Below are positions 1 to 64,000 of a stretch of 64,000 nucleotides of DNA, piece by piece. Positions within the stretch are counted from its first letter, which is position 1, and the number at the start of each line of letters is the position of its first letter. Under the pieces are notes generated by a model. It made no database searches. It was not told the origin of the DNA and saw nothing but the letters and a program-made list of their open reading frames with translations. The position numbers and the translations under genes are program-made. Origin of the DNA: Defluviicoccus sp. (GTDB taxonomy: Bacteria; Pseudomonadota; Alphaproteobacteria; MPNO01); the NCBI GenBank assembly GCA_022823775.1, contig JAJEHI010000048.1:42267-106266 (forward strand). The letters run 5' to 3'.

Positions 1-403
1 CCGTGCCGCCGCTCGCCACCAGAAGGCAGGGAAGCTCCGCGGCGGAATCGGCATGCGCGATGCTGCCGCCGACAGTCCCCCGGTTGCGGATCGCGATATG
101 GGCGACGTTGTCGAGCACTTCGCCGATCAGCGGGTTGGCCGCGTTGGCCGCCCCATGGGCCTCGAGCTCGCGGTGCCGCGTCATCGCGCCGACGCGGATC
201 GAGCCGTTCTCGACCGCGATCCCGCGCAGCGACTCGATCTTTCCCAGGTCGACCAGCCGGCCCGGGGTCGAGAGGCGGAAATTCATCGTCGGGATCAGGC
301 TCTGCCCACCGGCGAGAGGACGCGCGGTCTCGTCCCCGGCGAGCGCCGCCACCGCCGCCTCGACGGTCTCCGGCGCGACGTAATCGAACAGCGCAGGCTT
401 CAC
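1..403 (-). CDS. FAD-binding subunit of a molybdopterin-dependent hydroxylase (CoxM / xanthine dehydrogenase family); only the N-terminal ~134 codons lie in the window
   Basis: Manual minus-strand translation gives VKPALFDYVAPETVEAAVAALAGDETARPLAGGQSLIPTMNFRL...AIRNRGTVGGSIAHADSAAELPCLLVASGGT. The FDYxxPxT N-terminus and the RNRGTxGGSxxHADPAA region are typical of CoxM-family FAD subunits. The GTG start at 403 overlaps the hyuB stop (GTGA). It is absent from the ORF track because its stop lies beyond the window edge. Confidence 0.7.
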   Translation of the reverse strand, partial: MKPALFDYVAPETVEAAVAALAGDETARPLAGGQSLIPTMNFRLSTPGRLVDLGKIESLRGIAVENGSIRVGAMTRHRELEAHGAANAANPLIGEVLDNVAHIAIRNRGTVGGSIAHADSAAELPCLLVASGGT

Positions 404-2310
404 TCCGCCGCCTCCGCCGCGGTCTCGGCCCACCAGCCGGCGTCGGGATCCTGCCAGCCCTCGGGCCAGTCGAGCCCGCCGCCGGCGCGCGCGGCCTCGA
501 CATAGGGGCCCCGGTCGAACATCGGCAGCGCGCCCCGCTTCGCGCGAAGCCGCGCCCGGCGCGCGTCGGTCGCCGCGCGATCGACCGCGGCCCGCGGCCC
601 GTCCCGCTGCAGGACGACGCCGTATTCCTCCTCGGCGGATTGCCGGGAAACCAGGCCGCATTCGACATCGTAGGCGACCAGACTGGGCTCGCGCAGCAGG
701 GGATCGCCCCAGCCGCCTCCCCCGGTGGTCTGGATGCGGACGGTGGCGCCCGCCGGCACCTCGATATTGTCGGCCATGCCGGCGACCTCGCGAAGCTCGC
801 CCGGTTCGTCCTCGATCGCGATCCGGTAGGTCGAGCCGGGCTTGCCGCCGTTGACGCCGTAGGTGTTGACCAGCGCGCGGTCGGCGTTCGACAGCAGCCG
901 GCAGGGTTGCAGCGCGCGGATGCGCTTGTCGTAGCCGAACCCGCCGCGCCGGAAGCCCGCTCCGCCGGAATCGCTGGCAAGCCCGAGCTTTTCGACCAGC
1001 ACCGGATAGCGGGTCTCGGAGAACTCGGCCGGCAGGTTGCGCGAGTTGGGAACGATGTGGACCACGTCCGAACCGTCCGCCCAGGGACGGCCGGGACCTC
1101 CGCCCCCCAGCACCTCGCGAAACAGGAAGAAATCCTCGTTCGAGGCGCCGCCGTGGAGTCCCCAGATACGGATCGTCTCGTGATCGGCCGGCATCTGCCC
1201 GCCCGTCGCCTTGGAGAGCAGCGCCGCGAAAATTCCGAGCGAGCGCAGCAGGATGAAGAACCGCATCCCCGTCGCCTTGCCGAAATTGGGCGTGACCAGC
1301 GTGCCTTTCTCCGGGAATTTCACGTCGATCACGTCGAGGACGCCCTCGTTCATGTCGATCTCGGCCGCACGCTCGGGCGAGGACGCGAGAGACCGCAGAA
1401 CCGGGCCCATCCATTTGCGGACGAATTTGCCGTCGGAATAGTCGATCGCCCAGTTGATCGGGCCCTTGGCCTCCTTGCTGGTGCCGGTGAAGTCGAGCAG
1501 GATCCTGTCGGCGGTCTTGGTCATGGTGACGCGCATCGCGTGCAGCCGGGGCGCATCGACGCCGTCGTTCTCGATATAGTCCTCCCAGGTGTAGACGCCG
1601 TCCTCGATCCTGGGCAGAAGTTCGCGCCGGATCGCCTCGGCGCAGTTCTCGATCATCGCGTCGAACGCCGCCTCGAGCGTATCGGCGCCGTAGCGCTCGG
1701 CGAGCGCCACCACCCGCCTCGAGCCCAGCATGGCGGCGCCGATCTCGGCGTCGAGGTCGCCGCGCAGATGCTCCGACAGGCGGGAGTTGCGCTCGATGAT
1801 GCGGAACGCCGCCTCGTTGACCTTGCCGCGTTCGTAGAGCTTGATCGGCGGGATCACCAGCCCCTCGGTCCACATGTCTTCGGCATGCACGGGCAGGCTT
1901 CCCGGCACCGAGCCGCCGACATCGTCGTGGTGGCCGAAGACCTGGGAGAAGCCGATCAGACGGCCGTCGTGGAAGATCGGCAGGGTCGAGCAGAGGTCGG
2001 GGATGTGGCCGATGCCGCCCGAGGAGTTGTAGGGGTCGTTCCAGAAGAACACGTCGCCCGGCTCGATGTCGTCCTCCCCGAAATACTCGAACACCGGTTC
2101 GACCAGCGCCGAGTAGGAGCGCCCGGTGAGCTTGCGGCCCCTGGCGTCGAACAGGGCGACCCGGTAGTCGTGCTGGTCGCGGATCATCGGGGAACGCGAG
2201 GTGCGTTCGACGGCGGCCTCGATCTCAAGTTCGGCCGACCGGATGGTGCCGGTAATGATCTCGAGTTCCACCGGCCCGAGCCGCCGAGCCTCGTCAGAGG
2301 GCTTGCTCAT
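400..2310 (-). CDS. hyuB: Hydantoinase B / 5-oxoprolinase family protein (HyuB-like)
   Basis: The track ORF 400..3285 carries a ~320-aa arginine-rich read-through in front of the real start MSKPSDEARRLGPVELEIITG at 2310. The body matches the hydantoinase_B family (GGGGWGDP, HIVPNSRNLPAEF). Its ATG overlaps the hyuA stop (ATGA). Confidence 0.85.
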   Translation of the reverse strand: MSKPSDEARRLGPVELEIITGTIRSAELEIEAAVERTSRSPMIRDQHDYRVALFDARGRKLTGRSYSALVEPVFEYFGEDDIEPGDVFFWNDPYNSSGGIGHIPDLCSTLPIFHDGRLIGFSQVFGHHDDVGGSVPGSLPVHAEDMWTEGLVIPPIKLYERGKVNEAAFRIIERNSRLSEHLRGDLDAEIGAAMLGSRRVVALAERYGADTLEAAFDAMIENCAEAIRRELLPRIEDGVYTWEDYIENDGVDAPRLHAMRVTMTKTADRILLDFTGTSKEAKGPINWAIDYSDGKFVRKWMGPVLRSLASSPERAAEIDMNEGVLDVIDVKFPEKGTLVTPNFGKATGMRFFILLRSLGIFAALLSKATGGQMPADHETIRIWGLHGGASNEDFFLFREVLGGGGPGRPWADGSDVVHIVPNSRNLPAEFSETRYPVLVEKLGLASDSGGAGFRRGGFGYDKRIRALQPCRLLSNADRALVNTYGVNGGKPGSTYRIAIEDEPGELREVAGMADNIEVPAGATVRIQTTGGGGWGDPLLREPSLVAYDVECGLVSRQSAEEEYGVVLQRDGPRAAVDRAATDARRARLRAKRGALPMFDRGPYVEAARAGGGLDWPEGWQDPDAGWWAETAAEAAE

Positions 2311-4358
2311 GAGGATTTCTCCAGGATGAGGTTGCCGTAGCGGTCGACGGTCGACCGCCAGCTCTCCGGCACGACGGTCGTCGACCCGTATTCCTCCACG
2401 ATCGCCGGCCCGGTCACCGACGCGCCGACGCCGAGGTCGCGCCGGCGCCAGATGCCGCACTCTATCCAGCCGCCGTCGCGCCAGTAAACCCGGCGGGACG
2501 CGACGGGAGCGGCCCCTCCGCCGCCGGATTCGAGAGGTCGGATTCCCGGCCGGTGCACGCGCCCAACCGCCTGGACCCTGAGGCTCACCACCTCGACATC
2601 CTGGCGGCCCTCGTAATGGAAGCCGAAGGTGCTCTCGTGCACCCGGTGGAAGTCGCGCCACATGGTCGCTACCGCATCGCCGCCGACGGTGCCGGGCGGA
2701 ACCGGTACCGGTACCTCGTGACCCTCGCCCACATAGCGCATGTCGGCGCTGCGGAACAGGTCGATGGCCTCGCGCGCGACGCCCTCGGCCGCGATCTCGT
2801 TCCTGCCGGCATCCTCCAGCGCGGACCAGACGGCTTCGAGCTCGCCCGCGTCGTGCGACGACTGCTGGCGCACGCAGGTCCGGACGTAGTCGCGCTTGAC
2901 GTCGGACACGTGAAGCCCGAAGGCGGACAGGTTTCCCGGGTTGGGCGGCACCATGGCGGTGGCGATCCCGAGGAAATCGGCGACCTCGGCGGCGAACAGC
3001 CCGCCGGCGCCGCCGAAGGCGACCATCGCGTAATCGCCCGGATCGAGGCCGCGCGTGGTGGTGACCCGCCGGATGCCGTGTACCTGGTTGGCCGACGCGA
3101 TCTCCAGCACGCCGGCCGCGGCTTCCTCCGCCGGGATTTCGAGCTCGCGGCCGAGCTCCTCGTATGCGGCCCGGGCCGCGCCGGCATCGAGCTTCAGCCC
3201 GCCGCCGATCAGCGCCTCCGGCAGTCGCCCCAGCGCGAGCCCGGCATCGGTCACCGTCGGTTCGGTGCCGCCGCGGCCATAGCATATCGGCCCCGGATCG
3301 GCGCCGGCGCTCCGCGGTCCCACCTTCAGCGCCCCGTAGTCGTCGATCCAGGCGAGCGACCCGCCGCCGGTCCCCACCGTCTCGATATCCAGCATCGGCG
3401 ACTTGACGGGGTAGTTCTCGATCGTCGCGTGGCTCGTGAGCTGGGGCGTCAGGTTCTGGACCAGGGACACGTCGGTCGACGTGCCGCCGACGTCGAGGGT
3501 GAGCACGTTCCGGTAGTCGGCCAGCCGCGCCATGTGCGTCGCGCCGAGCACACCGCCGGCGGGGCCGGAAACCAGCATCGTCACCGGCTTCTCGGCCGCC
3601 TTGGCGCTGGTCACGATGCCGCCGTTCGACTGCATGATGAGGAACGGCACCGGGCCCGAACGCTCACGGATGCTGCGCTCCGCGTGGCCGAGATAGGTCT
3701 TGCAATAGGGCTTCACCATGACGTCGATCAGGGTCGTCATGGCGCGCTCGTATTCGCGGTATTCCGGAAGCACGACCGAGGAAAGCGAGACGTGGATCTC
3801 CGGGTGCCGTTCGGCCACCAGTTCGCCGACCCGGTTCTCGTGCGCCGGGTTGGCGTAGGAGTGGAGCAGGCAGACGGCGAGGCGGTTTACCCCGAGCGCG
3901 GCCAGCTCGTCCGCCGCGCGGACGACGCTGTCTTCCTCGAGCGGCGCCAGCTCCGAACCGTCGTGGCGTATGCGCCCAGTCACCTCGCGCACCAGATGCA
4001 GGGGCACGAGGCGTTTCGGCTTCACCCAGAAGAACGAGTTGCCGTAACCGTCCGGGACCGACTGGCGCGCGATCTCGATAAGGTGCCGGAAGCCGCTGGT
4101 GACAAGCAGTCCGAGGCCCTCGAACTTGTGCTCCAGCACGGCGTTGGTCGCCGTCGTCGTGCCGTGCAGGATCTGGCCGATTTCGGTCCGCGCGACACCT
4201 GCCGCGTCCAGCACCTCGTCGATGCCGTTCAGCAGCCCGAGGCTCGGATCGGCCGGCGTGCTCGGGGTCTTGATCGCGAACTGGTCGCCCGTTTCCTCGT
4301 CGAGCGCGATCACGTCCGTGAAGGTGCCGCCGGTGTCGATGGCTATGCGGAGCGACAT
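2307..4358 (-). CDS. hyuA: Hydantoinase A / N-methylhydantoinase A family protein (HyuA-like)
   Basis: The 683-aa ORF starts MSLRIAIDTGGTFTDVIALDEETG, the typical hydantoinase_A N-terminus, and has the GGTSTDVSL ATP-binding motif. It is translationally coupled to hyuB. Confidence 0.85.
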   Translation of the reverse strand: MSLRIAIDTGGTFTDVIALDEETGDQFAIKTPSTPADPSLGLLNGIDEVLDAAGVARTEIGQILHGTTTATNAVLEHKFEGLGLLVTSGFRHLIEIARQSVPDGYGNSFFWVKPKRLVPLHLVREVTGRIRHDGSELAPLEEDSVVRAADELAALGVNRLAVCLLHSYANPAHENRVGELVAERHPEIHVSLSSVVLPEYREYERAMTTLIDVMVKPYCKTYLGHAERSIRERSGPVPFLIMQSNGGIVTSAKAAEKPVTMLVSGPAGGVLGATHMARLADYRNVLTLDVGGTSTDVSLVQNLTPQLTSHATIENYPVKSPMLDIETVGTGGGSLAWIDDYGALKVGPRSAGADPGPICYGRGGTEPTVTDAGLALGRLPEALIGGGLKLDAGAARAAYEELGRELEIPAEEAAAGVLEIASANQVHGIRRVTTTRGLDPGDYAMVAFGGAGGLFAAEVADFLGIATAMVPPNPGNLSAFGLHVSDVKRDYVRTCVRQQSSHDAGELEAVWSALEDAGRNEIAAEGVAREAIDLFRSADMRYVGEGHEVPVPVPPGTVGGDAVATMWRDFHRVHESTFGFHYEGRQDVEVVSLRVQAVGRVHRPGIRPLESGGGGAAPVASRRVYWRDGGWIECGIWRRRDLGVGASVTGPAIVEEYGSTTVVPESWRSTVDRYGNLILEKSS

Positions 4359-4406
4359 ATTTTATCTGCTATTTCAATACTCTATCCATCGCCCGCCACG
4401 ATATTG

Positions 4407-5132
4407 TCATGCGCCCACCGGGTCAATCGCACACGTCTCCTCGGGCGCGCCGGTTGCGGTCTGGTCCTCCCATTCCGCGAGCAGGTCCGCGCTGTCCATC
4501 ACCAGCCCCATGTGGATCGACACCATCTTGAGCGCCGCGTCCTCCATCTCGTCGTTGGTGCCCCGAACCAGATCGCGCAGCACGACGACGCGGTAGTCGC
4601 GGTTGCTGGCATCGAAAGCGGCGTTCAGCACGCAGCAATCGGTGAATCCGCCGTTCAGCACGACCGTCCGGATGCCCATGTTGCGCAGCAGGAAGTCGAG
4701 ATCGGTCGGATAGAAGACCGACAGCCGCTTCTTGGTCTCGACGATCTGGTCGCCGGGCTTGACCCGGGTCTCGAACTCGGTCCAGCGGCTGCCCTCGATC
4801 GCGTGGGAGTCAGCATTCGGTATGTCGCCCACATAGAGCGGGAAGACCTGCCGCCATGCCGAACGCAGCCCGTTGACGTCATCGACGCCGCCTTTCCTCA
4901 GCACCGTCCTGACATGGACGACCGGAATGCCGAGTCGGCGCGCCTCGTCGTGGAAAATGTCGATCGGCGCGACGATCTCGCGGGCGCGCGGCGCGGGGCA
5001 GGGGCAATCCGGCGTGTCGGCGAGGTGGCCCCGATGCATGTCGATCGACACCACCGCCGACTTGCCGCGATCGGCATAAAGCTCGAACCCGTCCGGCAGG
5101 ACGCGGCGTTCGCCGTAGACGTAAGCCTGCAT
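4407..5132 (-). CDS. Isochorismatase-family cysteine hydrolase
   Basis: 241 aa. The family fold shows in VVSIDMHRG...IRTVVLNGGFTDCCVLNAAFDASNRDYRVVVLRD, with the catalytic Cys in TDCCV. Confidence 0.8.
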   Translation of the reverse strand: MQAYVYGERRVLPDGFELYADRGKSAVVSIDMHRGHLADTPDCPCPAPRAREIVAPIDIFHDEARRLGIPVVHVRTVLRKGGVDDVNGLRSAWRQVFPLYVGDIPNADSHAIEGSRWTEFETRVKPGDQIVETKKRLSVFYPTDLDFLLRNMGIRTVVLNGGFTDCCVLNAAFDASNRDYRVVVLRDLVRGTNDEMEDAALKMVSIHMGLVMDSADLLAEWEDQTATGAPEETCAIDPVGA

Positions 5133-5145
5133 ATCCGCCCCCTCG

Positions 5146-6507
5146 TCAGTGTTCGCCGCCGTTCTCGCTTTCGGCGTAAGCGGCGATCAGGCGTCGGATA
5201 CGCTCGTCGCGGTCGGCGGCGTCCTGGTGCGCGCCCTCGACGTTGATATCGGTGATCCGCTCGCCCGCCCGGCGAAGCAGCACGTCGTCGCTGCCGTTCC
5301 CGTCCGCCGGGATGCGTACCACCGTGTCGTGGCAATAGGTCGGAATCCGGCCGTCGGCGCGGAAACGCGGCGCTTTCGGATCGCCGCCCGAGGCCACCCG
5401 GCGGATCTCGGCCCTCAGCAGCTTGCGCAGCATCAGGACGCCCTTGTCGGTGGCGGTCATGTGCTCCAGCGCATGGACCGCGATCGGCCGCTGGCTGGTC
5501 TGGGCGTCGAAATCGCCCGGGATGCGCTGGCGGTCCTCGTAGCTCCTGGCGCCGCTCTGGCCGAAGAAGTCGACGCGCTCCGGACCGCACTGGCTCTCGT
5601 CCGCGTTGTTCCCAGGATCGCCGTCGGGGTGGAAATGCCGCCAGCCGATGATACGGCATGTCCGGTTGTCGACCGGCGTGGTCCAGCGCGTGATGCCGGT
5701 CCGCATGTAGAGTTTGGGCTCCTGCCCGTCCTCCCAGATATGCCCGACCTGGGCGATGTTGCCGAAGACGATGTCGTTCGAGCGCACCCAGACGTTGTCG
5801 CCCCAGCGCCGCGTGGTGATGTAGATCATGCCCGTTGGGGTCTCGCGGAACTCGGTGACCGGAAGCTCGCCCCAGGCGTCGGCGAACTGGGAGAAGCTGA
5901 TCCGCGTATGCAGGAACACCGCATGCGCCGGGTCCATCACGTTTTCCTGCACCTGGAGCCAGTTGCAGGGGTAGGTGATGTAGTAGGGCACCAGCCGGTC
6001 ATCCGGCATGGCCAGCGTGTCGTAAGGCGCGAAGTCCGAGCGTTTGTCGGGCGGTCCCATATAGGCGAACACCAGACCGTTGTGCTCCTCGACCGGGTAG
6101 GCGCCGTGATAGAGCCGGTCCTTGAGCGTGCTCGACGGGGGTTCGCCCGGCGTCTCCAGAATCCGGCCGTCCGGCGCGAACAGCCAACTGTGATAACAGC
6201 AGCGAAGGCCGCCGAGCTCGACGACGCCGTATTCGAGCGAGGTTCCGCGATGGCTGCAATGGAGGTCGAGCAGCCCCCATTCGCCGGCGCGACTCCGGAA
6301 CAGCACCAGGTCCTCGCCGAACATGCGCACCTTGAGCGGAAGTTCTCCGACCTCCGAGGCGATGGCGACGGGTTGCCAGAAGCGCCGCAGGTACTCGCCG
6401 CAGGGGGAACCGCGCTCGACATGAGTCAACTCGGTGTCCTCTTGCGGCGTCGGCGGGTTGTGATAGGCGCCATAGGGGGTGCGCAGAAAATGCTTCTGCC
6501 CGGCCAT
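5146..6507 (-). CDS. Aromatic-ring-hydroxylating (Rieske non-haem iron) oxygenase alpha subunit
   Basis: Rieske motif CSHRGTSLEYG...CCYHSWLF; mononuclear-iron region DPAHAVFLHT. Real start MAGQKHFLRTPYGAYHNPP at 6507; the track ORF 5146..6879 includes an upstream read-through. No beta-subunit gene is adjacent. Confidence 0.8.
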   Translation of the reverse strand: MAGQKHFLRTPYGAYHNPPTPQEDTELTHVERGSPCGEYLRRFWQPVAIASEVGELPLKVRMFGEDLVLFRSRAGEWGLLDLHCSHRGTSLEYGVVELGGLRCCYHSWLFAPDGRILETPGEPPSSTLKDRLYHGAYPVEEHNGLVFAYMGPPDKRSDFAPYDTLAMPDDRLVPYYITYPCNWLQVQENVMDPAHAVFLHTRISFSQFADAWGELPVTEFRETPTGMIYITTRRWGDNVWVRSNDIVFGNIAQVGHIWEDGQEPKLYMRTGITRWTTPVDNRTCRIIGWRHFHPDGDPGNNADESQCGPERVDFFGQSGARSYEDRQRIPGDFDAQTSQRPIAVHALEHMTATDKGVLMLRKLLRAEIRRVASGGDPKAPRFRADGRIPTYCHDTVVRIPADGNGSDDVLLRRAGERITDINVEGAHQDAADRDERIRRLIAAYAESENGGEH

Positions 6508-6634
6508 CCGTCGTCTTCCTCCGCAGTGGCTCGGTCCGATGCTACGGCGCGAACGGGCGCGCGGAAACGATAAATTGCCGGCCCGTGGACGCGCTGTTAG
6601 CGTTCGCGCGGCGCGGCGGGGTGTGCGAGGTGGA

Positions 6635-7792
6635 ATGGAGGGCAGGAGGATTCGGTTCGGCACCTTCCTCGCGCCGTTCCATTCGGTCCACGAGAATCCG
6701 ACGCTCGCGTTCGACCGCGATCTCGCGCTGGTGGAGCATCTCGACCGGCTCGGTTTCGACGAGGTCTGGGTAGGCGAGCACCATTCCGGCGGGATGGAGA
6801 TCGTAGCCTCGCCCGAGATCTTCATCGCCGCGGCCGCGGAACGAACCCGGCGGATCGGGCTCGGAACGGGCGTGGTCACGCTCCCCTATCACCACCCGTT
6901 CCTGGTCGCCGAGCGTATCAACCAGCTGGATCATCAGACCAAGGGGCGGACGATGTTCGGCGTCGGCGCCGGCGCGCTGCCCTACGACGCGGACATGCTG
7001 GGGATCGACGTAGCCCGGATCCGCGACATGATGACCGAGGCCCTTGATGTCATCGTTCCGCTGCTCGACGGCGAGACGGTGAGCCGCAGGACCGACTGGT
7101 TCGAGCTCCGCGAGGCCCGGCTACAACTCGCTCCTTTCACCCGCCCGCGCGTCGAGCTCGCGGTTCCGTCGGTGGTCTCTCCGTCCGGGCCCCGCGCGGC
7201 CGGCAAGTACGGCATGAGCCTGCTGTCCACCGCCGCCACGACCCGGGCCGCGTTCGAGGCCCTGCCGGAGACATGGGAGATCTGCGCCGACGAGGCGAAG
7301 GCGCACGGCCGGCACGTGGACCGCGCGCGCTGGCGGCTGGTGGGGCCCGTCCACATCGCCGAAACCCGCGAGCGGGCGCGCGCCAATGTCCGTTTCGGGA
7401 TCCAGGAATGGCTCCATTACTTCGCCTATGTCGGCCATCTGCCGCTCGACGCCACCGGCGAGGGCGACGTCGAGTCCGACATCGACGCGCTGATCGAGTC
7501 GAAGATAGCAACGATCGGCACGCCGGACGACCTGATCGCCCAGATCGAGCGGCTGGAGCGCCAGTCGGGCGTCTTCGGCGTCTTCCTCGACATGGCGCAT
7601 AACTGGGCCGACTTCGCCGAGACCAGGCGCAGCTACGAGCTCATCGCCCGCTACGTCATGCCCCGCTTCGACGGCCGCGCCGGCCGGCAGGAAGAAGCCT
7701 ATCGCCGGGCGATGGAGAAAAAACCGGAACTCGCGGAACGGCGCCAGGCCGGCATCGACAAGGCGATCCGCGACCTCAACCCTCGAACGTGA
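6635..7792 (+). CDS. LLM-class (luciferase-like) flavin-dependent monooxygenase/oxidoreductase
   Basis: MEGRRIRFGTFLAPFHSVHENPTLAFDRDLALVEHLDRLGFDEVWVGEHH is a typical LLM N-terminus. Transcribed divergently from the Rieske operon. Confidence 0.75.
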   Translation: MEGRRIRFGTFLAPFHSVHENPTLAFDRDLALVEHLDRLGFDEVWVGEHHSGGMEIVASPEIFIAAAAERTRRIGLGTGVVTLPYHHPFLVAERINQLDHQTKGRTMFGVGAGALPYDADMLGIDVARIRDMMTEALDVIVPLLDGETVSRRTDWFELREARLQLAPFTRPRVELAVPSVVSPSGPRAAGKYGMSLLSTAATTRAAFEALPETWEICADEAKAHGRHVDRARWRLVGPVHIAETRERARANVRFGIQEWLHYFAYVGHLPLDATGEGDVESDIDALIESKIATIGTPDDLIAQIERLERQSGVFGVFLDMAHNWADFAETRRSYELIARYVMPRFDGRAGRQEEAYRRAMEKKPELAERRQAGIDKAIRDLNPRT

Positions 7793-8648
7793 TCTCCGCC
7801 GACTGGGCGATGCCGCCTGCGGGGGTGAGGGCCCACAGCCGGCCTTCGCCTTCGCCCGGGCCGGGCGCGCCCGCGACGGTGAACGGCGTCCCGTCGAACA
7901 GCGGCGCGAGCGCGCGCACCGCGTAGGTCCTGAGCGTCGCCTCGGGCCGCGAACGGCGGAACAGGTCGAGGAGCAGCGTCGTGATCAGGTTGCCGTGGAC
8001 CAGCAGGCCCGGATAGCCCTCGACCCCGGTCACGTAGTCGCGGTCGTAGTGAATCCGATGGCTGTTCATGGTCAGCGCCGAATAGCGGAACAGCAATACG
8101 GTGGTCGGCTCGATCTCGCGCGACCAGACCTTTTCGACTTCCGGCGCTTCGCGCGGCGTCGGCGCATTGGCCGCGCCGCCCGGATCGGCTTCGCGATAGA
8201 CGGTGGTGTGCTCCTCGTGGGTCGCGAGCCCGTCCTCGCCGAAGATCTCGTGGCGCACGGTCACGAAGCAGAGCGTTCCCGATCTGCCGCTCTTCGGCGC
8301 CACGTCCGTGATCGTGGAGACCCGCCGCGCCGTCTCGCCGACCCGGAGCGGCCGGTCGAAGCGCATCCGAACCCCGGCCCACATGCGGCGCGGCAACGGT
8401 ACCGGCGGCATGAAGCCGCCCTTGGCCTTGTGGCCGTCCGGCCCGGTCTCGCAAAGCTTCACGACCTCCGGGAAATAGTACCAGTGCCAGCCCGGGGGGA
8501 TCGGGTCGCCTTCCCTCAGCGGCGGATCGTCGCGGTCGAAGGTGGCGGCGAGGATGTCGGCCGGAGCGGCGGTGATCGGCCCGGTCGCGGTCTCGCTCCG
8601 CCCGATCCAGTCGCGCGCCCGTTCGAGCGCTTCGTCCGGCGCGTTCAT
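7776..8648 (-). CDS. MaoC-like / FAS1-like (R)-specific enoyl-CoA hydratase (hot-dog fold; mesaconyl-/itaconyl-CoA hydratase-like)
   Basis: Real start MNAPDEALERARDWIG at 8648. The ATG overlaps the CoA-transferase stop (ATGA). The hot-dog hydratase motif region is HRIHYDRDYVTGVEGYPGLLVHG. Confidence 0.7.
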   Translation of the reverse strand: MNAPDEALERARDWIGRSETATGPITAAPADILAATFDRDDPPLREGDPIPPGWHWYYFPEVVKLCETGPDGHKAKGGFMPPVPLPRRMWAGVRMRFDRPLRVGETARRVSTITDVAPKSGRSGTLCFVTVRHEIFGEDGLATHEEHTTVYREADPGGAANAPTPREAPEVEKVWSREIEPTTVLLFRYSALTMNSHRIHYDRDYVTGVEGYPGLLVHGNLITTLLLDLFRRSRPEATLRTYAVRALAPLFDGTPFTVAGAPGPGEGEGRLWALTPAGGIAQSAEITFEG

Positions 8649-9766
8649 GCCGCGAACTCCGCGCGGATCGCTTCGGAATCGGCTCCGGCTTCCGGCACCG
8701 GGCCGAGGTCCCGCGAGGCCCTGTCGATCCGCGCCGGCGGCGCGACGATGTCGATCGCTCCGTCCGGAATGCCGATCCCGCTCCGGCGAAGCGCCGGGTG
8801 GCGCCCGAGGCCGCCGACGTCGTTGACCTCCCCGAAGGCGATCTTGGCCTTGCGCAGCCGTTCGATCAGCGCGTCCCGTTCTATCGACGTGAAGACCTCG
8901 CGGACAACGGCATCGAAAGGCTCGCGGTTGTCCAGCCGGGCGATGTTGCTCTCGAAACGCGGATCCTCCGGCAGCCCGGGGCGCTGCAGCACCTCGGCGC
9001 ACAGGCGGACGAACTCGCGCTCGTTCTGGATCGCGATCAGAATCGGCGAGCCTTCTTTGGTCGGGTAGGCGCCGTAGGGGTGGATCGAGGGGTGGTTGAG
9101 CCCGATCCGGGGCGGTCCCTTGCCGTCCGATTCCCAGTGCAGGAGCGGCACCGTCATCCAGTCGGCCATGCCGGAAAACAGCGAGGTCTCGATGGCGCAG
9201 CCCTCGCCGGTTTCGCCGCGCGCGATCACCGCCTCCAGCACCGCCATGTAGCTGTACATGCCGCAGGCGATGTCGCAGACCGACACGCCCACGCGCCCCG
9301 GCCCTTCCGGCCCGCCGGTCACCGAGCAAAGGCCGGATTCCGCCTGGACCAGGAGGTCGTACGCCTTCATGTCGGCATAGGTTCCTTCCGACCCGTAGCC
9401 GCTGATGTCGACCGCGATCAGCCGGGGGTTGCGGCCGCGCAGCTCTTCGGAGGCGAACCCCGCGCGCGCGGCGGCTCCGGGGGCGAGGTTCTGGATGAAC
9501 ACGTCGGCCTTCCCCAGGATACGGTAGAGCAGCGCCCGGTCGTCCGGGTCCTTGATGTCGGCGATAAGCGACTCCTTGCCGCGGTTGAGCCAGACGAAGT
9601 AGGCGCTCTCGCCGCCGGCGAAATTATCGTATTTGCGCGCGAAGTCGCCGCCCTCGCGCTCGATCTTGATGACCCGCGCACCCGCGTCGGCGAGGCGCGA
9701 CGAGCAGTAGGGCGCGGCCACCGCCTGTTCCATCGACACGACGAGCAGGCCGTCCAGCGGCCGCAT
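8645..9766 (-). CDS. CaiB/BaiF family (class III) CoA-transferase
   Basis: MRPLDGLLVVSMEQAVAAPYCSSRLADAGARVIKIE matches the family N-terminus consensus (L.G..V.D....AGP.c...LAD.GA.VIKVE). 373 aa. Confidence 0.8.
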   Translation of the reverse strand: MRPLDGLLVVSMEQAVAAPYCSSRLADAGARVIKIEREGGDFARKYDNFAGGESAYFVWLNRGKESLIADIKDPDDRALLYRILGKADVFIQNLAPGAAARAGFASEELRGRNPRLIAVDISGYGSEGTYADMKAYDLLVQAESGLCSVTGGPEGPGRVGVSVCDIACGMYSYMAVLEAVIARGETGEGCAIETSLFSGMADWMTVPLLHWESDGKGPPRIGLNHPSIHPYGAYPTKEGSPILIAIQNEREFVRLCAEVLQRPGLPEDPRFESNIARLDNREPFDAVVREVFTSIERDALIERLRKAKIAFGEVNDVGGLGRHPALRRSGIGIPDGAIDIVAPPARIDRASRDLGPVPEAGADSEAIRAEFAA

Positions 9767-9780
9767 CGCGTCGCGCCCCG

Positions 9781-10932
9781 TCAATAGGACCTCGGCAGGC
9801 CGAGAACGTGCTCGGCGATGTAGGAGAGCACGAAATTGTTGGAGATCGGCGCGATCCGGTAGAGCCGGGTCTCGCGGAACTTGCGTTCGATGTCGTACTC
9901 CTCGGCGAAGGCGAAGCCGCCATGGGTCTGCATGCACATGTCGGCCGCCTGCCACGACGCCTCGGACGCGAGGTACTTCGCCATGTTGGCCTGCTCGCCG
10001 CAGGGCTCGCCCGCCTCGAACAGCGCCGCCGCCTTCTTCACCATGAGGTCCGCCGCCTCGGTCTTCGCGTAGGCCTCGGCGATCGGGAACTGGACGCCCT
10101 GGTTCTGGCCGATCGGTCGGTCGAACACGCGGCGTTCGCCGGCATACTCGCTCGCCCTGCCGATGAACCAGCGCGCGTCGCCGATGCATTCGGCGGCGAT
10201 CAGGATGCGCTCGGCGTTCATCCCGTCGATGATGTAGCGGAAGCCCTTGCCCTCCTCGCCGACCAGGCTGTCGGCCGGGATGCGCAGATTGTCGAAGAAG
10301 ATCTCGGTCGTGGCGTGATTGATCATCGTGCGGATCGGGCGGATCTCGAGCCCGTTTCCGAGCGCCTTCCGCATGTCGACGATGAAGACGGAAAGCCCCT
10401 CGGTGCGCCGTTCGACCGCTTCCTTCGGCGTGGTGCGGGCGAGCAGGAGCATCAGGTCGGAATGCTCCGCCCGCGAGGTCCAGACCTTCTGACCGTTGAC
10501 GACATAGCCGTCATTGCCGTCCCGCACCGCCGTGGTCCGGAGGCTGAGGGTGTCGGTGCCGCTGGTGGGCTCGGTGACGCCGAAGGCCTGGAGGCGGAGG
10601 TCTCCCGAGGCGATCTTCGGGAGGTATTCGCTCTTCTGCGTCGCGCTGCCGTGCCGGAGCACGGTTCCCATCGTGTACATCTGGGCGTGGCAGGCCGCGC
10701 CGTTGCCGCCCGATTTCTGGATTTCCTCGAGGATCGCGGCCGCCGCCGAGATGCCGAGCCCGCTGCCGCCATATTCCTCCGGGATCAGGACGGAGAGGTA
10801 GCCGTTATCCGTCAGATCCTCGATGAACGCGGTCGGATAGGTCCGGTCGCGGTCGAGTTCGCGCCAGTATTCGCCGGGATAGTTGGCGCACAGCCTGGCG
10901 ACGGCGTCGCGGATTTCCGTGTACTCGTCCAT
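9781..10932 (-). CDS. Acyl-CoA dehydrogenase
   Basis: 383 aa. It has the FGVTEPTSGTD motif and the C-terminal ACAD domain; it is the first gene of the ACAD / CoA-transferase / hydratase operon. Confidence 0.85.
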   Translation of the reverse strand: MDEYTEIRDAVARLCANYPGEYWRELDRDRTYPTAFIEDLTDNGYLSVLIPEEYGGSGLGISAAAAILEEIQKSGGNGAACHAQMYTMGTVLRHGSATQKSEYLPKIASGDLRLQAFGVTEPTSGTDTLSLRTTAVRDGNDGYVVNGQKVWTSRAEHSDLMLLLARTTPKEAVERRTEGLSVFIVDMRKALGNGLEIRPIRTMINHATTEIFFDNLRIPADSLVGEEGKGFRYIIDGMNAERILIAAECIGDARWFIGRASEYAGERRVFDRPIGQNQGVQFPIAEAYAKTEAADLMVKKAAALFEAGEPCGEQANMAKYLASEASWQAADMCMQTHGGFAFAEEYDIERKFRETRLYRIAPISNNFVLSYIAEHVLGLPRSY

Positions 10933-11029
10933 CTGTCCCCGAACTTCCCGACCGGTCCCGCAGTGGCCCCGTTTGTACGCGCATAGTCACGCCGATCCAA
11001 GGGCCACGCCGGCCTTGAGCCTTGGATAT

Positions 11030-11076
11030 ACATTTTAATATGATATTGTTTGTCAATAGATATTGGAGACGAGACG
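11030..11076 (+). promoter_or_regulatory. AT-rich putative promoter/operator region upstream of vapBC
   Basis: An AT-rich stretch, tatacattttaatatgatattgtttgtcaatagatattggagacgagacg, in an otherwise ~70% GC context, immediately upstream of the vapB ATG. TA promoters are typically autoregulated by the antitoxin. Confidence 0.3.
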
Positions 11077-11307
11077 ATGCTGGTATCCAAGTGGGGCAAC
11101 AGCCTCGCCGTCCGGCTGCCGAGGTCGATGGTCGACGGCCTCGATCTGAAGTCCGGAGACCGGCTGGAAATCGTCTCCGCCACGGCGGAACGGGTGGTGC
11201 TCGCGAAGGACCGGCGGCGGGCGCGAGCGGTCGAGCGGATGCGCGCGCGCGCCTTGCCGCTGCCGGCGGACTATGTCTTCGACCGCGATGACGCCAACCT
11301 CCGGTGA
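11077..11307 (+). CDS. vapB: AbrB/MazE/SpoVT-family antitoxin (VapB)
   Basis: MLVSKWGNSLAVRLPRSMVDGLDLKSGDRLEI is a classic SpoVT/AbrB swapped-hairpin antitoxin N-terminus. Its stop overlaps the vapC GTG start. Confidence 0.7.
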   Translation: MLVSKWGNSLAVRLPRSMVDGLDLKSGDRLEIVSATAERVVLAKDRRRARAVERMRARALPLPADYVFDRDDANLR

Positions 11308-11711
11308 GCGCTTTCCTGGACACGAACCTGCTGATCTACGCGCAGTCCGCCGACCCGAAGGGCGAGATCGCGAGACAGGCGATCCTGACCGGCGGAACGA
11401 TCAGCGTTCATGTGGTGAACGAGTTCAGCGCCGTGCTCCGCCGCAAGTTCCGCCTCGAGTGGCACGAGATCGCGGATGCGGTGGACGACGTGCGGGCCGC
11501 GCTGGATCCGGTTCGCCCGGTCGGCATCGACACCTGGACCGCCGCCGTTGCCCTTGCTCGGCAGCACCGTTTCGAATTCTACGACTCGCTGATCCTCGCC
11601 TCGGCGCTCGAAGCCGGCTGCGATACCCTGTTGACCGAGGACATGCAATCCGGCCGCCGCATCGAGGGCCTGACGATCGTCAACCCGTTCGATACCGCTC
11701 CGAAGTCGTAA
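11304..11711 (+). CDS. vapC: PIN-domain ribonuclease toxin (VapC)
   Basis: 135 aa with the conserved acidic PIN residues FLDTN, NEF, FYDS and TEDM. GTG start, 4-bp overlap with vapB. Confidence 0.8.
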   Translation: MSAFLDTNLLIYAQSADPKGEIARQAILTGGTISVHVVNEFSAVLRRKFRLEWHEIADAVDDVRAALDPVRPVGIDTWTAAVALARQHRFEFYDSLILASALEAGCDTLLTEDMQSGRRIEGLTIVNPFDTAPKS

Positions 11712-11770
11712 GCCCCTCCCGAGCCCGCCCGTCCGCTTGACAGCGCACCCCGCCCCGGGGACCATCCGGC

Positions 11771-12943
11771 ATGCCTATCATCAACCGCATCGCCGAGTTC
11801 CACGAGGAGATGACGGGTTGGCGCCGCGACATTCACGCCCATCCCGAGACCGCCTTCGAGGAGCATCGGACGTCTCAATTCGTCGCCGACCGCCTGACCG
11901 AGTTCGGTATCGAGATCCACCGCGGCCTCGCCGGGACCGGCGTGGTGGGAACGCTGGCCGGCGCTCGCGGGGACGGGCCGTCGATCGGGCTCCGCGCCGA
12001 TCTGGACGCGCTCCATATCGAAGAGAAGAACGACTTCGATCACCGCTCGCAAACGCCCGGAAAGATGCATGCCTGCGGGCATGACGGGCACACGTCGATG
12101 CTGCTGGGCGCCGCCAAGTATCTCGCCGAGACGCGCAATTTCGCCGGCACGGTCCGGTTCATCTTCCAGCCGGCGGAAGAGAACGAGGGCGGCGCGCGGG
12201 TGATGGTCGAGGAGGGTCTGTTCGACAAGTTCCCGATGGAGCAGGTGTTCGGCATGCACAACATGCCGCGGGTCGAGATCGGCGAGATGGCGGTCCGTTC
12301 GGGACCCATGATGGCGGCGTTCGACATCTTCGAGGTCCGGGTCACCGGCCACGGCACCCACGCCGCCGCGCCCCATCTCGGCAGCGACGCCATCGTGGCC
12401 GCGGCCGAGATGGTGACGGCGCTCCAGACCATCCCGAGCCGCGTCGTCGATCCGCAGGAGTCGGTCGTCGTCACCGTCACCCAGATCCACGGCGGCGATA
12501 CCTGGAACGTGATCCCGGAGGACGTGATCCTGCGCGGCACCGTGCGCGCCTTCCTGCCCGAGGTCCAGGAGCTCGCGGAAACCTCGCTCAGGCGCATCGT
12601 CGCCGGGATCGCGGCGACGCACGGGCTCGAGGCAGCGGTCGATTACGAGCGGCGCTACCCGCCCACCATCAACCATGACGCGGAATCGGAACTGGCCGCC
12701 CGCGTCGCCGCCGAGGTGGTTGGCGTGGACAACGTTCATCGCGGCCTCCATCCCAAGATGGCGGCGGAGGATTTCTCCTTCATGCTCAACGAGCGGCCGG
12801 GCTGCTATGTCTGGCTCGGCAACGGCCCTGGCGACGGCGGCTGCCTCCTGCACAACCCGCATTACGATTTCAGGGACGAGGCGCTGCCGATCGGCGCGAG
12901 CTACTGGGCCCGGCTGGTGGAAACCCGCCTCGCGCCGCAGTAG
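11771..12943 (+). CDS. M20D-family amidohydrolase (hippurate hydrolase / N-acyl-amino-acid amidohydrolase-like)
   Basis: 390 aa. It contains the MHACGHDGH metal-binding motif and the PAEE motif typical of M20D peptidases. Confidence 0.85.
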   Translation: MPIINRIAEFHEEMTGWRRDIHAHPETAFEEHRTSQFVADRLTEFGIEIHRGLAGTGVVGTLAGARGDGPSIGLRADLDALHIEEKNDFDHRSQTPGKMHACGHDGHTSMLLGAAKYLAETRNFAGTVRFIFQPAEENEGGARVMVEEGLFDKFPMEQVFGMHNMPRVEIGEMAVRSGPMMAAFDIFEVRVTGHGTHAAAPHLGSDAIVAAAEMVTALQTIPSRVVDPQESVVVTVTQIHGGDTWNVIPEDVILRGTVRAFLPEVQELAETSLRRIVAGIAATHGLEAAVDYERRYPPTINHDAESELAARVAAEVVGVDNVHRGLHPKMAAEDFSFMLNERPGCYVWLGNGPGDGGCLLHNPHYDFRDEALPIGASYWARLVETRLAPQ

Positions 12944-13047
12944 CCGGCCTCCGCGGCGCCGCCGGAAACGTCGAGCGATGTTTGCGGCATTTGTTGCATT
13001 TACGGCACATATACCCCATCTTGCGTACAGATGACAAGGACGCCGCG

Positions 13048-13503
13048 ATGGCGAGAGAGAACGCGACGAGGATGGAACGCGGCCTCCCCAGTGACCGGGA
13101 TGCGGCGCTGGCCGGCCGGGCACGCCGTCGGCTGGCGTCATGGATCGAAGGGACGGATCCTGTGCCCGCACGATTCGGTACCGCGGTGGAGCCCGTCGAA
13201 ATTCCCACCTCCGCGATGCGGCTGCTCAAGGAGATCCTGGATCAGATGGCCGACGGCAACGGTGTCGCGCTGTTGCCGATGCACGCCGAACTGACCACGC
13301 GACAGGCGGCCGAACTCCTGCAAGTGTCGCGGACGCATCTTGTACAGTTGCTCGACGCGGGACGGATCCCCTGCCGAAAGGTGGGAGCGCACCGGAGGGT
13401 CCGCCCCGAGGACATCCTCGCCTACCGCAACGCGACCGAGTCCGGTCGCCGCCAGGCGCTCGACGAAATGACGGCCCGCGATCAGGAACTCGGCCTGCAG
13501 TAG
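13048..13503 (+). CDS. Helix-turn-helix (excisionase/MerR-like HTH) DNA-binding protein, putative antitoxin of the downstream PIN gene
   Basis: The HTH region is ELTTRQAAELLQVSRTHLVQLLDAGRIPCRKVG. A PIN gene follows 4 bp downstream, a known HTH-PIN toxin-antitoxin arrangement. Confidence 0.6.
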   Translation: MARENATRMERGLPSDRDAALAGRARRRLASWIEGTDPVPARFGTAVEPVEIPTSAMRLLKEILDQMADGNGVALLPMHAELTTRQAAELLQVSRTHLVQLLDAGRIPCRKVGAHRRVRPEDILAYRNATESGRRQALDEMTARDQELGLQ

Positions 13504-13506
13504 ACG

Positions 13507-14087
13507 ATGGCCGGCCCCACGGCGTTACTCGACGCCAATGTTCTCTATCCGGCCGGCCTTCGTGATTTCCTGCTTCGGTTGGCGGATCGGCGCTTGTATG
13601 CGCCGCTATGGAGCGCCGACATCCATGCGGAATGGATGCGGAATGGATGCGGAACCTCCTCGCCGATCGGCCCCACCTATCCGCCGATACGCTGGAGCGC
13701 ACACGCGCGGCCATGGACTGGCACTTTCCCGCAGCAGTGGTGACGGGATATGCCGCCCTTGCCGAGATGCTCGATCTACCGGACCCTGGCGATCGCCACG
13801 TACTGGCCGCGGCGATACCGGGGCGCGCGGACGTGATCGTGACTTGGAACCTGCGGCACTTCCCTGCCGACCGTCTCGCGTCCAGCGTCCTCGCGGCACG
13901 CAGCCCCGACGCGTTTATCGCGGGTCTGTTCGAGACCGGTCCCGAAGAGGTCGTGGCGGCCGTGCGCGGGCATCGCGCGGCGCTGAGAAACCCGCCGCGC
14001 TCAGCATCGGATCACTTGACCGCCCTCGAACGCGTCGGGCTGGCGAGGACGGCCGCGCTGCTCCGACCGCACGTGGGCGCCATTTGA
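13507..14087 (+). pseudogene. PIN-domain toxin gene disrupted by a +11 bp frameshift
   Basis: Frame 1 (13507..13743) encodes MAGPTALLDANVLYPAGLRDF...ADIHAEWMRN. The sequence continues only in another frame (13608..14087: ...EWMRNLLADRPHLS...HVLAAAIPGRADVIVTWNLRHF). Removing one copy of the duplicated GCGGAATGGAT restores a single ~190-aa PIN ORF. Confidence 0.65.
13617..13638 (+). repeat. Perfect 11-bp tandem duplication (GCGGAATGGAT x2) that frameshifts the PIN gene
   Basis: The sequence atccatGCGGAATGGATGCGGAATGGATgcggaacc is seen directly. 11 = 2 mod 3, which matches the observed frame change. Confidence 0.8.
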
Positions 14088-14278
14088 TCGGCGCGCGCCC
14101 CGTACGCAGAGGTCCAAGGCTGGATAGCCGCGCCCGCGCCCGGTATGTTCGGAATATTCCCACAGGCGACCGGCCGCCGATGTGCGGACCGTTCCGGTAA
14201 AGTGGAACACTGGCACGGACCGGACCTCGATCGGATGCCGGTCTCCGTATCGCGCCCGCGCAACAGGTGACAGGAACG

Positions 14279-15865
14279 ATGTCGAAGACAGACAGCTTCG
14301 CGGGGACGACGGTCTCCCGCTCTCCGGTTTACGGCACGAGGGGCATGGTGGTCTCCGGCCATTCTCTGGCTTCGCTCGCCGGGCTCCGCACCCTCGAACG
14401 CGGCGGCTCGATGGTGGACGCGATGATTGCCTGCTCCGCCGCGCTCTCGGTGGTGGTGCCGCAGGCGACCTCGCTCGGCGGCGATGCGTTCATCCTCTAT
14501 CACCGGGCGGAGGACGGGCGGACCATCGGCATGAACGCGTCCGGCCACGCGCCCGCAGGCGCGACGCTCGATGTCTACGAGGCGGGAATCCCGCACCGGG
14601 GGCCGCTCGCCTTCAGCGTGCCGGGGATGATCCGGGGCTGGGAGCGGATGCACGAGCGTTACGGCAAGCTCCCCTGGGCCGATCTCTTCGCCGACGCTGC
14701 GGCGCTGGCCGAGGCCCACCCGCTGTCGCGCGTCCTCGCCGGCGCGCTCAACCTCTTCCGCGAGGACGTCGAGGGCGACGCCGGCTGCCGCGACGTCTAC
14801 TACCCGGACGGCAAGCCGCTGCCGGCGGGCGCGATCGTGCGCCAGCCGGCGCTTGCTCGCACGGTGGGTCTGATCGCCGAGCACGGGAGTTCGGTCTTCT
14901 ACGAGGGCGAGATCGCGCAATCTATCGCCGCGTCCGCCCGGGCGCAGGGCGGGGTGGTCGCGGCCGACGACTTCGTCGGTTACGAGCCGGAATGGGTCGA
15001 GCCCGTGGAATCGGGCTACCGCGGGCTCACCATCCGGGTCATGCCGCCCAACTCCTACGGCGTGCTGATGCTGATGCAGCTCAACGCGCTCGACGGCGTG
15101 GACCCGGCGGAATTGAGCGGCGACGAGAGCAGGCGTCTCGCCTACCTGATGCGCGCCCAGCGCGCAGCTTTCGCCGCCGGGCAGAAGCACATCGCCGATC
15201 CGCGCACGAACCCCGCGCCGATCGACCGCCTGCTGGGCGACGAGACGACGGCGGCGCTGCGCGCAGAAGTGATGGGAGCCGCGCAACCCGCGCCCGCCAT
15301 GGCCCATCCCGCCGCCGGCACCTCCTGCATCACGATCGCCGACGGCGAGGGCGATGGGATATCGGTGGTGCAGAGCGTGTTCCACGTCTTCGGCAGCGCG
15401 TTCCTCGACCCCGGCACCGGCATCCTGATGAATAACCGGATGACCGGCTTCAGCATCGATCCGGAGAGCGCCAACGTGCTGGCGCCCAACAAGCGCCCCG
15501 CGCACACCCTCAACCCGGTGGCGGTCCTCGACGGCGACAGGGTTCGCTACCTGCTGACCACGCCGGGCGGGCCGAGCCAGACGCTGTCCCACGTCCAGAT
15601 CCTCAACAACCTGGTCGACCGGGGCATGGAGCTGACGGCGGCCATCGAGGCGCCGCGCTGGTCGATTACCCTGCAGGGCGAGACACTGCTCGACGAAGAG
15701 TTCGACGACGGCGTCGCCGACCGGCTGGCCGACGAAGGCTTCACCGTCAAGCGGGCCGCGGGCGCGGCCTATTTCGGGTCCGCCAAGGTGATCGAGGTCG
15801 CCAAGGACGGCGTGCTGATGGGAGCCGCCGACAGGCGCCGCGAGGCCTTCGCGGTCGGCGCCTGA
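14279..15865 (+). CDS. ggt: Gamma-glutamyltransferase family protein
   Basis: 528 aa. The GGT-family nucleophile region is GTSCITIADGEGDG and the C-terminal small-subunit motifs are present. The stop overlaps the next start (TGATG). Confidence 0.85.
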   Translation: MSKTDSFAGTTVSRSPVYGTRGMVVSGHSLASLAGLRTLERGGSMVDAMIACSAALSVVVPQATSLGGDAFILYHRAEDGRTIGMNASGHAPAGATLDVYEAGIPHRGPLAFSVPGMIRGWERMHERYGKLPWADLFADAAALAEAHPLSRVLAGALNLFREDVEGDAGCRDVYYPDGKPLPAGAIVRQPALARTVGLIAEHGSSVFYEGEIAQSIAASARAQGGVVAADDFVGYEPEWVEPVESGYRGLTIRVMPPNSYGVLMLMQLNALDGVDPAELSGDESRRLAYLMRAQRAAFAAGQKHIADPRTNPAPIDRLLGDETTAALRAEVMGAAQPAPAMAHPAAGTSCITIADGEGDGISVVQSVFHVFGSAFLDPGTGILMNNRMTGFSIDPESANVLAPNKRPAHTLNPVAVLDGDRVRYLLTTPGGPSQTLSHVQILNNLVDRGMELTAAIEAPRWSITLQGETLLDEEFDDGVADRLADEGFTVKRAAGAAYFGSAKVIEVAKDGVLMGAADRRREAFAVGA

Positions 15866-17538
15866 TGGCCGCGCCCGCCGACCTCGCGATCATCCGGGGC
15901 AAGGTGATCGCGGTCGACGCCAAGGGCACGATCGCGGAGGCCGTCGCGGTCGCCGGGGACAGGATCGCGGGCATCGGCTCCGCCGCCGAGATCGAACCGC
16001 TCATCGGTCCGGAAACCGTCCGGATAGACGCCCGGGGCCGCGCGGTCGTGCCGGGACTGATCGACGGCCATGCCCATTTGGACCGCGAGGGGCTGAAACC
16101 GGTCTTTCCCTCGCTCGCGGGCTGCCGATCCATCGACGATGTCCTGGCGCGCATCGAGGCGCTCGTCGCGGACGCCGAGCCCGGCGAGTGGATCGTCACC
16201 ATGCCCATCGGCGAGCCGCCCTATTACTGGGACGTGCCCGACAATCTCGCCGAAAAGCGCTTCCCGACGCGCTGGGAGCTGGACGGCGTATCGCCCGACA
16301 ACCCGGTCTATATCCGGCCGATCTGGGGCTTCTGGCGCCACATCCTGCCGCTCACCTCGGTCGCCAATTCGGCCGCGCTCGCCGCCGCGGGAATCGGGCG
16401 CGACACGCCCGACCCGTCCCCCTCCATCGAGATCGAACGCGACCCCGGCACCGGGGAGCCCAACGGCATAATCCACGAGCACACCTACATGCCGGTGATG
16501 GAGCTCAGCCATTTCAACCGGGCGCCCCGCTTCACCCATTCGGACCGGGTCGCGGGCATCAAGGCGGCGATGGCGATCTACAACCGGACCGGGACAACCA
16601 GCATCTTCGAGGAGCACGGCGCCGCGCAGGAGCTGATCCAGGCCTATCAAGCGGTAAACGCGGCGGGCGAGGCGACGGTCCGCGCCAACCTCGTCTTCAG
16701 CCCGTCCTGGGGACCGGAGCGCGACATCGACTACACCCACGCCCTGCGCTCATGGTCCGGCTGGCTCCGTGGCCGGGGGCTCGGCGACGACTGGCTGGCG
16801 GTGGGCGGTCTCTATACCGAGTTCGGCTTCGACGCGGACGCGCTGCTCCGGGCGCGGGCCTCCCCCTATACCGGCTGGTCGGGGTTCAACTACGATTGCG
16901 GCGTGCCGCGCGACCGCATGGTCGACTTCCTGGTCGAAGCCGCCCGCAACGGCATCCGCATCTGCGCGATATGGTCGGACTTCCTGCCGCTGTTCGAGGA
17001 AGTCGACAGGCGGGTGCCCATCGGCGACATGCGCTGGGTGCTGGGCCACATCAACACGCTGAGTCCGGACGAGATCCGGCGCGTCGCCGATCTGGGTCTC
17101 GTGCTGACCACCCACACCAACCGCTATATCCACAAGCAGTCGCACATCACGCGCGACGAGATCGGCCGCGAGCGCGAGAACGACATCGTGCCGATCAAGG
17201 CGCTGCTCGATGCCGGCGTGCATGTCGCGCTCGCCACCGACAACGTGCCGACCAGCCTGTTCTTCCCGGTCTGGCAGTCGATCGCGCGGGAGAACCTGCA
17301 TACCGGCGAGCGCATCGCCCCCGACCAGGCGCTGTCGCGCGCCGAAGCACTCCGCTGCGCCACCGTCGAGGGCGCCTGGCTTACCTTCGAGGAGGACCGC
17401 AAGGGCTCGCTCGAGGAGGGCAAGCTCGCCGATATGGCCGTGCTGTCCGACGACCCGCTCACCTGCCCGGAGGACGCGATCAGGGACATCGTCGCCGAGA
17501 CCGTCGTGGTCGGAGGCAAAATCGTCCGTGGGGGGTAG
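15865..17538 (+). CDS. Amidohydrolase-family metal-dependent hydrolase (Amidohydro_3 / YtcJ-like)
   Basis: 557 aa. PGLIDGHAHLD is the metal-binding HxH and the C-terminal amidohydrolase barrel ends in ...LADMAVLS. Confidence 0.8.
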   Translation: MAAPADLAIIRGKVIAVDAKGTIAEAVAVAGDRIAGIGSAAEIEPLIGPETVRIDARGRAVVPGLIDGHAHLDREGLKPVFPSLAGCRSIDDVLARIEALVADAEPGEWIVTMPIGEPPYYWDVPDNLAEKRFPTRWELDGVSPDNPVYIRPIWGFWRHILPLTSVANSAALAAAGIGRDTPDPSPSIEIERDPGTGEPNGIIHEHTYMPVMELSHFNRAPRFTHSDRVAGIKAAMAIYNRTGTTSIFEEHGAAQELIQAYQAVNAAGEATVRANLVFSPSWGPERDIDYTHALRSWSGWLRGRGLGDDWLAVGGLYTEFGFDADALLRARASPYTGWSGFNYDCGVPRDRMVDFLVEAARNGIRICAIWSDFLPLFEEVDRRVPIGDMRWVLGHINTLSPDEIRRVADLGLVLTTHTNRYIHKQSHITRDEIGRERENDIVPIKALLDAGVHVALATDNVPTSLFFPVWQSIARENLHTGERIAPDQALSRAEALRCATVEGAWLTFEEDRKGSLEEGKLADMAVLSDDPLTCPEDAIRDIVAETVVVGGKIVRGG

Positions 17539-17541
17539 ACG

Positions 17542-18630
17542 ATGAAGATCGCCGAACTCGACACCCCGGTGCTCCTGGTCGACGCCGACGCCTTCGAACG
17601 CAACGTGGCGCGGATGGCCGAGCTCTGCGCCGATGCCGGTGTCGCCTGCCGGCCGCACGCCAAGGCCCACAAGTCGCCCGAGGTCGCGCGGATCCAGATG
17701 GAGGCGGGCGCCGTCGGGATGTGCTGTGCCAAGCTGGGGGAGGCCGAGGTGATGTCGGCGGCCGGGATCGAGGACCTCCACATCACCACGCCGGTGGTGG
17801 GGGCCTCGAAAATCATGCGCCTGCTCGAGGCCGCCCGGCAGTCGCATGTCTCGGTCGTCGTCGACGACGCGGACAATATCTCGGATCTCGCCGCCGGGGC
17901 GCAAACGGCCGGATTGAGGCTCGACGTGCTGGTCGAGGTCGACGTGGGGCAGGGCCGTTGCGGGGTCCCGCCCGGACCGCGCGCGGCCGAGCTCGCCCGG
18001 CTGATCGACGGCCATCCCTGGCTCCATTTCCGCGGGCTCCAGGCCTATCATGGCCCGATCCAGATGCGGGGAGATGTCGCGGAACGTCGCGCGGGCGCCG
18101 CGGAGGCGCTGGAGAAGGCCGAGCTGTCCGCCCGGCCGATCCGCGAGGCCGGGCTGGAGATCGAGGTGCTGACCGGCGGCGGCACCGGCACTTCCGCTAT
18201 CGACGCCGCGGCCGGCGGGCTCACCGAGCTTCAGCCGGGCTCCTACATCTTCATGGACACCAACTACAGCGCCATCGGGTGGGAGGGCGCGCCGGCGCCG
18301 CCCTTCGAGAACGCGCTCACCCTCCTTGCCGGCGTGCTCAGCAAGCCCGCCCCCGGCCGCGCGATCCTCGATTCCGGCATGAAGGCGATCAGCGGCGACG
18401 GCGGTGCGCCGCGCGCGCCCGGTTATCCCGAGGCGGAATTCCGCTTCGCCGGCGACGAGCACGGCCAGCTTTCCTTCCCCGGCGAGGCGCCGCTCGAGGT
18501 GGGCGACAAGGTGACCCTGCTGCCGAGCCACTGCGACACCACGGTCAACCTCCACGACCGCTTCATCGTTACCCGCGGGGACGAGGTGGAGGGGGTCTGG
18601 GAAATCGCCGCGCGAGGGCGCTCTCAGTAG
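17542..18630 (+). CDS. DSD1-family PLP-dependent enzyme (D-serine dehydratase-like / alanine-racemase N-terminal fold)
   Basis: 362 aa. PLP-lysine context RPHAKAHKSPE; the TPVLLVD start is typical of DSD1 / D-threonine aldolase-like enzymes. Confidence 0.8.
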   Translation: MKIAELDTPVLLVDADAFERNVARMAELCADAGVACRPHAKAHKSPEVARIQMEAGAVGMCCAKLGEAEVMSAAGIEDLHITTPVVGASKIMRLLEAARQSHVSVVVDDADNISDLAAGAQTAGLRLDVLVEVDVGQGRCGVPPGPRAAELARLIDGHPWLHFRGLQAYHGPIQMRGDVAERRAGAAEALEKAELSARPIREAGLEIEVLTGGGTGTSAIDAAAGGLTELQPGSYIFMDTNYSAIGWEGAPAPPFENALTLLAGVLSKPAPGRAILDSGMKAISGDGGAPRAPGYPEAEFRFAGDEHGQLSFPGEAPLEVGDKVTLLPSHCDTTVNLHDRFIVTRGDEVEGVWEIAARGRSQ

Positions 18631-18717
18631 ACGGCCGGGCGTCGATCGGAGCGCGGCGCGACGCGTGCGCGGTCCGACGGGGCCGCCGCCGAGACCGCCG
18701 AATGTCGTCTTATCCGC

Positions 18718-19290
18718 TCACGCGGCGTCGGACTGCGGCAGGTCGGTGCCCGCCGACGAGCCGGCTCCGACGACTTTGACGCTGTCGGTCTCCGGTTCGT
18801 AGGTCAGCGTGTCGACCTTGAACAGGTCGGCGCCCGTGACCCGAATGAACCCGGCCTCGTCCTCGAAATGGATCTGGTGGATTTCATGCGGGCCGAACTT
18901 GCCGACCTGGCCCGGTTCGAGCCGGTAGGCCCGGGTCCGTTCGATCTTCGCGTGGCCCTCCTTCGAACCGTCGTCGGTACGGCGGTATTCCGTCATGTCG
19001 GTCACGTTCCAGGCCTGGCCGTAGATCGCCCAGGACGCGCCGTGATCGTGCGGCGGAGAGGTTCGGCCACCGACGCTCTTGTGGGCATAGACGATGAAGC
19101 CCTTTTCGGGGTCCTTGTAGAGTTCCCGAATGCCGAAATCGAACTTCGGATCGCATTCCCGGGCCACGAAATCCGGGTTGTCGCGAATGAGCCGTTCGAG
19201 ATTCGACCGGATCCGCTCAAGATCGGCGACACCGTCCGGACCGTAAGCGCGCCTGTTGTCGGCGCAAAACTCTTCGAAGCTGTATGTCAT
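18718..19290 (-). CDS. Cupin-fold protein, cysteine-dioxygenase-like
   Basis: 190 aa. The cupin motif 1-like stretch is SPPHDHGASWAIYGQ, with HxH followed by Gly. Confidence 0.5.
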   Translation of the reverse strand: MTYSFEEFCADNRRAYGPDGVADLERIRSNLERLIRDNPDFVARECDPKFDFGIRELYKDPEKGFIVYAHKSVGGRTSPPHDHGASWAIYGQAWNVTDMTEYRRTDDGSKEGHAKIERTRAYRLEPGQVGKFGPHEIHQIHFEDEAGFIRVTGADLFKVDTLTYEPETDSVKVVGAGSSAGTDLPQSDAA

Positions 19291-19505
19291 GGCGGTTCCC
19301 TTCCATGAGCGACCGGGATTGGCCGGCGATCATGCTGCGATGCGCCGAATATTCACTCCCCGGAAGCCGGGAATGTCAATGGGTTCGAACGCCTTCAGAA
19401 CGATCGAAGGCGCTCTTCATCGGGCCGCGGTATGATGGGCCGGGCATTTCGGGCCGCGAGAGCGGTTCCCCGTCCCGCGGTGCGTTGCGATAACGGTTAT
19501 GGACA

Positions 19506-20300
19506 TTGGACATGGATGAGTTCGCTCACCAAGAAATCGCCGTGCCGATCGGGCCGGCCGACGTAAGCGCGGAAGAATGGAACGCCCGTGTCGACCTGGC
19601 CGCCGCGTTTCGCGTCGCCGCCCACTTCGGCTGGAACGATACGATTTACAATCACTTCTCCGCGCGAGTGGTCGATGCCCCGGCGACCATGGTGATGAAC
19701 CCGATGGGGATCGACTGGCACGAGGTGACGGCATCCAGCCTGATCAAGTCCGATTTCGAGGGCAACGATCTCTCCGACAGCCCTCTCGCCCTGGCGCCCG
19801 CGGGACGCAACTTCCACAGCGCCATATTCCGGCTGCGGCCCGACATCGGCTGCGTTCTGCACATCCATCCCGTCGCGGGCGTCGTCGTTTCCGCGCTGGA
19901 AGAGCCCTTGCTGCCGATCGATCAAAGCTCCGCGCTACTACAGGGCAAGGTCTCGTATCACGGCTACGAAGGCCTTGCCGAGGAGGCCGATGAGGGCCCG
20001 CGGATCGTCGACGATCTGGGCGAGAACAGGCTGCTGATCATGCGCAACCACGGCCTGTTGACCGTCGGGCGCACCATCGGCGAGGCCTTCGCGGGAATGC
20101 ACATGCTGGTCGACGCCTGCGAGGCCCAGGTCCGGCTGTTCGCGACAGGCCGGCAGGTCAGCGTACTCCCCCAAGATCTGTGCCGTCGCGTGCAGGAGCA
20201 GGTCGCCCGACGGCGCGACGACGCAACGCCCGGCGGCGGGCTTGAATGGAGGATGTACCGCCGCCTCGCGCTTCGCCTCGATCCGGGCTTCCGGACCTAG
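19506..20300 (+). CDS. Class II aldolase/adducin-family protein
   Basis: 264 aa. The family motifs are LHIHPVAGVVVSALE and the FSARV..MNPMG region. Confidence 0.75.
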   Translation: MDMDEFAHQEIAVPIGPADVSAEEWNARVDLAAAFRVAAHFGWNDTIYNHFSARVVDAPATMVMNPMGIDWHEVTASSLIKSDFEGNDLSDSPLALAPAGRNFHSAIFRLRPDIGCVLHIHPVAGVVVSALEEPLLPIDQSSALLQGKVSYHGYEGLAEEADEGPRIVDDLGENRLLIMRNHGLLTVGRTIGEAFAGMHMLVDACEAQVRLFATGRQVSVLPQDLCRRVQEQVARRRDDATPGGGLEWRMYRRLALRLDPGFRT

Positions 20301-21994
20301 CGTCCGAGAGCGACGTCGACGATCGCCGTCTGTCCGCGCTCCACCCTCGCCAGACCGTCCGCCAGCGTTTCCGCCAGCTCGTCGGGGCCCTCGACCCGCA
20401 CGCCATGTGCGCCGAATGCCGCCGCGAGATGACGGTAGTCGGGCGCGGCGATCTGCAGGCCGTCGAATGCGTTTTCCGCGACCGCCACGCCGTCGGGGTA
20501 AGAGCGTTCGTGCTCCCACTGCATGGCCGCGTAGCGGCCGTTGTCGAACACGACGATCAGGATCGGCAGGCCGTAATCCCGGGCGGCGCCGAGACTCTGC
20601 ACGACCGGATTGTAGAGCAGCCCGCCATCGCCCATCAGCGCGACCACCGGCCGCTCTGGCGCGGCGAGTTTCAACCCGAGCGCCAGGCCCAGACCCTGCC
20701 CCAGCCCGCCGCGCGAAGTGAAGTAGCTCTTGGCCCGGCTCCATTCCAGGTGAGCCCGGATCATCCCGCCGTGAAGCGTGGTTTCGTCGACATAGATCGC
20801 TTGTTCCGGAACGGCACGGTTGAGCGATTCGATGAGCCACAGGGGGTCGATGGGCGCGGTCCTGCGAGTCTCTTCGCGGCGACGGTGGAGCGTTTCAACC
20901 AGCGACTGGTGTTCGGCGTACAACCTTTCGCGGCGCACCTCGATCTTTCGTTCGTCCACCGGCAGGGTATCCAGCGCGCCGAGGAGCTGTTCCAGGGTGC
21001 GCGCCGCATCCCCTTCGAGATAGAGATCGGCGGACAGGTTCTGAAACGCCATGTGCGGCCGGTGCGGGTTCTCGTCGATGCTCACCACGGTGGCGGCGGG
21101 CGGGCGGTTCCGCGTCGGGTACCACGGTGCGCGCGTCCGGATTGCGAGAACGAGATCGACATCCCCGGGGAACCGATCGGGACTCATCCCCTGATAGAGG
21201 CCGTCGGTCTTGTCGAAATTGGCGGACGCCGAAGACGCCCCGTCGAAGACGGCGACAGCCATCCGCTCGGCGAGGCGCGCAAGCGCTTCGAACCCGCGCT
21301 CGCTTGCGCCGAGCGTTTCGGCGACGACGACGGGATTTTCGGCCTCGACCAGGAGGCGGGCGGCTTTCTCGACGTCCTCGGCCGCGGACTGCACGGGCGA
21401 AGGGGCGGCGACGTCCCGGACGGCATCCGGAGCCTCCCACTCCGCCAGCATCGTTTCGTAAGGGATACTCAGATAGGTCGGCCCCCGGGGAACGCGCTGG
21501 GCGATTTCTCCCGCCCGTACGACCGACTGGTAGACCGTGTGCGGCGAGGAAACATGGGTTGCCCACTTCGCAATCGGCGCGACGAGGGATTGCGTGCCGC
21601 CGACCACGCTCAGGTTGCGCAGCCACTGGCCGCCCGGATCGAAATCGGGATCTTCGCCATAGGACGACGATTCGCCCGAGAGCACGACCAGCGGAACCTC
21701 CCAATGGGTCGCGCCCATGATACCCATCGCGCCCTGGAGCAGACCCGCCCCGGCGTGGAGCATCACCGCTTGGAGCCGCTCCGTGGCGAGCGCATAGCCG
21801 ATCGCCATGTCGACGGCGAGCGTCTCGTGCCAGCAATCGAGGAATCGGGGACCCTCGGAATTGGCGCGGTTTTGCCGCGCGACGGCTTCCCAGACCGGGC
21901 CGAGCTCGGAACCGGGCGAAGACATGATGCAGTCGACCCGCAAGCGCCTGAGCGCCTCAAGCACGGCTTCGCCGATATCTGCGCGATTGGTCAT
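20297..21994 (-). CDS. Thiamine-pyrophosphate-dependent enzyme (acetolactate synthase / benzoylformate decarboxylase-like)
   Basis: 565 aa. The TPP-binding motif is GDGGLLYNPVVQSLGAARDYGLPILIVVFDNGRY. Confidence 0.8.
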   Translation of the reverse strand: MTNRADIGEAVLEALRRLRVDCIMSSPGSELGPVWEAVARQNRANSEGPRFLDCWHETLAVDMAIGYALATERLQAVMLHAGAGLLQGAMGIMGATHWEVPLVVLSGESSSYGEDPDFDPGGQWLRNLSVVGGTQSLVAPIAKWATHVSSPHTVYQSVVRAGEIAQRVPRGPTYLSIPYETMLAEWEAPDAVRDVAAPSPVQSAAEDVEKAARLLVEAENPVVVAETLGASERGFEALARLAERMAVAVFDGASSASANFDKTDGLYQGMSPDRFPGDVDLVLAIRTRAPWYPTRNRPPAATVVSIDENPHRPHMAFQNLSADLYLEGDAARTLEQLLGALDTLPVDERKIEVRRERLYAEHQSLVETLHRRREETRRTAPIDPLWLIESLNRAVPEQAIYVDETTLHGGMIRAHLEWSRAKSYFTSRGGLGQGLGLALGLKLAAPERPVVALMGDGGLLYNPVVQSLGAARDYGLPILIVVFDNGRYAAMQWEHERSYPDGVAVAENAFDGLQIAAPDYRHLAAAFGAHGVRVEGPDELAETLADGLARVERGQTAIVDVALGR

Positions 21995-22024
21995 CTGGCG
22001 TCCTTTCGAGACCGGACCGGTTTC

Positions 22025-23344
22025 CTAGCCCAGGCGCATCAGCGCCGGCAGCCAGGTCACCGCGCCCGGAACGAGCATCAGCACGATAAGCAGCGCGATC
22101 TCGAGCAAGATGAAGGGCGCGACGGCAAGGTAGATCTGCTGCATCGTGGTGTCCTTGGGCGCGACGCTCTTCATGACGAAGAGGAGCAGGCCGAAGGGCG
22201 GCGTCGTCTGGCCGATTTCGAGCGCCAGCAGCATCAGGACCCCGAACCAGATCAGGTCGAAACCCGCGAAATGCGCCAGCGGGACGAAGAAGGGCAGCGT
22301 GATCAACATGATGCTGAGCGGGTCCATGATGCAGCCCAGGATGAGAGTGATCGCCATCATCCCCGCGATCAGCACCAGCGGCGACGGCTCGACCAGACGC
22401 ATCAGACCGAGCAGTCCGGATGTCGCACCGGAAAATGCCAGGATCTGCGAAAACGTAAGGGACGCGGCGATGATGAACAGGACCATGACCGCGATCCGGC
22501 CGGTCTCCCGCACGGCGGTCAGGAACGACGCCCAGGTGAAGGAGCGATAGGCCATCGCCGCGATCACCGCGCCGATGGCGCCGCACGAGGCCGATTCCGT
22601 CGGCGTCGCGAAGCCGGCAAGAATGCTCCCGATCACCAGCAGGAACAGCCCGAACAGGGGAACTACGTAGATCAGAAAGGGCCTGACGCGCTCCCGAAAG
22701 CTCATTCGCGGCAGATCGTAGGCGGGCGCAAGCGAGGGATCGAACCGGCATCGCAGGATGACGTACGAAAAATGGGTGCACGCCATCAGGAAGCCCGGCA
22801 CCGCGCCGGCGATGAGAATTCCCGCGATCGAGATCTCCGCGAGGCTGCCCAGCAGAATCGCGAGCCCCGACGGCGGGATGAGCATCGCGATGCCGCCGGT
22901 GCCGAGGATGGGACCCATCGTCATCGACCAGTGATAGCCGCGCCGGCGCATTTCCGGCATCAGGGTGGAGCCCAGCATCGCCGTATTCGCCATCGTCGAG
23001 CCGGACAGCGCGGAAAACGTGGTCCCGCCGATCACCGCGACCAGACAAAGCCGGCCCGGCACCCGGGCGATCAGCCGGTCGATGGCGTCGATCGCGCGGA
23101 CCGCGACGCCGGAGTGGTAGAGGACCTCGCCCATCAACAGGAAGCACACGACCGGCGCGAGCGGGAACTTTCCCACCGCTTCGACCGTGTTCCGGACCCA
23201 CTGGATCAGGCCGGGCTCGCCGCCGAAAAAGATCGTCGCGCCGACGATATTGGCCCCGAAGAACGCGAACGCGACCGGAACGCCCATCAGCATCAGGGCG
23301 ATGGACAGGCCGACAAGGAGCAGCAGCGCCAGATACCATTCCAT
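22025..23344 (-). CDS. dctM: TRAP transporter large permease (DctM family)
   Basis: Real start MEWYLALLLLVGL at 23344; the track ORF 22025..23830 has a 162-aa read-through. It is a polytopic membrane protein with DctM-family motifs. Confidence 0.85.
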   Translation of the reverse strand: MEWYLALLLLVGLSIALMLMGVPVAFAFFGANIVGATIFFGGEPGLIQWVRNTVEAVGKFPLAPVVCFLLMGEVLYHSGVAVRAIDAIDRLIARVPGRLCLVAVIGGTTFSALSGSTMANTAMLGSTLMPEMRRRGYHWSMTMGPILGTGGIAMLIPPSGLAILLGSLAEISIAGILIAGAVPGFLMACTHFSYVILRCRFDPSLAPAYDLPRMSFRERVRPFLIYVVPLFGLFLLVIGSILAGFATPTESASCGAIGAVIAAMAYRSFTWASFLTAVRETGRIAVMVLFIIAASLTFSQILAFSGATSGLLGLMRLVEPSPLVLIAGMMAITLILGCIMDPLSIMLITLPFFVPLAHFAGFDLIWFGVLMLLALEIGQTTPPFGLLLFVMKSVAPKDTTMQQIYLAVAPFILLEIALLIVLMLVPGAVTWLPALMRLG

Positions 23345-23346
23345 CG

Positions 23347-23880
23347 CTACAGCCCCTCGCGGCGCGGATCGCCGCGGCGCATTTCGCCGTCTTCGCCCCG
23401 GACGACGTCGCGAAGCCGGCGTACGCACTCGATGCAGAGGAGCAGGGCGGCCACGGGCAGCACCGCGAGCAGCCACCATTCGCGGATTGTGAAGGTCTTG
23501 ACCAGGGCGTAGTTCTCGGCGCGCGAGAGGAGCGCCGCCCGGACGCCGTAGTAGAAAAAGATCGCACAGATGACGAGCAGCAGGATACCGGCGAGGATCG
23601 CGAGGTAACGCCTCGGACGCGGCGGCAGGACGCCCGGAACGATGTCCACCGTAACGTGCCGGCCCAGGCGAAGGACGTAGGCTGTCCCGACGAAAGTCAG
23701 CAGGAACAGGCCGTACTCGACGACCTCGATCATCCACTCGATGCTTCCGACGCCGATGTTGCGCAGCACGACATCGACGGCGATCCCGCAGACGACGAGC
23801 ACGACGATGACGCCGGGAATTTCGCCGCATGCGCGCAGCAGCCCGTCATGGGCGCGGCGGAGGTGATGCGTCATCGCCAA
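23347..23880 (-). CDS. dctQ: TRAP transporter small permease (DctQ family)
   Basis: 177 aa with four TM helices, immediately upstream of dctM. Confidence 0.75.
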   Translation of the reverse strand: MAMTHHLRRAHDGLLRACGEIPGVIVVLVVCGIAVDVVLRNIGVGSIEWMIEVVEYGLFLLTFVGTAYVLRLGRHVTVDIVPGVLPPRPRRYLAILAGILLLVICAIFFYYGVRAALLSRAENYALVKTFTIREWWLLAVLPVAALLLCIECVRRLRDVVRGEDGEMRRGDPRREGL

Positions 23881-23953
23881 ATCGATCCGGGCCGGCCCGC
23901 GGACGAGAACCGTCCTGCGCCCGGCCGGTGCCGGGCGCCGGAACGGAGGCGTG

Positions 23954-24958
23954 CTAGTCGGTCACCAGCGGCTTCAGCGTGCCGGTGAACTCGGGCCCCG
24001 TTTTCATCGCCGCGCCCCAGATCGCATCCTGGGACATCCTGGCCAGCCGGTCCGCCTCCGCCTTGGGCAGCTCGACAAGCTCAAGCCCGAGCTCGAGCAG
24101 CTTCGCGCCCATCTCGTCGTTCTTACGGAAGAAATCCTGGTTGACCTGACCCTCGATAAAGAGTCCCATCCCCTCCATGAAACTCCGTTGAGCGTCGTTC
24201 ATGCGCTTCCACGCGCCCAGATTGACAAGCACCATGACGGCCGGGTTGTAGACGCCCGGATCGACGCGGTATTTGACGACCTTGTAAAGCCGTGTGGGCA
24301 AGACGAAGTTGAACGGCAACACAAAACCTTCCACCACGCCCCGTTCGGTCGCGGTGTATATCTGGCCCAACCCCATCGACACGCCGTCGGCTCCTAGATC
24401 CTGAATCAGCTGGCGGGTCGCCGGCGAACGTCGGATCCTGAGACCCTTGAAATCGCCGAGCGTGCCAACCTTCTTCTTGAGGAAGAAGTGATGCGGCGCG
24501 CCCCATCCGAACTGCGCGAGGAAGTGTATGTTCGTCTTCTTGGCGAAAACCTCGCGCAGATATTTGTAGGCGCCCGCCTTGCGTTGTTCGGCGGGCGGAC
24601 GCGTCGTTGCGTTCAGAACTTCCGATCCCGGTATGAGATTGTTGCACCAGCTGACCGGAAACGCCGCGATCTGGACGATCCCGTTCTTGACCACGTTGCA
24701 CCATTGCTGGCGCGAAACCGTCTCCGGACCGACGACCTTGGGGATCTGCACGACCCCCTTGCCCTTCCGGTTCACCTCGTCGACGAACCGTTGCCAGCCC
24801 ACGCCGTAAAGCGACCGCTTCGCGGCCGTGAAGAATCCCGCGTTGAGGTCCATCGCGGCAGACGCTGCCACGCCGCCGGCCATTGGCGCCGATAGCGCCG
24901 CCAGTATCGCCGCGACGCCCAATTGCCTCGTAAGTCCGGTTCGTGACGCTTTGTGCAT
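23954..24958 (-). CDS. dctP: TRAP transporter substrate-binding protein (DctP family)
   Basis: Real start MHKASRTGLTRQLGVAAILAALSA (signal peptide) at 24958. The RBS GGGAGGAGA lies 8 nt upstream. Confidence 0.8.
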   Translation of the reverse strand: MHKASRTGLTRQLGVAAILAALSAPMAGGVAASAAMDLNAGFFTAAKRSLYGVGWQRFVDEVNRKGKGVVQIPKVVGPETVSRQQWCNVVKNGIVQIAAFPVSWCNNLIPGSEVLNATTRPPAEQRKAGAYKYLREVFAKKTNIHFLAQFGWGAPHHFFLKKKVGTLGDFKGLRIRRSPATRQLIQDLGADGVSMGLGQIYTATERGVVEGFVLPFNFVLPTRLYKVVKYRVDPGVYNPAVMVLVNLGAWKRMNDAQRSFMEGMGLFIEGQVNQDFFRKNDEMGAKLLELGLELVELPKAEADRLARMSQDAIWGAAMKTGPEFTGTLKPLVTD

Positions 24959-25016
24959 TTTCTCCTCCCTTTCTCTTGCGTTGCGTATTCCTTCGACCGG
25001 GATCCGGCGGACGCCT

Positions 25017-26402
25017 TCAAAAGGCGTTCGCCAGGACGCGATCGGCCGCCCGCGCGCCCGCCACACGCCCCGAGGCGAGCGCCCATCCGAGCGCATGGCC
25101 ATGACCGCCGAAATAATGAATCCAGCCCGCGCAGGCGCCGGCCGCGTAGAGGCCCGGGATGGGATCGCCGTCGACGGAGAGGACCCGCATCTCTTCGTCG
25201 ATCGCCAACCCCGCGCCGTCGATCATGAGGTAATTGCGCAGCGGGCCGAGGACGAAATAAGGCGGTTGCGCGAGGCTCGCGCCGCTGGCCCGGAGGTCCG
25301 TGGTCTTGCAGCCCACGAGCTCTGCTATGCCGTCGAGCGTGTCGGTCTCCGCGTACCACTCGAGTGCCTTGCAGTCCTCGAGATAGAAATATCCGACGGT
25401 GGGCGCCGTCGCGATATAGGGCTTGCCCGTCCGTTTCCAGCCGTCGCGGCCGGGGCCGACATCGTCGGCGGCGGAGGCCAGGCGAGCGGCGACCGCGGAG
25501 TCGAAGACGATGAAGATATCCTCCGGCTCCTCGACCTCGGCTTGCGGGGAAGGATGGGTGCGCCCCGAACGACCGATCCGGACCGCGCCCGCGGCGTAGA
25601 AATCCGCCGCGGGCTCCACATGGGGAGCATCGACGAAGCGGCATTGCGGCGCGGGCGGGCGCTGAGGCGGGTTCATTCGCGCACCGGCGCGCATCGCCAT
25701 TTTCTGAACTTCTCCCGAGGCGAAGCTGCGAAAGACCTCACCCTCCACCGCTGTGCCCGTTAGCGCCTCGATCAGCGCGAAATCCGCGGCGCTGTCGCCC
25801 GCGGCCAAGACCGCCGTCCCGGCGCGGATGTGCCGGCTCTCGCCGTTTCGCTCGCAGACGACTCCCGAAACCCGTCCGGCGTGATCGAGGATCAGATCCT
25901 TCGCCGGGCTTTCCCTTACGATCCTGACGCCCAGCTCGCGGCAGCCTTTTTCGAGCGCTGCGACGATGGCGCCGCCGTCCGGCACGACATTGTGCAGTCT
26001 CGGGGTTCGGTGCGGCTTTTCCGGGTGGGGCCCCCTGAACTCCACGCCGAGCGCCGTCAGCTGTTCGAAGGTTTCCGGAGACCGTTCGATCAGGAACCGG
26101 GCCTTCTCCTCCTCGAGCCGGGCGCCCGTCCTGTCGAAATAATCCCTCAGCTCCGCCAGATGATCTTCGTGGCGGTCGTCGATCCCGGCTTGCTTCTGAA
26201 ATTCGGTTTGGGAGGCGGTCAGGATGCCCATCGCCAGTGCGGTCTTGCCGCCGAGAGCCGCTTCGCGCTCGAACAGACCCACCTCGACCCCCTTCTCGGC
26301 GGCGACGAGGGCCGCCATGAGTCCCGCGCCGCCGCCGCCGATGACGACGGCATCCACGGCGTCGTCCCAGATCGTCCGCGAGAGATGCAACGGACCGCTC
26401 AT
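25017..26402 (-). CDS. FAD-dependent oxidoreductase (FAD_binding_2; fumarate-reductase/succinate-dehydrogenase flavoprotein-like, TcuA/KstD-like)
   Basis: Real start MSGPLHLSRTIW at 26402. The dinucleotide-binding motif is AVVIGGGGAGLMAALVAAEKG. It is the first gene of the dctPQM operon. Confidence 0.75.
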   Translation of the reverse strand: MSGPLHLSRTIWDDAVDAVVIGGGGAGLMAALVAAEKGVEVGLFEREAALGGKTALAMGILTASQTEFQKQAGIDDRHEDHLAELRDYFDRTGARLEEEKARFLIERSPETFEQLTALGVEFRGPHPEKPHRTPRLHNVVPDGGAIVAALEKGCRELGVRIVRESPAKDLILDHAGRVSGVVCERNGESRHIRAGTAVLAAGDSAADFALIEALTGTAVEGEVFRSFASGEVQKMAMRAGARMNPPQRPPAPQCRFVDAPHVEPAADFYAAGAVRIGRSGRTHPSPQAEVEEPEDIFIVFDSAVAARLASAADDVGPGRDGWKRTGKPYIATAPTVGYFYLEDCKALEWYAETDTLDGIAELVGCKTTDLRASGASLAQPPYFVLGPLRNYLMIDGAGLAIDEEMRVLSVDGDPIPGLYAAGACAGWIHYFGGHGHALGWALASGRVAGARAADRVLANAF

Positions 26403-26616
26403 TCCGGGACCTGTTTGCCCCGGCCGCCCTCGGCCAGCGCGCCCGGGATCGCGGCGGCGGTCTCGACCGAGCCGATGCCGGGCCGGCTCTCCCCCTCTGC
26501 TGCCATCCCGCCCCTCGACAGCTCCCCGTTGACTCATAAAATATAACCGATCATATTTACTATGACAAGAAATCGCCGTTGACCGATCTGTCCCCGCTTC
26601 CCCGACCGTCATGCCC

Positions 26617-26866
26617 GGAGTCGTGCCACTGCTGTCCGGTTTAATTCCCGTGGACCGAGTGCAAGGCTTGGGCACGCGCGGGTTATCGACCGCTCGGTCG
26701 GATCGATGCCCGGATCGCGCCACGCCGCGCCGCCCGTCGTCGTTGCCCGCTCTTGCCTCCCTCGTCATTTCGACCGGAGCGCGAAATGACGAGAGGGCGG
26801 AGACGGTCTTCCGTATCGGCGCGGAGCCCGGTCCGAAATTTAACCGGACAGCAGTGGCACGAGTCC
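26617..26866. repeat. MITE-like element: ~32-bp imperfect terminal inverted repeats flanking ~185 bp with an internal 14-bp perfect-arm palindrome
   Basis: Left inverted repeat GGAGTCGTGCCACTGCTGTCCGGTTTAATTCC (26617-26648). The reverse complement of the right repeat is GGACTCGTGCCACTGCTGTCCGGTTAAATTTC (26835-26866), with about 4 mismatches. The internal palindrome is CCCTCGTCATTTCG-accggagcg-CGAAATGACGAG(AG)GG. The region is non-coding, between two divergent TRAP operons. Confidence 0.45.
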
Positions 26867-27082
26867 GGCGTGACGATACCAGGGTAGGCGCCGCGTCGAC
26901 CGTGACGGGCGGTAGGAGAGATGCGCGTCCGCCGAGCCGGTCCGGGATCTTCCGGAAGGCCACCGTCGGTGCCGGCATCCTTGTTTCCGCGCGGGAACGG
27001 GTAGGCTACGATGTGCCGGTTGTTACGGCGTGTGCGTTGCGTATCCAGTCCCGGACGTAAATCGCAAAGCGAGGAATGAGAT

Positions 27083-28075
27083 ATGAGCATCGCCAAGACG
27101 CTACTCATGGTTGCCACGGGGCTCGTCTTCGCCACGGGCGTGGCGGCCCAGACGGTGATCAAGATCGGGCACGACCAGCCCGAGCACAGCACCCACCACC
27201 AGGCCGTGCTCAAGTGGAAGCAGGCCGTAGAAACGCGCAGCAAGGGCGCCTACAAGGTGGAGGCCTTCCCGGCCATGACGCTCGGTTCGGGCGTGCAGAT
27301 GGTCGAGCAGGTGCAGGCCGGAGCGATCCAGGCGGTCGCCGTTCCCTCGGCCTGGATCGCCCCCATCGTGCCGGACGTCCAGGTGCTCGACCTGCCCTTC
27401 CTGTTTCCCAGCCGCGAGGTGCTCTACAAGGTGGTCGACGGCCCGGTGGGCGTCGAAATCCTCAAGCCTCTCAACAAGGCCAATCTGCAGGGCATCGCCT
27501 TTTGGGAGAGCGGCTTCAAGCAGTTCACCGGCAATTTCCCGATCCGCCAGCCCAAGGACTACGAAGGCCACAAGATCCGCACCATGCCCGCACCGGTGAT
27601 CATGGAGCAGTTCAAGGCGTTCGGCGCCTCGCCGGTGGCGATCGATTTCAAGGAGCTCTACAACGCCCTGCAGCAGAAGGTGGTCGACGGCCAGGAGAAC
27701 CCGATCGCCACGATCGCGCTCATGCGGTTCTTCGAGGTCCAGAAATACCTGACGCTGAGCGACCACGGCTTCATCGCCTACATCTTCATGATGAACAAGG
27801 CGTTCCTCGACGGCCAGCCGGCCGACATGCGGGAGATCCTGGTCGACGAGGCGCGCGCCGCCGGGCGTTTCCAGCGCGATATCATCGCCAAGAGCGAGGC
27901 CGGCCACCTCGAGACCTTCCGCAAGGCGGGCGTCGAGATCATCGAGCTCTCGCCCGAGCAGCGGGCGATGTTCCAGAAGGCCTCGGGGCGGGTCTATGAC
28001 TGGTACGCCGAGAAGAAGGGCGTGGCGACCCTCAACCTGATCCGCGAGGCGGTCAAGTCCGTCACGATGAAATAG
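27083..28075 (+). CDS. dctP: TRAP transporter substrate-binding protein (DctP family)
   Basis: 330 aa with signal peptide MSIAKTLLMVATGLVFATGVAAQ. Confidence 0.85.
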   Translation: MSIAKTLLMVATGLVFATGVAAQTVIKIGHDQPEHSTHHQAVLKWKQAVETRSKGAYKVEAFPAMTLGSGVQMVEQVQAGAIQAVAVPSAWIAPIVPDVQVLDLPFLFPSREVLYKVVDGPVGVEILKPLNKANLQGIAFWESGFKQFTGNFPIRQPKDYEGHKIRTMPAPVIMEQFKAFGASPVAIDFKELYNALQQKVVDGQENPIATIALMRFFEVQKYLTLSDHGFIAYIFMMNKAFLDGQPADMREILVDEARAAGRFQRDIIAKSEAGHLETFRKAGVEIIELSPEQRAMFQKASGRVYDWYAEKKGVATLNLIREAVKSVTMK

Positions 28076-28113
28076 CCGGCGGCGGCTGGGCGGCGTCCCG
28101 CGACGGCGGTGCG

Positions 28114-28653
28114 GTGGAGCGGAGCGCCAGGGTGATCGGGTCGGTCTTAGCGCGGCTCGACCGGGCGCTCGGCCTCTGCGAAGCGGCCTTCGTCGCCCTG
28201 ACGATGGCGGCGGCGAGCATCCTCCTGTTCGTCAACGTCATCCTGCGCTACGTGTTCCTGTCGGCGCTGTCGTGGGCCGAAGAGGTCACGATGTATCTCA
28301 TCGTGTGGCTGGTCTTCGTCGGCGGCAGCGTCACGCTGCGGATGTTCGGCCACATTTCGATCGACCTGCTGCCGCTCGCTTTGCCGCCGGGCGGCCAGCG
28401 CCGGCTGAAGCTCGCCGTCTCGGCCGCGATGCTCGTCTTCTTCGCGGCCTTCTTCTATTACAGCGGGCAACACACCCTGCGGGTGATGGCGACGGGCCAG
28501 CTCACCCCGGTCCTCGAAGCGCCGATGTGGCTGACCTATCTTGCGATGCCGGTGGGCAGCCTGCTGATGGGCATCCGGACGGCCCAGATTCTCTACCGCA
28601 CGGCCTCGGCCGCGGGCGATGACACGTCGGGCACGACGACGCTCGCCGACTGA
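28114..28653 (+). CDS. dctQ: TRAP transporter small permease (DctQ family)
   Basis: 179 aa with four TM helices. Confidence 0.75.
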   Translation: MERSARVIGSVLARLDRALGLCEAAFVALTMAAASILLFVNVILRYVFLSALSWAEEVTMYLIVWLVFVGGSVTLRMFGHISIDLLPLALPPGGQRRLKLAVSAAMLVFFAAFFYYSGQHTLRVMATGQLTPVLEAPMWLTYLAMPVGSLLMGIRTAQILYRTASAAGDDTSGTTTLAD

Positions 28654-28689
28654 CGCCCCGAACCGGGCGCGTCCGCGCGGAGCCGCCGG

Positions 28690-29979
28690 ATGACGGCCGC
28701 GCTCGTCTTCGGGCTGCTCGCGCTCGGCCTGTTCCTCAGCGTACCGATGTTCATCGTGCTGACCGGCACGGCGTTCGTCGTCTTCGCGCTGACCACGCCG
28801 ATCCCGCTCTCCATCCTGCCGCAGCGCGTGTTCGCCGGGATCGAGAATTTTCCGCTGATGGCGATCCCGTTCTTCGTGCTGGCCGCCAACATCATGGGCA
28901 AGGGCGGGCTTTCGGCGCGGCTGGTGCGGTTCATCGAGTCGCTGGTCGGCCACCTGCCCGGCGGGCTCGGCGTGACGGTGGTGCTGACCTGCGTGCTGTT
29001 CGCCTCGATCACCGGTTCCAGCGCGTCCACCATCGTCGCCGTCGGCGGGATCCTGTACCCGGCGCTGGTGCAGGCGGGCTACTCGGAGCGCTTCTCGATC
29101 GGCGTGATCACCTGCTCGGCCCTGATCGGCATGATCATCCCGCCGAGCAACGCGATGATCGTGTTCGGCGCGGTCGCCGGGGTGTCGATCGGCGCCCTGT
29201 TCATGGCCGGGATCGGCGCGGGCGCGGTGTTCGCGCTGCTCTACGGGGTCTATTGCGTCGTCTGGTCCATCGCCAACCGGGTGGAGCGCCGCCCACGCGC
29301 GACGCTCGAAGAGCGCTGGCGGGCAACGCGCGAGGTGGCGTGGGGCATCGGCCTGCCGATCGTCATCGTCGGCGGCATCTATGGCGGCGTGTTCACGCCG
29401 ACCGAGGCGGCCGCGGTCTCGGTGGTCTACGCCGCCTTCGTCTGCGTGCTGGTGTACCGCGAGCTCGACCTGCGCGGGCTCATGCTGGTCTGTCTGGAAG
29501 CCGGGGTGATCAGCGCGCGCATCCTCATCATGGTGGGCGCGGCGAGCCTGCTGTCCTGGCTGTTCACCCTGTCCGGCATCACCCGCGACATCGTCGCGCC
29601 CTTCGCCGACCTCAAGGAGTCGCCGGGGATCGTGCTGCTGCTGGCGAACGGGCTCTTTCTGGTCTCCGGCATGTTCATCGACGTGTTCTCTAACATCCTG
29701 ATCCTGGTGCCGATCCTGCTCGGCACGGTGACCGCGGCCGGCATCAACGGCGTCCATTTCGGCATCGTCACCTCGGTCAATGTCGATATCGGCAACATCA
29801 CCCCGCCCTTCGGCTTCAACCTGTTCATCGCGAGCGGCACGTTCAACAAACCCTATCTAACCGTGCTGCGGGCGGTGCTGCCGTGGCTTGCCATCGCCTT
29901 GTTCTGCCTCGCCATCGTCACCTACGTGCCGGAGATCAGCCTCTGGCTGCCGAGGCAACTCTACCCGCAGATGTCCTGA
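28690..29979 (+). CDS. dctM: TRAP transporter large permease (DctM family)
   Basis: 429 aa polytopic membrane protein. Confidence 0.85.
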   Translation: MTAALVFGLLALGLFLSVPMFIVLTGTAFVVFALTTPIPLSILPQRVFAGIENFPLMAIPFFVLAANIMGKGGLSARLVRFIESLVGHLPGGLGVTVVLTCVLFASITGSSASTIVAVGGILYPALVQAGYSERFSIGVITCSALIGMIIPPSNAMIVFGAVAGVSIGALFMAGIGAGAVFALLYGVYCVVWSIANRVERRPRATLEERWRATREVAWGIGLPIVIVGGIYGGVFTPTEAAAVSVVYAAFVCVLVYRELDLRGLMLVCLEAGVISARILIMVGAASLLSWLFTLSGITRDIVAPFADLKESPGIVLLLANGLFLVSGMFIDVFSNILILVPILLGTVTAAGINGVHFGIVTSVNVDIGNITPPFGFNLFIASGTFNKPYLTVLRAVLPWLAIALFCLAIVTYVPEISLWLPRQLYPQMS

Positions 29980-30008
29980 GCGGGGCGTCCTTCGACAGGC
30001 CGCTCGCG

Positions 30009-31292
30009 TCAGGCGTCGGGCTTGCGGTTGCTCCAGAAATGCTCGGCGCGGCGGGCGAGGCGTTCGTCGAGCCAGCGCTTCGCGCGGGCGCCGTCGCCGC
30101 TCCTGAGCGCCGCCTCGAGCAACGTGTCGTGGAACGCGTCGCGCTGGGTCTTGCTGCCGCCGAGCCGGATAATCTCGTCCCAGATCGGCTCGGTCTTCGC
30201 GACGACCCGGTCCCACTCGCCCCGGACGAAGGCGTGCTGCGCCTCGTTGAGGGGGATCACCACCCGCTCCCAGATGTCGTTTCCGGACGCCCGGCCGCGC
30301 GCGCGCAGGATGTCGAGATGCCGCTCCGCGGTCTCCCAGTCGCGCCCGCCCGCGAGCGCCATGCCGACATGCGAATGGTGGAACGGCGAATCCTCGGGCC
30401 GGTCGAGCTGATCCCTGAGGATGTCGACGAAGGGCTGCCAGCGTTCGCCGACATCCATGCCGAAGAGTTCGAAGCGCCACAGCGTCGACACCGTGTTGCG
30501 CAGGTCCAGCCCGCGCGGCGACGGCTCGCGCTCGAACCAGTCGCGGCACATCTCCGAGGCCGCGTCGTAGCCGCCGACCGCGACCCGGAACAGCACCAGA
30601 TGCCACAGCATGTGGTTGCGGTAGTAGTTCATGTGGACGCAGGCATCGAGCGCCGGCGGCACCCGCTCCAGCGCCTCGTCGTAGGCCTCGAGGTCGTAGA
30701 GGGCGTGCGTCAGCGCGTGAACGCCCCAGGTATCCTCGGGATTTTGCGAGATGCAGCGCTCGGCCCAGCGCACCGCCTCCTCTCCCTCTCCCTGCTCCTC
30801 CAGGACGAAGGCGAGGAAGCCGTGCACGAAGGAATCCTCGGGCAGCGCCGTCAGCAGCGTCTCCGACAGTTCCCGCATGTCGGCGAAGCGCCCCTGGAAG
30901 AACCACATCAGATAGAGCCGCTGCGCGATCGCGAGGTCCGCCGGCCAGGCGCCGAGATGGGCGCGCATCGCCGCCTCGGCGTCGCGGGGCCGCAGGTTCA
31001 CATAGTGGTCGAGCGCGGCCACCAGGCTTCGTTCGCGCTCCGAACCCGTGCCGGCGGCTTCCCGGGCCGCCGACATGGCGGCACGCGCCTCGGCGAATTC
31101 CTCCTCGACGAAATGGGCTACCGCGAGCCCGGCATGGGCGGCGGCGAGCCCGGAATCCCCGGCCACCGCGTCGCGGAAGCAATCCACCGTGCGTCGGTCC
31201 CACGACAGCAACCCGTCGACGCCCCGGTCGAACGCGGCGGCGGCGTCGGACGAACCGGTCGACAGGGGAAGCCGATAGGCATCGAGCTGCAT
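30009..31292 (-). CDS. Tetratricopeptide-repeat protein
   Basis: 427 aa, entirely alpha-helical with a TPR-like repeat pattern (A/L/Y/W periodicity); cytoplasmic. Confidence 0.55.
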   Translation of the reverse strand: MQLDAYRLPLSTGSSDAAAAFDRGVDGLLSWDRRTVDCFRDAVAGDSGLAAAHAGLAVAHFVEEEFAEARAAMSAAREAAGTGSERERSLVAALDHYVNLRPRDAEAAMRAHLGAWPADLAIAQRLYLMWFFQGRFADMRELSETLLTALPEDSFVHGFLAFVLEEQGEGEEAVRWAERCISQNPEDTWGVHALTHALYDLEAYDEALERVPPALDACVHMNYYRNHMLWHLVLFRVAVGGYDAASEMCRDWFEREPSPRGLDLRNTVSTLWRFELFGMDVGERWQPFVDILRDQLDRPEDSPFHHSHVGMALAGGRDWETAERHLDILRARGRASGNDIWERVVIPLNEAQHAFVRGEWDRVVAKTEPIWDEIIRLGGSKTQRDAFHDTLLEAALRSGDGARAKRWLDERLARRAEHFWSNRKPDA

Positions 31293-31409
31293 GATGTCGT
31301 CCCCGCCGATTTGCTGTAGTCTGAATCAGTTTAGCGGCGCCCGAAAAAGGCGATCAAGCAGGATGGCGGCCGGCCGCGCGCCGCCGTACGGCCGCGGGGA
31401 GGTGTCGCG

Positions 31410-32225
31410 ATGGATGGGTTGATCGGCTCGGCCCGGCTTTACGAATGGTCGCCCGGCCTCGCGGCCGCCTGGGGCGACCTGCTGCGCTGGGTGAGCGAGA
31501 CGGCCGGCGTCGCCTACGAGGTTATTCCGCGCGACGTGCCGATGGGGCTCGACGAGCTTTGGGCGCGCGGCGACATGGGCTGCGTCGCGATGTGCGGCTA
31601 CCCCTGGGCGCTGGCCGTGGAACCGCCCCGCCTGCTCGCCGCCCCGGTGCCCGCGCCGCCGCGCTACGGAGACCGGCCGGCTTATGTGAGCGACTTCGTG
31701 GTGCCCGCCGACAGCCCGTTCGAGACCCTGGAAGACACGTTCGGCCACCGCTTCGCCTACTCCACCACGCACTCGCAGTCGGGCTACAACGCGGCGCGCT
31801 ATCATCTGCTGCCCTACCGGACGGCGGACCGGCCGTCGCTGTTCGGCGAGGTGCTGGGGCCCTATATGCGCCAGGGCGCGGTGCTCGACGCGCTCGCCGC
31901 CGGCGAGGCGGATGTCGCCGCGGTCGACGGGTTCGCGCTCGACCTGCTGCGTCATCACGAACCCGATTCGGCAGGCCGCGTGCGCGTGGTCGCCACCACC
32001 GAGGCGGCGCCGATCCCGCCCATGGTGACCTCGCTCGCCGCGGTCGACGCGGGCCGACGGCGCCTCGTCGAAGCGCTGCTCGCCGTCGGCGATGCGCCCG
32101 GGATGGCGGCGACGAGGGACGCGCTGCTGCTCAGCCGCTTCGAGACGGTGCCGGGCGAGGCGTTCGACGAGCTGATCGACCGCCAGCGCGCGGCCGAGGA
32201 CGCGGGCTACGCCAGCATCGCCTGA
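31410..32225 (+). CDS. PhnD/SsuA-like periplasmic-binding-fold protein (no signal peptide evident)
   Basis: 271 aa. It resembles phosphonate/phosphite ABC substrate-binding proteins; the N-terminus is not hydrophobic. Confidence 0.45.
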   Translation: MDGLIGSARLYEWSPGLAAAWGDLLRWVSETAGVAYEVIPRDVPMGLDELWARGDMGCVAMCGYPWALAVEPPRLLAAPVPAPPRYGDRPAYVSDFVVPADSPFETLEDTFGHRFAYSTTHSQSGYNAARYHLLPYRTADRPSLFGEVLGPYMRQGAVLDALAAGEADVAAVDGFALDLLRHHEPDSAGRVRVVATTEAAPIPPMVTSLAAVDAGRRRLVEALLAVGDAPGMAATRDALLLSRFETVPGEAFDELIDRQRAAEDAGYASIA

Positions 32226-32276
32226 CGCCGGCCGGGCGGACGCCCGGCGGAAGTCGCGCCGCCTCGACGGCCCCCT

Positions 32277-33446
32277 TCAAAGCCGCGCCTCCAGCCAGTC
32301 GAGCATCAGCGGCACGTTGTGGGCCCAGGCGTCGTGGGCGCAATGGGCGATACCGCCGTTCTTGGGGTCGTCGTAGATCTTGAGCGTCTTGTCGGCCGCG
32401 CCGGTCTCGGCGAACAGGCGTTCCGCGCCCTTGACGTCCATCAGCCGGTCGGGCCGCGGGTGGACGATCAGGGTCGGGCAGGTAATTTTTTCGGCGAGCC
32501 CCTCCATGGTGTAGGCCTTGAGCCGCTCCAGCGCCTCTTCGTGGCTGACGCCCCCGAGGAGCCGTCTCAGCGTGGGCTTGAGCCCGTCGTAGAACAAATA
32601 GATGTCGTCGAGCAGCGAGTAGCAGCCGCACCAGGCTATCAGCGCCCTCACCCGCTCGTCGAAGGCGGCGACGCGCGGCGCATAGTAGCCCGCCATCGAA
32701 ATTCCCATCAGGCCGATCCGGTCGGGGTCGACCTCGGGGCGCGACACCAGCCAGTCGATGGAAGCCATGCCGGGGACCTCGTAGTCGGGCCGCGTCGGGA
32801 TGCCCTTGAGATACATCGACGAGCCGCGCCCCGGCGTGTCCACCAGCAGCATGGCGATGCCGCGCTCGCACATCTGCCTGCCGGAGAAATAGATTTCCTC
32901 CGCGTAGGCGTCCGCGCCGCCGATGAAGAACACCGCCGGCCATTTCTTCCCCGGCGCCGGATCGGCCGGGTGGCAGAAATAGCCGTCATAGGTCTCCTCG
33001 CCGCAGGCGACCTCGACGATCTCGATCCGGGGCGAATGCAGCTTCGCCGCCTCGCGGAAGCAGGCCTGCGCCTTGGAGAACCGCTCGGCCCGGTCGGCCG
33101 CGCGGTCCTCGCCCAGGAACACGTCGGCCATGCGCCAGTACTGGTTGGCATGGAAGAAGTACTTCATCGCCGTCGTGTTCCGCCCGTCGGCGAGCGCCCC
33201 GCGCGCAAGGCCCTCGATCCTCTCGGCGAGCCCCACCCACGCCCGTTCCCAGCTGTCGGTGTCGCCCTCCTCGATCTCGCGGCAGCAGCGCGCGATATCG
33301 AACACGTCGCCGCCGCCCTGCTGGGCTTCCGCGACCAGACGCAGCGTCTGCGAGCCGAAGGCGTGGCTCGGAAACAGAAAATCGAACACGTCGTTCTCCC
33401 TCGATTGGCGCGCCGCCATATTCTCCCTAGACTCGGCCGCGCGCAA
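32277..33446 (-). CDS. Alpha/beta-hydrolase-fold enzyme (dienelactone hydrolase / S9-like)
   Basis: The nucleophile elbow is GISMAG (GxSxG); the helical N-terminal cap plus C-terminal hydrolase core resembles the 2,6-dihydroxypseudooxynicotine-hydrolase family. Confidence 0.7.
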   Translation of the reverse strand: MRAAESRENMAARQSRENDVFDFLFPSHAFGSQTLRLVAEAQQGGGDVFDIARCCREIEEGDTDSWERAWVGLAERIEGLARGALADGRNTTAMKYFFHANQYWRMADVFLGEDRAADRAERFSKAQACFREAAKLHSPRIEIVEVACGEETYDGYFCHPADPAPGKKWPAVFFIGGADAYAEEIYFSGRQMCERGIAMLLVDTPGRGSSMYLKGIPTRPDYEVPGMASIDWLVSRPEVDPDRIGLMGISMAGYYAPRVAAFDERVRALIAWCGCYSLLDDIYLFYDGLKPTLRRLLGGVSHEEALERLKAYTMEGLAEKITCPTLIVHPRPDRLMDVKGAERLFAETGAADKTLKIYDDPKNGGIAHCAHDAWAHNVPLMLDWLEARL

Positions 33447-33466
33447 ATCCGGGGACGGAGAGGGCG

Positions 33467-34507
33467 ATGTTTCTGCGGAACTGCTGGTACGTGGCGGCGT
33501 GGAGCCACGAGGTCGGGGAAGAACCGCTGGGCCGCACGCTGCTGAACGATCCGGTCGTGCTGTTTCGCACCGGGGACGGAACGCCGGTCGCGCTGGAGGA
33601 CCGCTGCTGCCACCGGGCGCTGCCGCTCTCGCTCGGGAGGGTGGAGGGCGGCAATCTGCGCTGCGCCTATCACGGCCTCCTGTTCGATCGCGACGGCGCC
33701 TGCGTCGAAGTGCCGGGGCAGACCCGGATGCCGCCCGGAAGCGCGGTCAGGTCCTACCCCCTGGTCGAACGGGCCGGCTGGATATGGATCTGGATGGGGG
33801 AGGAGACGCCCGACGAAGGCCTGCTGCCCGACTGGTGGTGGATGGACCGTCCCGACTGGAAGACCGTGCCCGGGAACAACGGGAAGCCCCTCTACTCGCG
33901 TTGCAGCCACCGGCTAATCGTCGACAACCTGCTCGACCTCTCGCACCTCGCCTTCGTCCACACCGACACCATCGGCAACGACGAGATCACCCGCTTCCCC
34001 TGCCGGACCGAGCGCGAGGCGCGTGCGGTTCGAATGGTGAGGCTGATGCCCGGTGTCGAACCCCCGCCGTTCTACAAGGCGGCCGGCGGGTTCGCGGGCA
34101 AGGTCGACCGCTGGCAGATCGTGGACGCGACCCTGCCTTGCTATGTCGACGTCGATGTCGGTTGCACCGAGGTAGGGCGCGGCGCGCTCGACGGCGACCG
34201 GGTGCAGGGGACCGCCTTCCACGTCCCCAACTGCCCGACGCCCGAGACCGAGCGCACGACCCACCATTTCTACGCCCATACCCGCCTGTTCCATACCGAC
34301 AGCGCAGAGATGGACGAGGTGTTCCGCACCGACTTCCTGCGGGTGTTCCACGAGGATCTCGCGATCATGGAAGCCCAGCAGCGCGTGTTCGATTCCCGGC
34401 CCGACGCGCCGCTGGTCGACATCAACGTCGACGCGCCCGCGCTCACCTTCAGGCGGATGCACGAAGACGCGCTCAAGGCGGAGGCCGGGGCGAGAACCGC
34501 CGCCTGA
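33467..34507 (+). CDS. Rieske non-haem iron oxygenase, alpha-only class (VanA / phthalate-family demethylase-monooxygenase-like)
   Basis: Rieske motif CCHRALPLSLG...CAYHG; NCWYVAAWSHEV is a typical VanA-like start. 346 aa. Confidence 0.8.
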   Translation: MFLRNCWYVAAWSHEVGEEPLGRTLLNDPVVLFRTGDGTPVALEDRCCHRALPLSLGRVEGGNLRCAYHGLLFDRDGACVEVPGQTRMPPGSAVRSYPLVERAGWIWIWMGEETPDEGLLPDWWWMDRPDWKTVPGNNGKPLYSRCSHRLIVDNLLDLSHLAFVHTDTIGNDEITRFPCRTEREARAVRMVRLMPGVEPPPFYKAAGGFAGKVDRWQIVDATLPCYVDVDVGCTEVGRGALDGDRVQGTAFHVPNCPTPETERTTHHFYAHTRLFHTDSAEMDEVFRTDFLRVFHEDLAIMEAQQRVFDSRPDAPLVDINVDAPALTFRRMHEDALKAEAGARTAA

Positions 34508-34528
34508 GCCGACAGGGAGAATGTTCGC

Positions 34529-35878
34529 ATGCCCATGAAGCCGCTCTGGGACCTCGCCGGGGATCTGGCCGAGGGCCGCACGACCTCGGCCGCGCTGACC
34601 GCCGAATGCTTCGACCGGATCGACGACCCGGACGGGGAGGGCGCGCGCGCCTTCATCCGCCTGTTCCGGGACGCCGCGATGGATGCGGCGCTCGCTTCCG
34701 ACCGGGCGCGGGGTCACGGCATCGTCCCTTCGCCGCTCGCCGGGATCCCGGTCTCGATCAAGGACCTCTGCGACGTGCGCGGCTACACCACCCTCGCCGG
34801 ATCGAAGGCGCTGGAAGGCCGCCCGCCCGCGACCGAGGACGCGCCGGTCGTCGCCCGACTCCGCGCCGCCGGCGCGGTCGTCCTCGGCACCACCAACATG
34901 ACCGAGTTCGCCTTCGGCGCGCTCGGCCTCAACCCGCACTACGACACGCCGCGCAACCCGTGGGACCGGGCGACGGGGCGTATTCCCGGCGGATCGTCCT
35001 CGGGCGCCGCCGTTTCGGTGACCGACGGCATGGCGGCGGTCGCGCTCGGCAGCGACACCGCCGGGTCGGTGCGAATGCCGGCGGGATTCTGCGGCATTAC
35101 GGGCTTCAAGCCGACCACGGGGCGCATCCCGATCGACGGCCTCGTGCCGCTAGCGGCCACCCTCGACAGCGTCGGCCCGCTCGGCAACAGCGTGCGGTGC
35201 TGCGCGCTGGTCGATGCGGTGTTCGCAGGGGAGAAGCCCGAACCGGTCGTCGTCCATCCGGTCGAACGCGCGACGATCGCGGTTCCGAAACGCCTCGTCT
35301 GCGACGATCTCGACGAAGCGGTCGCGAGCGGCTTCGAGTCGGCGCTCGACCGCCTGTCCGCGGCCGGCGCAAGGATCGTCGAGATCGAGTTCGCGGAGCT
35401 CGACGAGATCGCCCCGCTCAACGCCAGCGGGACCCTGCCGATCATGGAGGGCCATGCCTGGCACCGCGAATTGCTGGCCGAGAGGGGCGACCTCTACGAT
35501 CCGATCATCGTGCAGCGGCTGCGGGCCGGGGCGGAAATCCCGGCGCACGTCTATCTCGACCTGCTGGCCGCGCGGCGCGACCTCATCGCCCGCGCCGACG
35601 CGGTGACCGCGCCCTACGATGCCGTCGCGATGCCGACGCTCGCCTGGGTCGCGCCGCCGATCGCCTCGATCGGGAACAGCGCGGAGGAATGGCTGGCCGC
35701 CAACGCGCGCACGCTCCGCAACACCTTCGTCGGCAATTTCCTCGACCGCTGCGCCATCACCATGCCCTCCCACGAGCCCGGCTCCGGGCCGGTCGGCCTG
35801 ATGCTGATGGGCACCAGAGGCGGCGATGCCGCGCTGCTCAGCCTTGCGGCGGGGGTAGAGGCGGCGCTGGCGCGCTGA
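34529..35878 (+). CDS. Amidase (amidase-signature family)
   Basis: 449 aa. The amidase-signature motif is GGSSSGAAVSV, together with the Ser-cisSer-Lys triad context. Confidence 0.85.
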   Translation: MPMKPLWDLAGDLAEGRTTSAALTAECFDRIDDPDGEGARAFIRLFRDAAMDAALASDRARGHGIVPSPLAGIPVSIKDLCDVRGYTTLAGSKALEGRPPATEDAPVVARLRAAGAVVLGTTNMTEFAFGALGLNPHYDTPRNPWDRATGRIPGGSSSGAAVSVTDGMAAVALGSDTAGSVRMPAGFCGITGFKPTTGRIPIDGLVPLAATLDSVGPLGNSVRCCALVDAVFAGEKPEPVVVHPVERATIAVPKRLVCDDLDEAVASGFESALDRLSAAGARIVEIEFAELDEIAPLNASGTLPIMEGHAWHRELLAERGDLYDPIIVQRLRAGAEIPAHVYLDLLAARRDLIARADAVTAPYDAVAMPTLAWVAPPIASIGNSAEEWLAANARTLRNTFVGNFLDRCAITMPSHEPGSGPVGLMLMGTRGGDAALLSLAAGVEAALAR

Positions 35879-35880
35879 GC

Positions 35881-36657
35881 TCACCTGCCGGTGAAATTCG
35901 GCTTCCGCTTCTCGACGAAGGCGGTCATGCCCTCGCTCTGGTCGGCGGTCCCGAAGGTCGCCTGGAACAGGCGGCGCTCGAAACGGACGCCTTCGCTGAG
36001 CGTCGCCTCGTAGGACCGGTTGACCGCTTCCTTGACCATCAGCGCGATGGGGAGCGACATTCCGGCGATCTTCTGCGCGGTCTCGACCGCCTCGTCGACC
36101 AGCCGGTCGACGGCGACGACGCGGCTCACCAGACCCGAGCGCTCGGCCTCTTCGGCATCCATCGTCCGCCCGGTCAGGCACATTTCCATCGCCTTGGACT
36201 TGCCGACGAAGCGGGTCAGGCGCTGCGTCCCGCCGGCGCCCGGGGTGACGCCCAGCTGGATCTCCGGCTGGCCGAACCGCGCGTTGTCCGCGGCGATGAT
36301 GAAGTCGCACATCATCGCAAGCTCGCAGCCGCCGCCCAGCGCATAGCCCGCCACCGCCGCGATCACCGGCTTGCGGCAGCGCAGGATGTATTCCCAGTCG
36401 GCCGTGATGAAGTCCTCGGTGTAGGTGTCGGGCCAGCTCTTGGACTGCATCTCCTTGATGTCGGCGCCCGCCGCGAAGGCCTTTTCCGAGCCGGTGACCA
36501 CCATCGCGCCGATCGCGGAATCCGCCTCGAACGCGGTCAGCGCGTCGCGGAGCTCGCGAACCAGCGGGGTGGAAAGCGCGTTGAGCGCGGCGGGGCGGTT
36601 GAGCGTGATCAGCCCGACATTCTCGCGGGTCTCGATGACGATGTTCTCGTATGCCAT
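35881..36657 (-). CDS. Enoyl-CoA hydratase (crotonase family)
   Basis: 258 aa. LNALS...[19 protein letters not shown] is canonical crotonase. Confidence 0.85.
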
Positions 36658-36685
36658 GGACGCCTCGTCCTATTGGGGTTGGGGA

Positions 36686-37060
36686 CTATCGGGTGAGCAG
36701 GAAGCGGGCCGTGGTGTCGCCGCGCTCGGACACGAGCTCAAGCTCCAGCGACTCGCCGTCGCGCGCGTACCGGTCGGGCGGGTCGCACGGGGGGGCCGCG
36801 CATTCCGGCACCCAGCCGAGCGGTGGCAGGGTAAGGCGGTAGAACCGCCTGATCGCGGCCGGCTCCACCGGCCCCGACGCGACGGCGGTCGCCACCTGTC
36901 CGGTGGCGTGGTCGAACACCACCGCCGCCTCCGGCCGTTCGGTCAGCCCCGGCATCAGCGGAAGATCGGGAAACCCGTCGAAGAAATCGCCCGCCCGGAC
37001 GGCCGATGCGGCCAGAAGGACGGCAAGCGCGAAGAAAACCGCGAGACGAACCGGCCGCAT
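36686..37060 (-). CDS. Small exported hypothetical protein
   Basis: 124 aa with signal peptide MRPVRLAVFFALAVLLAASAVRA. It is the C-terminal part of track ORF 36686..37921, whose upstream part is antisense to mutM. Confidence 0.45.
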   Translation of the reverse strand: MRPVRLAVFFALAVLLAASAVRAGDFFDGFPDLPLMPGLTERPEAAVVFDHATGQVATAVASGPVEPAAIRRFYRLTLPPLGWVPECAAPPCDPPDRYARDGESLELELVSERGDTTARFLLTR

Positions 37061-37068
37061 GTCCCCCC

Positions 37069-37914
37069 TCAACGCTGCCGCGCGGCGCAATAGAAGGTCG
37101 AGCGTCCCGACTGCACGATCCGCCGCACCGCGCCGCCGCAATCGCAGCCCGGGCAGGGCTCGCCCTCGCGGCCGTAGACCTTGAACCGGTGCTGGAAATA
37201 GCCGAGCTCCCCATCGGGCGCGACATGGTCTCGGAGCGTCGAGCCGCCCGCGTCGATCGCCGAGGCGAGGGTCTCCCGGATGGCGCGGGCCAGCCGGCCG
37301 GCGCGCGCGGGCCCCACATTGGCGGCGAGGCGGCGGGGCGATATCCGGGATTCGAACAGGCTCTCGCAGACATAGATATTGCCGAGCCCGGCGACCACCC
37401 GCTGGTCGAGCAGAGCCGCCTTGATCGGGGTGCGCTTGCCCTCGAGCAGCGCCCGGAGCCGGTCCCCGTCGAATTCCGCGCCGGTGGGCTCGGGGCCGAG
37501 ATGCGCGATGAGCGGGTGGTCCGAAAGCCTGCCGTCCGCGATCCAGTCCATCATCCCGAAGCGCCTCGGATCGGCGAAACGGACGAACGTCCGGTTGCCC
37601 AGCACGAAGGTGACGTGCTCGTGGTTCGCGAGCGGGTGGGACGAAGCCCCGTCGGGGCCGTTCTCGTCCACGATCATGCGTCCCGACATGCCGAGATGGG
37701 CGAGCAGCACGCCGCCGTCGTCGAGGCCGATGGTCAGATATTTCGCCCGGCGGCCCACCGCGGTCACGGTCCGGCCGGTCAGGCGTTCCTCGAAATCCGG
37801 GGGCAGCGGGCGCCTGAGATCGCGACGCGCCACGCGCACGCCGTCGATGCGCCGACCCTCCATCGCGCGCGCGAGCCCGCGGCGGACGGTTTCGACCTCG
37901 GGAAGTTCGGGCAT
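37069..37914 (-). CDS. mutM: Formamidopyrimidine-DNA glycosylase
   Basis: [14 protein letters not shown] is the invariant N-terminus; the C-terminal zinc finger is CPGCDCGG...FYCAARQ. Confidence 0.9.
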
Positions 37915-37997
37915 GACGCAAACTAGCGCATTTTCATGCGAAGTCGAATGGCATCGCCGGGCGGGAACCGCGTTGGCGACCGGGCGCGCATGGGATT

Positions 37998-38771
37998 ATG
38001 GTCGACGCGATGGCGAAGAAACCCGGCACTGCGGAAGCGGGCGAGGCGCTGTTCGGATTCCGGAAGCTCGGCGCGGAAGAGCACGCCGAGCGGGTGCGCG
38101 GCGTCTTCGCCGCCGTCGCGCCGCGCTACGACCTGATGAACGACCTGATGAGCGGCGGCCTCCACCGGGTGTGGAAGGCGCTGATGATCGACTGGCTCGA
38201 TCCCCGACCTGGCTGGACGGTGATCGATATCGCGGGCGGCACGGGGGATGTCGCGCGCGGCATTCTCCGCCGCGCCGACGTCGAAATCGTCGTCTGCGAC
38301 CCGAGCGTCGAGATGCTGGAGGTCGGAATCGACCGGACGGTCGACAGCGGGCGGCTCTCCGGCATCCGGTTCGTCGCGGGCCGCGCCGAGGCGCTGCCTT
38401 TTCGGTCCGGTGGCGCGGATGCGTGCACCGTCGCCTTCGGTCTCCGGAACGTCACCGACCGGGCGGCCGCGCTCGGCGAGGCGCGGCGGGTCCTGAAGCC
38501 CGGCGGCCGGCTGCTGTGCCTCGAATTCAGCCGACCCGTCGCGGCGGCGTTGCGCCCGCTCTACGACGCCTATTCCTACGCGATCCTGCCCCGTCTCGGC
38601 GCCGCCGTGGCAGGCGATGCCGGCGCCTACCGCTATCTGGCCGACAGCATCCGGACCTTCCCCGACCAGGAAGCGCTTGCCGAGGAGTTTCGCGCCGCCG
38701 GCTTCGGGGCCGTTCGCTACCGTAATCTCAGTGCCGGCATCGCCGCCCTGCACTCCGCCTGGCGGACCTGA
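37998..38771 (+). CDS. ubiE: Ubiquinone/menaquinone biosynthesis C-methyltransferase
   Basis: The family motifs are YDLMNDLMSGGLHRVWK and the SAM-binding DIAGGTGD. Confidence 0.85.
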   Translation: MVDAMAKKPGTAEAGEALFGFRKLGAEEHAERVRGVFAAVAPRYDLMNDLMSGGLHRVWKALMIDWLDPRPGWTVIDIAGGTGDVARGILRRADVEIVVCDPSVEMLEVGIDRTVDSGRLSGIRFVAGRAEALPFRSGGADACTVAFGLRNVTDRAAALGEARRVLKPGGRLLCLEFSRPVAAALRPLYDAYSYAILPRLGAAVAGDAGAYRYLADSIRTFPDQEALAEEFRAAGFGAVRYRNLSAGIAALHSAWRT

Positions 38772-38774
38772 GCG

Positions 38775-40340
38775 ATGTTTCACGGTCTTCGAAACCTCCG
38801 GCGCATATGGCGCATCCTGCGCACGCTCGCCCGTCACGATGCGCTCTCGGCGTTCGAGCCGGTCAAGGCTCATGCGAGCCTCCGGATGGCGTTGTGGCTG
38901 CTCGGCAGGCCCCGGATCGACGGCGCGCGGTCGAGACGTCCCGGCGAGAGGCTGTCCGCGGCGTTTCAGGAGCTGGGACCGGCCTTCGTGAAGCTCGGCC
39001 AGGCGCTGTCGGTGCGTTCCGATCTGGTCGGCGAGGAGCTGGCGGCCGATCTCTCCCGTTTGCAGGACAGGTTGCCTCCGTTCCCGAGCGCGGAAGCGCG
39101 GAAGACCATCGAGGCCGAGCTCGGCTGCGGCCTAGACGAAGTGTTCGCCGGGTTCGACGACGAGGCCGTCGCCGCCGCCTCGATCGCCCAGGTGCATCGT
39201 GCCGTGACCGCCGACGGCGACGAAGTCGCGGTCAAGGTGCTGCGACCGGGGGTCGAAGCGGCGTTCAACCGCGATCTCGACCTCATCCGCTGGCTGGCGG
39301 GCATGGTCGCCCACCTGCGCGGCACCTTCGACCGGCTCAAGCCGGTGGAGGTGGTCGAGACCTTCGCGGAATCGGCGCGGATCGAGATGGATCTCCGCCT
39401 CGAAGCCGCGGCCGCGCAGGAGCTCCAGGCCAATTTCGAGGACATGGAGGGCTTCGAGGTGCCGACGGTCGACTGGCGGAGGACCGCACGCCGCGTGCTT
39501 ACCTCGAGCTGGGTCGAAGGCGTGCCGATCCACGACCGGGAAAGGCTGGAGGCCGAAGGGCACGATCTGGCGGAAATCGTGGCGCTGATGGCCTCGGTCT
39601 TCTTCTTCCAGATCTTCCGGGACGGTTTCTTCCATGCCGATCTCCACCCGGGAAACCTACTGGTCGACAGCGAGGGCCGGGTGCACGCGGTCGATTTCGG
39701 CATCATGGGGCGGGTCGACCGGCCGACCCGCCGCTACCTCGCGGACATGCTCTATTCGTTCCTCGTCCGGGACTACAACCGGGTTGCCGAAATCCATGTC
39801 TCGGCGGGGCTGGTGCCCGCCGATCAGTCTGTGGACGGTTTCGCCCAGGCGGCCCGCGCGATCGCCGAGCCAATCCTCGGCCTGCCGCTCAACCAGATCT
39901 CGCTGGCGCGGCTGGTGGGCCAGCTCTTCCAGGTCACCAAGCGCTTCAGGATGGAGGTGCAGCCCCAGCTCCTGCTGTTGCAAAAGACCATGCTGGTCGC
40001 CGAGGGGGTGGGCAGGCGGCTCCACCCCGAAACGAACATGTGGGAGCTCGCCCGTCCGTTGATCGAGGAATGGATGGCCGAGCAGATGGGGCCGCAGGCG
40101 CGCGTCCGCGAGACCGTGGAAACGCTGTCGGAGGCGCTTGCCCGGCTGCCCAAGGCGCTCGGAGACCTCGAACGGACGGTCGACGTGCTCGCCCAGAACC
40201 GCGTCCAGCTCGACCCGGATACGGTCGCCGCGCTCCGCTCCGAGATGGCGGGGCGCCGCGATGCGCGGGGGCTGTGGATCGCCATCGCCGCGCTCGCAGC
40301 CCTCGCGGCGGTCCTCGTCTGGACGCAGGCCGGAGGGTAG
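38775..40340 (+). CDS. ubiB: Ubiquinone biosynthesis protein kinase-like regulator UbiB (ABC1 family)
   Basis: 521 aa with the ABC1 kinase-like motifs AAASIAQVH, HADLHPGN, VDFG and a C-terminal TM segment. Confidence 0.85.
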   Translation: MFHGLRNLRRIWRILRTLARHDALSAFEPVKAHASLRMALWLLGRPRIDGARSRRPGERLSAAFQELGPAFVKLGQALSVRSDLVGEELAADLSRLQDRLPPFPSAEARKTIEAELGCGLDEVFAGFDDEAVAAASIAQVHRAVTADGDEVAVKVLRPGVEAAFNRDLDLIRWLAGMVAHLRGTFDRLKPVEVVETFAESARIEMDLRLEAAAAQELQANFEDMEGFEVPTVDWRRTARRVLTSSWVEGVPIHDRERLEAEGHDLAEIVALMASVFFFQIFRDGFFHADLHPGNLLVDSEGRVHAVDFGIMGRVDRPTRRYLADMLYSFLVRDYNRVAEIHVSAGLVPADQSVDGFAQAARAIAEPILGLPLNQISLARLVGQLFQVTKRFRMEVQPQLLLLQKTMLVAEGVGRRLHPETNMWELARPLIEEWMAEQMGPQARVRETVETLSEALARLPKALGDLERTVDVLAQNRVQLDPDTVAALRSEMAGRRDARGLWIAIAALAALAAVLVWTQAGG

Positions 40341-40513
40341 GCGGAGGACCCTGGGTTGCGACGCGCTCCGAGGCTGCGCGCGGCTGCCGCGCGCGTTCTC
40401 CTCACCGCTGCCCCCCGAACGAGTCGGGAGCTCCGGTCGAAACGCCCGACAGGTATAGGAAGAGACGCGATGGCTATGAAGATCGGTCGGCGCGATGCCG
40501 GAACGGCCCGCCC

Positions 40514-40852
40514 GTGATCCCCCGTATCAAGGCGTCGATCTGGGTGGCTGCGGAAATCCGGCGCTGCCGGGTGAACGGTATCGACGCCTATCTGGTGCGT
40601 CGGGGCGACGAGCATGCCGGCGCGATCCTGATCAAGCACAACCGGTTCGAGGCGGGCTGCACCGTCTATACGCCGGCCACCCCGCCCGACGGCGGCCGGG
40701 CGTGGCGCCGCGGCATCGGCGACGATCCGGTTCCGGAGGCCGAGGCCGACGCCTATATCGTTCGCCAGCGCGGCTACGATCCCGATCTATGGGTGCTGGA
40801 GATCGAGGACCCGCGCGGCATCTGGGCGCTCGCCGAGCCGGTGCTGTCGTAA
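40514..40852 (+). CDS. Conserved hypothetical protein, DUF1491-like
   Basis: It is the last 112 codons of the alternative-frame track ORF 38807..40852. GTG start, VIPRIKASIWVAAEIRRCRVNGIDAYLVRRGDEHAGAILIK. A conserved small protein in alphaproteobacterial ubiB-coaBC neighbourhoods. Confidence 0.5.
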   Translation: MIPRIKASIWVAAEIRRCRVNGIDAYLVRRGDEHAGAILIKHNRFEAGCTVYTPATPPDGGRAWRRGIGDDPVPEAEADAYIVRQRGYDPDLWVLEIEDPRGIWALAEPVLS

Positions 40853-41007
40853 GGCGGTGCCGTTTCGGCCGGCCGGCCGCCCACTCTCCCCCGGCCCTCC
40901 CGCAAGCGGGAGGGGAGAAGAGTCGGAGCGGTAAGCCCCCTCGCCGCCCAACCGATTTCTTCCGATTGCTTCCCCGGGGCGGGTATTATGGCGGGGTCGC
41001 TCGAACC

Positions 41008-42240
41008 ATGCGGAGCGGGGCCGTGCTGGACGGCAAGCGCATACTCCTGATCGTCGCGGGCGGGATCGCCGCCTACAAGACGCTCGAATTGACCCGCCGC
41101 CTCGTCGAGCGCGGCGCCCGGGTGCGTTGCGTGCTGACCGAGGCCGGAGCGGAGTTCGTCACCCCGCTGTCGCTGTCGGCGTTGAGCGGCGACAAGGTAT
41201 ACCGGGACCTGTTCTCGCTCACCGACGAGCACGAGATGGGGCACATCCGGCTCTCGCGCGAAGCCGACCTCGTCACGGTGGCCCCGGCGACGGCCGACAT
41301 GCTCGCGAAAATGGCGGGCGGGCTCGCCAACGACCTCGCGACCACGCTCCTGCTCGCGACCGACAAGGATGTACTCGCCGCGCCCGCCATGAACGTTCGG
41401 ATGTGGGAGCACGCGGCAACCCGCGCCAACGTCGCGCTCCTGCGCGAACGCGGCATCCGCTTCGTCGGACCGGACGAGGGGGAGATGGCCTGCGGCGAAT
41501 ACGGCCCCGGCCGTATGGCCGAGCCCGCCGCGATCCTCGACGCGATCGAGGCGTATTTCGCGTCGCGCGGCCGGCTGGAGGGGCGCGCCGCGCTGGTCAC
41601 CAGCGGGCCGACATACGAGGCGCTCGACCCGGTGCGCTTCCTCGGCAACCGCTCGTCCGGCAAGCAGGGCCACGCCATCGCCGCGGCGCTCGCCCGCGCC
41701 GGCGCGCGGACCCGCCTGGTGACCGGGCCGACCGGCGAGCCCGACCCGGCGGGGGTGGAGGTCGTCCGCGTCGAATCGGCGCGCGAGATGCTGGACGCCT
41801 GCCGCGCCGCCCCGCCAACCGATGTCGCGGTGTTCGCGGCCGCGGTATCGGACTGGCGCCCGGCCAGCGAGGCCGGGCGCAAGATCAAGAAATCGGACGG
41901 CGCGCCCAAGCCGATCGAGCTGGTCGAGAACCCGGACGTGCTGGCCTCGGTCGCCGCCGCCGGCAACGCCCGGCCGGCGCTCGTCGTGGGCTTCGCCGCC
42001 GAGACCGACGACCTCCTCGGCAACGCGCGGCGGAAGCTGGAGGCCAAGGGCTGCGACTGGATCCTCGCCAACGACGTCGCGCCGGGATCGGGGACGTTCG
42101 GCGGCGAGGCGAACACGATTCGCCTGGTGAGCGCCGATGGGGTCGAGGACTGGCCCACCCTCGCCAAGGGCGCCGTCGCCGAGAGGCTGGCGGCCAGGAT
42201 CGCCGACTGGTTTGACGCCCGCGCCGAGGCGGCCGAATGA
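41008..42240 (+). CDS. coaBC: Bifunctional phosphopantothenoylcysteine decarboxylase / phosphopantothenate-cysteine ligase
   Basis: Real start [24 protein letters not shown] at 41008; the track ORF 40495.. has a 171-aa read-through. It contains both the flavoprotein and CoaB domains. Confidence 0.9.
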
Positions 42241-42698
42241 GCGATGTCGCGGTCGCGGTGACCCGGCTTCCGGGAAACGACGACATCGCGTTGCCCCGCT
42301 ACGAGACCGAGCAGTCCGCCGGGCTCGACCTCGCCGCGGCGGTGCCGGCCGCGGTGATGCTGGCGCCGGGCGGGCGGGCGACGATTCCCACCGGTCTCGC
42401 GATCGCCCTGCCGCCGGGCTACGAGGCGCAGATCCGCCCGCGCTCCGGGCTCGCCGCGCGGCGCGGAGTCACGGTGCTGAACGCGCCCGGCACGATCGAC
42501 GCGGATTACCGGGGCGAGATCAAGGTGGTGCTCGCCAATATGGGCGCCGAGCCGTTCGCGGTGGAGCGTGGCATGCGCATCGCCCAGATGGTTGTCGCGC
42601 CGGTGACGCGGGTCGCCTGGAACGAGGTTGGGGCGCTGCCGGAGAGCGCCCGCGGCGGCGGCGGGTTCGGCTCGACCGGCACCGGGCCGGCCGGCTGA
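42237..42698 (+). CDS. dut: dUTP diphosphatase
   Basis: 153 aa. Motifs SAGLDL, RSGLA and [10 protein letters not shown]; its start overlaps the coaBC stop (ATGA). Confidence 0.9.
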
Positions 42699-42721
42699 GC
42701 GCGGCCGCGGGCGCCTCGAAG

Positions 42722-43480
42722 ATGCTGACCGAAGACCAGCTGCACCGCTACGCGCGGCACATCGTCCTTCCCGAGGTTGGAGGCGTCGGCCAGGAAAAGC
42801 TGCTGCAATCCCGCGTGCTCGTGGTCGGCGCGGGCGGGCTCGGCGCGCCGCTGCTCCTTTATCTCGCCGCGGCCGGGGTCGGCACCATCGGGGTGGTCGA
42901 CGACGACGCGGTCGACCTTTCCAACCTGCAGCGTCAGGTGATCCATGCCACCGACCGGATCGGCATGCCCAAGGTCGACAGCGCGGCCGAGGCGGTCGCG
43001 GCGGTCAACCCTGGAGTCCGGCTGGTGACGCACCCGACGAGGCTCGATGCCGGTAACGCCGCCGGGCTGATCGCCGGTTACGATGTGATCGCCGACGGCA
43101 GCGACAATTTCGAGACCCGCTTCACGCTCAACGACGCCTGCCACGCGGCCGGCAAGACCCTCGTCGCCGCCGCCCTGCTGCGCTTCGAAGGGCAGCTCGC
43201 CACCTTCAAGTCGGGGCTCGACCCGGCCCTGCCGTGTTATCGCTGCCTCTACCCGTCGCCTCCGCCGCCCGGGGTCGTCCCCAGCTGCGCCGAAGGCGGC
43301 GTGCTCGGCGCGCTCGCCGGCACGATGGGCTCGCTGCAGGCGACCGAGATCCTCAAGGAGGCGATGGGGATCGGCGAAAGCCTCGCCGGCCACCTCCTGA
43401 TCTACGATGCGCTGACCACGACGGTCCGCAAGATGGCGCTCAAGCGCAACCCGCGCTGCGCGACCTGCGGCGATGGCTAA
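42722..43480 (+). CDS. moeB: Molybdopterin-synthase adenylyltransferase (MoeB/ThiF/HesA family)
   Basis: Real start MLTEDQLHRYARHIVLPEVG (the track ORF 42137.. reads through). Motifs VVGAGGLG and CxxC...CxxC. Confidence 0.8.
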   Translation: MLTEDQLHRYARHIVLPEVGGVGQEKLLQSRVLVVGAGGLGAPLLLYLAAAGVGTIGVVDDDAVDLSNLQRQVIHATDRIGMPKVDSAAEAVAAVNPGVRLVTHPTRLDAGNAAGLIAGYDVIADGSDNFETRFTLNDACHAAGKTLVAAALLRFEGQLATFKSGLDPALPCYRCLYPSPPPPGVVPSCAEGGVLGALAGTMGSLQATEILKEAMGIGESLAGHLLIYDALTTTVRKMALKRNPRCATCGDG

Positions 43481-43856
43481 GCTCGCGATAATCGTGCAGT
43501 CGGGCGCTTTCGACCGGGTGCATTACGCGCTGGTGATGGCGAGCGCGGCGGCTGCGATCGACCGGGAGGTGACGCTGTTCTTCACCATGGAGGGCTGCCG
43601 CGCGCTGCGTCCCGCCCAGGCGCTGGGAGACTGGGCGGCGCCGGAGCGAGGGTTGCGCGAGAAGGGGCTCGCCACGCTCGAGGAGCTTCTCGCGGCGGCC
43701 GCCGAACTCGACGTGCGCTTCACGGTCTGCGAGCTCGGACTCCGGGCCGTCGGGCTCGCGCTCGAGGATCTCCGCGACGATCTCGGCATCCGCGAGACCG
43801 GCGCGGTCACCTTCCTCAACGACGCCGGGCCCGACGCTCAGATGGTGTTCGTTTAG
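43473..43856 (+). CDS. DsrE/DsrF/TusD-like small protein
   Basis: 127 aa; MAKLAIIVQSGAFDRVHYAL is DsrE-family-like. It overlaps the moeB stop. Confidence 0.5.
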   Translation: MAKLAIIVQSGAFDRVHYALVMASAAAAIDREVTLFFTMEGCRALRPAQALGDWAAPERGLREKGLATLEELLAAAAELDVRFTVCELGLRAVGLALEDLRDDLGIRETGAVTFLNDAGPDAQMVFV

Positions 43857-43890
43857 GGCGGTCGTCCGCGCCCGGGACCGCCCGGCCGGT
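43856..43890 (+). terminator. GC-rich hairpin after the DsrE-like gene (putative terminator, no U-tract)
   Basis: GGGCGGTC-gtccgcgcccg-GACCGCCC has perfect 8-bp arms immediately after the stop codon. An AT-rich non-coding region follows. Confidence 0.3.
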
Positions 43891-44019
43891 CCGCCCCAAA
43901 CACTGCTTCGGGGGATCGAGGGCAACTCAATCACAAATTGTTTATCAAGTGAAACGTGCAGTCTAGCTGTAATACTGATACCGTTCACGCAGATTTGATG
44001 GCACTGAGATGATATAAGC

Positions 44020-44039
44020 CCATCTCATTATTGAGATGG
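44020..44039. promoter_or_regulatory. Perfect palindrome CCATCTCA-TTAT-TGAGATGG in an AT-rich intergenic region; candidate LysR-type (ATC-N10-GAT) operator
   Basis: Seen directly about 45 bp upstream of the LysR ATG. The 43.90-44.08 kb interval is strongly AT-rich compared with the rest of the window, and TGAGATG recurs at 44005. Confidence 0.35.
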
Positions 44040-44081
44040 AAAGCAGTAATACTTTTGAATATTTCATCTCTAAGAGTGCCT

Positions 44082-44996
44082 ATGGTTGGTCGCTCCCGAG
44101 TACGCATCCCGGCGGTAAGCACTCTGATCGCGTTCGAGAGTGCCGGCCGGCTCGGCAACTTTTCTCGTGCGGCCGAAGAGTTGCAGACTTCCCAGTCCGC
44201 GATCAGCCGCCACATCGCGAAACTTGAGGAACAGCTTTCGACACGGGTGTTCCATCGGTCCCGGACCGGCGTAAGCCTGACCGAGACGGGAAGCGACCTT
44301 TACGACGCCGTGGCGGCCGGGCTCAAGACGATCGACAGCGCCATCGTCAGGGCCGGAGAGGCGTGCGACGAAGAGCACCTGTCGATCGCGTGTTCGCACG
44401 ACGCTTGGCAGTTCGTGTTCATGCCCCGGCTCGATGCGCTCCAGGAGTTTGTCGGCGAGAATTTCCCGATCCGTTTCACGCTTTACCCTCAGGACTCCCG
44501 GCATGTACCGCTGGATCCGGATGCCGACGTGGTATTCACCTGGGACGCGAGCGGCGCCGGTCCGGACACGCTGACAATCCCGGAAGCCGTCAGACCGGTC
44601 TGCTCGCCCCGATACGCGGAGGCCAACCCGGAAGTATTCGAAGGGCCGGCCGGCGGATGGAGCGGATTGACCCTGCTCGACTTCTCGATCCCGGACGGGG
44701 GTTGGGCATCCTGGGCGGACTGGTTCGGGATCGCCGGACGACCCGATCCCATGCCCCGCATCGTGGATCTCGACAGCTATGGCGATATCTTGCGAGCGGT
44801 GGCCGTCGGCAAAGGCGTGGCGCTCGGTTGGCGCTACTGCGTCGAACGATATATCGAAGCGGGTGCGTTGGTCCCGCTGGGCGATGACTTTATCGAATTC
44901 GACAATTTCTTTTGCGGATTGCTGACCGAGAAGGGACGAAAAAGGCCGGCCGCGCGCAGCTGTCTCGGTTTCATCGACGCGGCCATCGGGACCTGA
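44082..44996 (+). CDS. LysR-family transcriptional regulator
   Basis: N-terminal HTH LIAFESAGRLGNFSRAAEELQTSQSAISRHIAKLEEQL and a C-terminal substrate-binding domain. 304 aa. Confidence 0.8.
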   Translation: MVGRSRVRIPAVSTLIAFESAGRLGNFSRAAEELQTSQSAISRHIAKLEEQLSTRVFHRSRTGVSLTETGSDLYDAVAAGLKTIDSAIVRAGEACDEEHLSIACSHDAWQFVFMPRLDALQEFVGENFPIRFTLYPQDSRHVPLDPDADVVFTWDASGAGPDTLTIPEAVRPVCSPRYAEANPEVFEGPAGGWSGLTLLDFSIPDGGWASWADWFGIAGRPDPMPRIVDLDSYGDILRAVAVGKGVALGWRYCVERYIEAGALVPLGDDFIEFDNFFCGLLTEKGRKRPAARSCLGFIDAAIGT

Positions 44997-45026
44997 GCGC
45001 GAACCGGGCGTCCGCCCGCCGGGGGA

Positions 45027-46649
45027 TCAGTAAATCCGGCGGATCGTCCTCAGCTGTCTCGCAATATCCGAAAACGCCGCCCGGAGCGTTTCGGGGTCCC
45101 GGTTTTCCAGGAAAACGTATGTTCCATCCGGTTTTTCCGCCTCGCTGGAGCACGCGCGCAGCGCCGTTCCCAGGGTCCCGGATACATTGTCCGGATGCAT
45201 CGCCGCGATGACGAAGATCTCGGTCCCGGCGGCCTTCGCGGCGTTACACGCCACGGCGCGATCGATGCCGACATCGTTGGTCTCGCAAGCCGGATCGTTA
45301 AGCCCGCACGGGTTGTCCTCTCCGTCCGTAAGCAGCACGATCGCTTTTCGGGTACCGGCGTTGCCCGAAGCGTCGGTGTCTACCGGATGGACGCCGCCGC
45401 CCCATGCATCCGTCCAGGAATGCGACAGCAGCCTTTGCCCCCACAGGACCCCGAGCGTGGAATAGGTCCGGAATCCCACCGGCGCGAGCGAGTCGATCGC
45501 CGCGCGGACCGCCGCGGCGTCGGATGTCAGCGGCAGAATGGATGGAATGACGGTGCCGTCATACGGCGATGTGCAGCCTCTCTGGGCGGACGTGCGGTCG
45601 TAGACCCCCCGCAGGTCGGCGGGGTCGTCGCCGTAACAGACCTGGTAGTTGAAGTTGTCGGGCAGCGGCGACTGCAGGCACTCGTACGCCACCCCCTGTA
45701 CCGACGGGAAGATCGCTTGAGCGAAAGGGTGCGACGACGGGGGGGCGAGCAAATCGGAGACGGCGGGCAGGGACGCATGATCCCCCGGCCCGGAGATCCG
45801 ATGCTCGTCCAGGCAGCCCTGCCAGGTCTCGTCGAATGTGGGCGGGAGCGTGTGGTCGACATCGAAAGCCGTGCAATTGCCCTCCGGTCGGCACGCGTAG
45901 GAGGCGGCATAGTTGCGGCTTTGCGGGTATTTCGCCCAACCGTCGGCTGCCCAGCCGGCCTGCATCGTTGCCGGCAGCCGGACCAGGATGTGCCACGGCA
46001 CCAGCCCCACCGCCACCCGGCTTTCTTCGCGCGGATCGAGAATGTCGACCAGGTCGAGGGCTGCCTGCCTTACGATATTCATCCGGCTGGGATCCTCGCC
46101 CCAGGCCGGAGAGCCATCCAGCCCGTCCCGCATCGACGCGCTGATGTCGATGGCAAGCACCACCTCGACGGCGTTCCTGACACTCTCCACCGCGCTCTCC
46201 CGCGCCACCGGACCCGGTCCGGAATAGCCGAACAGCCGTTCGGATATCGCCGTCCGCCCGATATCCGCCTGGACCGACGCGCCGACCGTTCCCGCCGTCC
46301 GGTCGATATCCAGCGTCACCGAGATATCCCCGGCCTCCAGATCGGGGTCGTTCGTGTTTCCCAGGACGTTCAGAACGGCATATTTTCGCGCGACGGCCAT
46401 AAGCCGTTCCTCCACGTCGCCGTCGGACATGGAGCTCGGCAACCCGCTCAGTTCCAGCGTCGCGGACATCGACACGGCGTCGGCCGCGCTCTTCAGGAGA
46501 TCGCGCCGATCGACGAGCCGATCATGATCGACGATCACGGCCGCGCCGCCCACCGTCATGATGACGACCCCGATGGCGACATAAGCGGTCGCCGCGGCGC
46601 GCCTGTTGCGAAGAAAGCGGCGAACGGGGCGGGTCGAATTCCGGAACAT
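45027..46649 (-). CDS. tadG: TadG-like Flp-pilus assembly protein with von Willebrand factor A domain
   Basis: The N-terminal Tad-like membrane anchor is RRAAATAYVAIGVVIMTVGGAAVIV and the vWA region is VVLAIDISASM...IVLLTDGEDN. Confidence 0.7.
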   Translation of the reverse strand: MFRNSTRPVRRFLRNRRAAATAYVAIGVVIMTVGGAAVIVDHDRLVDRRDLLKSAADAVSMSATLELSGLPSSMSDGDVEERLMAVARKYAVLNVLGNTNDPDLEAGDISVTLDIDRTAGTVGASVQADIGRTAISERLFGYSGPGPVARESAVESVRNAVEVVLAIDISASMRDGLDGSPAWGEDPSRMNIVRQAALDLVDILDPREESRVAVGLVPWHILVRLPATMQAGWAADGWAKYPQSRNYAASYACRPEGNCTAFDVDHTLPPTFDETWQGCLDEHRISGPGDHASLPAVSDLLAPPSSHPFAQAIFPSVQGVAYECLQSPLPDNFNYQVCYGDDPADLRGVYDRTSAQRGCTSPYDGTVIPSILPLTSDAAAVRAAIDSLAPVGFRTYSTLGVLWGQRLLSHSWTDAWGGGVHPVDTDASGNAGTRKAIVLLTDGEDNPCGLNDPACETNDVGIDRAVACNAAKAAGTEIFVIAAMHPDNVSGTLGTALRACSSEAEKPDGTYVFLENRDPETLRAAFSDIARQLRTIRRIY

Positions 46650-46837
46650 TTACGATCGAAACCTTAATTTCTCGGTCGGGGAATGAATGGTCGGCAGGCC
46701 GGTCCGCATGGGGCAGCGCTGATATTCGGCGCCGTGAATCCCGTCAAGCGAATGCCCCCGCGACGGATCGCCGCGCCCCGCCGCCGGTCCGGGGCGCCGG
46801 ACGCACAATCCTCCCCGGCCAACGCGCCGTTTCCGAC

Positions 46838-48952
46838 TCAATAGTAGTAGCCGCCAACCAGCGCCGGGGCGGGTTCGTCCCGCTCTTCCGGAGACCCGCC
46901 GGTCCGGACCAGCCGGGCCGTGACGATCACCACCAGCTCGAGGTCCTCCGATCGTATCGAGCGATGCCCGAACAGCGGTCCCAGCAACGGGATGTCCTTG
47001 AACACCGGGAGGCCCGCCTCCCGCGTGTCGGACGCGTTGCGGAACAGCCCGCCTATCACGATCGAGTCTCCGTCGCCCACTTCGACCGTCGTCTCCGCGC
47101 GGCGCACGTTGATCACCGGGATATTGACGCCCACCACCTGGACCGCCTGGTTCAGCGACGGCTCCGACACTTCGGGCCTGACCTTCAGCACGATCCTGCC
47201 GGCGTCTATGACCGTGGGGACGAAGTCGAGCAGGACGCCGTATTTCTTGTATTCGAACAGGATGACCCCGTCCTCGAACCCGGTCGGCAGCGGGTATTCG
47301 CCACCCGAGAAGAACGACGCCGCCTCGCCCGACACGGCGGTGAGGTTGGGCCTGGCCAGCACGTTCGCCGAGCCGGCCCTGGCAAGCGCGTCGATCATGC
47401 CCGAGATGCGCGTGTCCTTCGTATGCCTGCCGAAGAAGAGACCGGGGGAGGGCTGACCGTCGACGAGTGACGGAGCGAAGGCGCCGATCGCGCTTCCCGC
47501 GACCGACGGGACGCTCGCCAGCCGGCCGATCCGGAAGCCGAACACGTTGTCGCCCGGGGTCCGGAATGCCTCCCAATTGATCCCGAGGTCCTCGCTGAGC
47601 GAGCGCTGGACCTCGGCGATCTGGACTTCAAGGCTCACCTGCTGCGCGCCGGCCACACGCAGTTCGGTTTCGACGACGGTGTCCTTCGGCAGAGCCGCCG
47701 CCGCGAGCCGGAGGGCGCGTTCGGCGAGAGCGGCGGAGGCGACATCGCCCGACAGCGCTATTCCCCGCGCGACCCGCCTCGCCCGTACGCCGCGCAGATC
47801 GGGCTCTCCGGCCAGGTTCGCACGAACGGGTTCGAGGTCGAGCATGACGGACACGATCCAGTCCCGCACCCGACCGTCCTCTCCGAGCACCGCGACGGAG
47901 GTTCTGCCGACGCTCTTGCCGACGATGTACAGCACGTCGGGCGATAGCAGCTGAACGTCCGCCACCTCGGGCGCCGCCACCAGCAGCGAGGTCGCGCTGG
48001 AATCGAGCCCGAGGCGCCTGCTCTGCCCCAGCGAAAGGGTCATCGTCGCCGGCAGGGGGACGCCCGGCGTTCGGTCCGCGGCCGCCTCCGCCTCCGGGAC
48101 CGGCGGCGCCTCCCGCTCCGTTCCGGGACCCTGCGGGGAGGGCCGTTCCGCAATGCGAAGCAGGGCGCCCGTGGACCCCGGCAGCGCCGCTTCGCGGGCC
48201 GCGGGGCCGTCCCCTTCCCGCGCCGGCAGACGCATCGCGAGGCTCGGATGGACCGCACGCGCCGCGGCCTGGCGCCGCCGCTCCCGCCGCGCTTCCTCGA
48301 TCAGATGCCACAGCGAAGAACCGTCCTCGCCCAGCCAGAAGGACGGATCGTGCCGCGCGTGAACCTCCGCCGCGCTCTCTTCCTTCCCGGCCGCCAGCAG
48401 CATGCGCACGAAATTCGCGGTGATCCCCGGATGGCCCGAAGACAGGCGGAGAGCCCGGCGGTATTCCGCCTCGGCCGTCTCGTAATCGCCTTCGAGGCTG
48501 GCGAGGACGCCGATGCCGTTGGCGACCCAGGCCGCCGAGGGCCCCCGTCCCGCCGATTCGCGCGCGCTCCCGAAGTGCCGCCGCGCGTCGTCCAGCGTGC
48601 CTTGGGCGAGCGCCGTCCGCCCCGCGCCGAGGAGCGCTTCCGCCTTGATGGCCGGCGCCTCCTCCGCCAGCGCCGCGGCCCCGAGGAAATAGTCCTTCGC
48701 GGCCGGCAGGTCGTTGTCGAGGGACGCGATATATGCCAGCCCGAGGAGCGGTTCGGGAGCCTCGTCGAAGCGTTCGGCCAGGGAGCGGTATAGCCTGCGG
48801 GCGACCGACGGCTGGCCCGCGGTAAAGGCGGCGGCCGCGACGGACAGGTTGTTTTCAAGAAGATCCTGGCGGCCGGCGGGATCGTCCGACGACGGGCCGG
48901 TCGCGCATGAGGCGACCGCCGCGACCGAGATGAAAACGGCAGCGGCGCGCAT
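46838..48952 (-). CDS. cpaC: CpaC/RcpA-type secretin fused to an N-terminal TadD-like TPR domain; lipoprotein signal
   Basis: Real start MRAAAVFISVAAVASC at 48952. The first ~270 aa are TPR-like. These are followed by the pilus-formation N-domain (LSLGQSRRLGLDSS...VLYIVGKSVGRTSV) and the secretin core (ARPNLTAVSGEAASFFSGGEYP...FKDIPLLGPLFG). Confidence 0.75.
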   Translation of the reverse strand: MRAAAVFISVAAVASCATGPSSDDPAGRQDLLENNLSVAAAAFTAGQPSVARRLYRSLAERFDEAPEPLLGLAYIASLDNDLPAAKDYFLGAAALAEEAPAIKAEALLGAGRTALAQGTLDDARRHFGSARESAGRGPSAAWVANGIGVLASLEGDYETAEAEYRRALRLSSGHPGITANFVRMLLAAGKEESAAEVHARHDPSFWLGEDGSSLWHLIEEARRERRRQAAARAVHPSLAMRLPAREGDGPAAREAALPGSTGALLRIAERPSPQGPGTEREAPPVPEAEAAADRTPGVPLPATMTLSLGQSRRLGLDSSATSLLVAAPEVADVQLLSPDVLYIVGKSVGRTSVAVLGEDGRVRDWIVSVMLDLEPVRANLAGEPDLRGVRARRVARGIALSGDVASAALAERALRLAAAALPKDTVVETELRVAGAQQVSLEVQIAEVQRSLSEDLGINWEAFRTPGDNVFGFRIGRLASVPSVAGSAIGAFAPSLVDGQPSPGLFFGRHTKDTRISGMIDALARAGSANVLARPNLTAVSGEAASFFSGGEYPLPTGFEDGVILFEYKKYGVLLDFVPTVIDAGRIVLKVRPEVSEPSLNQAVQVVGVNIPVINVRRAETTVEVGDGDSIVIGGLFRNASDTREAGLPVFKDIPLLGPLFGHRSIRSEDLELVVIVTARLVRTGGSPEERDEPAPALVGGYYY

Positions 48953-49254
48953 GCGCCGGACGAGATGTCGACATGGTTGCCGGATCACGAGCATTTCCAA
49001 TCCGGCCCCGTTGTCAGCGAACGAAGCACGACCGCTCCATCTTCCGTCAAGATTTCGAACCCGGGCGAAGAATGAACGCGGTTCCCGAATTCGATCCTAT
49101 CGATCCAGAGACCGCGAACCTGGGTGTATCCCCGCGATCCGGACGCTCGATCCGGCACCGCCGCAACCGGCGAACCCATAAGCGAACTTGGCAGAATATG
49201 CCTAACACGATATGAATTGTGAACAGAAGTGAGATATTTTGTCGCCCTCGCCCC

Positions 49255-49743
49255 ATGCGGAGGCGGCGTTGTTGCATCGCGCGGAAGGTTCTTTTCCGCG
49301 CGTCGTTTCGGAGACGATCCGTGTTCGAACCCGGGTGCCTGCGGCGGGGCATATTCGTCGCCGCGGCGTTTCTGCCGCTGTTGTTTTCGGCTGGATGCCA
49401 GCAACCCCTCGCCGTCCACGACCCGTATTTCAGGCCGGGCAACACGACTGCCGCTGCGCAAGGCGCCGAAGCGAGACGGGTCGTCAGATACCGCCGGGCG
49501 CTGCAGACCGCGCGGAGATCGTGTCCGACCGATGCGTCCGCCGAGGCCGGCACGCGGGACGGTCCGGTCCCGGCGGACAAGGCGGGCCGCGCGGCGCTCG
49601 CGGCGCTTTGCGCCGATTTGCGCGAGCCGTCCACGGCCGCGCATGGCGGGACCTCGAACGCCTATCGGCGGTGGGTGGAAGACAGGATCCGCGAGCTGCC
49701 GAAGGCGGCGGCGACCGGCGCCGGCGCCGCCGGCGGCTCATGA
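49255..49743 (+). CDS. Putative exported/lipoprotein (possibly a CpaD-like pilus assembly lipoprotein); start uncertain
   Basis: Signal-like segment GIFVAAAFLPLLFSAGCQQ. GC3 is very high in this frame; two other overlapping frames are also open (49229.., 49239..) and are judged spurious. Confidence 0.4.
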   Translation: MRRRRCCIARKVLFRASFRRRSVFEPGCLRRGIFVAAAFLPLLFSAGCQQPLAVHDPYFRPGNTTAAAQGAEARRVVRYRRALQTARRSCPTDASAEAGTRDGPVPADKAGRAALAALCADLREPSTAAHGGTSNAYRRWVEDRIRELPKAAATGAGAAGGS

Positions 49744-49788
49744 CCCGACCGGTCGAAACGTCCCCGCCTCCGGCCGGTTGAGCCCGGG

Positions 49789-50919
49789 ATGGCGGCGTCT
49801 TCCAAGGCTCACTATGCGCGCGGGTTCGCGGCCGACGCCCGGACCGAGCGGGCATTGCGCGCCGGACTTGCCGGCCGCGACGCGAAGGTCCAGCGAGGAC
49901 GCCTGGAAATCGCGCTCCGCACTCTGGCGGCCGAGCCCGCCTCCAGTCTGGTGTTCGTCGACCTCGACGGCAATTCGGACCCGGAAACCGCGGCCAGGCG
50001 ACTGACCGAAGTTTGCCCTTTCGAGACTGCGGTGGTCGCGATCGGTTCCACCGATTCGGCGCGGTTCGGCCACGCGCTCCTGCAACAGGGGATGGCGGAC
50101 TATCTGGTCAAGCCGCTGTCGGCCGCGGTCGTGCGCGAGGCGGTCGCCGCCCTCAGCGGGGAGGCGCCCGAGCATCTCTACGCGGGAGACGTCATCGCTT
50201 TCGCGGGAAGCCCCGGCAGCGGCGTCTCCACCCTGGTCGCCGCGGTCGCGCACGCCGCCGCCGCCGACGGCCGCACCGCTTCCGTCGTCGACCTCGACCC
50301 GGTTTGCGGCAAGCTCTCCGCGCGGCTCGGCGTCGAACCCGGGGACGGCCTGCGCCCGCTCCTTGCTTCGATCGGCGCCGGCGCGGCCGATGACCCGGAC
50401 CCTCATATCGACCCCGACAGGATCGACCGAATATCGACGCCGGCGGCTTCCGGCATTTCGCTGATCGCTTACCCGAAGGCCGAGGCGCCGCCGGAAAGCG
50501 CCGACGCGGCGGCGCTCTCCGCCCTCTTCAGGCATCTCGCCAACCGGACCCATCTCGTGCTGGCGACCGGGATGCCGGATCCCGAGACGCAGCTTCTGCT
50601 GATGCGGGACGCCGATGCTCGGGTTCTGGTCTACGAACCGACGATAGCGAGCGTCGGCGCCGTGGTGCGTCGGTTGGCGCGGCTCGGCCCCGACCGGCCC
50701 GCCACGCTGGTCCAGTGCTCCACGCGGGGTCGCCGTTACACGCTGTCCTCCGCCCATGTCCGCTACGCGTTCGGCGACCGGCGCCCGGACGTCGTGCTTC
50801 CCTTCGATCCGGCGCTCCACGCGGCCGCCACCGGCAAGCCATCGGGCCGCCCGGGAAAGGCCTACCGCAAGGCGCTGCGCCAGGCGATAGAGCTGGTCGG
50901 ACAAGATCATCGTTCGTGA
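49789..50919 (+). CDS. cpaE: CpaE/TadZ-family pilus assembly protein (receiver-like N-domain + MinD/ParA-like domain), paralogue 1
   Basis: The receiver-like part is LVFVDLDG...ADYLVKPL. The deviant Walker A, IAFAGSPGSGVSTLVAA, lacks the conserved lysines. Confidence 0.7.
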   Translation: MAASSKAHYARGFAADARTERALRAGLAGRDAKVQRGRLEIALRTLAAEPASSLVFVDLDGNSDPETAARRLTEVCPFETAVVAIGSTDSARFGHALLQQGMADYLVKPLSAAVVREAVAALSGEAPEHLYAGDVIAFAGSPGSGVSTLVAAVAHAAAADGRTASVVDLDPVCGKLSARLGVEPGDGLRPLLASIGAGAADDPDPHIDPDRIDRISTPAASGISLIAYPKAEAPPESADAAALSALFRHLANRTHLVLATGMPDPETQLLLMRDADARVLVYEPTIASVGAVVRRLARLGPDRPATLVQCSTRGRRYTLSSAHVRYAFGDRRPDVVLPFDPALHAAATGKPSGRPGKAYRKALRQAIELVGQDHRS

Positions 50920-51265
50920 CCGCGAAGGCCGCATTTCACGCGTCGGGAAGAGTCGGAACTCCGATTTTCCCGGTCTTGGGAGCGGGCATTGCGCGTCGTG
51001 CGTCAATCCGCCGCAACGGCGGTCGTAGACGGGAGTCGGCGGTCGGGCAAAGATAAGCTCCATTAACGGTTTAGGCGGGGTGAGGGCGGTTTCGCTTATC
51101 GCCCTCCAGCTTGCGGCGAACCGTCCCGACGCGCCGATTTCGCGCTCCGCAACGCAAAATATCGTTGACGCTTTTCGCCCCGGCGAATAGATGACCGCAC
51201 CGATATGGCGGCATGACCCGGATGAGATCGATATCGATCCGCGCGGGGGCCGCTGCATCGTCCGC

Positions 51266-51291
51266 CGGCCGGACAAGCCCGTCCGGCCGGG
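51266..51291. promoter_or_regulatory. Perfect 10-bp-arm hairpin CCGGCCGGAC-aagccc-GTCCGGCCGG, 15 bp upstream of tadE-like gene
   Basis: Seen directly. It lies in the 388-bp intergenic region, where a candidate -35/-10 (TTGACG-N17-TAGATG at ~51166) is also present. Confidence 0.3.
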
Positions 51292-51306
51292 CTTGATCGC
51301 AATTCG

Positions 51307-51849
51307 ATGCGGAGCGGGTGCGTGAACCGGATCGTCAGACATGGCTGGCTTGCAGCGCGGGACTTCTGGCGCGCCCGGCGCGCGGCGGTCGCGCTGGAAA
51401 CGGCGATCGCGGTGCCGGTTCTCCTCTTCGCGTTCGCGGGCCTGATGGAAATCGTGCACTCGGCCTATGTCAGCGACAACATGAACCGCGCCGCCCGCGC
51501 CGCCGCCCGAGCGATCGCGATCGCGCCGGACAGCGCGGCGGGTAGCGGCGCGCTCGACAGCGTCGCCTGCACGGCGATCCGGCGCGAACTCAAGCTGGTC
51601 GAGAGTTTCGACTGCGGCGCGAGCTGGACGCTCACGGTCGACACGGATCTCACTCCCGCCGCCTTGCTGGCCGGCGGAGACGGGGGCGACGGCGAGGCGG
51701 ACGGGGACATGGTGGTCGTGCGGATCGCCTGGAGCCGGGAGCCCTGGGAGATCGGCCAGCTCATCGCCTCGCTCGACGAGGGAGACGGCGAGCCCGACCG
51801 CCGGATCGCGGTCGGCGTCGCCCGCCGGGAACCGGTGGCGGGGAGCTGA
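51307..51849 (+). CDS. tadE: TadE/TadF-like pseudopilin-type protein
   Basis: The N-terminal TadE motif is AAVALETAIAVPVLLFAFAGLMEI; 180 aa. Confidence 0.65.
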   Translation: MRSGCVNRIVRHGWLAARDFWRARRAAVALETAIAVPVLLFAFAGLMEIVHSAYVSDNMNRAARAAARAIAIAPDSAAGSGALDSVACTAIRRELKLVESFDCGASWTLTVDTDLTPAALLAGGDGGDGEADGDMVVVRIAWSREPWEIGQLIASLDEGDGEPDRRIAVGVARREPVAGS

Positions 51850-51856
51850 TCCGCCC

Positions 51857-52528
51857 GTGACCGCGCTCCCGTCCCTCCCGCTCCGGTCCTTCGTCCGCGA
51901 CACGCGCGCCCTGGCCGGTATCGAGCTCGCGTTCGGATCCGTGGCGCTCGCGACGATCGCCACGCTGTGCTTCGACCTCTACTCGCTGGTCGGCGTCACC
52001 AGCGCCAGCGCGCGTAGCGCCGTCGCCATGGCGGAGTACGTTTCGCGCGACAGCGCCCCGGACGGGGATCAGGTGACGGCGCTGGGCCGGTTCCTGCACC
52101 GGGAGGAGTTCGGCGCCCCCGCCGATCTGGTCTACGTGATCTCCGCCGTCCGGCGTCCGCCGGGGGACGAGCCCGCGGAAGTCCTGTGGGTCGACGACAC
52201 GATCCGGTTCGGCGACTCCGCGACGACGGCGGCCCTCGCCGGCGAGTGCGCCCGCCGCGGCAGCGCGGGCTGGCGGGCCGGGCTGCTTGGCGCGCCGGGC
52301 TCCCTCGGCATGAGCGAGGGGGAGGTGGCGATCGTGGCCGAGGTCTGCGCGCGTCCCATGCGCGAGGGCATGCTTTCCGGCCGCCTGGTCACCGGAGACA
52401 TCTACCGCGTTCATATCCTGCCGTCCCGCGATCCCCGGCAGGCGCCAGAGCCGCCAGTCCATTCGACCTCGGCGGAGGACACGGACAGGACGGGCGCCGG
52501 TCCGCCGCACAAGGTTTCGATTTCATGA
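51857..52528 (+). CDS. tadF: TadE/TadF-like protein (second copy)
   Basis: GTG start; N-terminal LAGIELAFGSVALATIATLCFDLYS; 223 aa. Confidence 0.6.
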   Translation: MTALPSLPLRSFVRDTRALAGIELAFGSVALATIATLCFDLYSLVGVTSASARSAVAMAEYVSRDSAPDGDQVTALGRFLHREEFGAPADLVYVISAVRRPPGDEPAEVLWVDDTIRFGDSATTAALAGECARRGSAGWRAGLLGAPGSLGMSEGEVAIVAEVCARPMREGMLSGRLVTGDIYRVHILPSRDPRQAPEPPVHSTSAEDTDRTGAGPPHKVSIS

Positions 52529-52682
52529 TCGCCGGGGCCGACGGCAACGGCGATTCCGCTCACGATCGATAACGCAACGGGAGAACCGAGACATCGAGTA
52601 GACCGACCAGATAGTTGCCGATGCAACCAAGCCGGCACGGTGCGCCGGCGACCGTTTTTACCGACCCAGAAGGGATTCCAAA

Positions 52683-52922
52683 ATGAATACTCGATTTGCA
52701 ACCCGCCTGTTCAGGCGCTTCGCGCGCGACAACAAGGCCGTCTCCGCCCTCGAATACGCCATCCTGGTGGGTGTCATCACCGCCGGCGTCGGCGCAGCCG
52801 TCGCGGCGTTCACGGACCAGATCGACGACATGATCGATCAAATCGCCACCAACGTGACCGCCAACGAGGCCAACATCGGCACCGGTGGCGCCGGCGGTGG
52901 CGGCGGCGACGCCGCCGAGTGA
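52683..52922 (+). CDS. flp: Flp/Fap-family type IVb pilin
   Basis: 79 aa. The Flp motif ...DNKAVSALEYAILVGVITAGVGAAV has G/A before the EY; the C-terminus is a Gly-rich acidic tail TGGAGGGGGDAAE. Confidence 0.75.
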   Translation: MNTRFATRLFRRFARDNKAVSALEYAILVGVITAGVGAAVAAFTDQIDDMIDQIATNVTANEANIGTGGAGGGGGDAAE

Positions 52923-53110
52923 TCGATACCGCCTGGAGCGCCGGTCGCCGTGCCCTCGGGGCGGCGGCCGGCGCGGCTGTCCCGCTACCGTAACGGACAT
53001 GGCCGCCCCCGGCTCCGGGCGGCCGTTTCCGGCATCCGGCGGGCCTGACCGCGGGTCCTCCGGATTTTCGGGGCCGCGGCCGAACCGGTTCCTTTCCGAA
53101 AAAGCCCACA

Positions 53111-54612
53111 ATGACTCTCGACGCTTCTCCGAACGGCCGCGATCGTCCGGCCGGGCCTCCCCCGGAACGCGCGCCCGACTTCGACCTCGATTTCGACGTC
53201 GATTTCGAGGCCCTGCTGCGGGCCGGGCTTCCGGACGATCCGGGCGAGGGCGAGGACGCCACCGCCGCCGACCTGGCGAGCGCTCTCTCCGCCGGCCCCT
53301 TGGACGATCCATCTCCGCCGCCGGCCGATCCGGACCTGCCCGACCTCGCGGACCTTTCCGGCATCGCGGCGGACCTGCCGGGTCCGGGCGCCGCGATCGA
53401 CGCCGGCAGCGATGAGGACGCGGACGACACGGCTTCCGAGTCGACGCCCGAAGGTCCCGCCGCCGCGCTCGCCTTCGCGGCCGATGCGGAGACCGAGAAC
53501 GCCCTGCGCGAGGGTCTGATGCATTTCGAAGGGGCGATGCCGGACTGCGACGATCCCCAGGTTTGGCCGGGCGGCCTGCGAGCGGCCGTCGCGGCGCTCG
53601 CCGACGGGCATTCCTCCGGTCTCGTCATCGTCGATATCGACGGTATCGCCTACCCGTCGGGCGCCATTCACGAGCTTGCCGAGGTCTGCGAGATCGGAAC
53701 CGTCGTCATCGCGGTCGGCTCGAACGGCACCGCCCGTTTCAGCCGCGAAATATTGCTTGCCGGGGTCAGCGACTATCTGGTGAAGCCGCTCACCCCGCAG
53801 ACGGTGAGGGAGGCGACACGCCGCGCGGCCGCGTCCCGGGCGGACGCCCCCGCGAGGGGATGCGTCGCCGGGTTCGCCGGCACCGGCGGCAGCGGCGCGA
53901 CCACCCTGGCGGTGGCGACCGCGCTCCATGCGGCGGAGACCGGCCGTTACGTTTCTGTGCTCGATCTGAACCGGACCGTCCCCGTCGCGGCGCTTCTGCT
54001 CGACGTGCAGCCGGCGGCCGGGCTGGAACAGGTCATCGAGGTCGCCGGCGACGCGCCGCTCGAGGCAAACACGCTGGACGGCGTCCGGGCGCAGCGCTCC
54101 GAGCGGGTATCGATCTACGCCTATCGCTGGTCTCCCGTGCTGCCCCCGGCGCCGTCGGGCCCGGCGCTCGCCCGCCTGCTGGGCGAACTGAAGAGCCGGT
54201 CCCAGCTCGTGCTCGTCGACGGGATCGACGATCCGCCGACCCAATTCGCCCTGCTGTCCGAGGTCGATGTCCCCGTTCTGGTGGCGGAACCGACGGCGGA
54301 CGGCGCAACCCGCGCGGCCCGTATGCTGGAGCTTCTCCCCGGCGACGCCCCGGCCGTCGCGGTGAAGAACCACACGCGCGCGTTCCGGCCGGACGCGGGG
54401 GCGCGGGCGCTCGTCGACGCCGGGATGGAGGCCGCGCCGGACATCCTGGTTCTGTACCTTCCGTCGCTGCCGGAAATCGCCGACCGGGGCTGGCCGCGCG
54501 GCAGGCTTCCCCGCCGCTTGCGCAAGCCCGTCGCGAGCCTTCTCGAACGGATCCTCGCATCGGCCCGCCTCGCCCGTGTCGTCCCGGACGGGCGCCTCGC
54601 GGAGGCGGCGTG

Positions 54613-54613
<1 letters not shown>
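53111..54613 (+). CDS. cpaE: CpaE/TadZ-family protein, paralogue 2, with a ~140-aa acidic/Pro-rich N-terminal extension
   Basis: The receiver-like region is LVIVDIDG...SDYLVKPL. The MinD-like domain has the Walker A-like GFAGTGGSGATTLAVA, again without lysine. Confidence 0.7.
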
Positions 54614-56006
<1,393 letters not shown>

Positions 56007-56010
<4 letters not shown>

Positions 56011-56966
56011 CGCACTTCCTGATCGTCGTGGGCACGGCCCTGGTGGCGACGCTGCCCGGGGTCGCCTTCCTGCTGCTGCTGTGGAACCGCGACCGGCGGT
56101 TGCGCGGCCGGCTTCAGGGCGCGTCCGCTTCGCATATCGACGAGGCGGTCTCCGAGGACGATGCGACCGAGGCCATCGTCTTTCGCTCCTCGGCCGGATC
56201 GCGGTCGGCTCGCCTCCGGCGCGCGATCGAGAGCCGGTATCCCCTGCTCGACGCCCGGCGGGCGGTTCCGCGCGCGGTTCTCGCGGGCGGCGCGGCGGCG
56301 GCCGGCCTGTGGGTTTCGATGTGGTTCCTGAAGATCCCCTCCGGCTGGTGGACGATGCCCCTCGTCGGGTTGGGCGGCGTGGGCGGCATCTGGTACGCGC
56401 TGTCGTGGTTTCACTCGCGGCAGGCGACCGAGTTCACCCGCCAGTTCCCCGAAGTCATCGACCAGATCGTGCGGCTATCCGCGGCGGGGCTGCCCGCGCT
56501 TGAGGCGATCCCTGTCGCCGCCGAAGACGCCCGGGCGCCCGTCAAGCCGGTGCTGAACGCCGTCTGCGACGGGCTTAGCGGCGGGCTCGATCCCGACACC
56601 GCTCTTCGAACTGTCGCCACCCGCGTCCGCCTCGCGGACTTCACCTTGTTCGCCGCGGTGATACTGCTGCAGCGCCGCGCCGGCGGCGGTATCTCCGCCG
56701 CGTTCGCCACCCTCTCCCGCACGCTTCGCGATCGTCGCAACACCGCGCTGAAGGCGCAGACATCCACCGCGCAGACCCGCCTGACCCTTATGGTGCTGTC
56801 CGTGATGCCGGTGGTGATGCTCAGCATCCAGAAGTTCATCTCGCCCCAATCCGCCGCGATCCTCTTCGAGACCGAACGGGGGACGACCCTCCTGCATTGG
56901 GGCGTCGGCCTGATCGTCGCCGGCCTTCTGGTCGCGAAGGCTATCGCTTCGCGCGTCGAGCAATAG
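56007..56966 (+). CDS. tadB: TadB (T2SS-F-domain inner-membrane platform protein)
   Basis: GTG start overlapping the cpaF stop (GTGA); 319 aa with a T2SSF domain. Confidence 0.8.
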
Positions 56967-56983
56967 GGAAGGGCGGGCCTCTC

Positions 56984-57955
56984 ATGCAGAACGCCTTCAT
57001 ACCGGTCGCCGGACTCGTCCTGGGCGCCGCCTACGTGCTGCTTCTCGCGCCGCTGATTATCCGGGAAACGCGGCGGGCGCAGCAAATGGACAGGCGGTTG
57101 ACCGCGTTGCGCGATTCCCCGTTCGGCTACGCCGCCGGACACGCGGCCCGCGACGGCGGCCGGGGCAAGGCCCTGATCAGGGCGCTCGGCCTGACGGCCA
57201 TGCGTGTGGCGTCGATGCTGGTCCCGATCGGCGCGGCCGAGCGCGAGAAACTCACCCGCATGCTCCGCGCGGGCGGCTTCGGGCAGCACGAAGCGCTCTC
57301 CGTTTTCCTCTCCGCGAAGCTCGGCGGCGCGTTCCTCCTCGCCATCGGCGCCGGGCTCTGGGCGACCTCTTCGGAGACGGTCGGACAGCACGCGTTTCTC
57401 GCCCTGTTCGCCGCGCTGGCGGGCTTCGTGATCGGCGGTGTCATCCCGGAATACGTGCTGCGTGCGCTGGTGGCCCGAAGGCTGCAACGGATGACCGCGG
57501 TCCTGCCCGACGCGCTGGACATGCTGGTGATGTGCCTCGAATCCGGCCTGACGGCGGAACGGGGAATCCTGACGGTCGCCGACACGCTGGCGCCCATCGA
57601 GCCCAATCTCGCCAGGGAGTTCCAGCAGATCGAGGCGGAGCTGCGGGTCGCGTCGGACCGCCGCGCGGCGCTCACCGAGTATTACCGGCGCACGGAGATC
57701 GACGGTCTGCGCGACCTCGTGATGGCGCTCATACAGGGCGACCGGTACGGCACCCCGCTGTCCCAGTCGATGAAGAACATCGCGGCCGACGAACGGATGC
57801 AAAAGGCGGCGCGCATCGCGACCCAGGCCGAGCGCCTGCCGGTCCTGATGACCCTGCCGATGATCATTCTCGTGGTTCCCGGAACCATGCTCCTGGTGGC
57901 GGGCCCCGCCGTTCTGGGCGCGCTTACCGGGCTGGCAAAAATGAGTGGCGGATAG
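56984..57955 (+). CDS. tadC: TadC (T2SS-F-domain inner-membrane platform protein)
   Basis: Start MQNAFIPVAGLVLGAAYVLL; 323 aa with a T2SSF domain. Confidence 0.8.
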   Translation: MQNAFIPVAGLVLGAAYVLLLAPLIIRETRRAQQMDRRLTALRDSPFGYAAGHAARDGGRGKALIRALGLTAMRVASMLVPIGAAEREKLTRMLRAGGFGQHEALSVFLSAKLGGAFLLAIGAGLWATSSETVGQHAFLALFAALAGFVIGGVIPEYVLRALVARRLQRMTAVLPDALDMLVMCLESGLTAERGILTVADTLAPIEPNLAREFQQIEAELRVASDRRAALTEYYRRTEIDGLRDLVMALIQGDRYGTPLSQSMKNIAADERMQKAARIATQAERLPVLMTLPMIILVVPGTMLLVAGPAVLGALTGLAKMSGG

Positions 57956-57956
57956 G

Positions 57957-58943
57957 ATGTACAAGACGCGCGGTCGCTCTTCCGCCGGACGGGCGGTTTC
58001 CCTGCTTGCCACTTTGGCCGCGGGCCTCACGTGGCTCGCCTGCGGCGATCTCCGCGCCGAGGAGCCGATCCTGCCGATCCCCGAAAATGTCGACGTCGAT
58101 CCGGCCAAGGTCGAGCTGGGCCGAAAGCTGTTCCACGACCCGATATTGTCGAAGGACGGCACGATCTCCTGCGCTAGCTGCCACGATCTGGCGGGCGGCG
58201 GCGATGACGGCCGCAAGATTTCGCTCGGCGTCGACGACAAGCCGGGAATGGTCAACTCGCCCACCGTGTTCAACGCGGGCATGAACTTCAAGCAGTTCTG
58301 GGACGGCCGCGCGAGCACGCTCGAGCATCAGATCGACGGTCCGGTGCAAACCGCCTTCGAGATGGGCAGTCTCTGGCCGGACGTCGTCGCCAAGCTCTAC
58401 CGCGACGGCGCCTATCCCAAGCTCTTCAAGAAGAGCTATCCCGACGGGATCAATCGCAAGAACGTCAAAAACGTCATCGCCGAGTTCGTAAGGTCCCTCA
58501 ACACTCCCAACAGCCGCTTCGACCGGTGGCTGAAAGGCGACAAGAACGCTCTCAACGCGCAGGAAAAGCGCGGCTACGCATTGTTCAAGGACTATGGCTG
58601 CTCGTCGTGCCACCAGGGCGCGAACGTCGGCGGGAACATGTTCCAGGTGTTCGGCGTCCTGAACGACTACTTCAAGAAACGCGGCAACATCACGGAAGCC
58701 GATCTGGGCCGCTACAACATCACCGGAAACGAAGAAGACCGGCACGCCTTCAAGGTTCCCAGCCTGCGGATGGCGGCGATGACGGCACCCTATCTGCATG
58801 ACGGAAACGCGGCCACGCTCCGCGACGCCGTCGACGCGATGTTCGAATTTCAACTGGGGCGCGAAGCCCCCGACAAGGACAAGGAAGCCATCGTGGCGTT
58901 CATCGAGACGCTGGTGGGCGAATCCAAGGAGCTATCGAAATGA
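57957..58943 (+). CDS. ccpA: Di-haem cytochrome c peroxidase (CcpA/MauG family), periplasmic
   Basis: Two CxxCH haem motifs (CASCHD, CSSCHQG), a signal peptide, and the conserved FKVPSLRMAAMTAPYLHDG. The track begins at a GTG at 57945; the ATG at 57957 is preferred. Confidence 0.85.
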   Translation: MYKTRGRSSAGRAVSLLATLAAGLTWLACGDLRAEEPILPIPENVDVDPAKVELGRKLFHDPILSKDGTISCASCHDLAGGGDDGRKISLGVDDKPGMVNSPTVFNAGMNFKQFWDGRASTLEHQIDGPVQTAFEMGSLWPDVVAKLYRDGAYPKLFKKSYPDGINRKNVKNVIAEFVRSLNTPNSRFDRWLKGDKNALNAQEKRGYALFKDYGCSSCHQGANVGGNMFQVFGVLNDYFKKRGNITEADLGRYNITGNEEDRHAFKVPSLRMAAMTAPYLHDGNAATLRDAVDAMFEFQLGREAPDKDKEAIVAFIETLVGESKELSK

Positions 58944-60733
58944 GGTCTGGCGCAGTCATTCTCGGCATTGCCGTCTCCGCCGTCCTGCTGGCCGTCGCGG
59001 GCGGTCTTTATGTGCTGGCGGGCAATAACAGCGGAGACGGTTATCGCAAGGCGATCGATCTCGTGCGGCAGATCCAGCTGCTGTCGTCGGAATGGAGCAT
59101 GGAAGTCACGCGCGTGAAATCCGATCAGTTCGCCGATTTCGACTCGCTGGCCGCCTTCCTGCCGCGCATGGCGCGGCTGAAGGACGAGCTTGCCGACACG
59201 GCCCAGCGCATCCCCCAACTTCCCGACCGGATCGCCAGCGACATGCAGGCCTATCTCAACGCGATCGAAGCGAAGGAAGAGCGCATAGAACGCTTCAAGA
59301 CGGGCTACGCCGTGGTGCGCAACTCCAACCGCTACCTGCCGCTGGCCGCGACCAACGTCCTGCAGCAGGCGCAGAACTCGAGGGACGACGCGCTGGTCCG
59401 GAATATTTCGAGCCTGATCCGGGATGTGAACCTCTATCTCGCCACGCCGACGGACACGTCCCAGTCCCGGCTGACCGCCGAGATCAAGAAGCTCCGCGAA
59501 TCCAGCGTCTCCTATCCGCCTCCGCTCGCCAACGCGCTGGCCAATCTGTTCTCCCACGCCGAGGTGCTTGTGGCCAAGCAGGGGCCGACGGAGGAGCTGT
59601 TCAAGAGGGCCACGTCCGGCGAAGTCTCCGACCTGACGGAGCAGCTGAGCAGCAATCTGCAGTTCGAGCTCGGCAAGAAGGTGCTCCTCGCGACCTATTA
59701 CGACCGGGGCATTCTCGTGGTGTTCGCCGCGCTGATCCTGTTCTGGATCCTGCTCGCGCTGCAGCAGCGGATTCGCGGCGGCTCCGCCGTGACCCGGGTC
59801 GCTTCCCGCCCCTCGGCGATCGAGATCGCACCCGCGCCCGCCGGCGCCGGGGAGGCCGTCGTCGCGGCGGAGGAGACGCATCCGGCGCCGGTGCGGCCCG
59901 CGCCCGTCGAGGCGGAAGCCATCCGTCTGCCCGACGAACCCGAATCCCTGCCCGTCGCGGCGGCGGCTTCGTCCCCGGAACCGAGCGCCGAATCCATCCT
60001 GATGCAAGGGTTCGTCGTCAAATGCGTGGCCGGAATCATGGCCGCCTCGGCCGACGAAATCGCCGGCCGCATGGAGTATCTGCGCCGAACCCAGAACAGG
60101 ATCCAGGACGCCTTCCGAAACAGCGACGGTATCGCGGAAACGTCCGATGGAACGGATGTCGACGAAGAGATCGAAACGATCTCCGCCATCGCGCTGAGCG
60201 TCCGCCAGAGGATGAACGGCATCGCCGATCTCGCGAAGCGGCTCGACTCCTATTCCAACGGTCACGCCAACGGGGCGGACCGCGGAATGATCGACCTCAA
60301 CGCCTGTGTCGAGAACGTCATCGAGACCGCCGGTGCCGCGAACCGGGCGACGGTCGTGAGGAACCTGGGCGACATCCCGGAGATATTCGCCTCCAGGACC
60401 GAATTTCAGCTGCTCCTGTCGGAACTGATCGACAACTCGATGGTCGCGGTCGAGGGACTCGACGACAGAAAGGGCATCATCAAGATCGATACCGCGCGGA
60501 AGAACGACGAAATCCTGATCACCGTCATCGACAATGGCGACGGTATCGCCCCCGACAAGCGCGCGAACATCTTCAAGCCGTTCTACACGTCCCGCGACGG
60601 GGCGATGGGCATCGGCCTGACCCTCGCCGGTCACCTGGTCAAGAAATACGAGGGGGTCATCAAGATCAATTCGTTGCCCGGCCAGGGGACGGTGGCGCGC
60701 GTCACGCTGCCGGCCGGCGTGTCGGGGGCGTAG
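58940..60733 (+). CDS. Membrane sensor histidine-kinase-like protein (two TM helices, periplasmic domain, C-terminal HATPase_c); no canonical H-box recognised
   Basis: N-box LLLSELIDNSMVA, G1 DNGDGI, F FKPFYT, G2 GMGIGL. TM1 AVILGIAVSAVLLAVAGGLYV and TM2 ILVVFAALILFWILLAL. The ATG overlaps the ccp stop. Confidence 0.65.
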   Translation: MRSGAVILGIAVSAVLLAVAGGLYVLAGNNSGDGYRKAIDLVRQIQLLSSEWSMEVTRVKSDQFADFDSLAAFLPRMARLKDELADTAQRIPQLPDRIASDMQAYLNAIEAKEERIERFKTGYAVVRNSNRYLPLAATNVLQQAQNSRDDALVRNISSLIRDVNLYLATPTDTSQSRLTAEIKKLRESSVSYPPPLANALANLFSHAEVLVAKQGPTEELFKRATSGEVSDLTEQLSSNLQFELGKKVLLATYYDRGILVVFAALILFWILLALQQRIRGGSAVTRVASRPSAIEIAPAPAGAGEAVVAAEETHPAPVRPAPVEAEAIRLPDEPESLPVAAAASSPEPSAESILMQGFVVKCVAGIMAASADEIAGRMEYLRRTQNRIQDAFRNSDGIAETSDGTDVDEEIETISAIALSVRQRMNGIADLAKRLDSYSNGHANGADRGMIDLNACVENVIETAGAANRATVVRNLGDIPEIFASRTEFQLLLSELIDNSMVAVEGLDDRKGIIKIDTARKNDEILITVIDNGDGIAPDKRANIFKPFYTSRDGAMGIGLTLAGHLVKKYEGVIKINSLPGQGTVARVTLPAGVSGA

Positions 60734-60857
60734 CGAGACCGGAAGCGGGCGGGGAGCGGGATCGCCCCGACCCGTCGATAGACGCGTTACCAGCAACCTT
60801 TCAGCGAGTCGGAACCATGGAAAACCGTTACGACAACCCAATCCCGAGGGCGTTTCG

Positions 60858-62177
60858 ATGACTTCGCGGGGAGATCGAAACAGCAGCCTGCGGATGCAGC
60901 TGGTGTCCAACGCGCTCCTGAGCGTCGCGCTGCCGATCCTGATCGTCGGCGGATTGACCTTCTTTCTGCTCGCGTATCATCTCGACATCATCGAGACGAG
61001 CTTCGCGCGGAGCCGGGATGCGGTAACCAACGACATCGCGCGGACCGACCTCGTGTCGCGGGCGACAACCACCGCGAGCCAGATCGATACTTTCCTGGTC
61101 AGCCGTATCACCGAAGCCAAGGCCTGGGCGACGTCGAAGGCCGTCGTCGAGGCCGCCCGGTCGGCCGGCGCCAGGCACGCGGCCGAGGGGTTCGTCAAGA
61201 CCCCCGCCGCCGAGGTCGAAAGGAGATTCCGCATCGAAAAGAGCCTGGGCCTCTGGCCGGAAGCCGATTCCTTCCTGCGCCAGCAGGTCGCGGCGTCGCC
61301 TTACTTCGCGGAACTCTTCTTTACCGACAGCAACGGTTTCAACGTCGCGCTCACCAACCCCACCAGCGATTTCATCCAGTCCGACGAGGAATGGTGGAAG
61401 CGAGCCTGGAGCCAGGGGATTTCCGTGGGCGAGGTCGAGTACGACGACTCCGCCGGGGTCTGGTCCGTGGAAATCTCGGTCCGGATAGACAACCCGACCG
61501 GGAAAAAGGCGCTCGGCGTCATGAAGACGGTGCTCGCCATCGAGCCCATTCAGAACATCGCCGACAGGGCGGCCCAGTCCGTTCCGGGCGGCCGCGTCCA
61601 GGTCGCGACGGGGCGCGGCGCGCTGATCGCCGAGACGGCCTCCGGCCACGCCCGGGAACGAATTATGAATGGCGAAGTCAACGTGCAGGAACAGGGCGAA
61701 CCGTCGGTGCGGGCCGGTTTCGGCGGTGAACAGACGGGGTTCGCCACCGACCGGGAATGGCTCACGGGGTACGCCCGGACCGGCGGCCGCGAGACCTATG
61801 CTTCCGCCGTCGGCCGGTTCGCGGGTTTCGACTGGATCGTGATCGTCCAGAAACCGATCGCCGCCATCCACGAGCCGATCACGGCGCTTCGCGGTATCGA
61901 GGACGCGCTGCGCGATTGGCGCCTCATTCTCGCGCTGGCCCTGGGCGGCATGGCGTTGCTGAGTTCGGTGCTGGCGATTTCCCTCGCCGTCGGGGCCGCC
62001 CGGCGTTACGCGAACGCCCTGGGCGCGGTCACCGAGATGGCCGAACGTTCGGCCCGGGGCGAACGGGTCAGTCCCGCGGTCATCCGCAACCCCCAGGAGA
62101 TCGTTCGCGTGAACGACGCCGTCCATCGCCTGGTTCAGGTGTTCGCCGGCGTCCGGGAGCGACCGCGAGCGACGTAG
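60858..62177 (+). CDS. Cache-domain sensor with two TM helices and a C-terminal HAMP domain, lacking any output domain
   Basis: TM1 LLSVALPILIVGGLTFFLLA, a ~300-aa periplasmic Cache-like region, TM2 LILALALGGMALLSSVLAISLAV, then HAMP-like NALGAVTEMAERSARGERVSPAVIRNPQEIVRVNDAVHRLVQVF, followed by the stop. Confidence 0.6.
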   Translation: MTSRGDRNSSLRMQLVSNALLSVALPILIVGGLTFFLLAYHLDIIETSFARSRDAVTNDIARTDLVSRATTTASQIDTFLVSRITEAKAWATSKAVVEAARSAGARHAAEGFVKTPAAEVERRFRIEKSLGLWPEADSFLRQQVAASPYFAELFFTDSNGFNVALTNPTSDFIQSDEEWWKRAWSQGISVGEVEYDDSAGVWSVEISVRIDNPTGKKALGVMKTVLAIEPIQNIADRAAQSVPGGRVQVATGRGALIAETASGHARERIMNGEVNVQEQGEPSVRAGFGGEQTGFATDREWLTGYARTGGRETYASAVGRFAGFDWIVIVQKPIAAIHEPITALRGIEDALRDWRLILALALGGMALLSSVLAISLAVGAARRYANALGAVTEMAERSARGERVSPAVIRNPQEIVRVNDAVHRLVQVFAGVRERPRAT

Positions 62178-62262
62178 GTCCGGTCCGCCGCCCCTTTGCG
62201 AACCGACGGGACCCGTCGAATGACGATCCCGCGAGGATGCGCGGAGAGGCGCGCGCGGCAAG

Positions 62263-62745
62263 GTGGAGAGCCGTTCGATGGCGAACGCAACCGCATGGAT
62301 CGTCTGGCTGGCGGGGTGGGCCGCATGCGGCCTGTTCGTCGCCGCCGCGGTCAGCGACCTTCGGACCCGCCAGGTGTCGAACGCGATACCCCTGCTGCTG
62401 CTCGGGCTTTTCGCGGTGTACGCGGCGGCCGGCGCGGTCCGGCCCGCAACGTCGCTCTGGCAGCATCTGGCGATAGGCGCCGTACTGCTCGCCGCCGGTT
62501 TCGCGCTCTACACGACCGGTCGCTTCGGCGGGGCCGATGCGAAGCTGATCGCCGTGGCGGGGTTGTGGGCCGGTCCGAACGACCTGGCGGCGTTCCTGTT
62601 CGTTCTGGGCGGGTGCGCTTTGTTGCTGAGCCTGTATGCCTTGCTGCCTCACGCGGGGGCGCGGCGTCTGCGGTCGGAACTTCCCTTCGCCCTGGCGATC
62701 GCGCCGCCGAGCCTGGCGGTCATCGTCCCGCGCGCGCTGCCATGA
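62263..62745 (+). CDS. cpaA: Prepilin peptidase CpaA/TadV (A24 family)
   Basis: 160 aa polytopic membrane protein; the catalytic Asp contexts are AAVSDLRTRQVSN and GGADAKL. Confidence 0.75.
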   Translation: MESRSMANATAWIVWLAGWAACGLFVAAAVSDLRTRQVSNAIPLLLLGLFAVYAAAGAVRPATSLWQHLAIGAVLLAAGFALYTTGRFGGADAKLIAVAGLWAGPNDLAAFLFVLGGCALLLSLYALLPHAGARRLRSELPFALAIAPPSLAVIVPRALP

Positions 62746-62783
62746 CGTCCCCGGGACGGCGCTAGAACGGGAGATCTTCCCCG

Positions 62784-64000
62784 ATGCAAAGATACCGTAC
62801 GGTTATCGTCCTGCTTCTCCTGGTGGCCGTGCCGCTTGCCGCGGCGGTGGTCGCGGCGCGCTTCTTCATGCCCGGAACCGGTGCCGAGCCGGGTCGGGCG
62901 GAAGCGAAGCAGGTGGCTCCCGGCCCCGCCGAGAAGCCGAAGATGCGCAAGATCTTCGTGGCCGCCCGCAGGCTTCCGGTGGGCACGCTGTTGACCGATG
63001 ACGATCTGACGACGCTCGATCTGCCGGAAAATGAGATCAGGCGCGCCCATCTCGCGATGGACGGCCCGAAGGCGGTCGACGGGCTGCGCGGCCACGCGGT
63101 GCGCGAGCCCGTCGCCGCGGGTGCGCCGCTCGTCCGGTCGGCGGTCGTCGGACCGGGCCAGCGGGGCTTCCTCGCGGCCGTTCTCAAGCCCGGCACGCGC
63201 GCGGTGACGATCCGGCTCGGAAAGGGGGCGAGACATGCCGGCCTGATCGATCCGGGCGATCGGGTGGACGTGATTCTCACCGCCAAGCTGCGGCTCGAAG
63301 GTCGGGTGCAGACGGTGTTCGCGCGGACCATCCTGGAGGACGTGCGCGTCGTCGCCGTCGACCGCCAAGTCGGGGCGAGCACCGAAACGCCCGAGGGCGG
63401 CAAGCGGGTCAAGCGGACCGAAATCCTCACCGCGACGCTGGAGGTCTCGCCGGCCCAGGCGGATCGTCTGGCGCTGGGCGAACACGAGGGCGAGCTCTCG
63501 CTCGCGGTGCGCTCCCTCATCGGTGCCGTGGAGCGGGTGCGAAACGAAGCGGTGGACCTCCAGGAGCTGTTGTCCCTGACCAAGGAGGCGCCGCCCTCCT
63601 CCGAGCCGGCCGCGCCCGCCCCGCCGCCGCCGATCGTCGAGGAGCCCGCGACACGGGCGGTTCTCGCGGCGGCCCGGGCGCTGCCCGTGGGGACGCTTCT
63701 CACGGGCGAGGACTTCGCCGAAATCGAGATCGCGGCGGAAGACGTCCGGCGCGAGCATGTCGTCGCGGCCGACGGCGCGGCGATCGAATCGTTGCGCGGA
63801 TATGCCGTCCGCGAGCCGGTCGGTGCCGGAGCGGCTCTCACCTGGTCCTCCGTCGTCGGACCCGGTCAGAGAGGCTTTCTCGCGGCCGTTCTCGATCCCG
63901 GCACCCGCGCGGTGACGATCCAGCTCGGAAAAGGAACGAGGCATGCCGGCCTGATCGATCCGGGCGATCGCGTGGACGTGATCCTGACCGCGAAGCTGGC
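62784..64000 (+). CDS. cpaB: CpaB/RcpC Flp-pilus assembly protein, 3'-truncated by window edge, containing an internal tandem duplication of the SAF-RcpC module
   Basis: Manual translation of frame 0 from the ATG at 62784 gives MQRYRTVIVLLLLVAVPLAAAVVAARFF..., with the block KIFVAARRLPVGTLLT...VVGPGQRGFLAAVLKPGTRAVTIRLGKGARHAGLIDPGDRVDVILTAKL occurring twice. It is not in the ORF track because there is no stop in the window. Confidence 0.75.
   Translation, partial: MQRYRTVIVLLLLVAVPLAAAVVAARFFMPGTGAEPGRAEAKQVAPGPAEKPKMRKIFVAARRLPVGTLLTDDDLTTLDLPENEIRRAHLAMDGPKAVDGLRGHAVREPVAAGAPLVRSAVVGPGQRGFLAAVLKPGTRAVTIRLGKGARHAGLIDPGDRVDVILTAKLRLEGRVQTVFARTILEDVRVVAVDRQVGASTETPEGGKRVKRTEILTATLEVSPAQADRLALGEHEGELSLAVRSLIGAVERVRNEAVDLQELLSLTKEAPPSSEPAAPAPPPPIVEEPATRAVLAAARALPVGTLLTGEDFAEIEIAAEDVRREHVVAADGAAIESLRGYAVREPVGAGAALTWSSVVGPGQRGFLAAVLDPGTRAVTIQLGKGTRHAGLIDPGDRVDVILTAKL
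63060..64000 (+). repeat. Intragenic tandem duplication, period 708 bp (236 codons), within cpaB; last ~150 bp of each copy about 85-90% identical at the nucleotide level
   Basis: Seen directly: gtcgtcggaccgggccagcggggcttcctcgcggccgttctcaagcccggcacgcgcgcggtgacgatccggctcggaaagggggcgagacatgccggcctgatcgatccgggcgatcgggtggacgtgattctcaccgccaagctg at ~63144 against a near-identical run at ~63852. Confidence 0.7.

Follow-up and report, generated by a model that had tools for sequence, protein, structure and literature searches.

The Tad locus and its parts

The window, that is, the whole 64,000-nucleotide stretch of Defluviicoccus DNA that was analyzed, contains at 45027-64000 a complete Tad/Flp (type IVc) pilus gene set. 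Genes were called by codon-position GC together with Pfam, NCBIfam and PDB searches. The locus is chromosomally encoded and extends ~3.9 kb beyond the window end, with a conserved 650-aa orphan and then a TPR-SPOR protein after CpaB. The Tad functions encoded are the Flp prepilin, CpaA peptidase, CpaF ATPase, TadB/TadC platform, two CpaE/TadZ proteins, CpaB, secretin, TadE/TadF pseudopilins and a TadG-like VWA protein; no match to CpaD was found in the locus. The genes are:

44031..44996, + strand: LysR-family regulator (GcvA-like, not OxyR-like), possibly associated; Pfam HTH_1, LysR_substrate
45027..46649, - strand: TadG-like VWA protein with N-terminal membrane helix; weak Pfam VWA_2/VWA
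46838..48952, - strand: secretin (CpaC/RcpA type) with fused lipoprotein signal and TPR; Pfam Secretin, T2SS-T3SS_pil_N, TPR_19/12/16
~49255..49743, + strand: small lipoprotein, start uncertain; lipobox LFSAGC, orthologues
49789..50919, + strand: CpaE1; profile match to PDB 4n0p, 4myr
51307..51849, + strand: TadE pseudopilin; Pfam TadE
51857..52528, + strand: TadF-like second pseudopilin; prepilin-like N-terminus
52683..52922, + strand: Flp-type prepilin, 79 aa; sub-threshold Pfam Flp_Fap, invariant motif
53111..54613, + strand: CpaE2; profile match to PDB 4myr, 4n0p
54613..56010, + strand: CpaF/TadA secretion ATPase; Pfam T2SSE
56007..56966, + strand: TadB platform protein; Pfam T2SSF, 1.1e-16
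56984..57955, + strand: TadC platform protein; Pfam T2SSF, 1.4e-15
57957..58943, + strand: periplasmic di-haem cytochrome c peroxidase (CCP); Pfam CCP_MauG, two CxxCH motifs
58940..60733, + strand: DAHL + HATPase_c membrane sensor, predicted pseudo-histidine kinase; Pfam DAHL, HATPase_c
60858..62177, + strand: membrane dCache sensor; Pfam dCache_1 below gathering threshold
62278..62745, + strand: CpaA/TadV prepilin peptidase, 155 aa; Pfam Peptidase_A24
62784..64000, + strand, running off the window: CpaB/RcpC with two tandem SAF+RcpC modules; Pfam RcpC, SAF, TIGR03177

An earlier sequence-only reading had listed a full Tad component set, and every gene it listed was confirmed in its order and orientation. 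The secretin and TadG-like genes, both on the minus strand, diverge from the others, all on the plus strand; the Flp gene lies between the tadE/F genes and the second cpaE; and cpaA and cpaB are split from tadC by the three redox/sensing genes for CCP, the DAHL kinase and dCache.

The secretin gene product matches Pfam Secretin (2.6e-40) and T2SS-T3SS_pil_N (3e-16) as well as the TPR models. Its N-terminus is a TadD/CpaO-like lipoprotein signal plus TPR region, with a lipobox (VASC, LSGC or LTGC) kept among orthologues. This TPR-lipoprotein-secretin fusion also occurs in related loci L002, L006, L008, L023-25 and L042, and it is matched over its full length in ~9 of the 150 best clusters at 50% identity. 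The VWA domain of the TadG-like protein has a DxSxS MIDAS motif, with AIDISASM kept across orthologues (50-71% identity in L002, L006 and L008). TadE reaches 26.5 bits against a gathering threshold of 22.9, and its N-terminus VA(V/L)ETA is kept. The TadF-like protein has no Pfam match; the call comes from its prepilin-like N-terminus (AAGIELxxG) and hydrophobic helix, and its orthologues are 54-75% identical. The Flp prepilin scores 21.8 bits with Flp_Fap, below the gathering threshold of 32.2, and its processing motif, [A/G]|VSALEYA(I/L)LVG, does not vary across 10 orthologues. CpaF (T2SSE 2.3e-60; best NCBIfam family, the TadA family) is 74-86% identical across related loci. CpaA (Peptidase_A24 5.5e-15) lacks a methyltransferase domain and has its two catalytic Asp residues in the contexts SDLR and GGADAK. 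Full-length CpaB, taken from L017, has 586 aa and two stretches each of RcpC and SAF. With TIGR03177 it reaches 328 bits (cut-off 71), and its two modules are 61% identical; some loci show a tandem duplication of CpaB. A fold match was sought for the 650-aa orphan and none was found.

The small lipoprotein gene was missing from the earlier gene list. Its product matches nothing in Pfam or NCBIfam, but orthologues of 38-71% identity occur in L002, L006-L009, L032 and L042; it travels with the secretin and CpaE1. An opposite-strand ORF called at this site by the ENA pipeline shows poor conservation.

Two CpaE/TadZ paralogues

Neither CpaE1 nor CpaE2 matches any Pfam ParA/AAA_31 model. Their identification comes from profile matches to two structures of CpaE N-terminal domains, 4n0p and 4myr, at E 2e-6 to 4e-12, together with weak MinD/ArsA/TadZ P-loop matches. 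The CpaE1 family profile hits 4n0p ("Pilus assembly protein CpaE") at E 3.5e-11, along with 4myr, and CpaE1 matches NCBIfam CpaE_hom_Actino at 1e-10, below the family cut-off. CpaE1 comprises a receiver-like domain and a MinD/ParA-like domain with degenerate Walker A GSxGSGxST; its identity to CpaE2 is 35%. The CpaE2 profile hits 4myr at E 3.8e-12, also 4n0p, and the P-loop regions of ArsA/MinD/FleN/TadZ (3fkq). CpaE2 adjoins CpaF, has an acidic, proline-rich N-terminal extension of 104-220 aa, and has in common with ordinary CpaE proteins the motif HELAEVCE. The receiver-like domains of the CpaE proteins retain the Asp, Asp, Ser and Lys-Pro positions. The double cpaE is not confined to the window; both paralogues are present in L002, L006-L009, L021, L032 and L042.

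Conservation of the core in related loci

The core block CpaE2-CpaF-TadB-TadC-CCP-DAHL kinase was found in every related locus recovered, at 46-87% protein identity, and its order is the same in all ~22 independent related loci. We found this order in nine species-level genomes (L001-L009; CpaE2 53-67% identical), in 12 metagenome loci reached with the kinase alignment, and in four further contigs; some related loci lie on complete MAG chromosomes. The arrangement, recurring in this way, is neither chance nor misassembly; its order lies far outside what chance would give. Every carrier recovered is a MAG or metagenome contig from uncultured Alphaproteobacteria (Defluviicoccus, Thalassobaculaceae, unclassified), so the order is not the norm of a well-studied clade. 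No description of this locus was found in the literature searched. The earlier suggestion of a distinct, possibly uncharacterized Tad subtype thus holds up, as a conserved Tad variety whose recovered carriers are to date all uncultured Rhodospirillales-like bacteria. In the more remote CpaE relatives L010-L016 the genes run CpaA-CpaB-CpaE-CpaF-TadB-TadC, as is ordinary for Caulobacter-type cpa loci, with neither CCP nor kinase.

A peroxidase and a His-less kinase in the motor operon

By sequence, the CCP is an ordinary bacterial di-haem peroxidase (CCP_MauG 1.7e-56; PDB 9qdt, E 1.5e-88; 1iqc, 3e-73). Its gene starts 2 nt past the end of tadC and ends in a 4-nt overlap with the beginning of the kinase gene; the end of cpaF and the beginning of tadB likewise share 4 nt. 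The overlaps and spacings at cpaE2/cpaF, cpaF/tadB, tadC/ccp and ccp/kinase indicate translational coupling. The DAHL kinase family was met 28 times, and in 27 cases the CCP gene is the immediate 5' neighbour of the kinase gene; 22 of these 27 loci have sufficient upstream sequence, and in every one of them TadC comes before CCP. Thus, of the CCP/kinase/Cache insertion noted in the sequence-only reading, the first two genes recur together elsewhere, while the third is optional: dCache is present in about two-thirds of related loci and absent from L005, L009, L022-25 and L042. The dCache protein (dCache_1 28.9 bits) has a short tail that reads as HAMP-like, and no output domain.

The DAHL protein matches Pfam DAHL (5.6e-29) and HATPase_c (3.3e-19), with no Pfam match to HisKA in the window's copy. 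Among 120 homologues, position 370, where the His would be expected, holds Ser in 95 cases and Ala in 22; the latter count makes S370 no obligatory phospho-site. No alignment column within 283-449 exceeds 31% His in these 120 homologues, so that a conserved phospho-acceptor His is absent, and the N, G1, F and G2 ATP-binding boxes are invariant. An AF2 model has a DHp-CA fold with a DHp-like hairpin, matching ZraS, HK853, CpxA, CckA and DivL. Alignment and model together characterize the protein as a predicted pseudo-histidine kinase, a kinase fold with intact HATPase_c but without the phospho-acceptor His. As to an output partner, the locus encodes no response regulator, STAS protein or other obvious substrate.

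Comparison with known systems

The Caulobacter vibrioides cpa locus reads pilA-cpaA-cpaB-cpaC-cpaD-cpaE-cpaF-tadB-tadC, plus cpaI-O (PMC10934763). The Caulobacter cpa/pilA and Agrobacterium/Sinorhizobium ctp/flp-1 systems have the component families Flp pilin, CpaA, CpaB, CpaC secretin, CpaE, CpaF, TadB/C, TadE/F-like CpaJ/K and TPR protein CpaO in common with the window locus (PMC10934763). Unlike them, the latter places the pilin between pseudopilins and cpaE2, and cpaA and cpaB 3' of tadC beyond the CCP/kinase/Cache genes; it also has two cpaE in one locus, no CpaD match, the TPR-secretin fusion, the 650-aa orphan and the duplicated CpaB.

The scrambled order that the sequence-only reading took as an oddity is real but not unusual. 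The order of Tad genes changes readily in evolution, and the genes for secretin and pilotin may lie outside the cluster; S. meliloti flp-2 (pSymA) is a split Tad cluster without a secretin (PMC10934763). Within the family described here secretin, TadG and CpaE1 change place (L018, L023-25, L042), and the variant loci L018 and L028 likewise have no secretin nearby. Both flp-2 and Myxococcus Kil are non-canonical or split clusters. Split or non-canonical loci having already been described, gene scrambling is not the novelty. However, flp-2 and Kil have no peroxidase or His-less kinase in the motor operon, and the core order of the window locus is conserved over many genomes rather than being a one-off. 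The hallmarks, seen only in part in the earlier reading, are at the protein level: the His-less kinase, its obligatory CCP partner and the 650-aa orphan beyond the window. The two CpaE/TadZ paralogues, the TPR-lipoprotein-secretin fusion and the CpaB tandem duplication of some loci are distinctive too.

Proposed role of the sensor module

We consider it probable that this is a complete Tad/Flp system of a subtype particular to its lineage and conserved there, whose motor operon has taken in a periplasmic sensing module. CCP-DAHL pairs with a normal HisKA domain also exist away from Tad loci, in Myxococcota, which indicates that the present Tad lineage captured the pair as a sensing module. From conserved adjacency and overlapping genes alone, we infer that the module and the pilus are linked. 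CCP and the periplasmic DAHL domain, often with the dCache protein, would form a periplasmic redox or peroxide sensor. The cytoplasmic kinase-like half, presumably incapable of His-Asp phosphotransfer, would for that reason modulate pilus assembly directly, through protein-protein contact or a non-His ATP-dependent step. Its most plausible targets would be the receiver-like domains of both CpaE paralogues, which dock the CpaF motor. Piliation may thus be gated by redox or peroxide, such that adhesion or piliation would track the oxidative state of the environment.

The putative CpaE-kinase contact is proposed by analogy to Caulobacter DivL, a His-to-Tyr pseudokinase that reads a receiver domain and likewise has a DHp-CA fold without the phospho-acceptor His (PMC4211667). 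In a Foldseek search the DAHL protein model matches, among others, DivL structure 4q20. DivL, however, has PAS inputs and a cytoplasmic or polar location, whereas the DAHL protein is predicted to sit in the membrane and sense the periplasm, with Ser/Ala at the site.

A possible objection is that CCP/DAHL/Cache is an independent peroxide-defence or sensing cassette that became fixed in the Tad operon without controlling the pilus. The CCP, ordinary as it appears, could be a mere protective enzyme co-expressed with an envelope machine, and related loci do carry other inserted cargo (AAA_15, beta-helix and Amt genes in L019; a membrane/spermidine-synthase-like gene in L018). Moreover, in three Polyangiales MAGs (L033, L039, L040; the L040 DAHL protein is a 176-aa partial) a CCP gene directly precedes a DAHL gene, overlapping or nearly abutting it, among unrelated neighbours on Myxococcota-type contigs; none of these pairs adjoins Tad genes. 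They resemble the window's pair in two-gene arrangement and in DAHL homology (hhalign probability 95%). Three points nonetheless make a mere passenger unlikely. First, the CCP-DAHL position, between tadC and cpaA or Cache, is invariant from 46% up to 87% identity while the rest of the locus was rearranged over the same range. Second, stop and start codons overlap, which points to co-translation. Third, the stand-alone L033 and L039 kinases keep the canonical HisKA H-box (SHEIRTPL; PF00512), but the Tad-linked kinases uniformly lack the His, which suggests a changed, locus-specific role.

Less probable still is indirect transcriptional control, in which the His-less sensor would set tad expression by modulating an unlinked kinase/regulator (RetS/GacS style) or the LysR protein. 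The P. aeruginosa flp-tad-rcp genes offer a parallel: they are controlled by the neighbouring PprAB two-component system, a sensor kinase gene being likewise tied to the Tad locus as presumed controller. PprA/PprB, however, is a conventional His kinase and response regulator pair acting on transcription, while the window kinase has no His, no regulator and, as partner, a periplasmic haem peroxidase. The lack of an encoded output partner would fit such indirect control, as would the LysR gene flanking many loci (L002, L004-L006, L008, L019, L042). Yet this gene is absent from the available sequence of L007, L009 and L021, and its product is GcvA-like (best NCBIfam matches chol_sulf_TF and GcvA, both below cut-off), with no redox-sensing link; within 10 kb, no locus showed a partner kinase.

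It is very improbable that the apparatus is a Tad-like machine repurposed for, e.g., contact-dependent killing, as in the Myxococcus Kil system, or redox/electron exchange through the filament with CCP as periplasmic partner: despite the unusual parts (two CpaE, duplicated CpaB, an orphan without fold match, a haem protein in the operon) and the known repurposed Tad systems of Myxococcus (Kil, cited in PMC10934763) and Bdellovibrio (bioRxiv 10.64898/2026.07.08.737194), the locus has no toxin-, effector- or multi-haem-conduit-like gene, and in its Flp pilin and TadE/F/G set it is a typical adhesive Tad pilus locus.

Gene complement

Because the window is about 70% GC, long spurious ORFs abound in it; reading frames were therefore chosen by third-position GC, and the translations were then searched against Pfam, NCBIfam and PDB sequences. 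This procedure reproduced the gene list, order and orientations of the earlier sequence-only reading.

Genes of the Tad/Flp locus (window coordinates, strand, identification)
45027-46649, minus: TadG-like protein, N-terminal membrane helix and VWA domain with DxSxS MIDAS motif
46838-48952, minus: TPR-secretin, 704 aa; conserved lipoprotein signal (lipobox VASC), TPR region, T2SS-T3SS_pil_N and Secretin, in that order
~49255-49743, plus: small lipoprotein, family unknown
49789-50919, plus: CpaE1
51307-51849, plus: TadE
51857-52528, plus: TadF-like pseudopilin, by motif only
52683-52922, plus: Flp prepilin, 79 aa
53111-54613, plus: CpaE2
54613-56010, plus: CpaF
56007-56966, plus: TadB
56984-57955, plus: TadC
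57957-58943, plus: di-haem cytochrome c peroxidase (CCP)
58940-60733, plus: DAHL + HATPase_c membrane protein (DAHL protein, or kinase)
60858-62177, plus: dCache membrane protein
62278-62745, plus: CpaA
62784 to past the window end, plus: CpaB

Since every defining Tad component is encoded, the locus belongs to the Tad/Flp family. CpaF is a TadA/CpaF-type hexameric secretion ATPase (Pfam T2SSE, 2.3e-60; top NCBIfam match the TadA family, 1.5e-95; Walker A GGTGAGKTT), and TadB and TadC are two paralogous platform proteins (Pfam T2SSF, 1.1e-16 and 1.4e-15). CpaA, at 155 aa, is of the TadV/CpaA type, with a Peptidase_A24 match (5.5e-15), both Asp motifs and no methyltransferase domain. The secretin is of the RcpA/CpaC type (Pfam Secretin, 2.6e-40; T2SS-T3SS_pil_N, 3e-16), and CpaB is of the RcpC/CpaB type, scoring 328 bits with TIGR03177 against a cut-off of 71. 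The 79-aa prepilin carries an [A/G]|VSALEYA motif that is invariant in 10 orthologues; its Pfam Flp_Fap score (21.8) lies below the curated cut-off (32.2), so that its membership among Flp-type prepilins is based on motif, size and context. The weakest identifications are those of both CpaE proteins, the Flp prepilin and the second pseudopilin.

As had been proposed, the gene order departs from the canonical flp-tadV-rcpCAB-tadZABCDEFG and pilA-cpaA-F layouts, both in our gene calls and on the source scaffold. Canonical order is no strict criterion for the family, because split and rearranged loci such as flp-2 of S. meliloti and the Kil system of Myxococcus are already accepted as Tad (PMC10934763).

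Extent and genomic setting

We found the kinase-like protein at 100% identity on the ENA metagenome scaffold KELL22-1_SAMN22237341_METAG-scaffold_122 (170,641 bp; L017 among our loci), which carries the locus beyond the window end: the complete CpaB (586 aa), a 650-aa protein lacking Pfam domains and a 399-aa TPR-SPOR protein are followed by unrelated PIN and MFS genes. CpaB consists of two SAF+RcpC modules sharing 61% identity (window 62784-64000; L017:13845-15605), an internal tandem duplication; the protein has this doubled form in the window, L002, L007, L008 and L021, and is single in Defluviicoccus-type loci.

On the 5' side, directly before a LysR gene, lie fpg, ubiE, ubiB, coaBC, dut, ThiF/MoeB-like and DsrE-like genes (window 37069-43856). 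These housekeeping genes indicate that the locus is chromosomal and not island-like; together with zero full-length kinase homologues on 72,556 plasmids, they rule out a plasmid or mobile-island origin. Translation of the longest ORF, with a provisional start, gives the coaBC product an N-terminal extension of unusual length (581 aa). The LysR neighbour resembles GcvA and choline-sulfate regulators, which rules it out as an OxyR-like peroxide regulator. A promoter and terminator scan gave no signal above shuffled expectation, such a scan being uninformative in 70% GC DNA.

The plus-strand lipoprotein (49255-49743) recurs in seven loci and overlaps a public gene call, a 219-aa minus-strand gene in ENA at 48985-49644. 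In the same closest relative the minus-strand ORF is 38% conserved and the lipoprotein 71%; from this and the recurrence of the lipoprotein, the minus-strand gene is probably spurious and the public call probably wrong.

Conservation of the locus

Scanning one genome per GTDB species with CpaE2, the CpaE copy beside CpaF, gave 16 loci (L001-L016), onto which all window proteins were then mapped. The scan used exact peptide patterns, which cultured carriers could have escaped; all carriers found are uncultured. In L001-L009, which belong to MAGs of Defluviicoccus, Thalassobaculaceae and unclassified Alphaproteobacteria and include two complete chromosomes, CpaE2 is 53-67% identical and the common order is TadE-(TadF)-Flp-CpaE2-CpaF-TadB-TadC-CCP-DAHL protein-(Cache)-CpaA-CpaB-650-aa protein. 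In the more distant L010-L016 (29-39% identical) the genes follow the ordinary CpaA-CpaB-CpaE-CpaF-TadB-TadC order, and CCP and kinase are both absent. A metagenome scan with the kinase-family alignment, together with six genomic contexts (four of them of kinase-family members), added about a dozen independent loci.

The insertion of CCP, kinase and Cache genes and the doubled cpaE, singled out in the sequence-only reading, do recur elsewhere. The whole window arrangement, including LysR, the divergent TadG and TPR-secretin, the small lipoprotein and CpaE1, is found in L002, L006 and L008. CCP lies immediately upstream of the kinase in 27 of the 28 occurrences of the kinase family, the sole exception being a second kinase copy in L041 with a 513-aa CCP-like gene farther upstream. 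In all 22 of those 27 whose upstream sequence spans about 2.2 kb or more, TadC precedes CCP. The Cache gene is optional, being absent in about a third of loci, and CpaB may be single or doubled. The same order in independent assemblies, including the complete MAG chromosomes OY763326.1 and OZ242200.1, rules out misassembly or chance.

It is the locus periphery that varies, the Cache and CpaB differences included. The TPR-secretin is found downstream on the same strand, after TPR-SPOR, in L023-25 and L030; in L042 it is likewise downstream after TPR-SPOR, and the lipoprotein and CpaE1 come after it. In L018 and L028, TadG follows the 650-aa gene and there is no secretin or CpaE1 nearby.

A distinct Tad-like subtype had been suggested; that the locus represents a conserved Tad subtype is well supported. 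In the open-access literature we found no description of a Tad locus with a peroxidase, of a function of the DAHL domain, or of this subtype, although absence there is no proof.

One genome can hold two paralogous systems, since L004/L018 and L008 lie on one 5.3-Mb contig (CBDDOM010000002.1). The second copy on this contig lacks CpaE1, TadF and a nearby secretin, and has a gene for a 716-aa polytopic membrane/spermidine-synthase-like protein between Flp and CpaE2; it may borrow the secretin of the first copy. Downstream of the Tad-linked CCP-kinase pair of L041 (L041:12406-19777) are genes for the 513-aa CCP-like protein, a second DAHL+HATPase_c protein and a dCache protein, which points to duplication of the sensing module. 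In L019 (L019:11829-17180), an insertion with AAA_15/AAA_21 ATPase, beta-helix and ammonium-transporter genes separates kinase and Cache, indicating that the region downstream of the kinase tolerates cargo insertion.

The kinase has 607 homologues in metagenomes at E<=1e-10; identity is 55% or more throughout the best 120, all of them DAHL+HATPase_c proteins. For the 650-aa protein there are 204 metagenomic homologues, none with a Pfam domain; the locus defines an orphan family without detectable sequence or fold relatives.

Two CpaE paralogues

CpaE1 and CpaE2 are paralogues with 35% identity. Neither has a Pfam ParA-type match. The profiles of both match the solved CpaE N-domains 4n0p and 4myr (E from 2e-6 to 4e-12) and, weakly, the P-loop regions of ArsA, MinD, FleN and TadZ (3fkq). 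Both thus appear to have the TadZ/CpaE architecture, a receiver-like N-domain followed by a MinD/ParA-like domain with an atypical Walker A. The latter (GSxGSGxST or GTGGSGATT) is more degenerate than the GxRGGVGxTT of ordinary CpaE, and the receiver-domain Asp, Asp, Ser and Lys-Pro positions are kept in both.

CpaE2 adjoins CpaF, has the HELAEVCE motif in common with ordinary CpaE and is slightly nearer to it, while CpaE1 accompanies the secretin and small lipoprotein (window, L042). CpaE2 further has an N-terminal extension (window 53111-53470) of 104-220 aa that is strongly acidic (D+E 18-52 against K+R 2-7) and proline-rich; a [DE][FL]xxxLLxGL motif, recurrent there in most orthologues, may be a docking motif.

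The peroxidase and the DAHL protein

The peroxidase has two haem motifs (CASCH and CSSCH) and a Pfam CCP_MauG match of 1.7e-56. Its best PDB matches are 9qdt (1.5e-88), the Nitrosomonas CCP 1iqc (3e-73) and 1eb7 (2e-60), with MauG reaching just 1e-20. Two CxxCH motifs and full-length homology to solved bCCPs thus predict a bona fide bacterial di-haem CCP. The ccp gene starts 2 nt past the tadC stop and ends in a 4-nt overlap with the start of the DAHL gene.

In its AF2 model the DAHL protein has a first transmembrane helix, an all-helical periplasmic domain, a second transmembrane helix, a disordered Pro/Ala-rich linker (283-349), a two-helix hairpin (350-394 / 404-444) and an alpha/beta ATP-binding domain. 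Foldseek aligned hairpin and ATP-binding domain over about 250 columns onto the DHp-CA of ZraS, HK853, CpxA and CckA, with E down to 1e-10, and likewise matched that of DivL, so that the hairpin is modelled as the DHp hairpin of a sensor histidine kinase. The CA domain is readily recognized (HATPase_c, 3.3e-19), with N499, DxGxG, FxPF and GxGL (N, G1, F and G2 boxes) invariant in 120/120 homologues.

The H-box is missing: the protein has no Pfam HisKA match, DHp helix 1 of the window protein has no His, and where the His is expected 95 of the 120 homologues have Ser and 22 have Ala; no column of 283-449 exceeds a His frequency of 31% among them. Since hhalign, run with the kinase family and a canonical DAHL kinase, aligned the DAHL domain alone and gave no residue-level alignment of the H-box, the His-equivalent residue is assigned from its place in the helix and from the lack of any conserved His. 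We infer from these observations that the DAHL protein has a histidine-kinase fold incapable of His-Asp phosphotransfer.

In the six annotated contexts we found no response regulator gene in the locus or the 10 kb around the kinase; the only receiver-like domains at the locus are those of CpaE1 and CpaE2. The dCache protein, as read from its sequence, ends in a short HAMP-like segment without an output domain. On one rival reading, the CCP/DAHL module would exert an indirect effect on transcription.

Distant DAHL proteins with a CCP gene directly upstream were found among unrelated neighbour genes in L033 and in the Polyangiales MAG contigs L039 and L040; the two genes overlap in L039 and L040 and are ~20 nt apart in L033. 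By hhalign (probability 95%), the DAHL domains of these proteins and of the Tad-linked ones are homologous. L033 and L039 encode proteins in which a canonical H-box (SHEIRTPL, PF00512) is retained; the L040 protein is a 176-aa partial which ends before the H-box region. By these three cases, CCP-DAHL would be a pre-existing two-gene sensing unit; the Tad lineage therefore appears to have captured the unit, with the kinase losing its histidine afterwards. A rival reading makes the captured module a passenger of the Tad locus; these Tad-free occurrences favour that reading, and the fixed position between TadC and CpaA or Cache speaks against it.

Possible redox control of the pilus machine

The gene calls and conserved order predict a complete Tad machine with CCP and a His-less DAHL sensor in a conserved, translationally coupled position inside the motor operon. 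Under the mechanism that we propose, periplasmic peroxide or redox state would be sensed by CCP, the DAHL domain and often Cache, and the cytoplasmic kinase-like half would pass the signal on without His-Asp phosphotransfer, with CpaE1 and CpaE2, through their receiver-like domains, as the obvious candidate targets. As a precedent DivL comes closest: this kinase too lacks the His, and it reads a receiver domain (PMC4211667); by analogy the DAHL protein might read the CpaE receiver-like domains in a similar way, which we consider rather unlikely. A long shot is the fuller proposal that the DAHL protein is a transmembrane switch reading the haem redox/peroxide state of CCP, whose DHp-like hairpin would bind the CpaE1/CpaE2 receiver-like domains or the 650-aa protein and so gate CpaF docking directly. 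If true, redox state would gate this type IV pilus post-translationally, the machine would include a pseudokinase as a built-in part, and the DAHL domain would have its first assigned function, as a haem-protein co-sensor.

More generally, loss of the kinase histidine suggests that a type IV filament machine is here controlled in a non-canonical and possibly direct way. A sensor kinase also adjoins the Tad locus of P. aeruginosa (PprAB), but that is a conventional two-component system, unlike the His-less DAHL protein here. Tad pili serve in attachment, biofilm and floc formation; another rival reading takes the present machine for something other than an adhesive pilus. To our knowledge, just a few model organisms have shown how Tad pilus assembly is coupled to signals from the environment. 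The lineage is a natural case of a sensing module (periplasmic peroxidase, DAHL sensor and often Cache sensor) hard-wired into a motor operon, and the putative regulatory logic of the subtype is of interest. Through the locus, CCP becomes a testable candidate partner for the DAHL domain. Defluviicoccus, one of the carriers, competes in wastewater treatment as a glycogen accumulator and passes through alternating anoxic and oxic phases, and adhesion, if redox-dependent in this genus, would have ecological and practical meaning.

The TPR-secretin fusion

No separate gene for a TadD/CpaO-type TPR lipoprotein was found at the locus; its lipobox and TPR region are fused to the secretin N terminus, and a separate TPR-SPOR protein is encoded downstream, outside the window. 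The fusion is not specific to the window, with full-length matches in about 9 of the 150 best 50%-identity clusters, while ordinary CpaC proteins (440-500 aa) match the C-terminal 400 residues only. A self-lipidated TPR-secretin may do without a separate pilotin. The representative search with the secretin also returned three giant relatives (P0244-P0246; 2,337-2,815 aa, with 26-32 matched stretches), which appear to carry many repeated N-domains before a C-terminal secretin.

Follow-up and report, generated by a model that had tools for sequence, protein, structure and literature searches.

One gene in the analysed DNA, a stretch of 64,000 nucleotides referred to here as the window, encodes a lipoprotein signal peptide, a TPR domain and an RcpA/CpaC-type secretin in a single reading frame within a Tad pilus locus. 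To our knowledge, the pilotin-type TPR lipoprotein is a separate polypeptide from the secretin in every studied system, and a description of the fused TPR-secretin form was not found in the literature. We consider it rather probable that the gene encodes a Tad secretin with a built-in pilotin.

Reading frame and domain layout of the fused gene

The gene is a single uninterrupted ORF of 704 codons on the minus strand, which corrects the earlier note with respect to the strand. Translation of the reverse strand over 46838-49000 contains zero internal stops. From the ATG at 48952 the product has 704 aa and the N-terminus MRAAAVFISVAAVASC; an alternative upstream ATG at 48994, at which a Met is conserved in relatives, would add 14 residues (718 aa), and the mature fused protein is identical for both starts. 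From the N-terminus, the product consists of the following parts, listed after the gene itself.

46838-48952, minus strand: fused lipoprotein-TPR-secretin gene, a continuous ORF with Pfam TPR_19, T2SS-T3SS_pil_N and Secretin
48905-48952, minus strand: signal peptide with lipobox V-A-S-C (Cys16) and Ala at +2, read from the sequence; lipidation predicted
48251-48880, minus strand: TPR domain, residues 25-234, 11 helices, predicted PilW/PilF/TadD-like fold
48053-48250, minus strand: disordered Ala/Pro/Arg-rich linker, residues 235-300 (pLDDT 23-37)
47846-48049, minus strand: pil_N (N0-like) beta domain, residues 302-369 (Pfam PF13629)
47651-47833, minus strand: single BON-like or N1 alpha-beta domain, residues 374-434 (weak Pfam BON)
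46904-47389, minus strand: secretin core domain of RcpA/CpaC type, residues 522-683 (Pfam PF00263)
46841-46855, minus strand: tail G-G-Y-Y-Y (family motif G-Y-[YH]-[YF]-COOH), candidate ligand of the TPR groove

The lipobox-like N-terminus described in the earlier note is found as VASC, with the Cys kept in 75 of 80 fused homologues and nearly invariant as a column across the TPR family; the +2 residue is never Asp in the fused homologues. Towards the other end, T2SS-T3SS_pil_N (PF13629) matches residues 302-369 with 59.3 bits (cut-off 23; AF2 pLDDT about 88), BON matches residues 376-434 weakly (pLDDT 80-87 for the N1 domain), and Secretin (PF00263) matches residues 522-683 with 138.3 bits (cut-off 27.5). 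The secretin core is of low confidence in the AF2 monomer model, as expected, and its top PDB match is RcpA (8odn_A, E = 1.1e-37). By its PF00263 and PF13629 matches, and with RcpA as its closest solved relative, the C-terminal part is a Tad secretin of the RcpA/CpaC type, a type that forms gated outer-membrane channels of 13-14 subunits.

GC3 in the frame of the ORF is 0.80-0.93, and this coding signal is kept across the junction between the TPR and secretin parts. At this junction neither alternative frame offers a start codon with a signal peptide. The earlier note had claimed an in-frame fusion of a TPR region with the pilus N-domain and the secretin core and had proposed to check it by domain parsing and by a search for a frameshift. 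Both bear it out: TPR, pil_N and Secretin are parsed within one continuous frame, no two genes are joined, and a separate signal peptide is missing from the secretin part.

The closest database match, P0020, has 704 aa, is 97% identical and shares the architecture. The architecture also recurs in nearly all of the best 120 matches of a full-length search (660-1015 aa, from uncultured bacteria), and a genome scan found the fused architecture as a single ORF in 15 species-representative genomes. Clustered at 50% identity, the proteins matching the TPR profile at E <= 1e-30 form 54 clusters, 19 of which hold the fused form; the largest proteins of the family reach 2815 aa. The fused form is thus widespread, with conservation across hundreds of uncultured bacteria, which answers the question of phylogenetic distribution raised at the outset. 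The name given in the databases, 'pilus assembly protein N-terminal domain-containing protein', hides the fused architecture.

Because the architecture recurs in P0020, in about 120 best matches and in the 15 genomes, chance and assembly error are excluded, and the fused TPR-secretin ORF is confirmed as real rather than a frameshift artefact. It is hardly conceivable that an indel from sequencing or assembly, or decay to a pseudogene, merged an upstream tadD-like gene with a secretin gene. Such a merger would fit the outcome of a search with the N-terminal 273 residues, where the matches listed were only 'stand-alone' TPR proteins (19, of 193-475 aa), as well as four contigs (L002, L018, L068 and L069) on which the TPR and secretin parts lie in different frames. 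The full-length search and the genome scan overturned the view of a unique or artefactual fusion. Several of the matches to the N-terminal search have out-of-frame tails and come from contigs labelled with 2x or 3x coverage, labels that the names of L002 and L068 carry. The called products on L002, L068 and L069 end in Arg-rich tails that appear to be out of frame, the secretin frame of all four contigs is without a signal peptide, and a single ORF is present on L008, which agrees with L002 in its N-terminal sequence.

The TPR domain, the linker and the C-terminal tail

The model of the TPR domain (pLDDT 92) has 11 helices, the number reported for TadD (PMC10499894). It displays the traits of the pilotin class, about 5-6 TPRs (11-13 helices) in a crescent with a PilF-like fold, and among solved structures its fold is closest to two secretin pilotins, PilW and PilF. 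As modelled, the TPR domain shows the fold of the type IV pilus and Tad pilotins. In sequence the resemblance is weaker. Pfam TPR_19 matches residues 154-197 with 33.6 bits (cut-off 25), and TPR_12/TPR_16 match residues 104-175 under the cut-off. Compared with the PDB, the sequence profile finds PilF at E = 2.3e-7 and TadD at E = 1.3e-4, with designed and eukaryotic TPR proteins scoring above both; among the natural bacterial matches PilF and TadD rank best. NCBIfam PilW aligns end to end, signal peptide included, with 23.9 bits, far under its cut-off of 154 bits. Among the residues of the odd-numbered helices, R112 and N145 are invariant and N180 and R183 nearly so; N145 is a candidate counterpart of D139/Asn in TadD.

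A TPR region is hence present, as the earlier note had it, but its extent of ~270 aa is reduced to a folded domain of ~210 aa (residues 25-234), the rest (235-300) being disordered linker. The label TadD-like is borne out by the lipoprotein signal and by the gene context of stand-alone homologues, while the similarity to TadD itself is marginal (E = 1.3e-4). As the domain is fused to a secretin in one ORF, we refer to it as a pilotin-like domain and not as a TadD protein.

The linker holds short conserved L-x-[LM]-R-[LI] motifs in the consensus of the homologues. Measured between the positions of residues 222 and 306 of the window protein, it is 40-244 aa long in 80 homologues, and a hydrophobic signal-like run was found in 0 of these 80. 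Its length appears to follow the number of N1 domains between pil_N and the core, of which the window protein has one copy and relatives have 3 to 28 in tandem: the medians are 78, 104 and 135 aa at 1, 3 and 4 copies and 400-485 aa at 12-23 copies, a trend that includes few independent lineages and carries no phylogenetic correction. A tether that spans the distance between the outer membrane and the foot of the N1 stack would have to lengthen in this way as copies are added.

Alternatively, the linker might be a site of processing, so that the protein, made as one chain, would be cut in the periplasm into a free TadD-like lipoprotein and a free secretin with classical two-protein behaviour. 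The length, disorder and poor overall conservation of the linker would suit such a polyprotein, as would the split versions with the same parts in L001 and L007, and co-export as one chain could bring the signal-less secretin part across the inner membrane. However, a protease site or a dedicated protease is not evident, the linker has several short conserved motifs and not one conserved cleavage site, and its scaling with the N1 number would be pointless if the tether were cut. We therefore judge cleavage to be very unlikely.

The motif G-Y-[YH]-[YF] ends 79 of 80 fused homologues and also the secretin of the split form L001. In the full-length AF2 model the last four residues have a mean pLDDT of 71, while residues 683-698 lie below 50. 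In P. aeruginosa, secretin assembly requires the four C-terminal residues of RcpA, which bind in the groove of TadD (PMC10499894). On the analogy with RcpA and TadD, a contact between tail and groove is a candidate here, and we infer that the tail would sit in the TPR groove. The two tails differ in sequence, as RcpA ends in ..L-S-D and the fused family in the aromatic G-Y-[YH]-[YF]. For the Binatia loci with a separate TPR protein, the fetched flanks contain a single secretin fragment, which is truncated ahead of the C-terminus.

The Tad locus and the distribution of fused and split forms

The window contains the Tad core genes for Flp pilin, TadV, RcpC, TadZ, TadA, TadB, TadC and TadE/F, arranged as a divergent operon and a second cluster at 62.3 kb. 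Around the fused gene, the following features were assigned.

45027-46649, minus strand: VWA-like (TadG-like) protein, 540 aa, downstream of the fused gene (weak VWA matches)
49219-49743, plus strand: ORF of a small conserved lipoprotein, lipobox ..FSAGC; true start internal, mature part about 115 aa
49789-50919, plus strand: CpaE/TadZ-like ATPase 1 (NCBIfam CpaE_hom_Actino, 1.1e-10; syntenic in relatives)
51307-51849, plus strand: TadE-like minor pilin (Pfam TadE, 26.1 bits)
51857-52528, plus strand: TadF-like protein, the second TadE-like gene, assigned by position and synteny (no Pfam match)
52683-52922, plus strand: Flp-type pilin, 79 aa (Pfam Flp_Fap, E = 1.6e-4, under the cut-off; motif ..SALEYAILVGV..)
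52994-54613, plus strand: CpaE/TadZ-like ATPase 2 (NCBIfam CpaE_hom_Actino, 4.4e-6)
54700-56010, start approximate, plus strand: CpaF/TadA ATPase (Pfam T2SSE, 205 bits; NCBIfam TadA family, 9.6e-95)
55638-57955, plus strand: TadB and TadC platform proteins (Pfam T2SSF in both), ORFs 55638-56966 and 56897-57955 with true starts later within each
57945-60733, plus strand: di-haem cytochrome c peroxidase and DAHL-domain histidine kinase (Pfam)
62263-64000, plus strand: prepilin peptidase (62263-62745; Pfam Peptidase_A24, 56 bits) and RcpC/CpaB (62784 onward; 131 bits), RcpC being cut off by the window end

Several neighbours recur in relatives. The VWA-like gene keeps its place after the fused gene in L005, L006, L013, L014, L016 and L017, and in Binatia loci it follows the TadE/TadF-like genes. 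The small lipoprotein, which is non-TPR and has no Pfam match, is conserved from its Cys onward in at least 18 relatives (tblastn), and its gene lies just upstream of the CpaE-like gene where the fetched region covers both. The pair of cytochrome c peroxidase and DAHL kinase travels with this Tad subtype, and two Binatia loci, L023 and L024, also have it beside their Tad genes; on L068, parts of the DAHL kinase are present with no called peroxidase.

A look-up of the prepilin peptidase in the protein database did not find an exact match. In relatives, genes for a ~565-aa protein and for another, distinct TPR(+SPOR) protein follow in the operon of prepilin peptidase and RcpC, so a second, unrelated TPR protein probably lies just past the window end. 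This second protein was considered as the real TadD but is not the better candidate: its 367-aa version in L001 is not significantly similar to the fused domain, and the 60 PDB entries that match it best in sequence include neither PilF nor TadD. The claim that the locus has no separate tadD stands within the 64-kb window, where the TPR profile, which also detects generic TPR proteins, matches the fused ORF only. It is qualified by the RcpC operon, which exceeds the window, and by the presence of the small non-TPR lipoprotein.

True split forms of the TPR and secretin parts were found in L001 and L007. L001 has a stand-alone TPR lipoprotein of 257 aa, whose gene overlaps the start of the secretin gene by 4 bp, and its secretin has its own signal peptide and a GYHY tail. 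In the canonical order, tadD precedes tadE-tadF-tadG. The stand-alone TPR gene of L024 is in this tadD position, directly before the TadE, TadF-like and VWA/TadG-like genes. The same TPR lipoprotein occurs in Binatia and Thermodesulfobacteriota, where its fusion partner is not a secretin but SPOR domains, which bind peptidoglycan. When the secretin parts are placed in a neighbour-joining tree, the true split forms L001 and L007 do not group together but fall at separate places between fused and frameshifted ones, and so this crude tree favours an ancestral fusion with later fissions. The single-ORF architecture, the lipobox Cys and the C-terminal motif are conserved in many lineages, and the reading of the earlier note, a fusion compatible with function, is supported.

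Proposed mechanism and comparison with known systems

In the preferred reading, that of a secretin with a built-in pilotin, the protein would be exported by Sec, acylated at Cys16 and cut by signal peptidase II. Lol would then deliver it to the inner leaflet of the outer membrane, as expected by the E. coli rule from Ala at +2 and the lack of Asp at this position in the family. The TPR modules may ring the secretin barrel, one per subunit, like TadD around RcpA. The concave groove, assumed to be lined by the odd-numbered helices with R112, N145, N180 and R183, would probably clamp the extreme C-terminal aromatic tail of its own or a neighbouring subunit, which would promote and stabilise assembly of the multimeric channel. 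The Ala/Pro-rich linker would act as the tether from the membrane-anchored TPR domain back to pil_N at the periplasmic base of the channel, and the fusion would ensure 1:1 stoichiometry and co-targeting. Speaking against this reading are the different tail sequence of RcpA, the dispensability of CpaO in Caulobacter, the small conserved lipoprotein in the locus and the second TPR(+SPOR) protein of relatives.

The closest known counterpart is the RcpA-TadD secretin-pilotin complex of the P. aeruginosa Tad system (PDB 8ODN; Tassinari et al. 2023, PMC10499894). The machine type is shared, with Flp pilin, TadE/F-like proteins, TadZ-like ATPases, TadA, TadB, TadC, prepilin peptidase and RcpC, and both secretins end in a short conserved tail, the four C-terminal residues of RcpA being those that bind TadD. 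In contrast to TadD, the predicted pilotin is N-terminal in the same polypeptide, on a disordered tether of 40-244 aa, and the secretin part is without a signal peptide. PilW of Neisseria (PDB 2VQ2) and PilF of P. aeruginosa (PDB 2FI7/2HO1) are lipoproteins of similar size with 14-16% identity to the TPR domain, but they are separate proteins that serve PilQ, the type IVa pilus secretin, in another class of pilus; PilF is reported to bind PilQ differently from the way TadD binds RcpA (PMC10499894).

In the liposecretins HxcQ (P. aeruginosa) and BfpB (EPEC), the secretin itself opens with a lipoprotein signal peptide, as predicted here. These proteins are thought to reach the outer membrane via Lol without a separate pilotin. 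As far as we know, a lipid anchor is all they have, with no pilotin-like TPR domain. Their systems are T2SS and T4bP, whereas the fused protein belongs to a Tad system and has a TPR domain of 210 aa.

Such TPR-less lipidated secretins also leave room for a different division of labour, in which the N-terminal lipid anchor alone would pilot the secretin and the TPR domain would bind a partner other than the tail, as a docking or alignment platform at the outer membrane. Candidate partners would be peptidoglycan-associated factors, RcpC, the VWA/TadG-like protein, the ~565-aa protein and the small lipoprotein. The SPOR-fused TPR lipoproteins of Binatia and Thermodesulfobacteriota suggest a general role as envelope scaffold, the small conserved lipoprotein of the locus could be the real assembly factor, and secretin assembly in Caulobacter does not depend on CpaO, the orthologue of TadD (PMC13170226). 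On the other hand, the closest solved folds are those of secretin pilotins, the split form L001 shows the classic arrangement of a pilotin gene that adjoins and overlaps a secretin gene, and the secretin tail is as conserved as the invariant polar residues of the odd-numbered TPR helices, as would be expected of a receptor and its ligand. Overall, an adaptor role of the TPR domain appears somewhat unlikely.

The Caulobacter system, with its secretin CpaC, the lipoprotein CpaD and dispensable CpaO (PMC13170226), is likewise an alphaproteobacterial Tad system in which the secretin is accompanied by outer-membrane lipoproteins. Its peptidoglycan-binding partners parallel the SPOR-fused TPR homologues of other phyla. 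In Caulobacter, though, the TPR protein is separate, unneeded and outside the complex, whereas here it is a covalent part of every subunit. As the Caulobacter machine lacks CpaO and can do without it (PMC13170226), a TPR lipoprotein encoded in a Tad locus need not be a pilotin, and TPR pilotins may not be general among Tad systems.

Taken together with the tether and the neighbouring genes, the built-in pilotin could be one element of a distinct, undescribed kind of Tad system in uncultured Proteobacteria of marine or symbiont type. Its secretin would form a lipid-anchored 'tethered ring' with 1-28 N1 domains and a matched tether, the cis-pilotin would remain at the outer membrane, and the peroxidase/DAHL-kinase sensor and a private small lipoprotein would be wired in. 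The largest members, with proteins of up to 2815 aa, would build conduits far longer than a normal periplasm. We put this wider reading forward as speculative and, as a whole, unlikely; if it were true, the family would offer a natural set of variants for studying the measurement, stacking and piloting of secretin channels.

Delivery of secretins to the outer membrane and their assembly there is a long-studied question, and the mechanism of the Tad pilotin, TadD clamping the RcpA tail, was solved only in 2023 (PMC10499894). The fused gene is a single-gene construct for the expression of what may be a self-piloting Tad secretin, the natural split variants (L001 and L007) and the fused ones form a matched set for comparing piloting in cis and in trans, and the G-Y-[YH]-[YF] tail is a clear candidate ligand. 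For the lineage itself, a natural and widely conserved fusion that joins a PilW/PilF/TadD-like lipoprotein domain covalently to an RcpA-type secretin speaks for a lasting structural partnership at a 1:1 ratio.

The fused reading frame and its relatives

On the minus strand of the window (G+C ~69%), positions 46838-49000 form one open frame with no internal stop, giving a product of 704 aa if the ATG at 48952 is the start. The N-terminus reads MRAAAVFISVAAVASC-ATGPSS; its signal peptide is short, carries positive charge and hydrophobic residues, and ends in the lipobox V-A-S-C, with Ala at +2. Translation from an upstream ATG (48994) would add 14 residues and leave the mature protein identical, and as the Met at this site is kept in relatives, it may be the true start.

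Domains of the fused protein (Pfam matches, and pLDDT of the full-length model)
Residues 25-234: TPR domain, pLDDT ~90
Residues 104-175: TPR_12 / TPR_16, Pfam, below cut-off
Residues 154-197: TPR_19, Pfam 33.6 bits, above cut-off
Residues 235-298: linker without secondary structure, pLDDT 23-37
Residues 302-369: T2SS-T3SS_pil_N, Pfam 59.3 bits
Residues 302-370: pil_N beta domain, pLDDT ~88
Residues 374-433: alpha/beta N1 domain, pLDDT 80-87
Residues 376-434: BON, Pfam, weak
Residues 436 onward: secretin core, pLDDT low, as expected of a monomer
Residues 522-683: Secretin, Pfam 138.3 bits

GC3 stays at 0.80-0.93 across the TPR/secretin junction, neither alternative frame there offers a start codon with a signal peptide, and the secretin part has no signal peptide of its own. 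Since open frame, Pfam domains, GC3 and alternative frames agree, the continuous in-frame fusion at 46838-48952 claimed in the earlier note is confirmed, with no frameshift joining two genes; its strand is corrected to minus. The proposed ~270-aa TPR region needs amending: TPRs are present, but the folded part comprises ~210 aa and is followed by a linker of ~65 aa. There is hardly any doubt that the lipoprotein-TPR-secretin architecture itself is real.

A query with the N-terminal 273 aa returned at least 19 proteins among the matches listed, all called as stand-alone TPR proteins; on their contigs the TPR gene lies immediately 5' of the secretin gene. The first impression from this query, that the fusion is an unusual case, was overturned by full-length and species-genome searches. 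The full-length query found 384 proteins at E <= 1e-20, and TPR, pil_N and Secretin occur together in nearly all of the best 120 of them (660-1015 aa); P0020, with 704 aa, is 97% identical. The sole name given by any source to the fused homologues, 'pilus assembly protein N-terminal domain-containing protein', is uninformative about the fusion. When one genome per GTDB species was scanned with the TPR-domain alignment, 65 loci came up, which were sorted by tblastn according to the TPR and secretin frames. Both parts share one ORF and frame in 15 (L003-L006, L008-L010, L012-L014, L016, L017, L019, L033, L065), from MAGs labelled Alphaproteobacteria (Thalassobaculaceae, Defluviicoccus) and Gammaproteobacteria (Ectothiorhodospiraceae), and seven further loci contain much longer fused ORFs. 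Exhaustive HMMER searching of 1.84 billion cluster representatives yielded 54 clusters matching the TPR profile at E <= 1e-30, namely 19 secretin fusions, 6 SPOR fusions and 29 TPR-only clusters, many of them fragments.

Of 80 fused homologues, 75 retain the lipobox Cys (the others are N-terminally truncated or unclear), none has Asp at +2, and 79 end in G-Y-[YH]-[YF]. Their Ala-, Pro- and Arg-rich linkers, between window residues 222 and 306, measure 40-244 aa (median 92), and a signal-peptide-like hydrophobic run was found in none of the 80. Cleavage of the linker to release two proteins appears very improbable. From the database, cluster and homologue surveys, which document the phylogenetic spread of the fused form, we conclude that the fusion is a genuine, conserved architecture; an artefact is refuted by the conserved single-ORF form in relatives and has a negligible probability.

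Separate genes do occur. At L001, on a 309-kb contig, the genes of a 257-aa TPR lipoprotein (lipobox LIAC) and a 722-aa secretin share 4 bp, the stop of the former running into the start of the latter. The secretin of this locus bears a Sec signal peptide of its own (MSATRGPRTRCGSASAFAGVLLLSGAAASA) and an extended Pro-rich repeat region; this is a true split, and L007 is similar. At L002, L018, L068 and L069 a signal peptide is missing from the secretin frame. On L002, L068 and L069 the called products have Arg-rich, out-of-frame-looking ends, and two of the four contig names carry 2x/3x coverage labels; these apparent splits look like indel errors or pseudogenes. The frame changes break the gene within the linker (Pro-rich in L018) or farther downstream (L068). 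From such broken genes gene callers produce truncated 'stand-alone' TPR proteins, by which homology searches are misled on architecture. A crude neighbour-joining tree built on the secretin parts does not make L001 and L007 sisters, each grouping with frameshifted and fused forms. At the resolution of this tree, an ancestral fusion in the Alpha/Gammaproteobacterial group followed by at least two fissions is somewhat favoured; repeated fusion, by a deletion that takes out the stop codon together with the signal-peptide stretch, would be an equally simple molecular event.

The TPR domain and the surrounding Tad locus

AlphaFold2, run on the TPR-domain alignment, predicts 11 helices for residues 25-227 (pLDDT 92). 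TadD, the separate pilotin of the P. aeruginosa Tad system, is reported with 11 helices, H1-H10 forming five TPRs (PMC10499894). By Foldseek the model matches the type IVa pilus pilotin PilF with TM-scores of 0.72/0.73, the highest mutual TM-score among the matches listed. A profile of 58 family members has PilF (2.3e-7) and TadD (1.3e-4) as top natural bacterial matches, with designed consensus TPRs and eukaryotic TPR proteins outscoring both, and NCBIfam PilW aligns end to end (residues 8-232 with 4-224 of 234) at 23.9 bits, the cut-off being 154. The domain thus matches the pilotin class in predicted fold, size and lipoprotein character, while by sequence it is no more than a candidate member. 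Across the wider TPR family R112 (H5) and N145 (H7) are invariant and N180 and R183 (H9) nearly so, all on odd-numbered helices.

MAGs of Binatia and Thermodesulfobacteriota encode stand-alone or SPOR-fused TPR homologues that are 41-47% identical. One set of these genes adjoins prepilin peptidase, RcpC, TadC, TadB and CpaF, a second TadE, TadF-like and VWA/TadG-like genes. At L024 the order is TPR, TadE, TadF-like, TadG-like, so that the TPR gene occupies the tadD place in the canonical order tadD-tadE-tadF-tadG. This gene context supports a Tad role of the whole family. Such lipoproteins (L023-L062, e.g. L036 5857-7830 and L059 5491-7626; proteins P0014-P0016) lie inside Tad loci; the SPOR-fused ones carry one to three C-terminal SPOR (peptidoglycan-binding) domains in place of the secretin.

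Features of the Tad locus in the window
48053-48250, minus: linker of the fused gene, residues 235-300
49219-49743, plus: small lipoprotein ORF
49789-50919, plus: CpaE/TadZ-like ATPase
52994-54613, plus: second CpaE/TadZ-like ATPase
57945-58943, plus: di-haem cytochrome c peroxidase (CCP_MauG)
58802-60733, plus: DAHL-domain histidine kinase
62263-64000, plus: prepilin peptidase, and RcpC, which is truncated at the edge of the window

A VWA/TadG-like gene follows the fused gene on the same strand. Divergent from it are the small lipoprotein ORF, the first CpaE/TadZ-like gene, TadE, TadF-like, the Flp pilin, the second CpaE/TadZ-like gene, CpaF/TadA, TadB and TadC. This layout recurs in the closest relatives, L003, L005 and L006; in L004 the TadE-to-CpaF genes lie on the opposite side of the secretin gene. 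The absence of a separate tadD holds within the 64-kb window, as a TPR profile broad enough to pick up generic TPR proteins finds nothing in any further ORF of at least 70 aa. In many relatives, as at L001 (5159-9874, minus strand), the peptidase-RcpC operon extends to two more genes: one for a conserved ~565-aa protein that belongs to no known family, the other for a TPR protein of 300-410 aa in which a weak SPOR domain is seen. The equivalent here would fall past position 64000. No similarity to the fused TPR domain is detectable in this second TPR protein, whose best 60 PDB sequence matches include neither PilF nor TadD.

The small lipoprotein (lipobox ..LFSAGC, mature part ~115 aa, no Pfam match) has counterparts in at least 18 relatives, with conservation beginning at the Cys (identity of 70% in L003 and of 41% in L001); its gene lies directly 5' of the CpaE/TadZ-like gene wherever the fetched region includes both. 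It may be an RcpB/CpaD-like or small pilotin-like secretin partner. The peroxidase/DAHL kinase pair also stands beside Tad genes in the distant Binatia loci L024 (2664-5598) and L023 (6542-9807), while L068 (665-2844) has parts of the kinase and lacks a called peroxidase. The recurrence of the pair suggests that this Tad subtype has a conserved regulatory module for redox or peroxide sensing. Ahead of its predicted cleavage site (..NKAVSALEY..) the Flp prepilin does not have the Gly that is usual there.

The secretin part, the linker and N1 repeats

The nearest solved relative of the secretin part is RcpA of P. aeruginosa (8odn_A, E 1.1e-37), and a second RcpA-like secretin, 8jvb, is also near. 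In the full-length model the last four residues reach a pLDDT of 71, those at 683-698 less than 50. Two short motifs of the type L-x-[LM]-R-[LI] (SLAMRL, ALLRIA) are conserved in the otherwise variable linker; similar motifs follow the secretin's own signal peptide in L001 and L007, repeated in the latter, and may, judged by sequence, be docking strands. The linker lengthens with the number of N1 copies between pil_N and core (Spearman 0.38, p 4e-6, kinship ignored).

Linker length by N1 copy number
1 copy: 104 proteins, median 78 aa
3 copies: 24 proteins, median 104 aa
4 copies: 3 proteins, median 135 aa
12-23 copies: 7 proteins, 400-485 aa

Complete lipoprotein-TPR-secretins of 1707, 2691 and 2815 aa contain 9, 25 and 28 tandem N1/BON-like domains. 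These giant versions (L063 7914-12428; L011, L015, L020, L021, L022, L028, L035; P0141, P0142, P0153) repeat, with a period of ~192 nt or 64 aa, the domain of which the window protein has one copy (residues 374-434); in P0142 Pfam finds TPR, pil_N, BON (388 bits) and Secretin. More than 20 stacked ring domains would exceed a normal periplasm in length. Being hard to square with it, the giant relatives are the more surprising material and merit separate study.

A candidate cis-pilotin

In P. aeruginosa, TadD is lipidated at Cys17 and forms a ring around the secretin in which each RcpA subunit is matched by one TadD; its concave groove, lined by H3, H5, H7, H9 and H11, binds the final four residues of RcpA, and their removal abolishes secretin assembly (PMC10499894). 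Here, in contrast, a lipoprotein domain of the TadD/PilF/PilW fold is covalently joined to an RcpA-type secretin, and where RcpA has its four-residue TadD ligand, this protein ends in an aromatic tail that is strongly conserved. The fused TPR domain probably pilots its own secretin in cis. After Sec export and lipidation, Lol would deliver the protein to the outer membrane; the TPR modules would surround the secretin barrel, each groove clamping the C-terminal G-Y-Y-Y either of its own subunit or of a neighbour, and the disordered linker would loop back from the membrane-proximal TPR to pil_N at the base. TPR 'carboxylate clamps' bind C-terminal peptides, and the proposed tail clamping is likened to these. 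The tail pLDDT of 71 and the linker/N1-copy trend fit the cis-pilotin picture indirectly.

Alternatively, the lipid anchor would do the piloting and the TPR domain bind some other partner. The SPOR-fused TPR homologues, the extra small lipoprotein in the locus and the dispensability of CpaO in Caulobacter (PMC13170226) count for this reading, which we regard as rather unlikely.

Mechanistically, the cis-pilotin candidate is an expected type of gene fusion. Its parts are known: the RcpA/CpaC secretin and the PilF/PilW/TadD-type TPR lipoprotein, and secretins with a lipid anchor (HxcQ and BfpB, for example) are known as well. Openly available full-text literature yielded no account of a secretin fused to a TPR pilotin. 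The covalent joining of these parts is the new element, and a real and useful finding for research on secretin assembly.

Follow-up and report, generated by a model that had tools for sequence, protein, structure and literature searches.

Two sister TadZ/CpaE paralogues without a basic Walker A signature residue in a distinct Tad pilus locus

Gene content and organization of the locus

The window analysed here, a stretch of 64,000 nucleotides, contains a Tad pilus locus with two genes, E1 and E2, for proteins of the TadZ/CpaE type (Table 1). The DNA stems from an uncultured high-GC proteobacterium. The secretin gene is divergent from E1 and is syntenic in related loci. For the small lipoprotein encoded directly upstream of E1, Pfam and NCBIfam searches returned no match; its plus-strand frame is kept in 32 related loci as compared with 18 for an overlapping minus-strand ORF, and GC3 amounts to 0.83 in its 3' part. 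The stop codon of E2 overlaps the start of cpaF (ATGA), and CpaF itself has an intact Walker A motif (GGTGAGKTT). Further downstream, stop and start codons also overlap between the peroxidase gene, which is syntenic in at least nine related loci, and the histidine kinase gene.

Table 1. Genes and protein features of the Tad locus in the 64,000-nucleotide window
Feature	Position	Strand	Basis and remarks
540-aa protein, maybe TadG/CpaL-like tip protein	45027..46649	-	Pfam VWA_2 and VWA below cut-offs; gene call; downstream of secretin
Tad secretin (RcpA/CpaC-like), N-terminal TPR repeats	46838..49000	-	Pfam Secretin 2.6e-40, T2SS-T3SS_pil_N 3e-16, TPR
Small lipoprotein, lipobox LLFSAGC	49219..49743	+	Directly upstream of E1, CpaD's canonical position; start codon uncertain
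E1, TadZ/CpaE paralogue	49789..50919	+	376 aa; PDB sequence matches and AF2 models
E1 P-loop GSPGSGVST	50206..50232	+	aa 140-148; S141 at signature-lysine, V146 at catalytic-lysine position
E1 Walker B position A259-T260-G261	50563..50571	+	Asp replaced by Thr; aligned to MinD 'ILIDCP'
TadE-like pseudopilin	51322..51849	+	Pfam TadE 7.3e-6; gene call
Second pseudopilin-like protein, TadF position	51857..52528	+	Syntenic in related loci; no Pfam/NCBIfam match
Flp-type pilin, motif KAVSALEYAILVG	52683..52922	+	79 aa; Pfam Flp_Fap 1.6e-4, below cut-off; conserved across related loci
E2, TadZ/CpaE paralogue	53111..54613	+	500 aa
E2 acidic proline-rich N-terminal extension	53111..53461	+	aa 1-117; composition and AF2 pLDDT
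E2 receiver-like domain	53462..53845	+	about aa 118-245
E2 P-loop GTGGSGATT	53879..53905	+	aa 257-265; T258 at signature-lysine, A262 at catalytic-lysine position
E2 switch I D285-L286-N287-R288	53963..53974	+	Family: D121, L121, N92/D11/S11, R121
E2 Walker B aspartate D370	54218..54220	+	D in 121/121; aligns with MinD Walker B Asp
CpaF/TadA motor ATPase	54613..56010	+	Pfam T2SSE 2.3e-60; TIGR03819 1.5e-95
TadB-like platform protein	56007..56966	+	Pfam T2SSF 8e-17; gene call
TadC-like platform protein	56984..57955	+	Pfam T2SSF 1.4e-15; gene call
Di-haem cytochrome c peroxidase/MauG-like	57957..58943	+	Pfam CCP_MauG 1.7e-56; directly after tadC
DAHL-domain histidine kinase	58940..60733	+	Pfam DAHL 5.6e-29, HATPase_c 3.3e-19; syntenic in related loci
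dCache-like protein	60858..62177	+	Pfam dCache_1 1.1e-6, below cut-off
Prepilin peptidase (TadV/CpaA-like)	62278..62745	+	Pfam Peptidase_A24 7.6e-15; gene call
RcpC/CpaB-like protein, start only, doubled SAF-RcpC architecture	62784..64000	+	Gene call and Pfam on source scaffold; exits window

In canonical tad loci, the gene order is secretin, CpaD, CpaE, CpaF, TadB and TadC. Here, pseudopilin and pilin genes separate the two CpaE copies. The whole locus is syntenic in 31 related loci. The lipoprotein-E1 pair was found in 31 of 31 close loci and the series E2-CpaF-TadB-TadC in all ten loci of sufficient length; about a dozen loci had no E2 within 10 kb of E1. E1 travels with a module of secretin and lipoprotein, and E2 travels with the CpaF-TadB-TadC motor module, to which it is translationally coupled. 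The locus represents a distinct, unannotated type of Tad locus, which occurs in uncultured Alpha- and Gammaproteobacteria of the marine type.

E1 and E2 are sister paralogues of TadZ/CpaE

From the sequence, E1 and E2 had been predicted to be two CpaE/TadZ paralogues, each combining a receiver-like with a MinD-like domain, and PDB matches, AF2 models and the tad locus context all bear this out. In E1, the receiver-like domain spans about residues 9-122 and is followed by the MinD-like domain (about residues 131-376). Both proteins matched the CpaE N-domains 4n0p and 4myr in a PDB sequence search. In the AF2 model of E1, the N-terminal domain reached TM-scores of 0.74-0.84 against these two structures and the C-terminal domain matched MinD 1g3q and TadZ 3fkq; overall, the models of both proteins have confident folds and match 3fkq, MinD and 4myr. 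The locus provides the context expected for TadZ/CpaE, with E2 upstream of cpaF and E1 after the secretin and the lipoprotein. E1 and E2 share 35% identity. The best NCBIfam match was TIGR03815 (CpaE_hom_Actino) with 41.1 bits for E1 and 26.4 bits for E2 at a cut-off of 154.45, and in Pfam E1 matched no family above threshold and E2 had no match at all. A protein identical to E2 is present in public data (P0121), and all sources that contain E1 or E2 leave them unnamed or list them as 'hypothetical'.

A neighbour-joining tree was calculated from 366 columns for 31 E1, 13 E2 and 48 canonical CpaE sequences, the latter from single-copy loci. The three groups formed clean clades, E1 and E2 being sisters, and the combined E1 and E2 clade was the sister of the 48 canonical CpaEs. 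In profile searches, this clade made up roughly 95 of the best 150 representatives (50% identity), and canonical proteins with an R-GG-V-G loop ranked next. We conclude that both proteins belong, as sister paralogues, to TadZ/CpaE, which positions and scaffolds the Tad pilus.

Duplicates within a locus often decay, and of the two copies E1 retains fewer catalytic residues, which could indicate that one of them is redundant or decaying and has no function of its own. We disfavour this reading as highly improbable. Each family comprises at least 120 protein clusters (90% identity) from uncultured Alpha- and Gammaproteobacteria that reach down to about 55% identity with the protein of the window and still share 34-47 invariant columns. 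Furthermore, neither ORF is disrupted, GC3 is gene-like in both, both AF2 folds are confident and each copy keeps its fixed genomic partner.

The P-loops lack the basic signature residue

The glycine-rich loops of both proteins can be aligned without gaps to the MinD motif GKGGTGKTT (for E2 by HMMER to MinD 1ion), so that the two lysine positions are occupied by serine and valine in E1 and by threonine and alanine in E2. The original prediction of a lysine-less Walker A in both proteins is thus correct, and there is no arginine at either position. These loops are the only glycine-rich ones in E1 and E2; a Walker A with lysines does not lie elsewhere in either protein, and a regular-expression scan for KGGxGK[ST] gave no occurrence anywhere in them. 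The same holds at family level (n=121 sequences per family). The columns read G121, S94/T18/A6, A78/P36, G121, S119, G121, T85/V17/A11/I4/K2/R2, S114, T114 for the E1 family and G120, T92/S14/A5/P4, G121, G121, S118, G121, A62/T55, T120, T121 for the E2 family. Lysine, arginine or histidine occurred at the signature position in 0 of 121 sequences of either family, and the catalytic position carries lysine or arginine (GSGKST or GSGRST) in four E1 relatives. In both families, the lysine-free loops rank among the top 2.5-3.2% of all 9-residue windows by conservation.

The MinD/ParA motif KGGxGK[ST], against which the loops had originally been measured, is the wrong standard for these proteins. 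The published consensus for TadZ/CpaE is K/RGGxGxS/T, without the catalytic lysine (bioRxiv 10.64898/2026.07.08.737194), and the TadZ motif has been given as KGGVGSS with lysine, arginine or histidine at the signature position (PMC8513845). Every one of the 48 single-copy CpaEs that we recovered has G[AT][RH]GG[VA]GA[ST]T, i.e. arginine or histidine at this position. Judged by these motifs, no TadZ/CpaE protein has the catalytic lysine, and E1 and E2 are unusual only in missing the K/R/H signature residue.

Walker B, switch I and possible compensating residues

Beyond the P-loop, the two families differ from each other. At the Walker B position the E1 family has T87, A20, S7, R4, M2 and G1 and not a single aspartate among 121 sequences, whereas the aspartate is invariant in E2. 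The switch I aspartate is kept in both proteins, in E1 as D-L-D. Arg288 of E2 is invariant in, and specific to, the E2 family; canonical CpaE has DLDL at the same site. In E1, Lys175 beside switch I is lysine or arginine in 108 of 121 sequences. One further arginine (R313 in E1, R423 in E2) is invariant across both families.

With Arg288, Lys/Arg175 and the shared arginine as candidates, the charges of the P-loop may be supplied by other conserved residues. E1 and E2 would then still be ordinary ATP-binding TadZ dimers that have been rewired with their function kept, which we regard as possible, though rather unlikely. Precedents exist in ErTadZ, where the lysine is contributed by a neighbouring helix (PMC10482377), and in McdA, which uses K151 (PMC8684754). 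Compensation is also favoured by the P-loop glycines and the Ser/Thr Mg ligand, which are almost invariant within one of the most conserved segments, by the retained aspartates of switch I and of E2 Walker B, by family-specific basic residues where canonical CpaE has leucine or threonine, and by the GSGKST loop of a few E1 relatives. The lack of the Walker B aspartate throughout the E1 family argues against it, and a canonical TadZ devoid of both basic positions is not known.

The receiver-like domains

In both receiver-like domains, one aspartate follows strand 1, another follows strand 3, and strand 5 has kept its Lys-Pro. In addition, the genes for the peroxidase and the orphan DAHL kinase abut or overlap tadC, are syntenic in at least nine loci, and no response regulator gene was found within the locus. 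These features would fit regulatory switches of pilus assembly, in which the receiver-like domains or P-loops of E1 and E2 sense a signal from within the locus, be it phosphotransfer from the DAHL kinase or another phosphorylated ligand. Several observations make such a role improbable. Many canonical single-copy CpaEs have the same receiver residues (a sample chosen in part via the DYLVKP motif), and the first residue of the usual acidic pair is alanine. The Thr/Ser position is offset by one residue relative to CheY, which also speaks against signal sensing. Finally, TadZ receiver domains have been described as atypical (PMC13170226). The domains of E1 and E2 have Gly-Ser at the site of Thr-Ala, and the pattern as a whole recurs in canonical CpaE.

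The N-terminal arm of E2

The N-terminal extension of E2 is acidic and rich in proline as predicted; it is shorter than the approximately 140 residues originally assigned to it, comprising about 110-117. Residues 1-110 mostly have pLDDT values below 50 in the AF2 model and are thus predicted to be disordered, and a short helix is predicted at residues 32-38 (DFEALLRAGL). The extension is found family-wide in E2 relatives with lengths from 0 to about 1,390 residues, and in many of them the motif D[FL]ExAL[LI]xGL is repeated in the arm, with 177 occurrences as compared with 0.35 expected in shuffled sequences. The leader of canonical CpaEs has about 20 residues, and only the E2 family has the long acidic arm. 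The arm contains a short amphipathic helix motif and probably serves to attach a basic partner, or else a polar landmark, to the motor.

A tentative account of E1 and E2 function

The signature residue of a canonical TadZ forms a bridge to the ATP in the other subunit of the dimer. The expected role of the signature lysine lies in ATP-dependent homodimerisation (PMC8513845), and E. rectale TadZ, although it has no catalytic lysine, still binds ATP in order to dimerise (Xu 2012, cited in PMC13170226). Given the loss of the signature residue in both E1 and E2, dimerisation presumably no longer proceeds via the usual ATP sandwich, and E1 may pair with E2 in a heterodimer. Six CpaE dimers surround CpaF in Caulobacter, where CpaE also localises the secretin (PMC13170226). 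The duplicates may divide these jobs of the single Caulobacter CpaE, i.e. positioning of the secretin and formation of the dimer ring round the CpaF hexamer; this division of labour is suggested by gene linkage.

A nucleotide-independent scaffolding role had been proposed for both proteins. This is plausible for E1, which would most likely be a nucleotide-free pseudo-ATPase scaffold, a reasonable assignment since its Walker B aspartate is missing as well. For E2 the proposal is tentative, as the set of Mg and phosphate ligands is complete except for the lysines (P-loop glycines, Mg-ligand threonine and invariant Walker B aspartate). A nucleotide or phosphate is most likely held by E2 without cycles of hydrolysis, either in a structural role or as a ligand that exchanges slowly. 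High P-loop conservation and the retained switch I aspartate would fit phosphate or nucleotide binding and a structural role equally. Taken together, we tentatively favour an account in which the two sister paralogues have divided their jobs, E1 being nucleotide-free and E2 non-cycling.

A more far-reaching and, in our opinion, unlikely reading is that an obligate, nucleotide-free E1:E2 heterodimer, a pair of pseudo-ATPases, has taken the place of TadZ's ATP-sandwich homodimer in the CpaF ring. In that case the ring would be attached through E1 to the secretin-pilotin module, the D[FL]ExAL[LI]xGL helices of the E2 arm would serve as an intrinsic partner peptide or as a hub for recruitment, and the histidine kinase of the same operon might set the activity. 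If true, this would be natural proof that TadZ scaffolding is fully separable from ATP.

Comparison with known systems

TadZ/CpaE proteins are among the less well understood Tad components, with reported functions in ATP binding, dimerisation, the CpaF ring and secretin localisation. E1 and E2 offer a natural test of TadZ's need for ATP: evolution has removed the basic P-loop residues while the remaining loop stayed nearly invariant, and one copy is linked to the secretin and the other to the motor. They may serve as ready-made separation-of-function variants for the role of the nucleotide in TadZ and for the question which surface serves which partner.

Like E. rectale TadZ (PDB 3FKQ), A. actinomycetemcomitans TadZ and Caulobacter crescentus CpaE, E1 and E2 consist of an atypical receiver followed by a MinD/ParA-like domain, lie in a tad locus beside the motor ATPase gene and have no catalytic Walker A lysine. 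In the tree, their clade is the sister of canonical CpaE from Alphaproteobacteria. They differ from canonical TadZ/CpaE in the replacement of the K/R/H signature residue, mostly by serine or threonine, and in that a locus encodes two paralogues rather than a single protein. In E1, moreover, 'hhhhDhPR' of canonical CpaE has become 'VLVTGxxDP' with loss of the Walker B aspartate, and E2 has a long acidic disordered N-terminus unlike the canonical CpaE copies examined. Compared with MinD (P. furiosus 1G3Q/1G3R, P. horikoshii 1ION), both lysines of KGGxGK[ST] are missing, an N-terminal receiver-like domain is added and the genes reside in a pilus locus without MinC or MinE. The ParA-type protein McdA lacks the Walker A signature lysine as well; however, it keeps the catalytic lysine, employs K151 from its C-terminal half and is a very active ATPase, whereas E1 and E2 also lack the catalytic lysine and an equivalent of the relocated lysine is at most a candidate. 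The Bdellovibrio TadZA fusion resembles E1 and E2 as a lineage-specific remodelling of TadZ tied to the motor ATPase (bioRxiv 10.64898/2026.07.08.737194). In TadZA, TadZ is fused to TadA and K/RGGxGxS/T is kept, while E1 and E2 are duplicated, unfused and devoid of the basic residue.

A complete Tad locus around two CpaE paralogues

The open reading frames of the two TadZ/CpaE paralogues, E1 (376 aa) and E2 (500 aa), are those of the original prediction, with which the translations agree. The window has a G+C content of about 70%, and both frames have the codon-position GC pattern of genuine genes (GC3 of 0.83 for E1 and 0.86 for E2). They are surrounded by a complete pilus locus of the Tad (Flp, type IVc) kind, in which the E2 stop and CpaF start codons overlap as ATGA. 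A third, canonical cpaE was sought in the window by tblastn, which returned E1 and E2 alone. An identical E2 protein is present in the ENA metagenome scaffold ERZ23491513, scaffold_122 (170,641 bp), whose called genes correspond to the ORFs of the window in order and length.

Genes of the Tad locus in the window
Feature	Position	Strand	Remarks
Protein with weak VWA matches	45027-46649	-	
TPR-secretin	46838-49000	-	
Small lipoprotein	49219-49743	+	lipobox LLFSAGC
E1	49789-50919	+	3' of lipoprotein
TadE-like pseudopilin, then second pseudopilin-like gene		+	between E1 and Flp pilin
Flp pilin	52683-52922	+	
E2	53111-54613	+	5' of CpaF
CpaF	54613-56010	+	Walker A intact (GGTGAGKTT)
TadB, then TadC		+	3' of CpaF
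Di-haem cytochrome c peroxidase/MauG-like, DAHL-domain histidine kinase, dCache-like gene	57957-62177	+	between tadC and prepilin peptidase
Prepilin peptidase		+	3' of dCache-like gene
RcpC/CpaB-like gene	62784-64000	+	extends past window end

In the gene table of the public scaffold, the RcpC/CpaB-like product has 586 aa and a doubled SAF-RcpC domain arrangement. The same scaffold carries a gene call at 48985-49644 on the minus strand, a 219-aa ORF that overlaps the lipoprotein frame. The lipoprotein frame on the plus strand is kept in 32 loci versus 18 for the minus-strand ORF, obtains higher scores and has a GC3 of 0.83 versus 0.64; judged by these features, the public scaffold is probably misannotated at this position. 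Downstream, the peroxidase gene directly abuts tadC and itself overlaps the start of the kinase gene with its stop codon; synteny of both genes after TadC is found in at least nine related loci. Gene calls and domain searches revealed no response regulator gene within the locus. Glycine is the usual residue at the -1 cleavage position of Flp prepilins. The Flp pilins of the window and of 31 related, E1-type loci (L001-L031) share the motif [KRE]-A-V-S-A-L-E-Y-A-[IL]-L-V-G, and their -1 position, counted back from the conserved Glu-Tyr, is mostly occupied by Ala and rarely by Gly, for example in L026 and L031.

Domain architecture and family assignment

E1 and E2 share 35% identity over 334 residues (E = 2e-43), and the predicted combination of a receiver-like with a MinD-like domain was confirmed in both. 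In sequence searches the N-terminal domains matched the CpaE N-domains 4n0p (Caulobacter) and 4myr (Sinorhizobium CpaE2) with E = 6e-7 to 4e-9. For the C-terminal domains the sequence matches were weak, the targets being MinD and NCBIfam TIGR03815 (41 bits for E1 and 26 bits for E2, cut-off 154); ParA and McdA, a ParA-type ATPase without the signature lysine in its Walker A box, were also among the architecture matches. No Pfam family scored above threshold for either protein. Locus context, architecture and phylogenetic placement all associate the pair with TadZ/CpaE, while both proteins lack the Walker-A-like K/R motif and fall below every curated model threshold. E1 and E2 are structurally and probably also functionally TadZ/CpaE-like and, as far as motifs define that class, do not belong to the MinD/ParA deviant Walker A ATPases strictly speaking.

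Two further candidate features were discarded. A putative phosphorylatable receiver domain does not set the pair apart, as the conserved Asp/Asp/Lys-Pro pattern also occurs in canonical CpaE. The two C-termini are basic and, judged by their hydrophobic moment, amphipathic; this was not decisive for a membrane-targeting helix and was dropped as evidence.

The nucleotide loops lack basic residues

The sole glycine-rich loops of the expected form are GSPGSGVSTL (residues 140-149) in E1 and GTGGSGATTL (residues 257-266) in E2. The original prediction held that neither contains the two Walker A lysines and named a true Walker A elsewhere as the refuting observation. None was found: a regular-expression scan of the full proteins detected no classical [AG]x4GK[ST], deviant KGGxGK[ST] or TadZ-type [KRH]GGxGx[ST] motif. 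Alignment to MinD confirmed that lysine is missing from both positions, the signature lysine corresponding to E2 T258 and E1 S141 and the catalytic lysine to E2 A262 and E1 V146. The switch I D-x-D of MinD falls on D285-L-N287 in E2 and D168-L-D170 in E1, and the Walker B aspartate on D370 in E2 and T260 in E1. The HMMER alignment of 'faGTGGSGATT' of E2 with 'vSGKGGTGKTT' of Pyrococcus horikoshii MinD was ungapped, and a profile of the ATPase-like domain alone kept this register against MinD of P. furiosus (214 aligned positions, E = 1.3e-6). The whole of E2 contains four lysines, owing to the high-GC preference for arginine, and arginine is likewise absent from the loops of both proteins. By alignment, then, the two nucleotide loops are devoid of basic residues and E1 in addition lacks the Walker B aspartate.

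An alignment artefact was considered and rejected: at the canonical Arg, MAFFT and hmmalign introduced a gap or an insertion of one residue, direct alignment to MinD and ArsA by HMMER needed no gap, and no basic residue appeared either way. No claim is made for the adenine-binding Asn ('VQNHTR' in E2, 'VQC..R' in E1), where the register of the MinD alignment is ambiguous.

The original prediction measured the loops against MinD/ParA, a standard that has to be corrected. The pair stands out by its signature residue but not by the catalytic lysine, which the TadZ/CpaE family lacks anyway. The published Walker-A-like consensus of this family is K/RGGxGxS/T (bioRxiv 10.64898/2026.07.08.737194); in Liberibacter the motif reads KGGVGSS, and the signature position can be K, R or H (PMC8513845). 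Without exception, the 48 single-copy CpaEs retrieved from canonical loci have G[AT][RH]GG[VA]GA[ST]T and a Walker B of the form 'hhhhDhPR'.

At 90% identity, at least 120 homologue clusters each were obtained for E1 and E2, reaching down to about 55% identity and nearly all unnamed or 'hypothetical'. Among the 121 sequences of the E1 family the loop reads G (121), S/T/A (94/18/6), A/P (78/36), G (121), S (119), G (121), T/V/A/I/K/R (85/17/11/4/2/2), S (114), T (114), and the Walker B position is nearly always T, A, S or R (87, 20, 7 and 4) and Asp in none. The 121 sequences of the E2 family have G, T/S/A/P (92/14/5/4), G, G, S, G, A/T (62/55), T, T, a switch I of D-L-[N/D/S] (92/11/11) followed by an invariant Arg, and the Walker B Asp without exception. 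Ranked among all 9-residue windows, the loops are in the top 2.5% (E1) and 3.2% (E2) for conservation. That one of the pair is merely a decaying duplicate we consider very improbable. In a few E1-family proteins (P0056, P0081 and P0014) the catalytic position is occupied by Lys or Arg, giving GSAGSGKST or GSAGSGRST and thereby a return to the classical GxxxxGK[ST] Walker A; their Walker B position is still Thr.

The N-terminal extension of E2

The extension of E2 is acidic, as predicted, and proline-rich (26% D/E, 16% P, 3% K/R; net charge -26), but comprises about 110-117 residues instead of some 140. The start codon is supported since the N-terminal residues MT[LFY][DNS]AS are conserved in homologues. 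Disorder is predicted throughout except for a short helix, DFEALLRAGL, at residues 32-38. The extension is acidic and proline-rich across the E2 family, with lengths of 0-491 aa (median 264) in the close set, whereas representatives further removed have up to about 1,390 aa. Many members carry one to five copies of an amphipathic motif, D[FL]ExAL[LI]xGL, which occurs 177 times versus 0.35 expected from shuffled extensions; E2 of the window has one degenerate copy. Canonical CpaEs examined differ in having leaders of about 20 residues without this motif. The E2-type proteins P0247-P0255 and P0260 reach 1,000-1,770 aa because their acidic extension, with some 20% D/E and 5% K/R, accounts for about 650-1,390 residues; they are devoid of the repeats of closer relatives.

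Gene order and phylogeny of the variant locus

The 31 close loci all derive from MAGs, labelled as Thalassobaculaceae, Defluviicoccus, Rhodospirillales and unclassified Alpha- and Gammaproteobacteria, with one from Immundisolibacterales and one binned as Bryobacterales. The small lipoprotein gene precedes E1 in 31 of 31, with a secretin nearby save in two where the contig ends. In 10 of 10 loci of sufficient extent CpaF, TadB and TadC come after E2, and the peroxidase and kinase are usually next. About a dozen loci show no E2 at a distance of up to 10 kb from E1, and several others have 5-10 kb between the modules, so that the spacing is variable. The order in canonical loci (L032-L080) is secretin, single CpaE, CpaF, TadB, TadC, and the variant looks like such a locus with pseudopilin and pilin genes between two CpaE copies, of which E1 adjoins the outer-membrane module and E2 the motor module. 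The genomic partner of each of these conserved sister paralogues is constant.

In several of the related loci (L011, L012, L014, L016, L019 and L029; roughly 600-9250 per locus) the secretin ORF just 5' of lipoprotein and E1 encodes 2,200-2,880 aa. A unit of some 64 aa, which matches residues ~385-449 of the window secretin, is repeated in it about 18-31 times in tandem. This unit, the domain between T2SS-T3SS_pil_N and Secretin, is present once in the window secretin. In these loci TadE, Flp, E2 and CpaF are all absent from the 10 kb downstream of E1.

In a neighbour-joining tree on 366 shared columns the 31 E1, 13 E2 and 48 canonical sequences fell cleanly into a clade each, the E1 clade being sister to that of E2, so that one duplication suffices for the pair. 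Most simply, the basic residue would have been lost before this duplication. When 1.84 billion representatives were searched with a profile, 367 matched at E ≤ 1e-30, roughly the first 95 being of E1/E2 type and followed by canonical R-GG-V-G proteins, among which a few canonical-like sequences have lost the basic residue independently.

Possible roles of the pair

Caulobacter CpaE has been modelled as six dimers round the CpaF hexamer and is needed for secretin localisation (PMC13170226). E. rectale TadZ (ErTadZ) is reported to bind ATP for its dimerisation (PMC13170226). The signature lysine is expected to reach the ATP of the partner subunit across the dimer (PMC8513845). We tentatively propose that the two jobs of CpaE are divided, E1 serving the secretin-pilotin side and E2 the motor side. 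E1 would be a nucleotide-free pseudo-ATPase, while E2 may keep a phosphate or nucleotide site without cycling through hydrolysis. Dimerisation would proceed without the canonical lysine bridge, perhaps heterotypically, and the acidic arm of E2 could act as a tether. To this scheme as a whole we give slightly less than even credence.

Its main rival, that both proteins still bind ATP via relocated basic residues, we regard as possible though rather unlikely. It has precedents in ErTadZ, which uses a lysine from an adjacent helix (PMC10482377), and in McdA with K151 (PMC8684754). Next to switch I, moreover, each family conserves a basic residue of its own, the invariant R288 in E2 and K175 in E1 (K/R in 108 of 121), at positions that are Leu or Thr in canonical CpaE. 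That the operon kinase regulates the pair appears improbable to us.

In our search of the literature, neither a locus with two tadZ genes nor a TadZ protein devoid of the signature residue turned up, and the pair should come as a moderate surprise to a specialist. E1 and E2 represent natural separation-of-function forms of the poorly understood TadZ protein: compared with canonical TadZ/CpaE, both have lost the basic signature residue, and E1 has additionally lost the Walker B aspartate.
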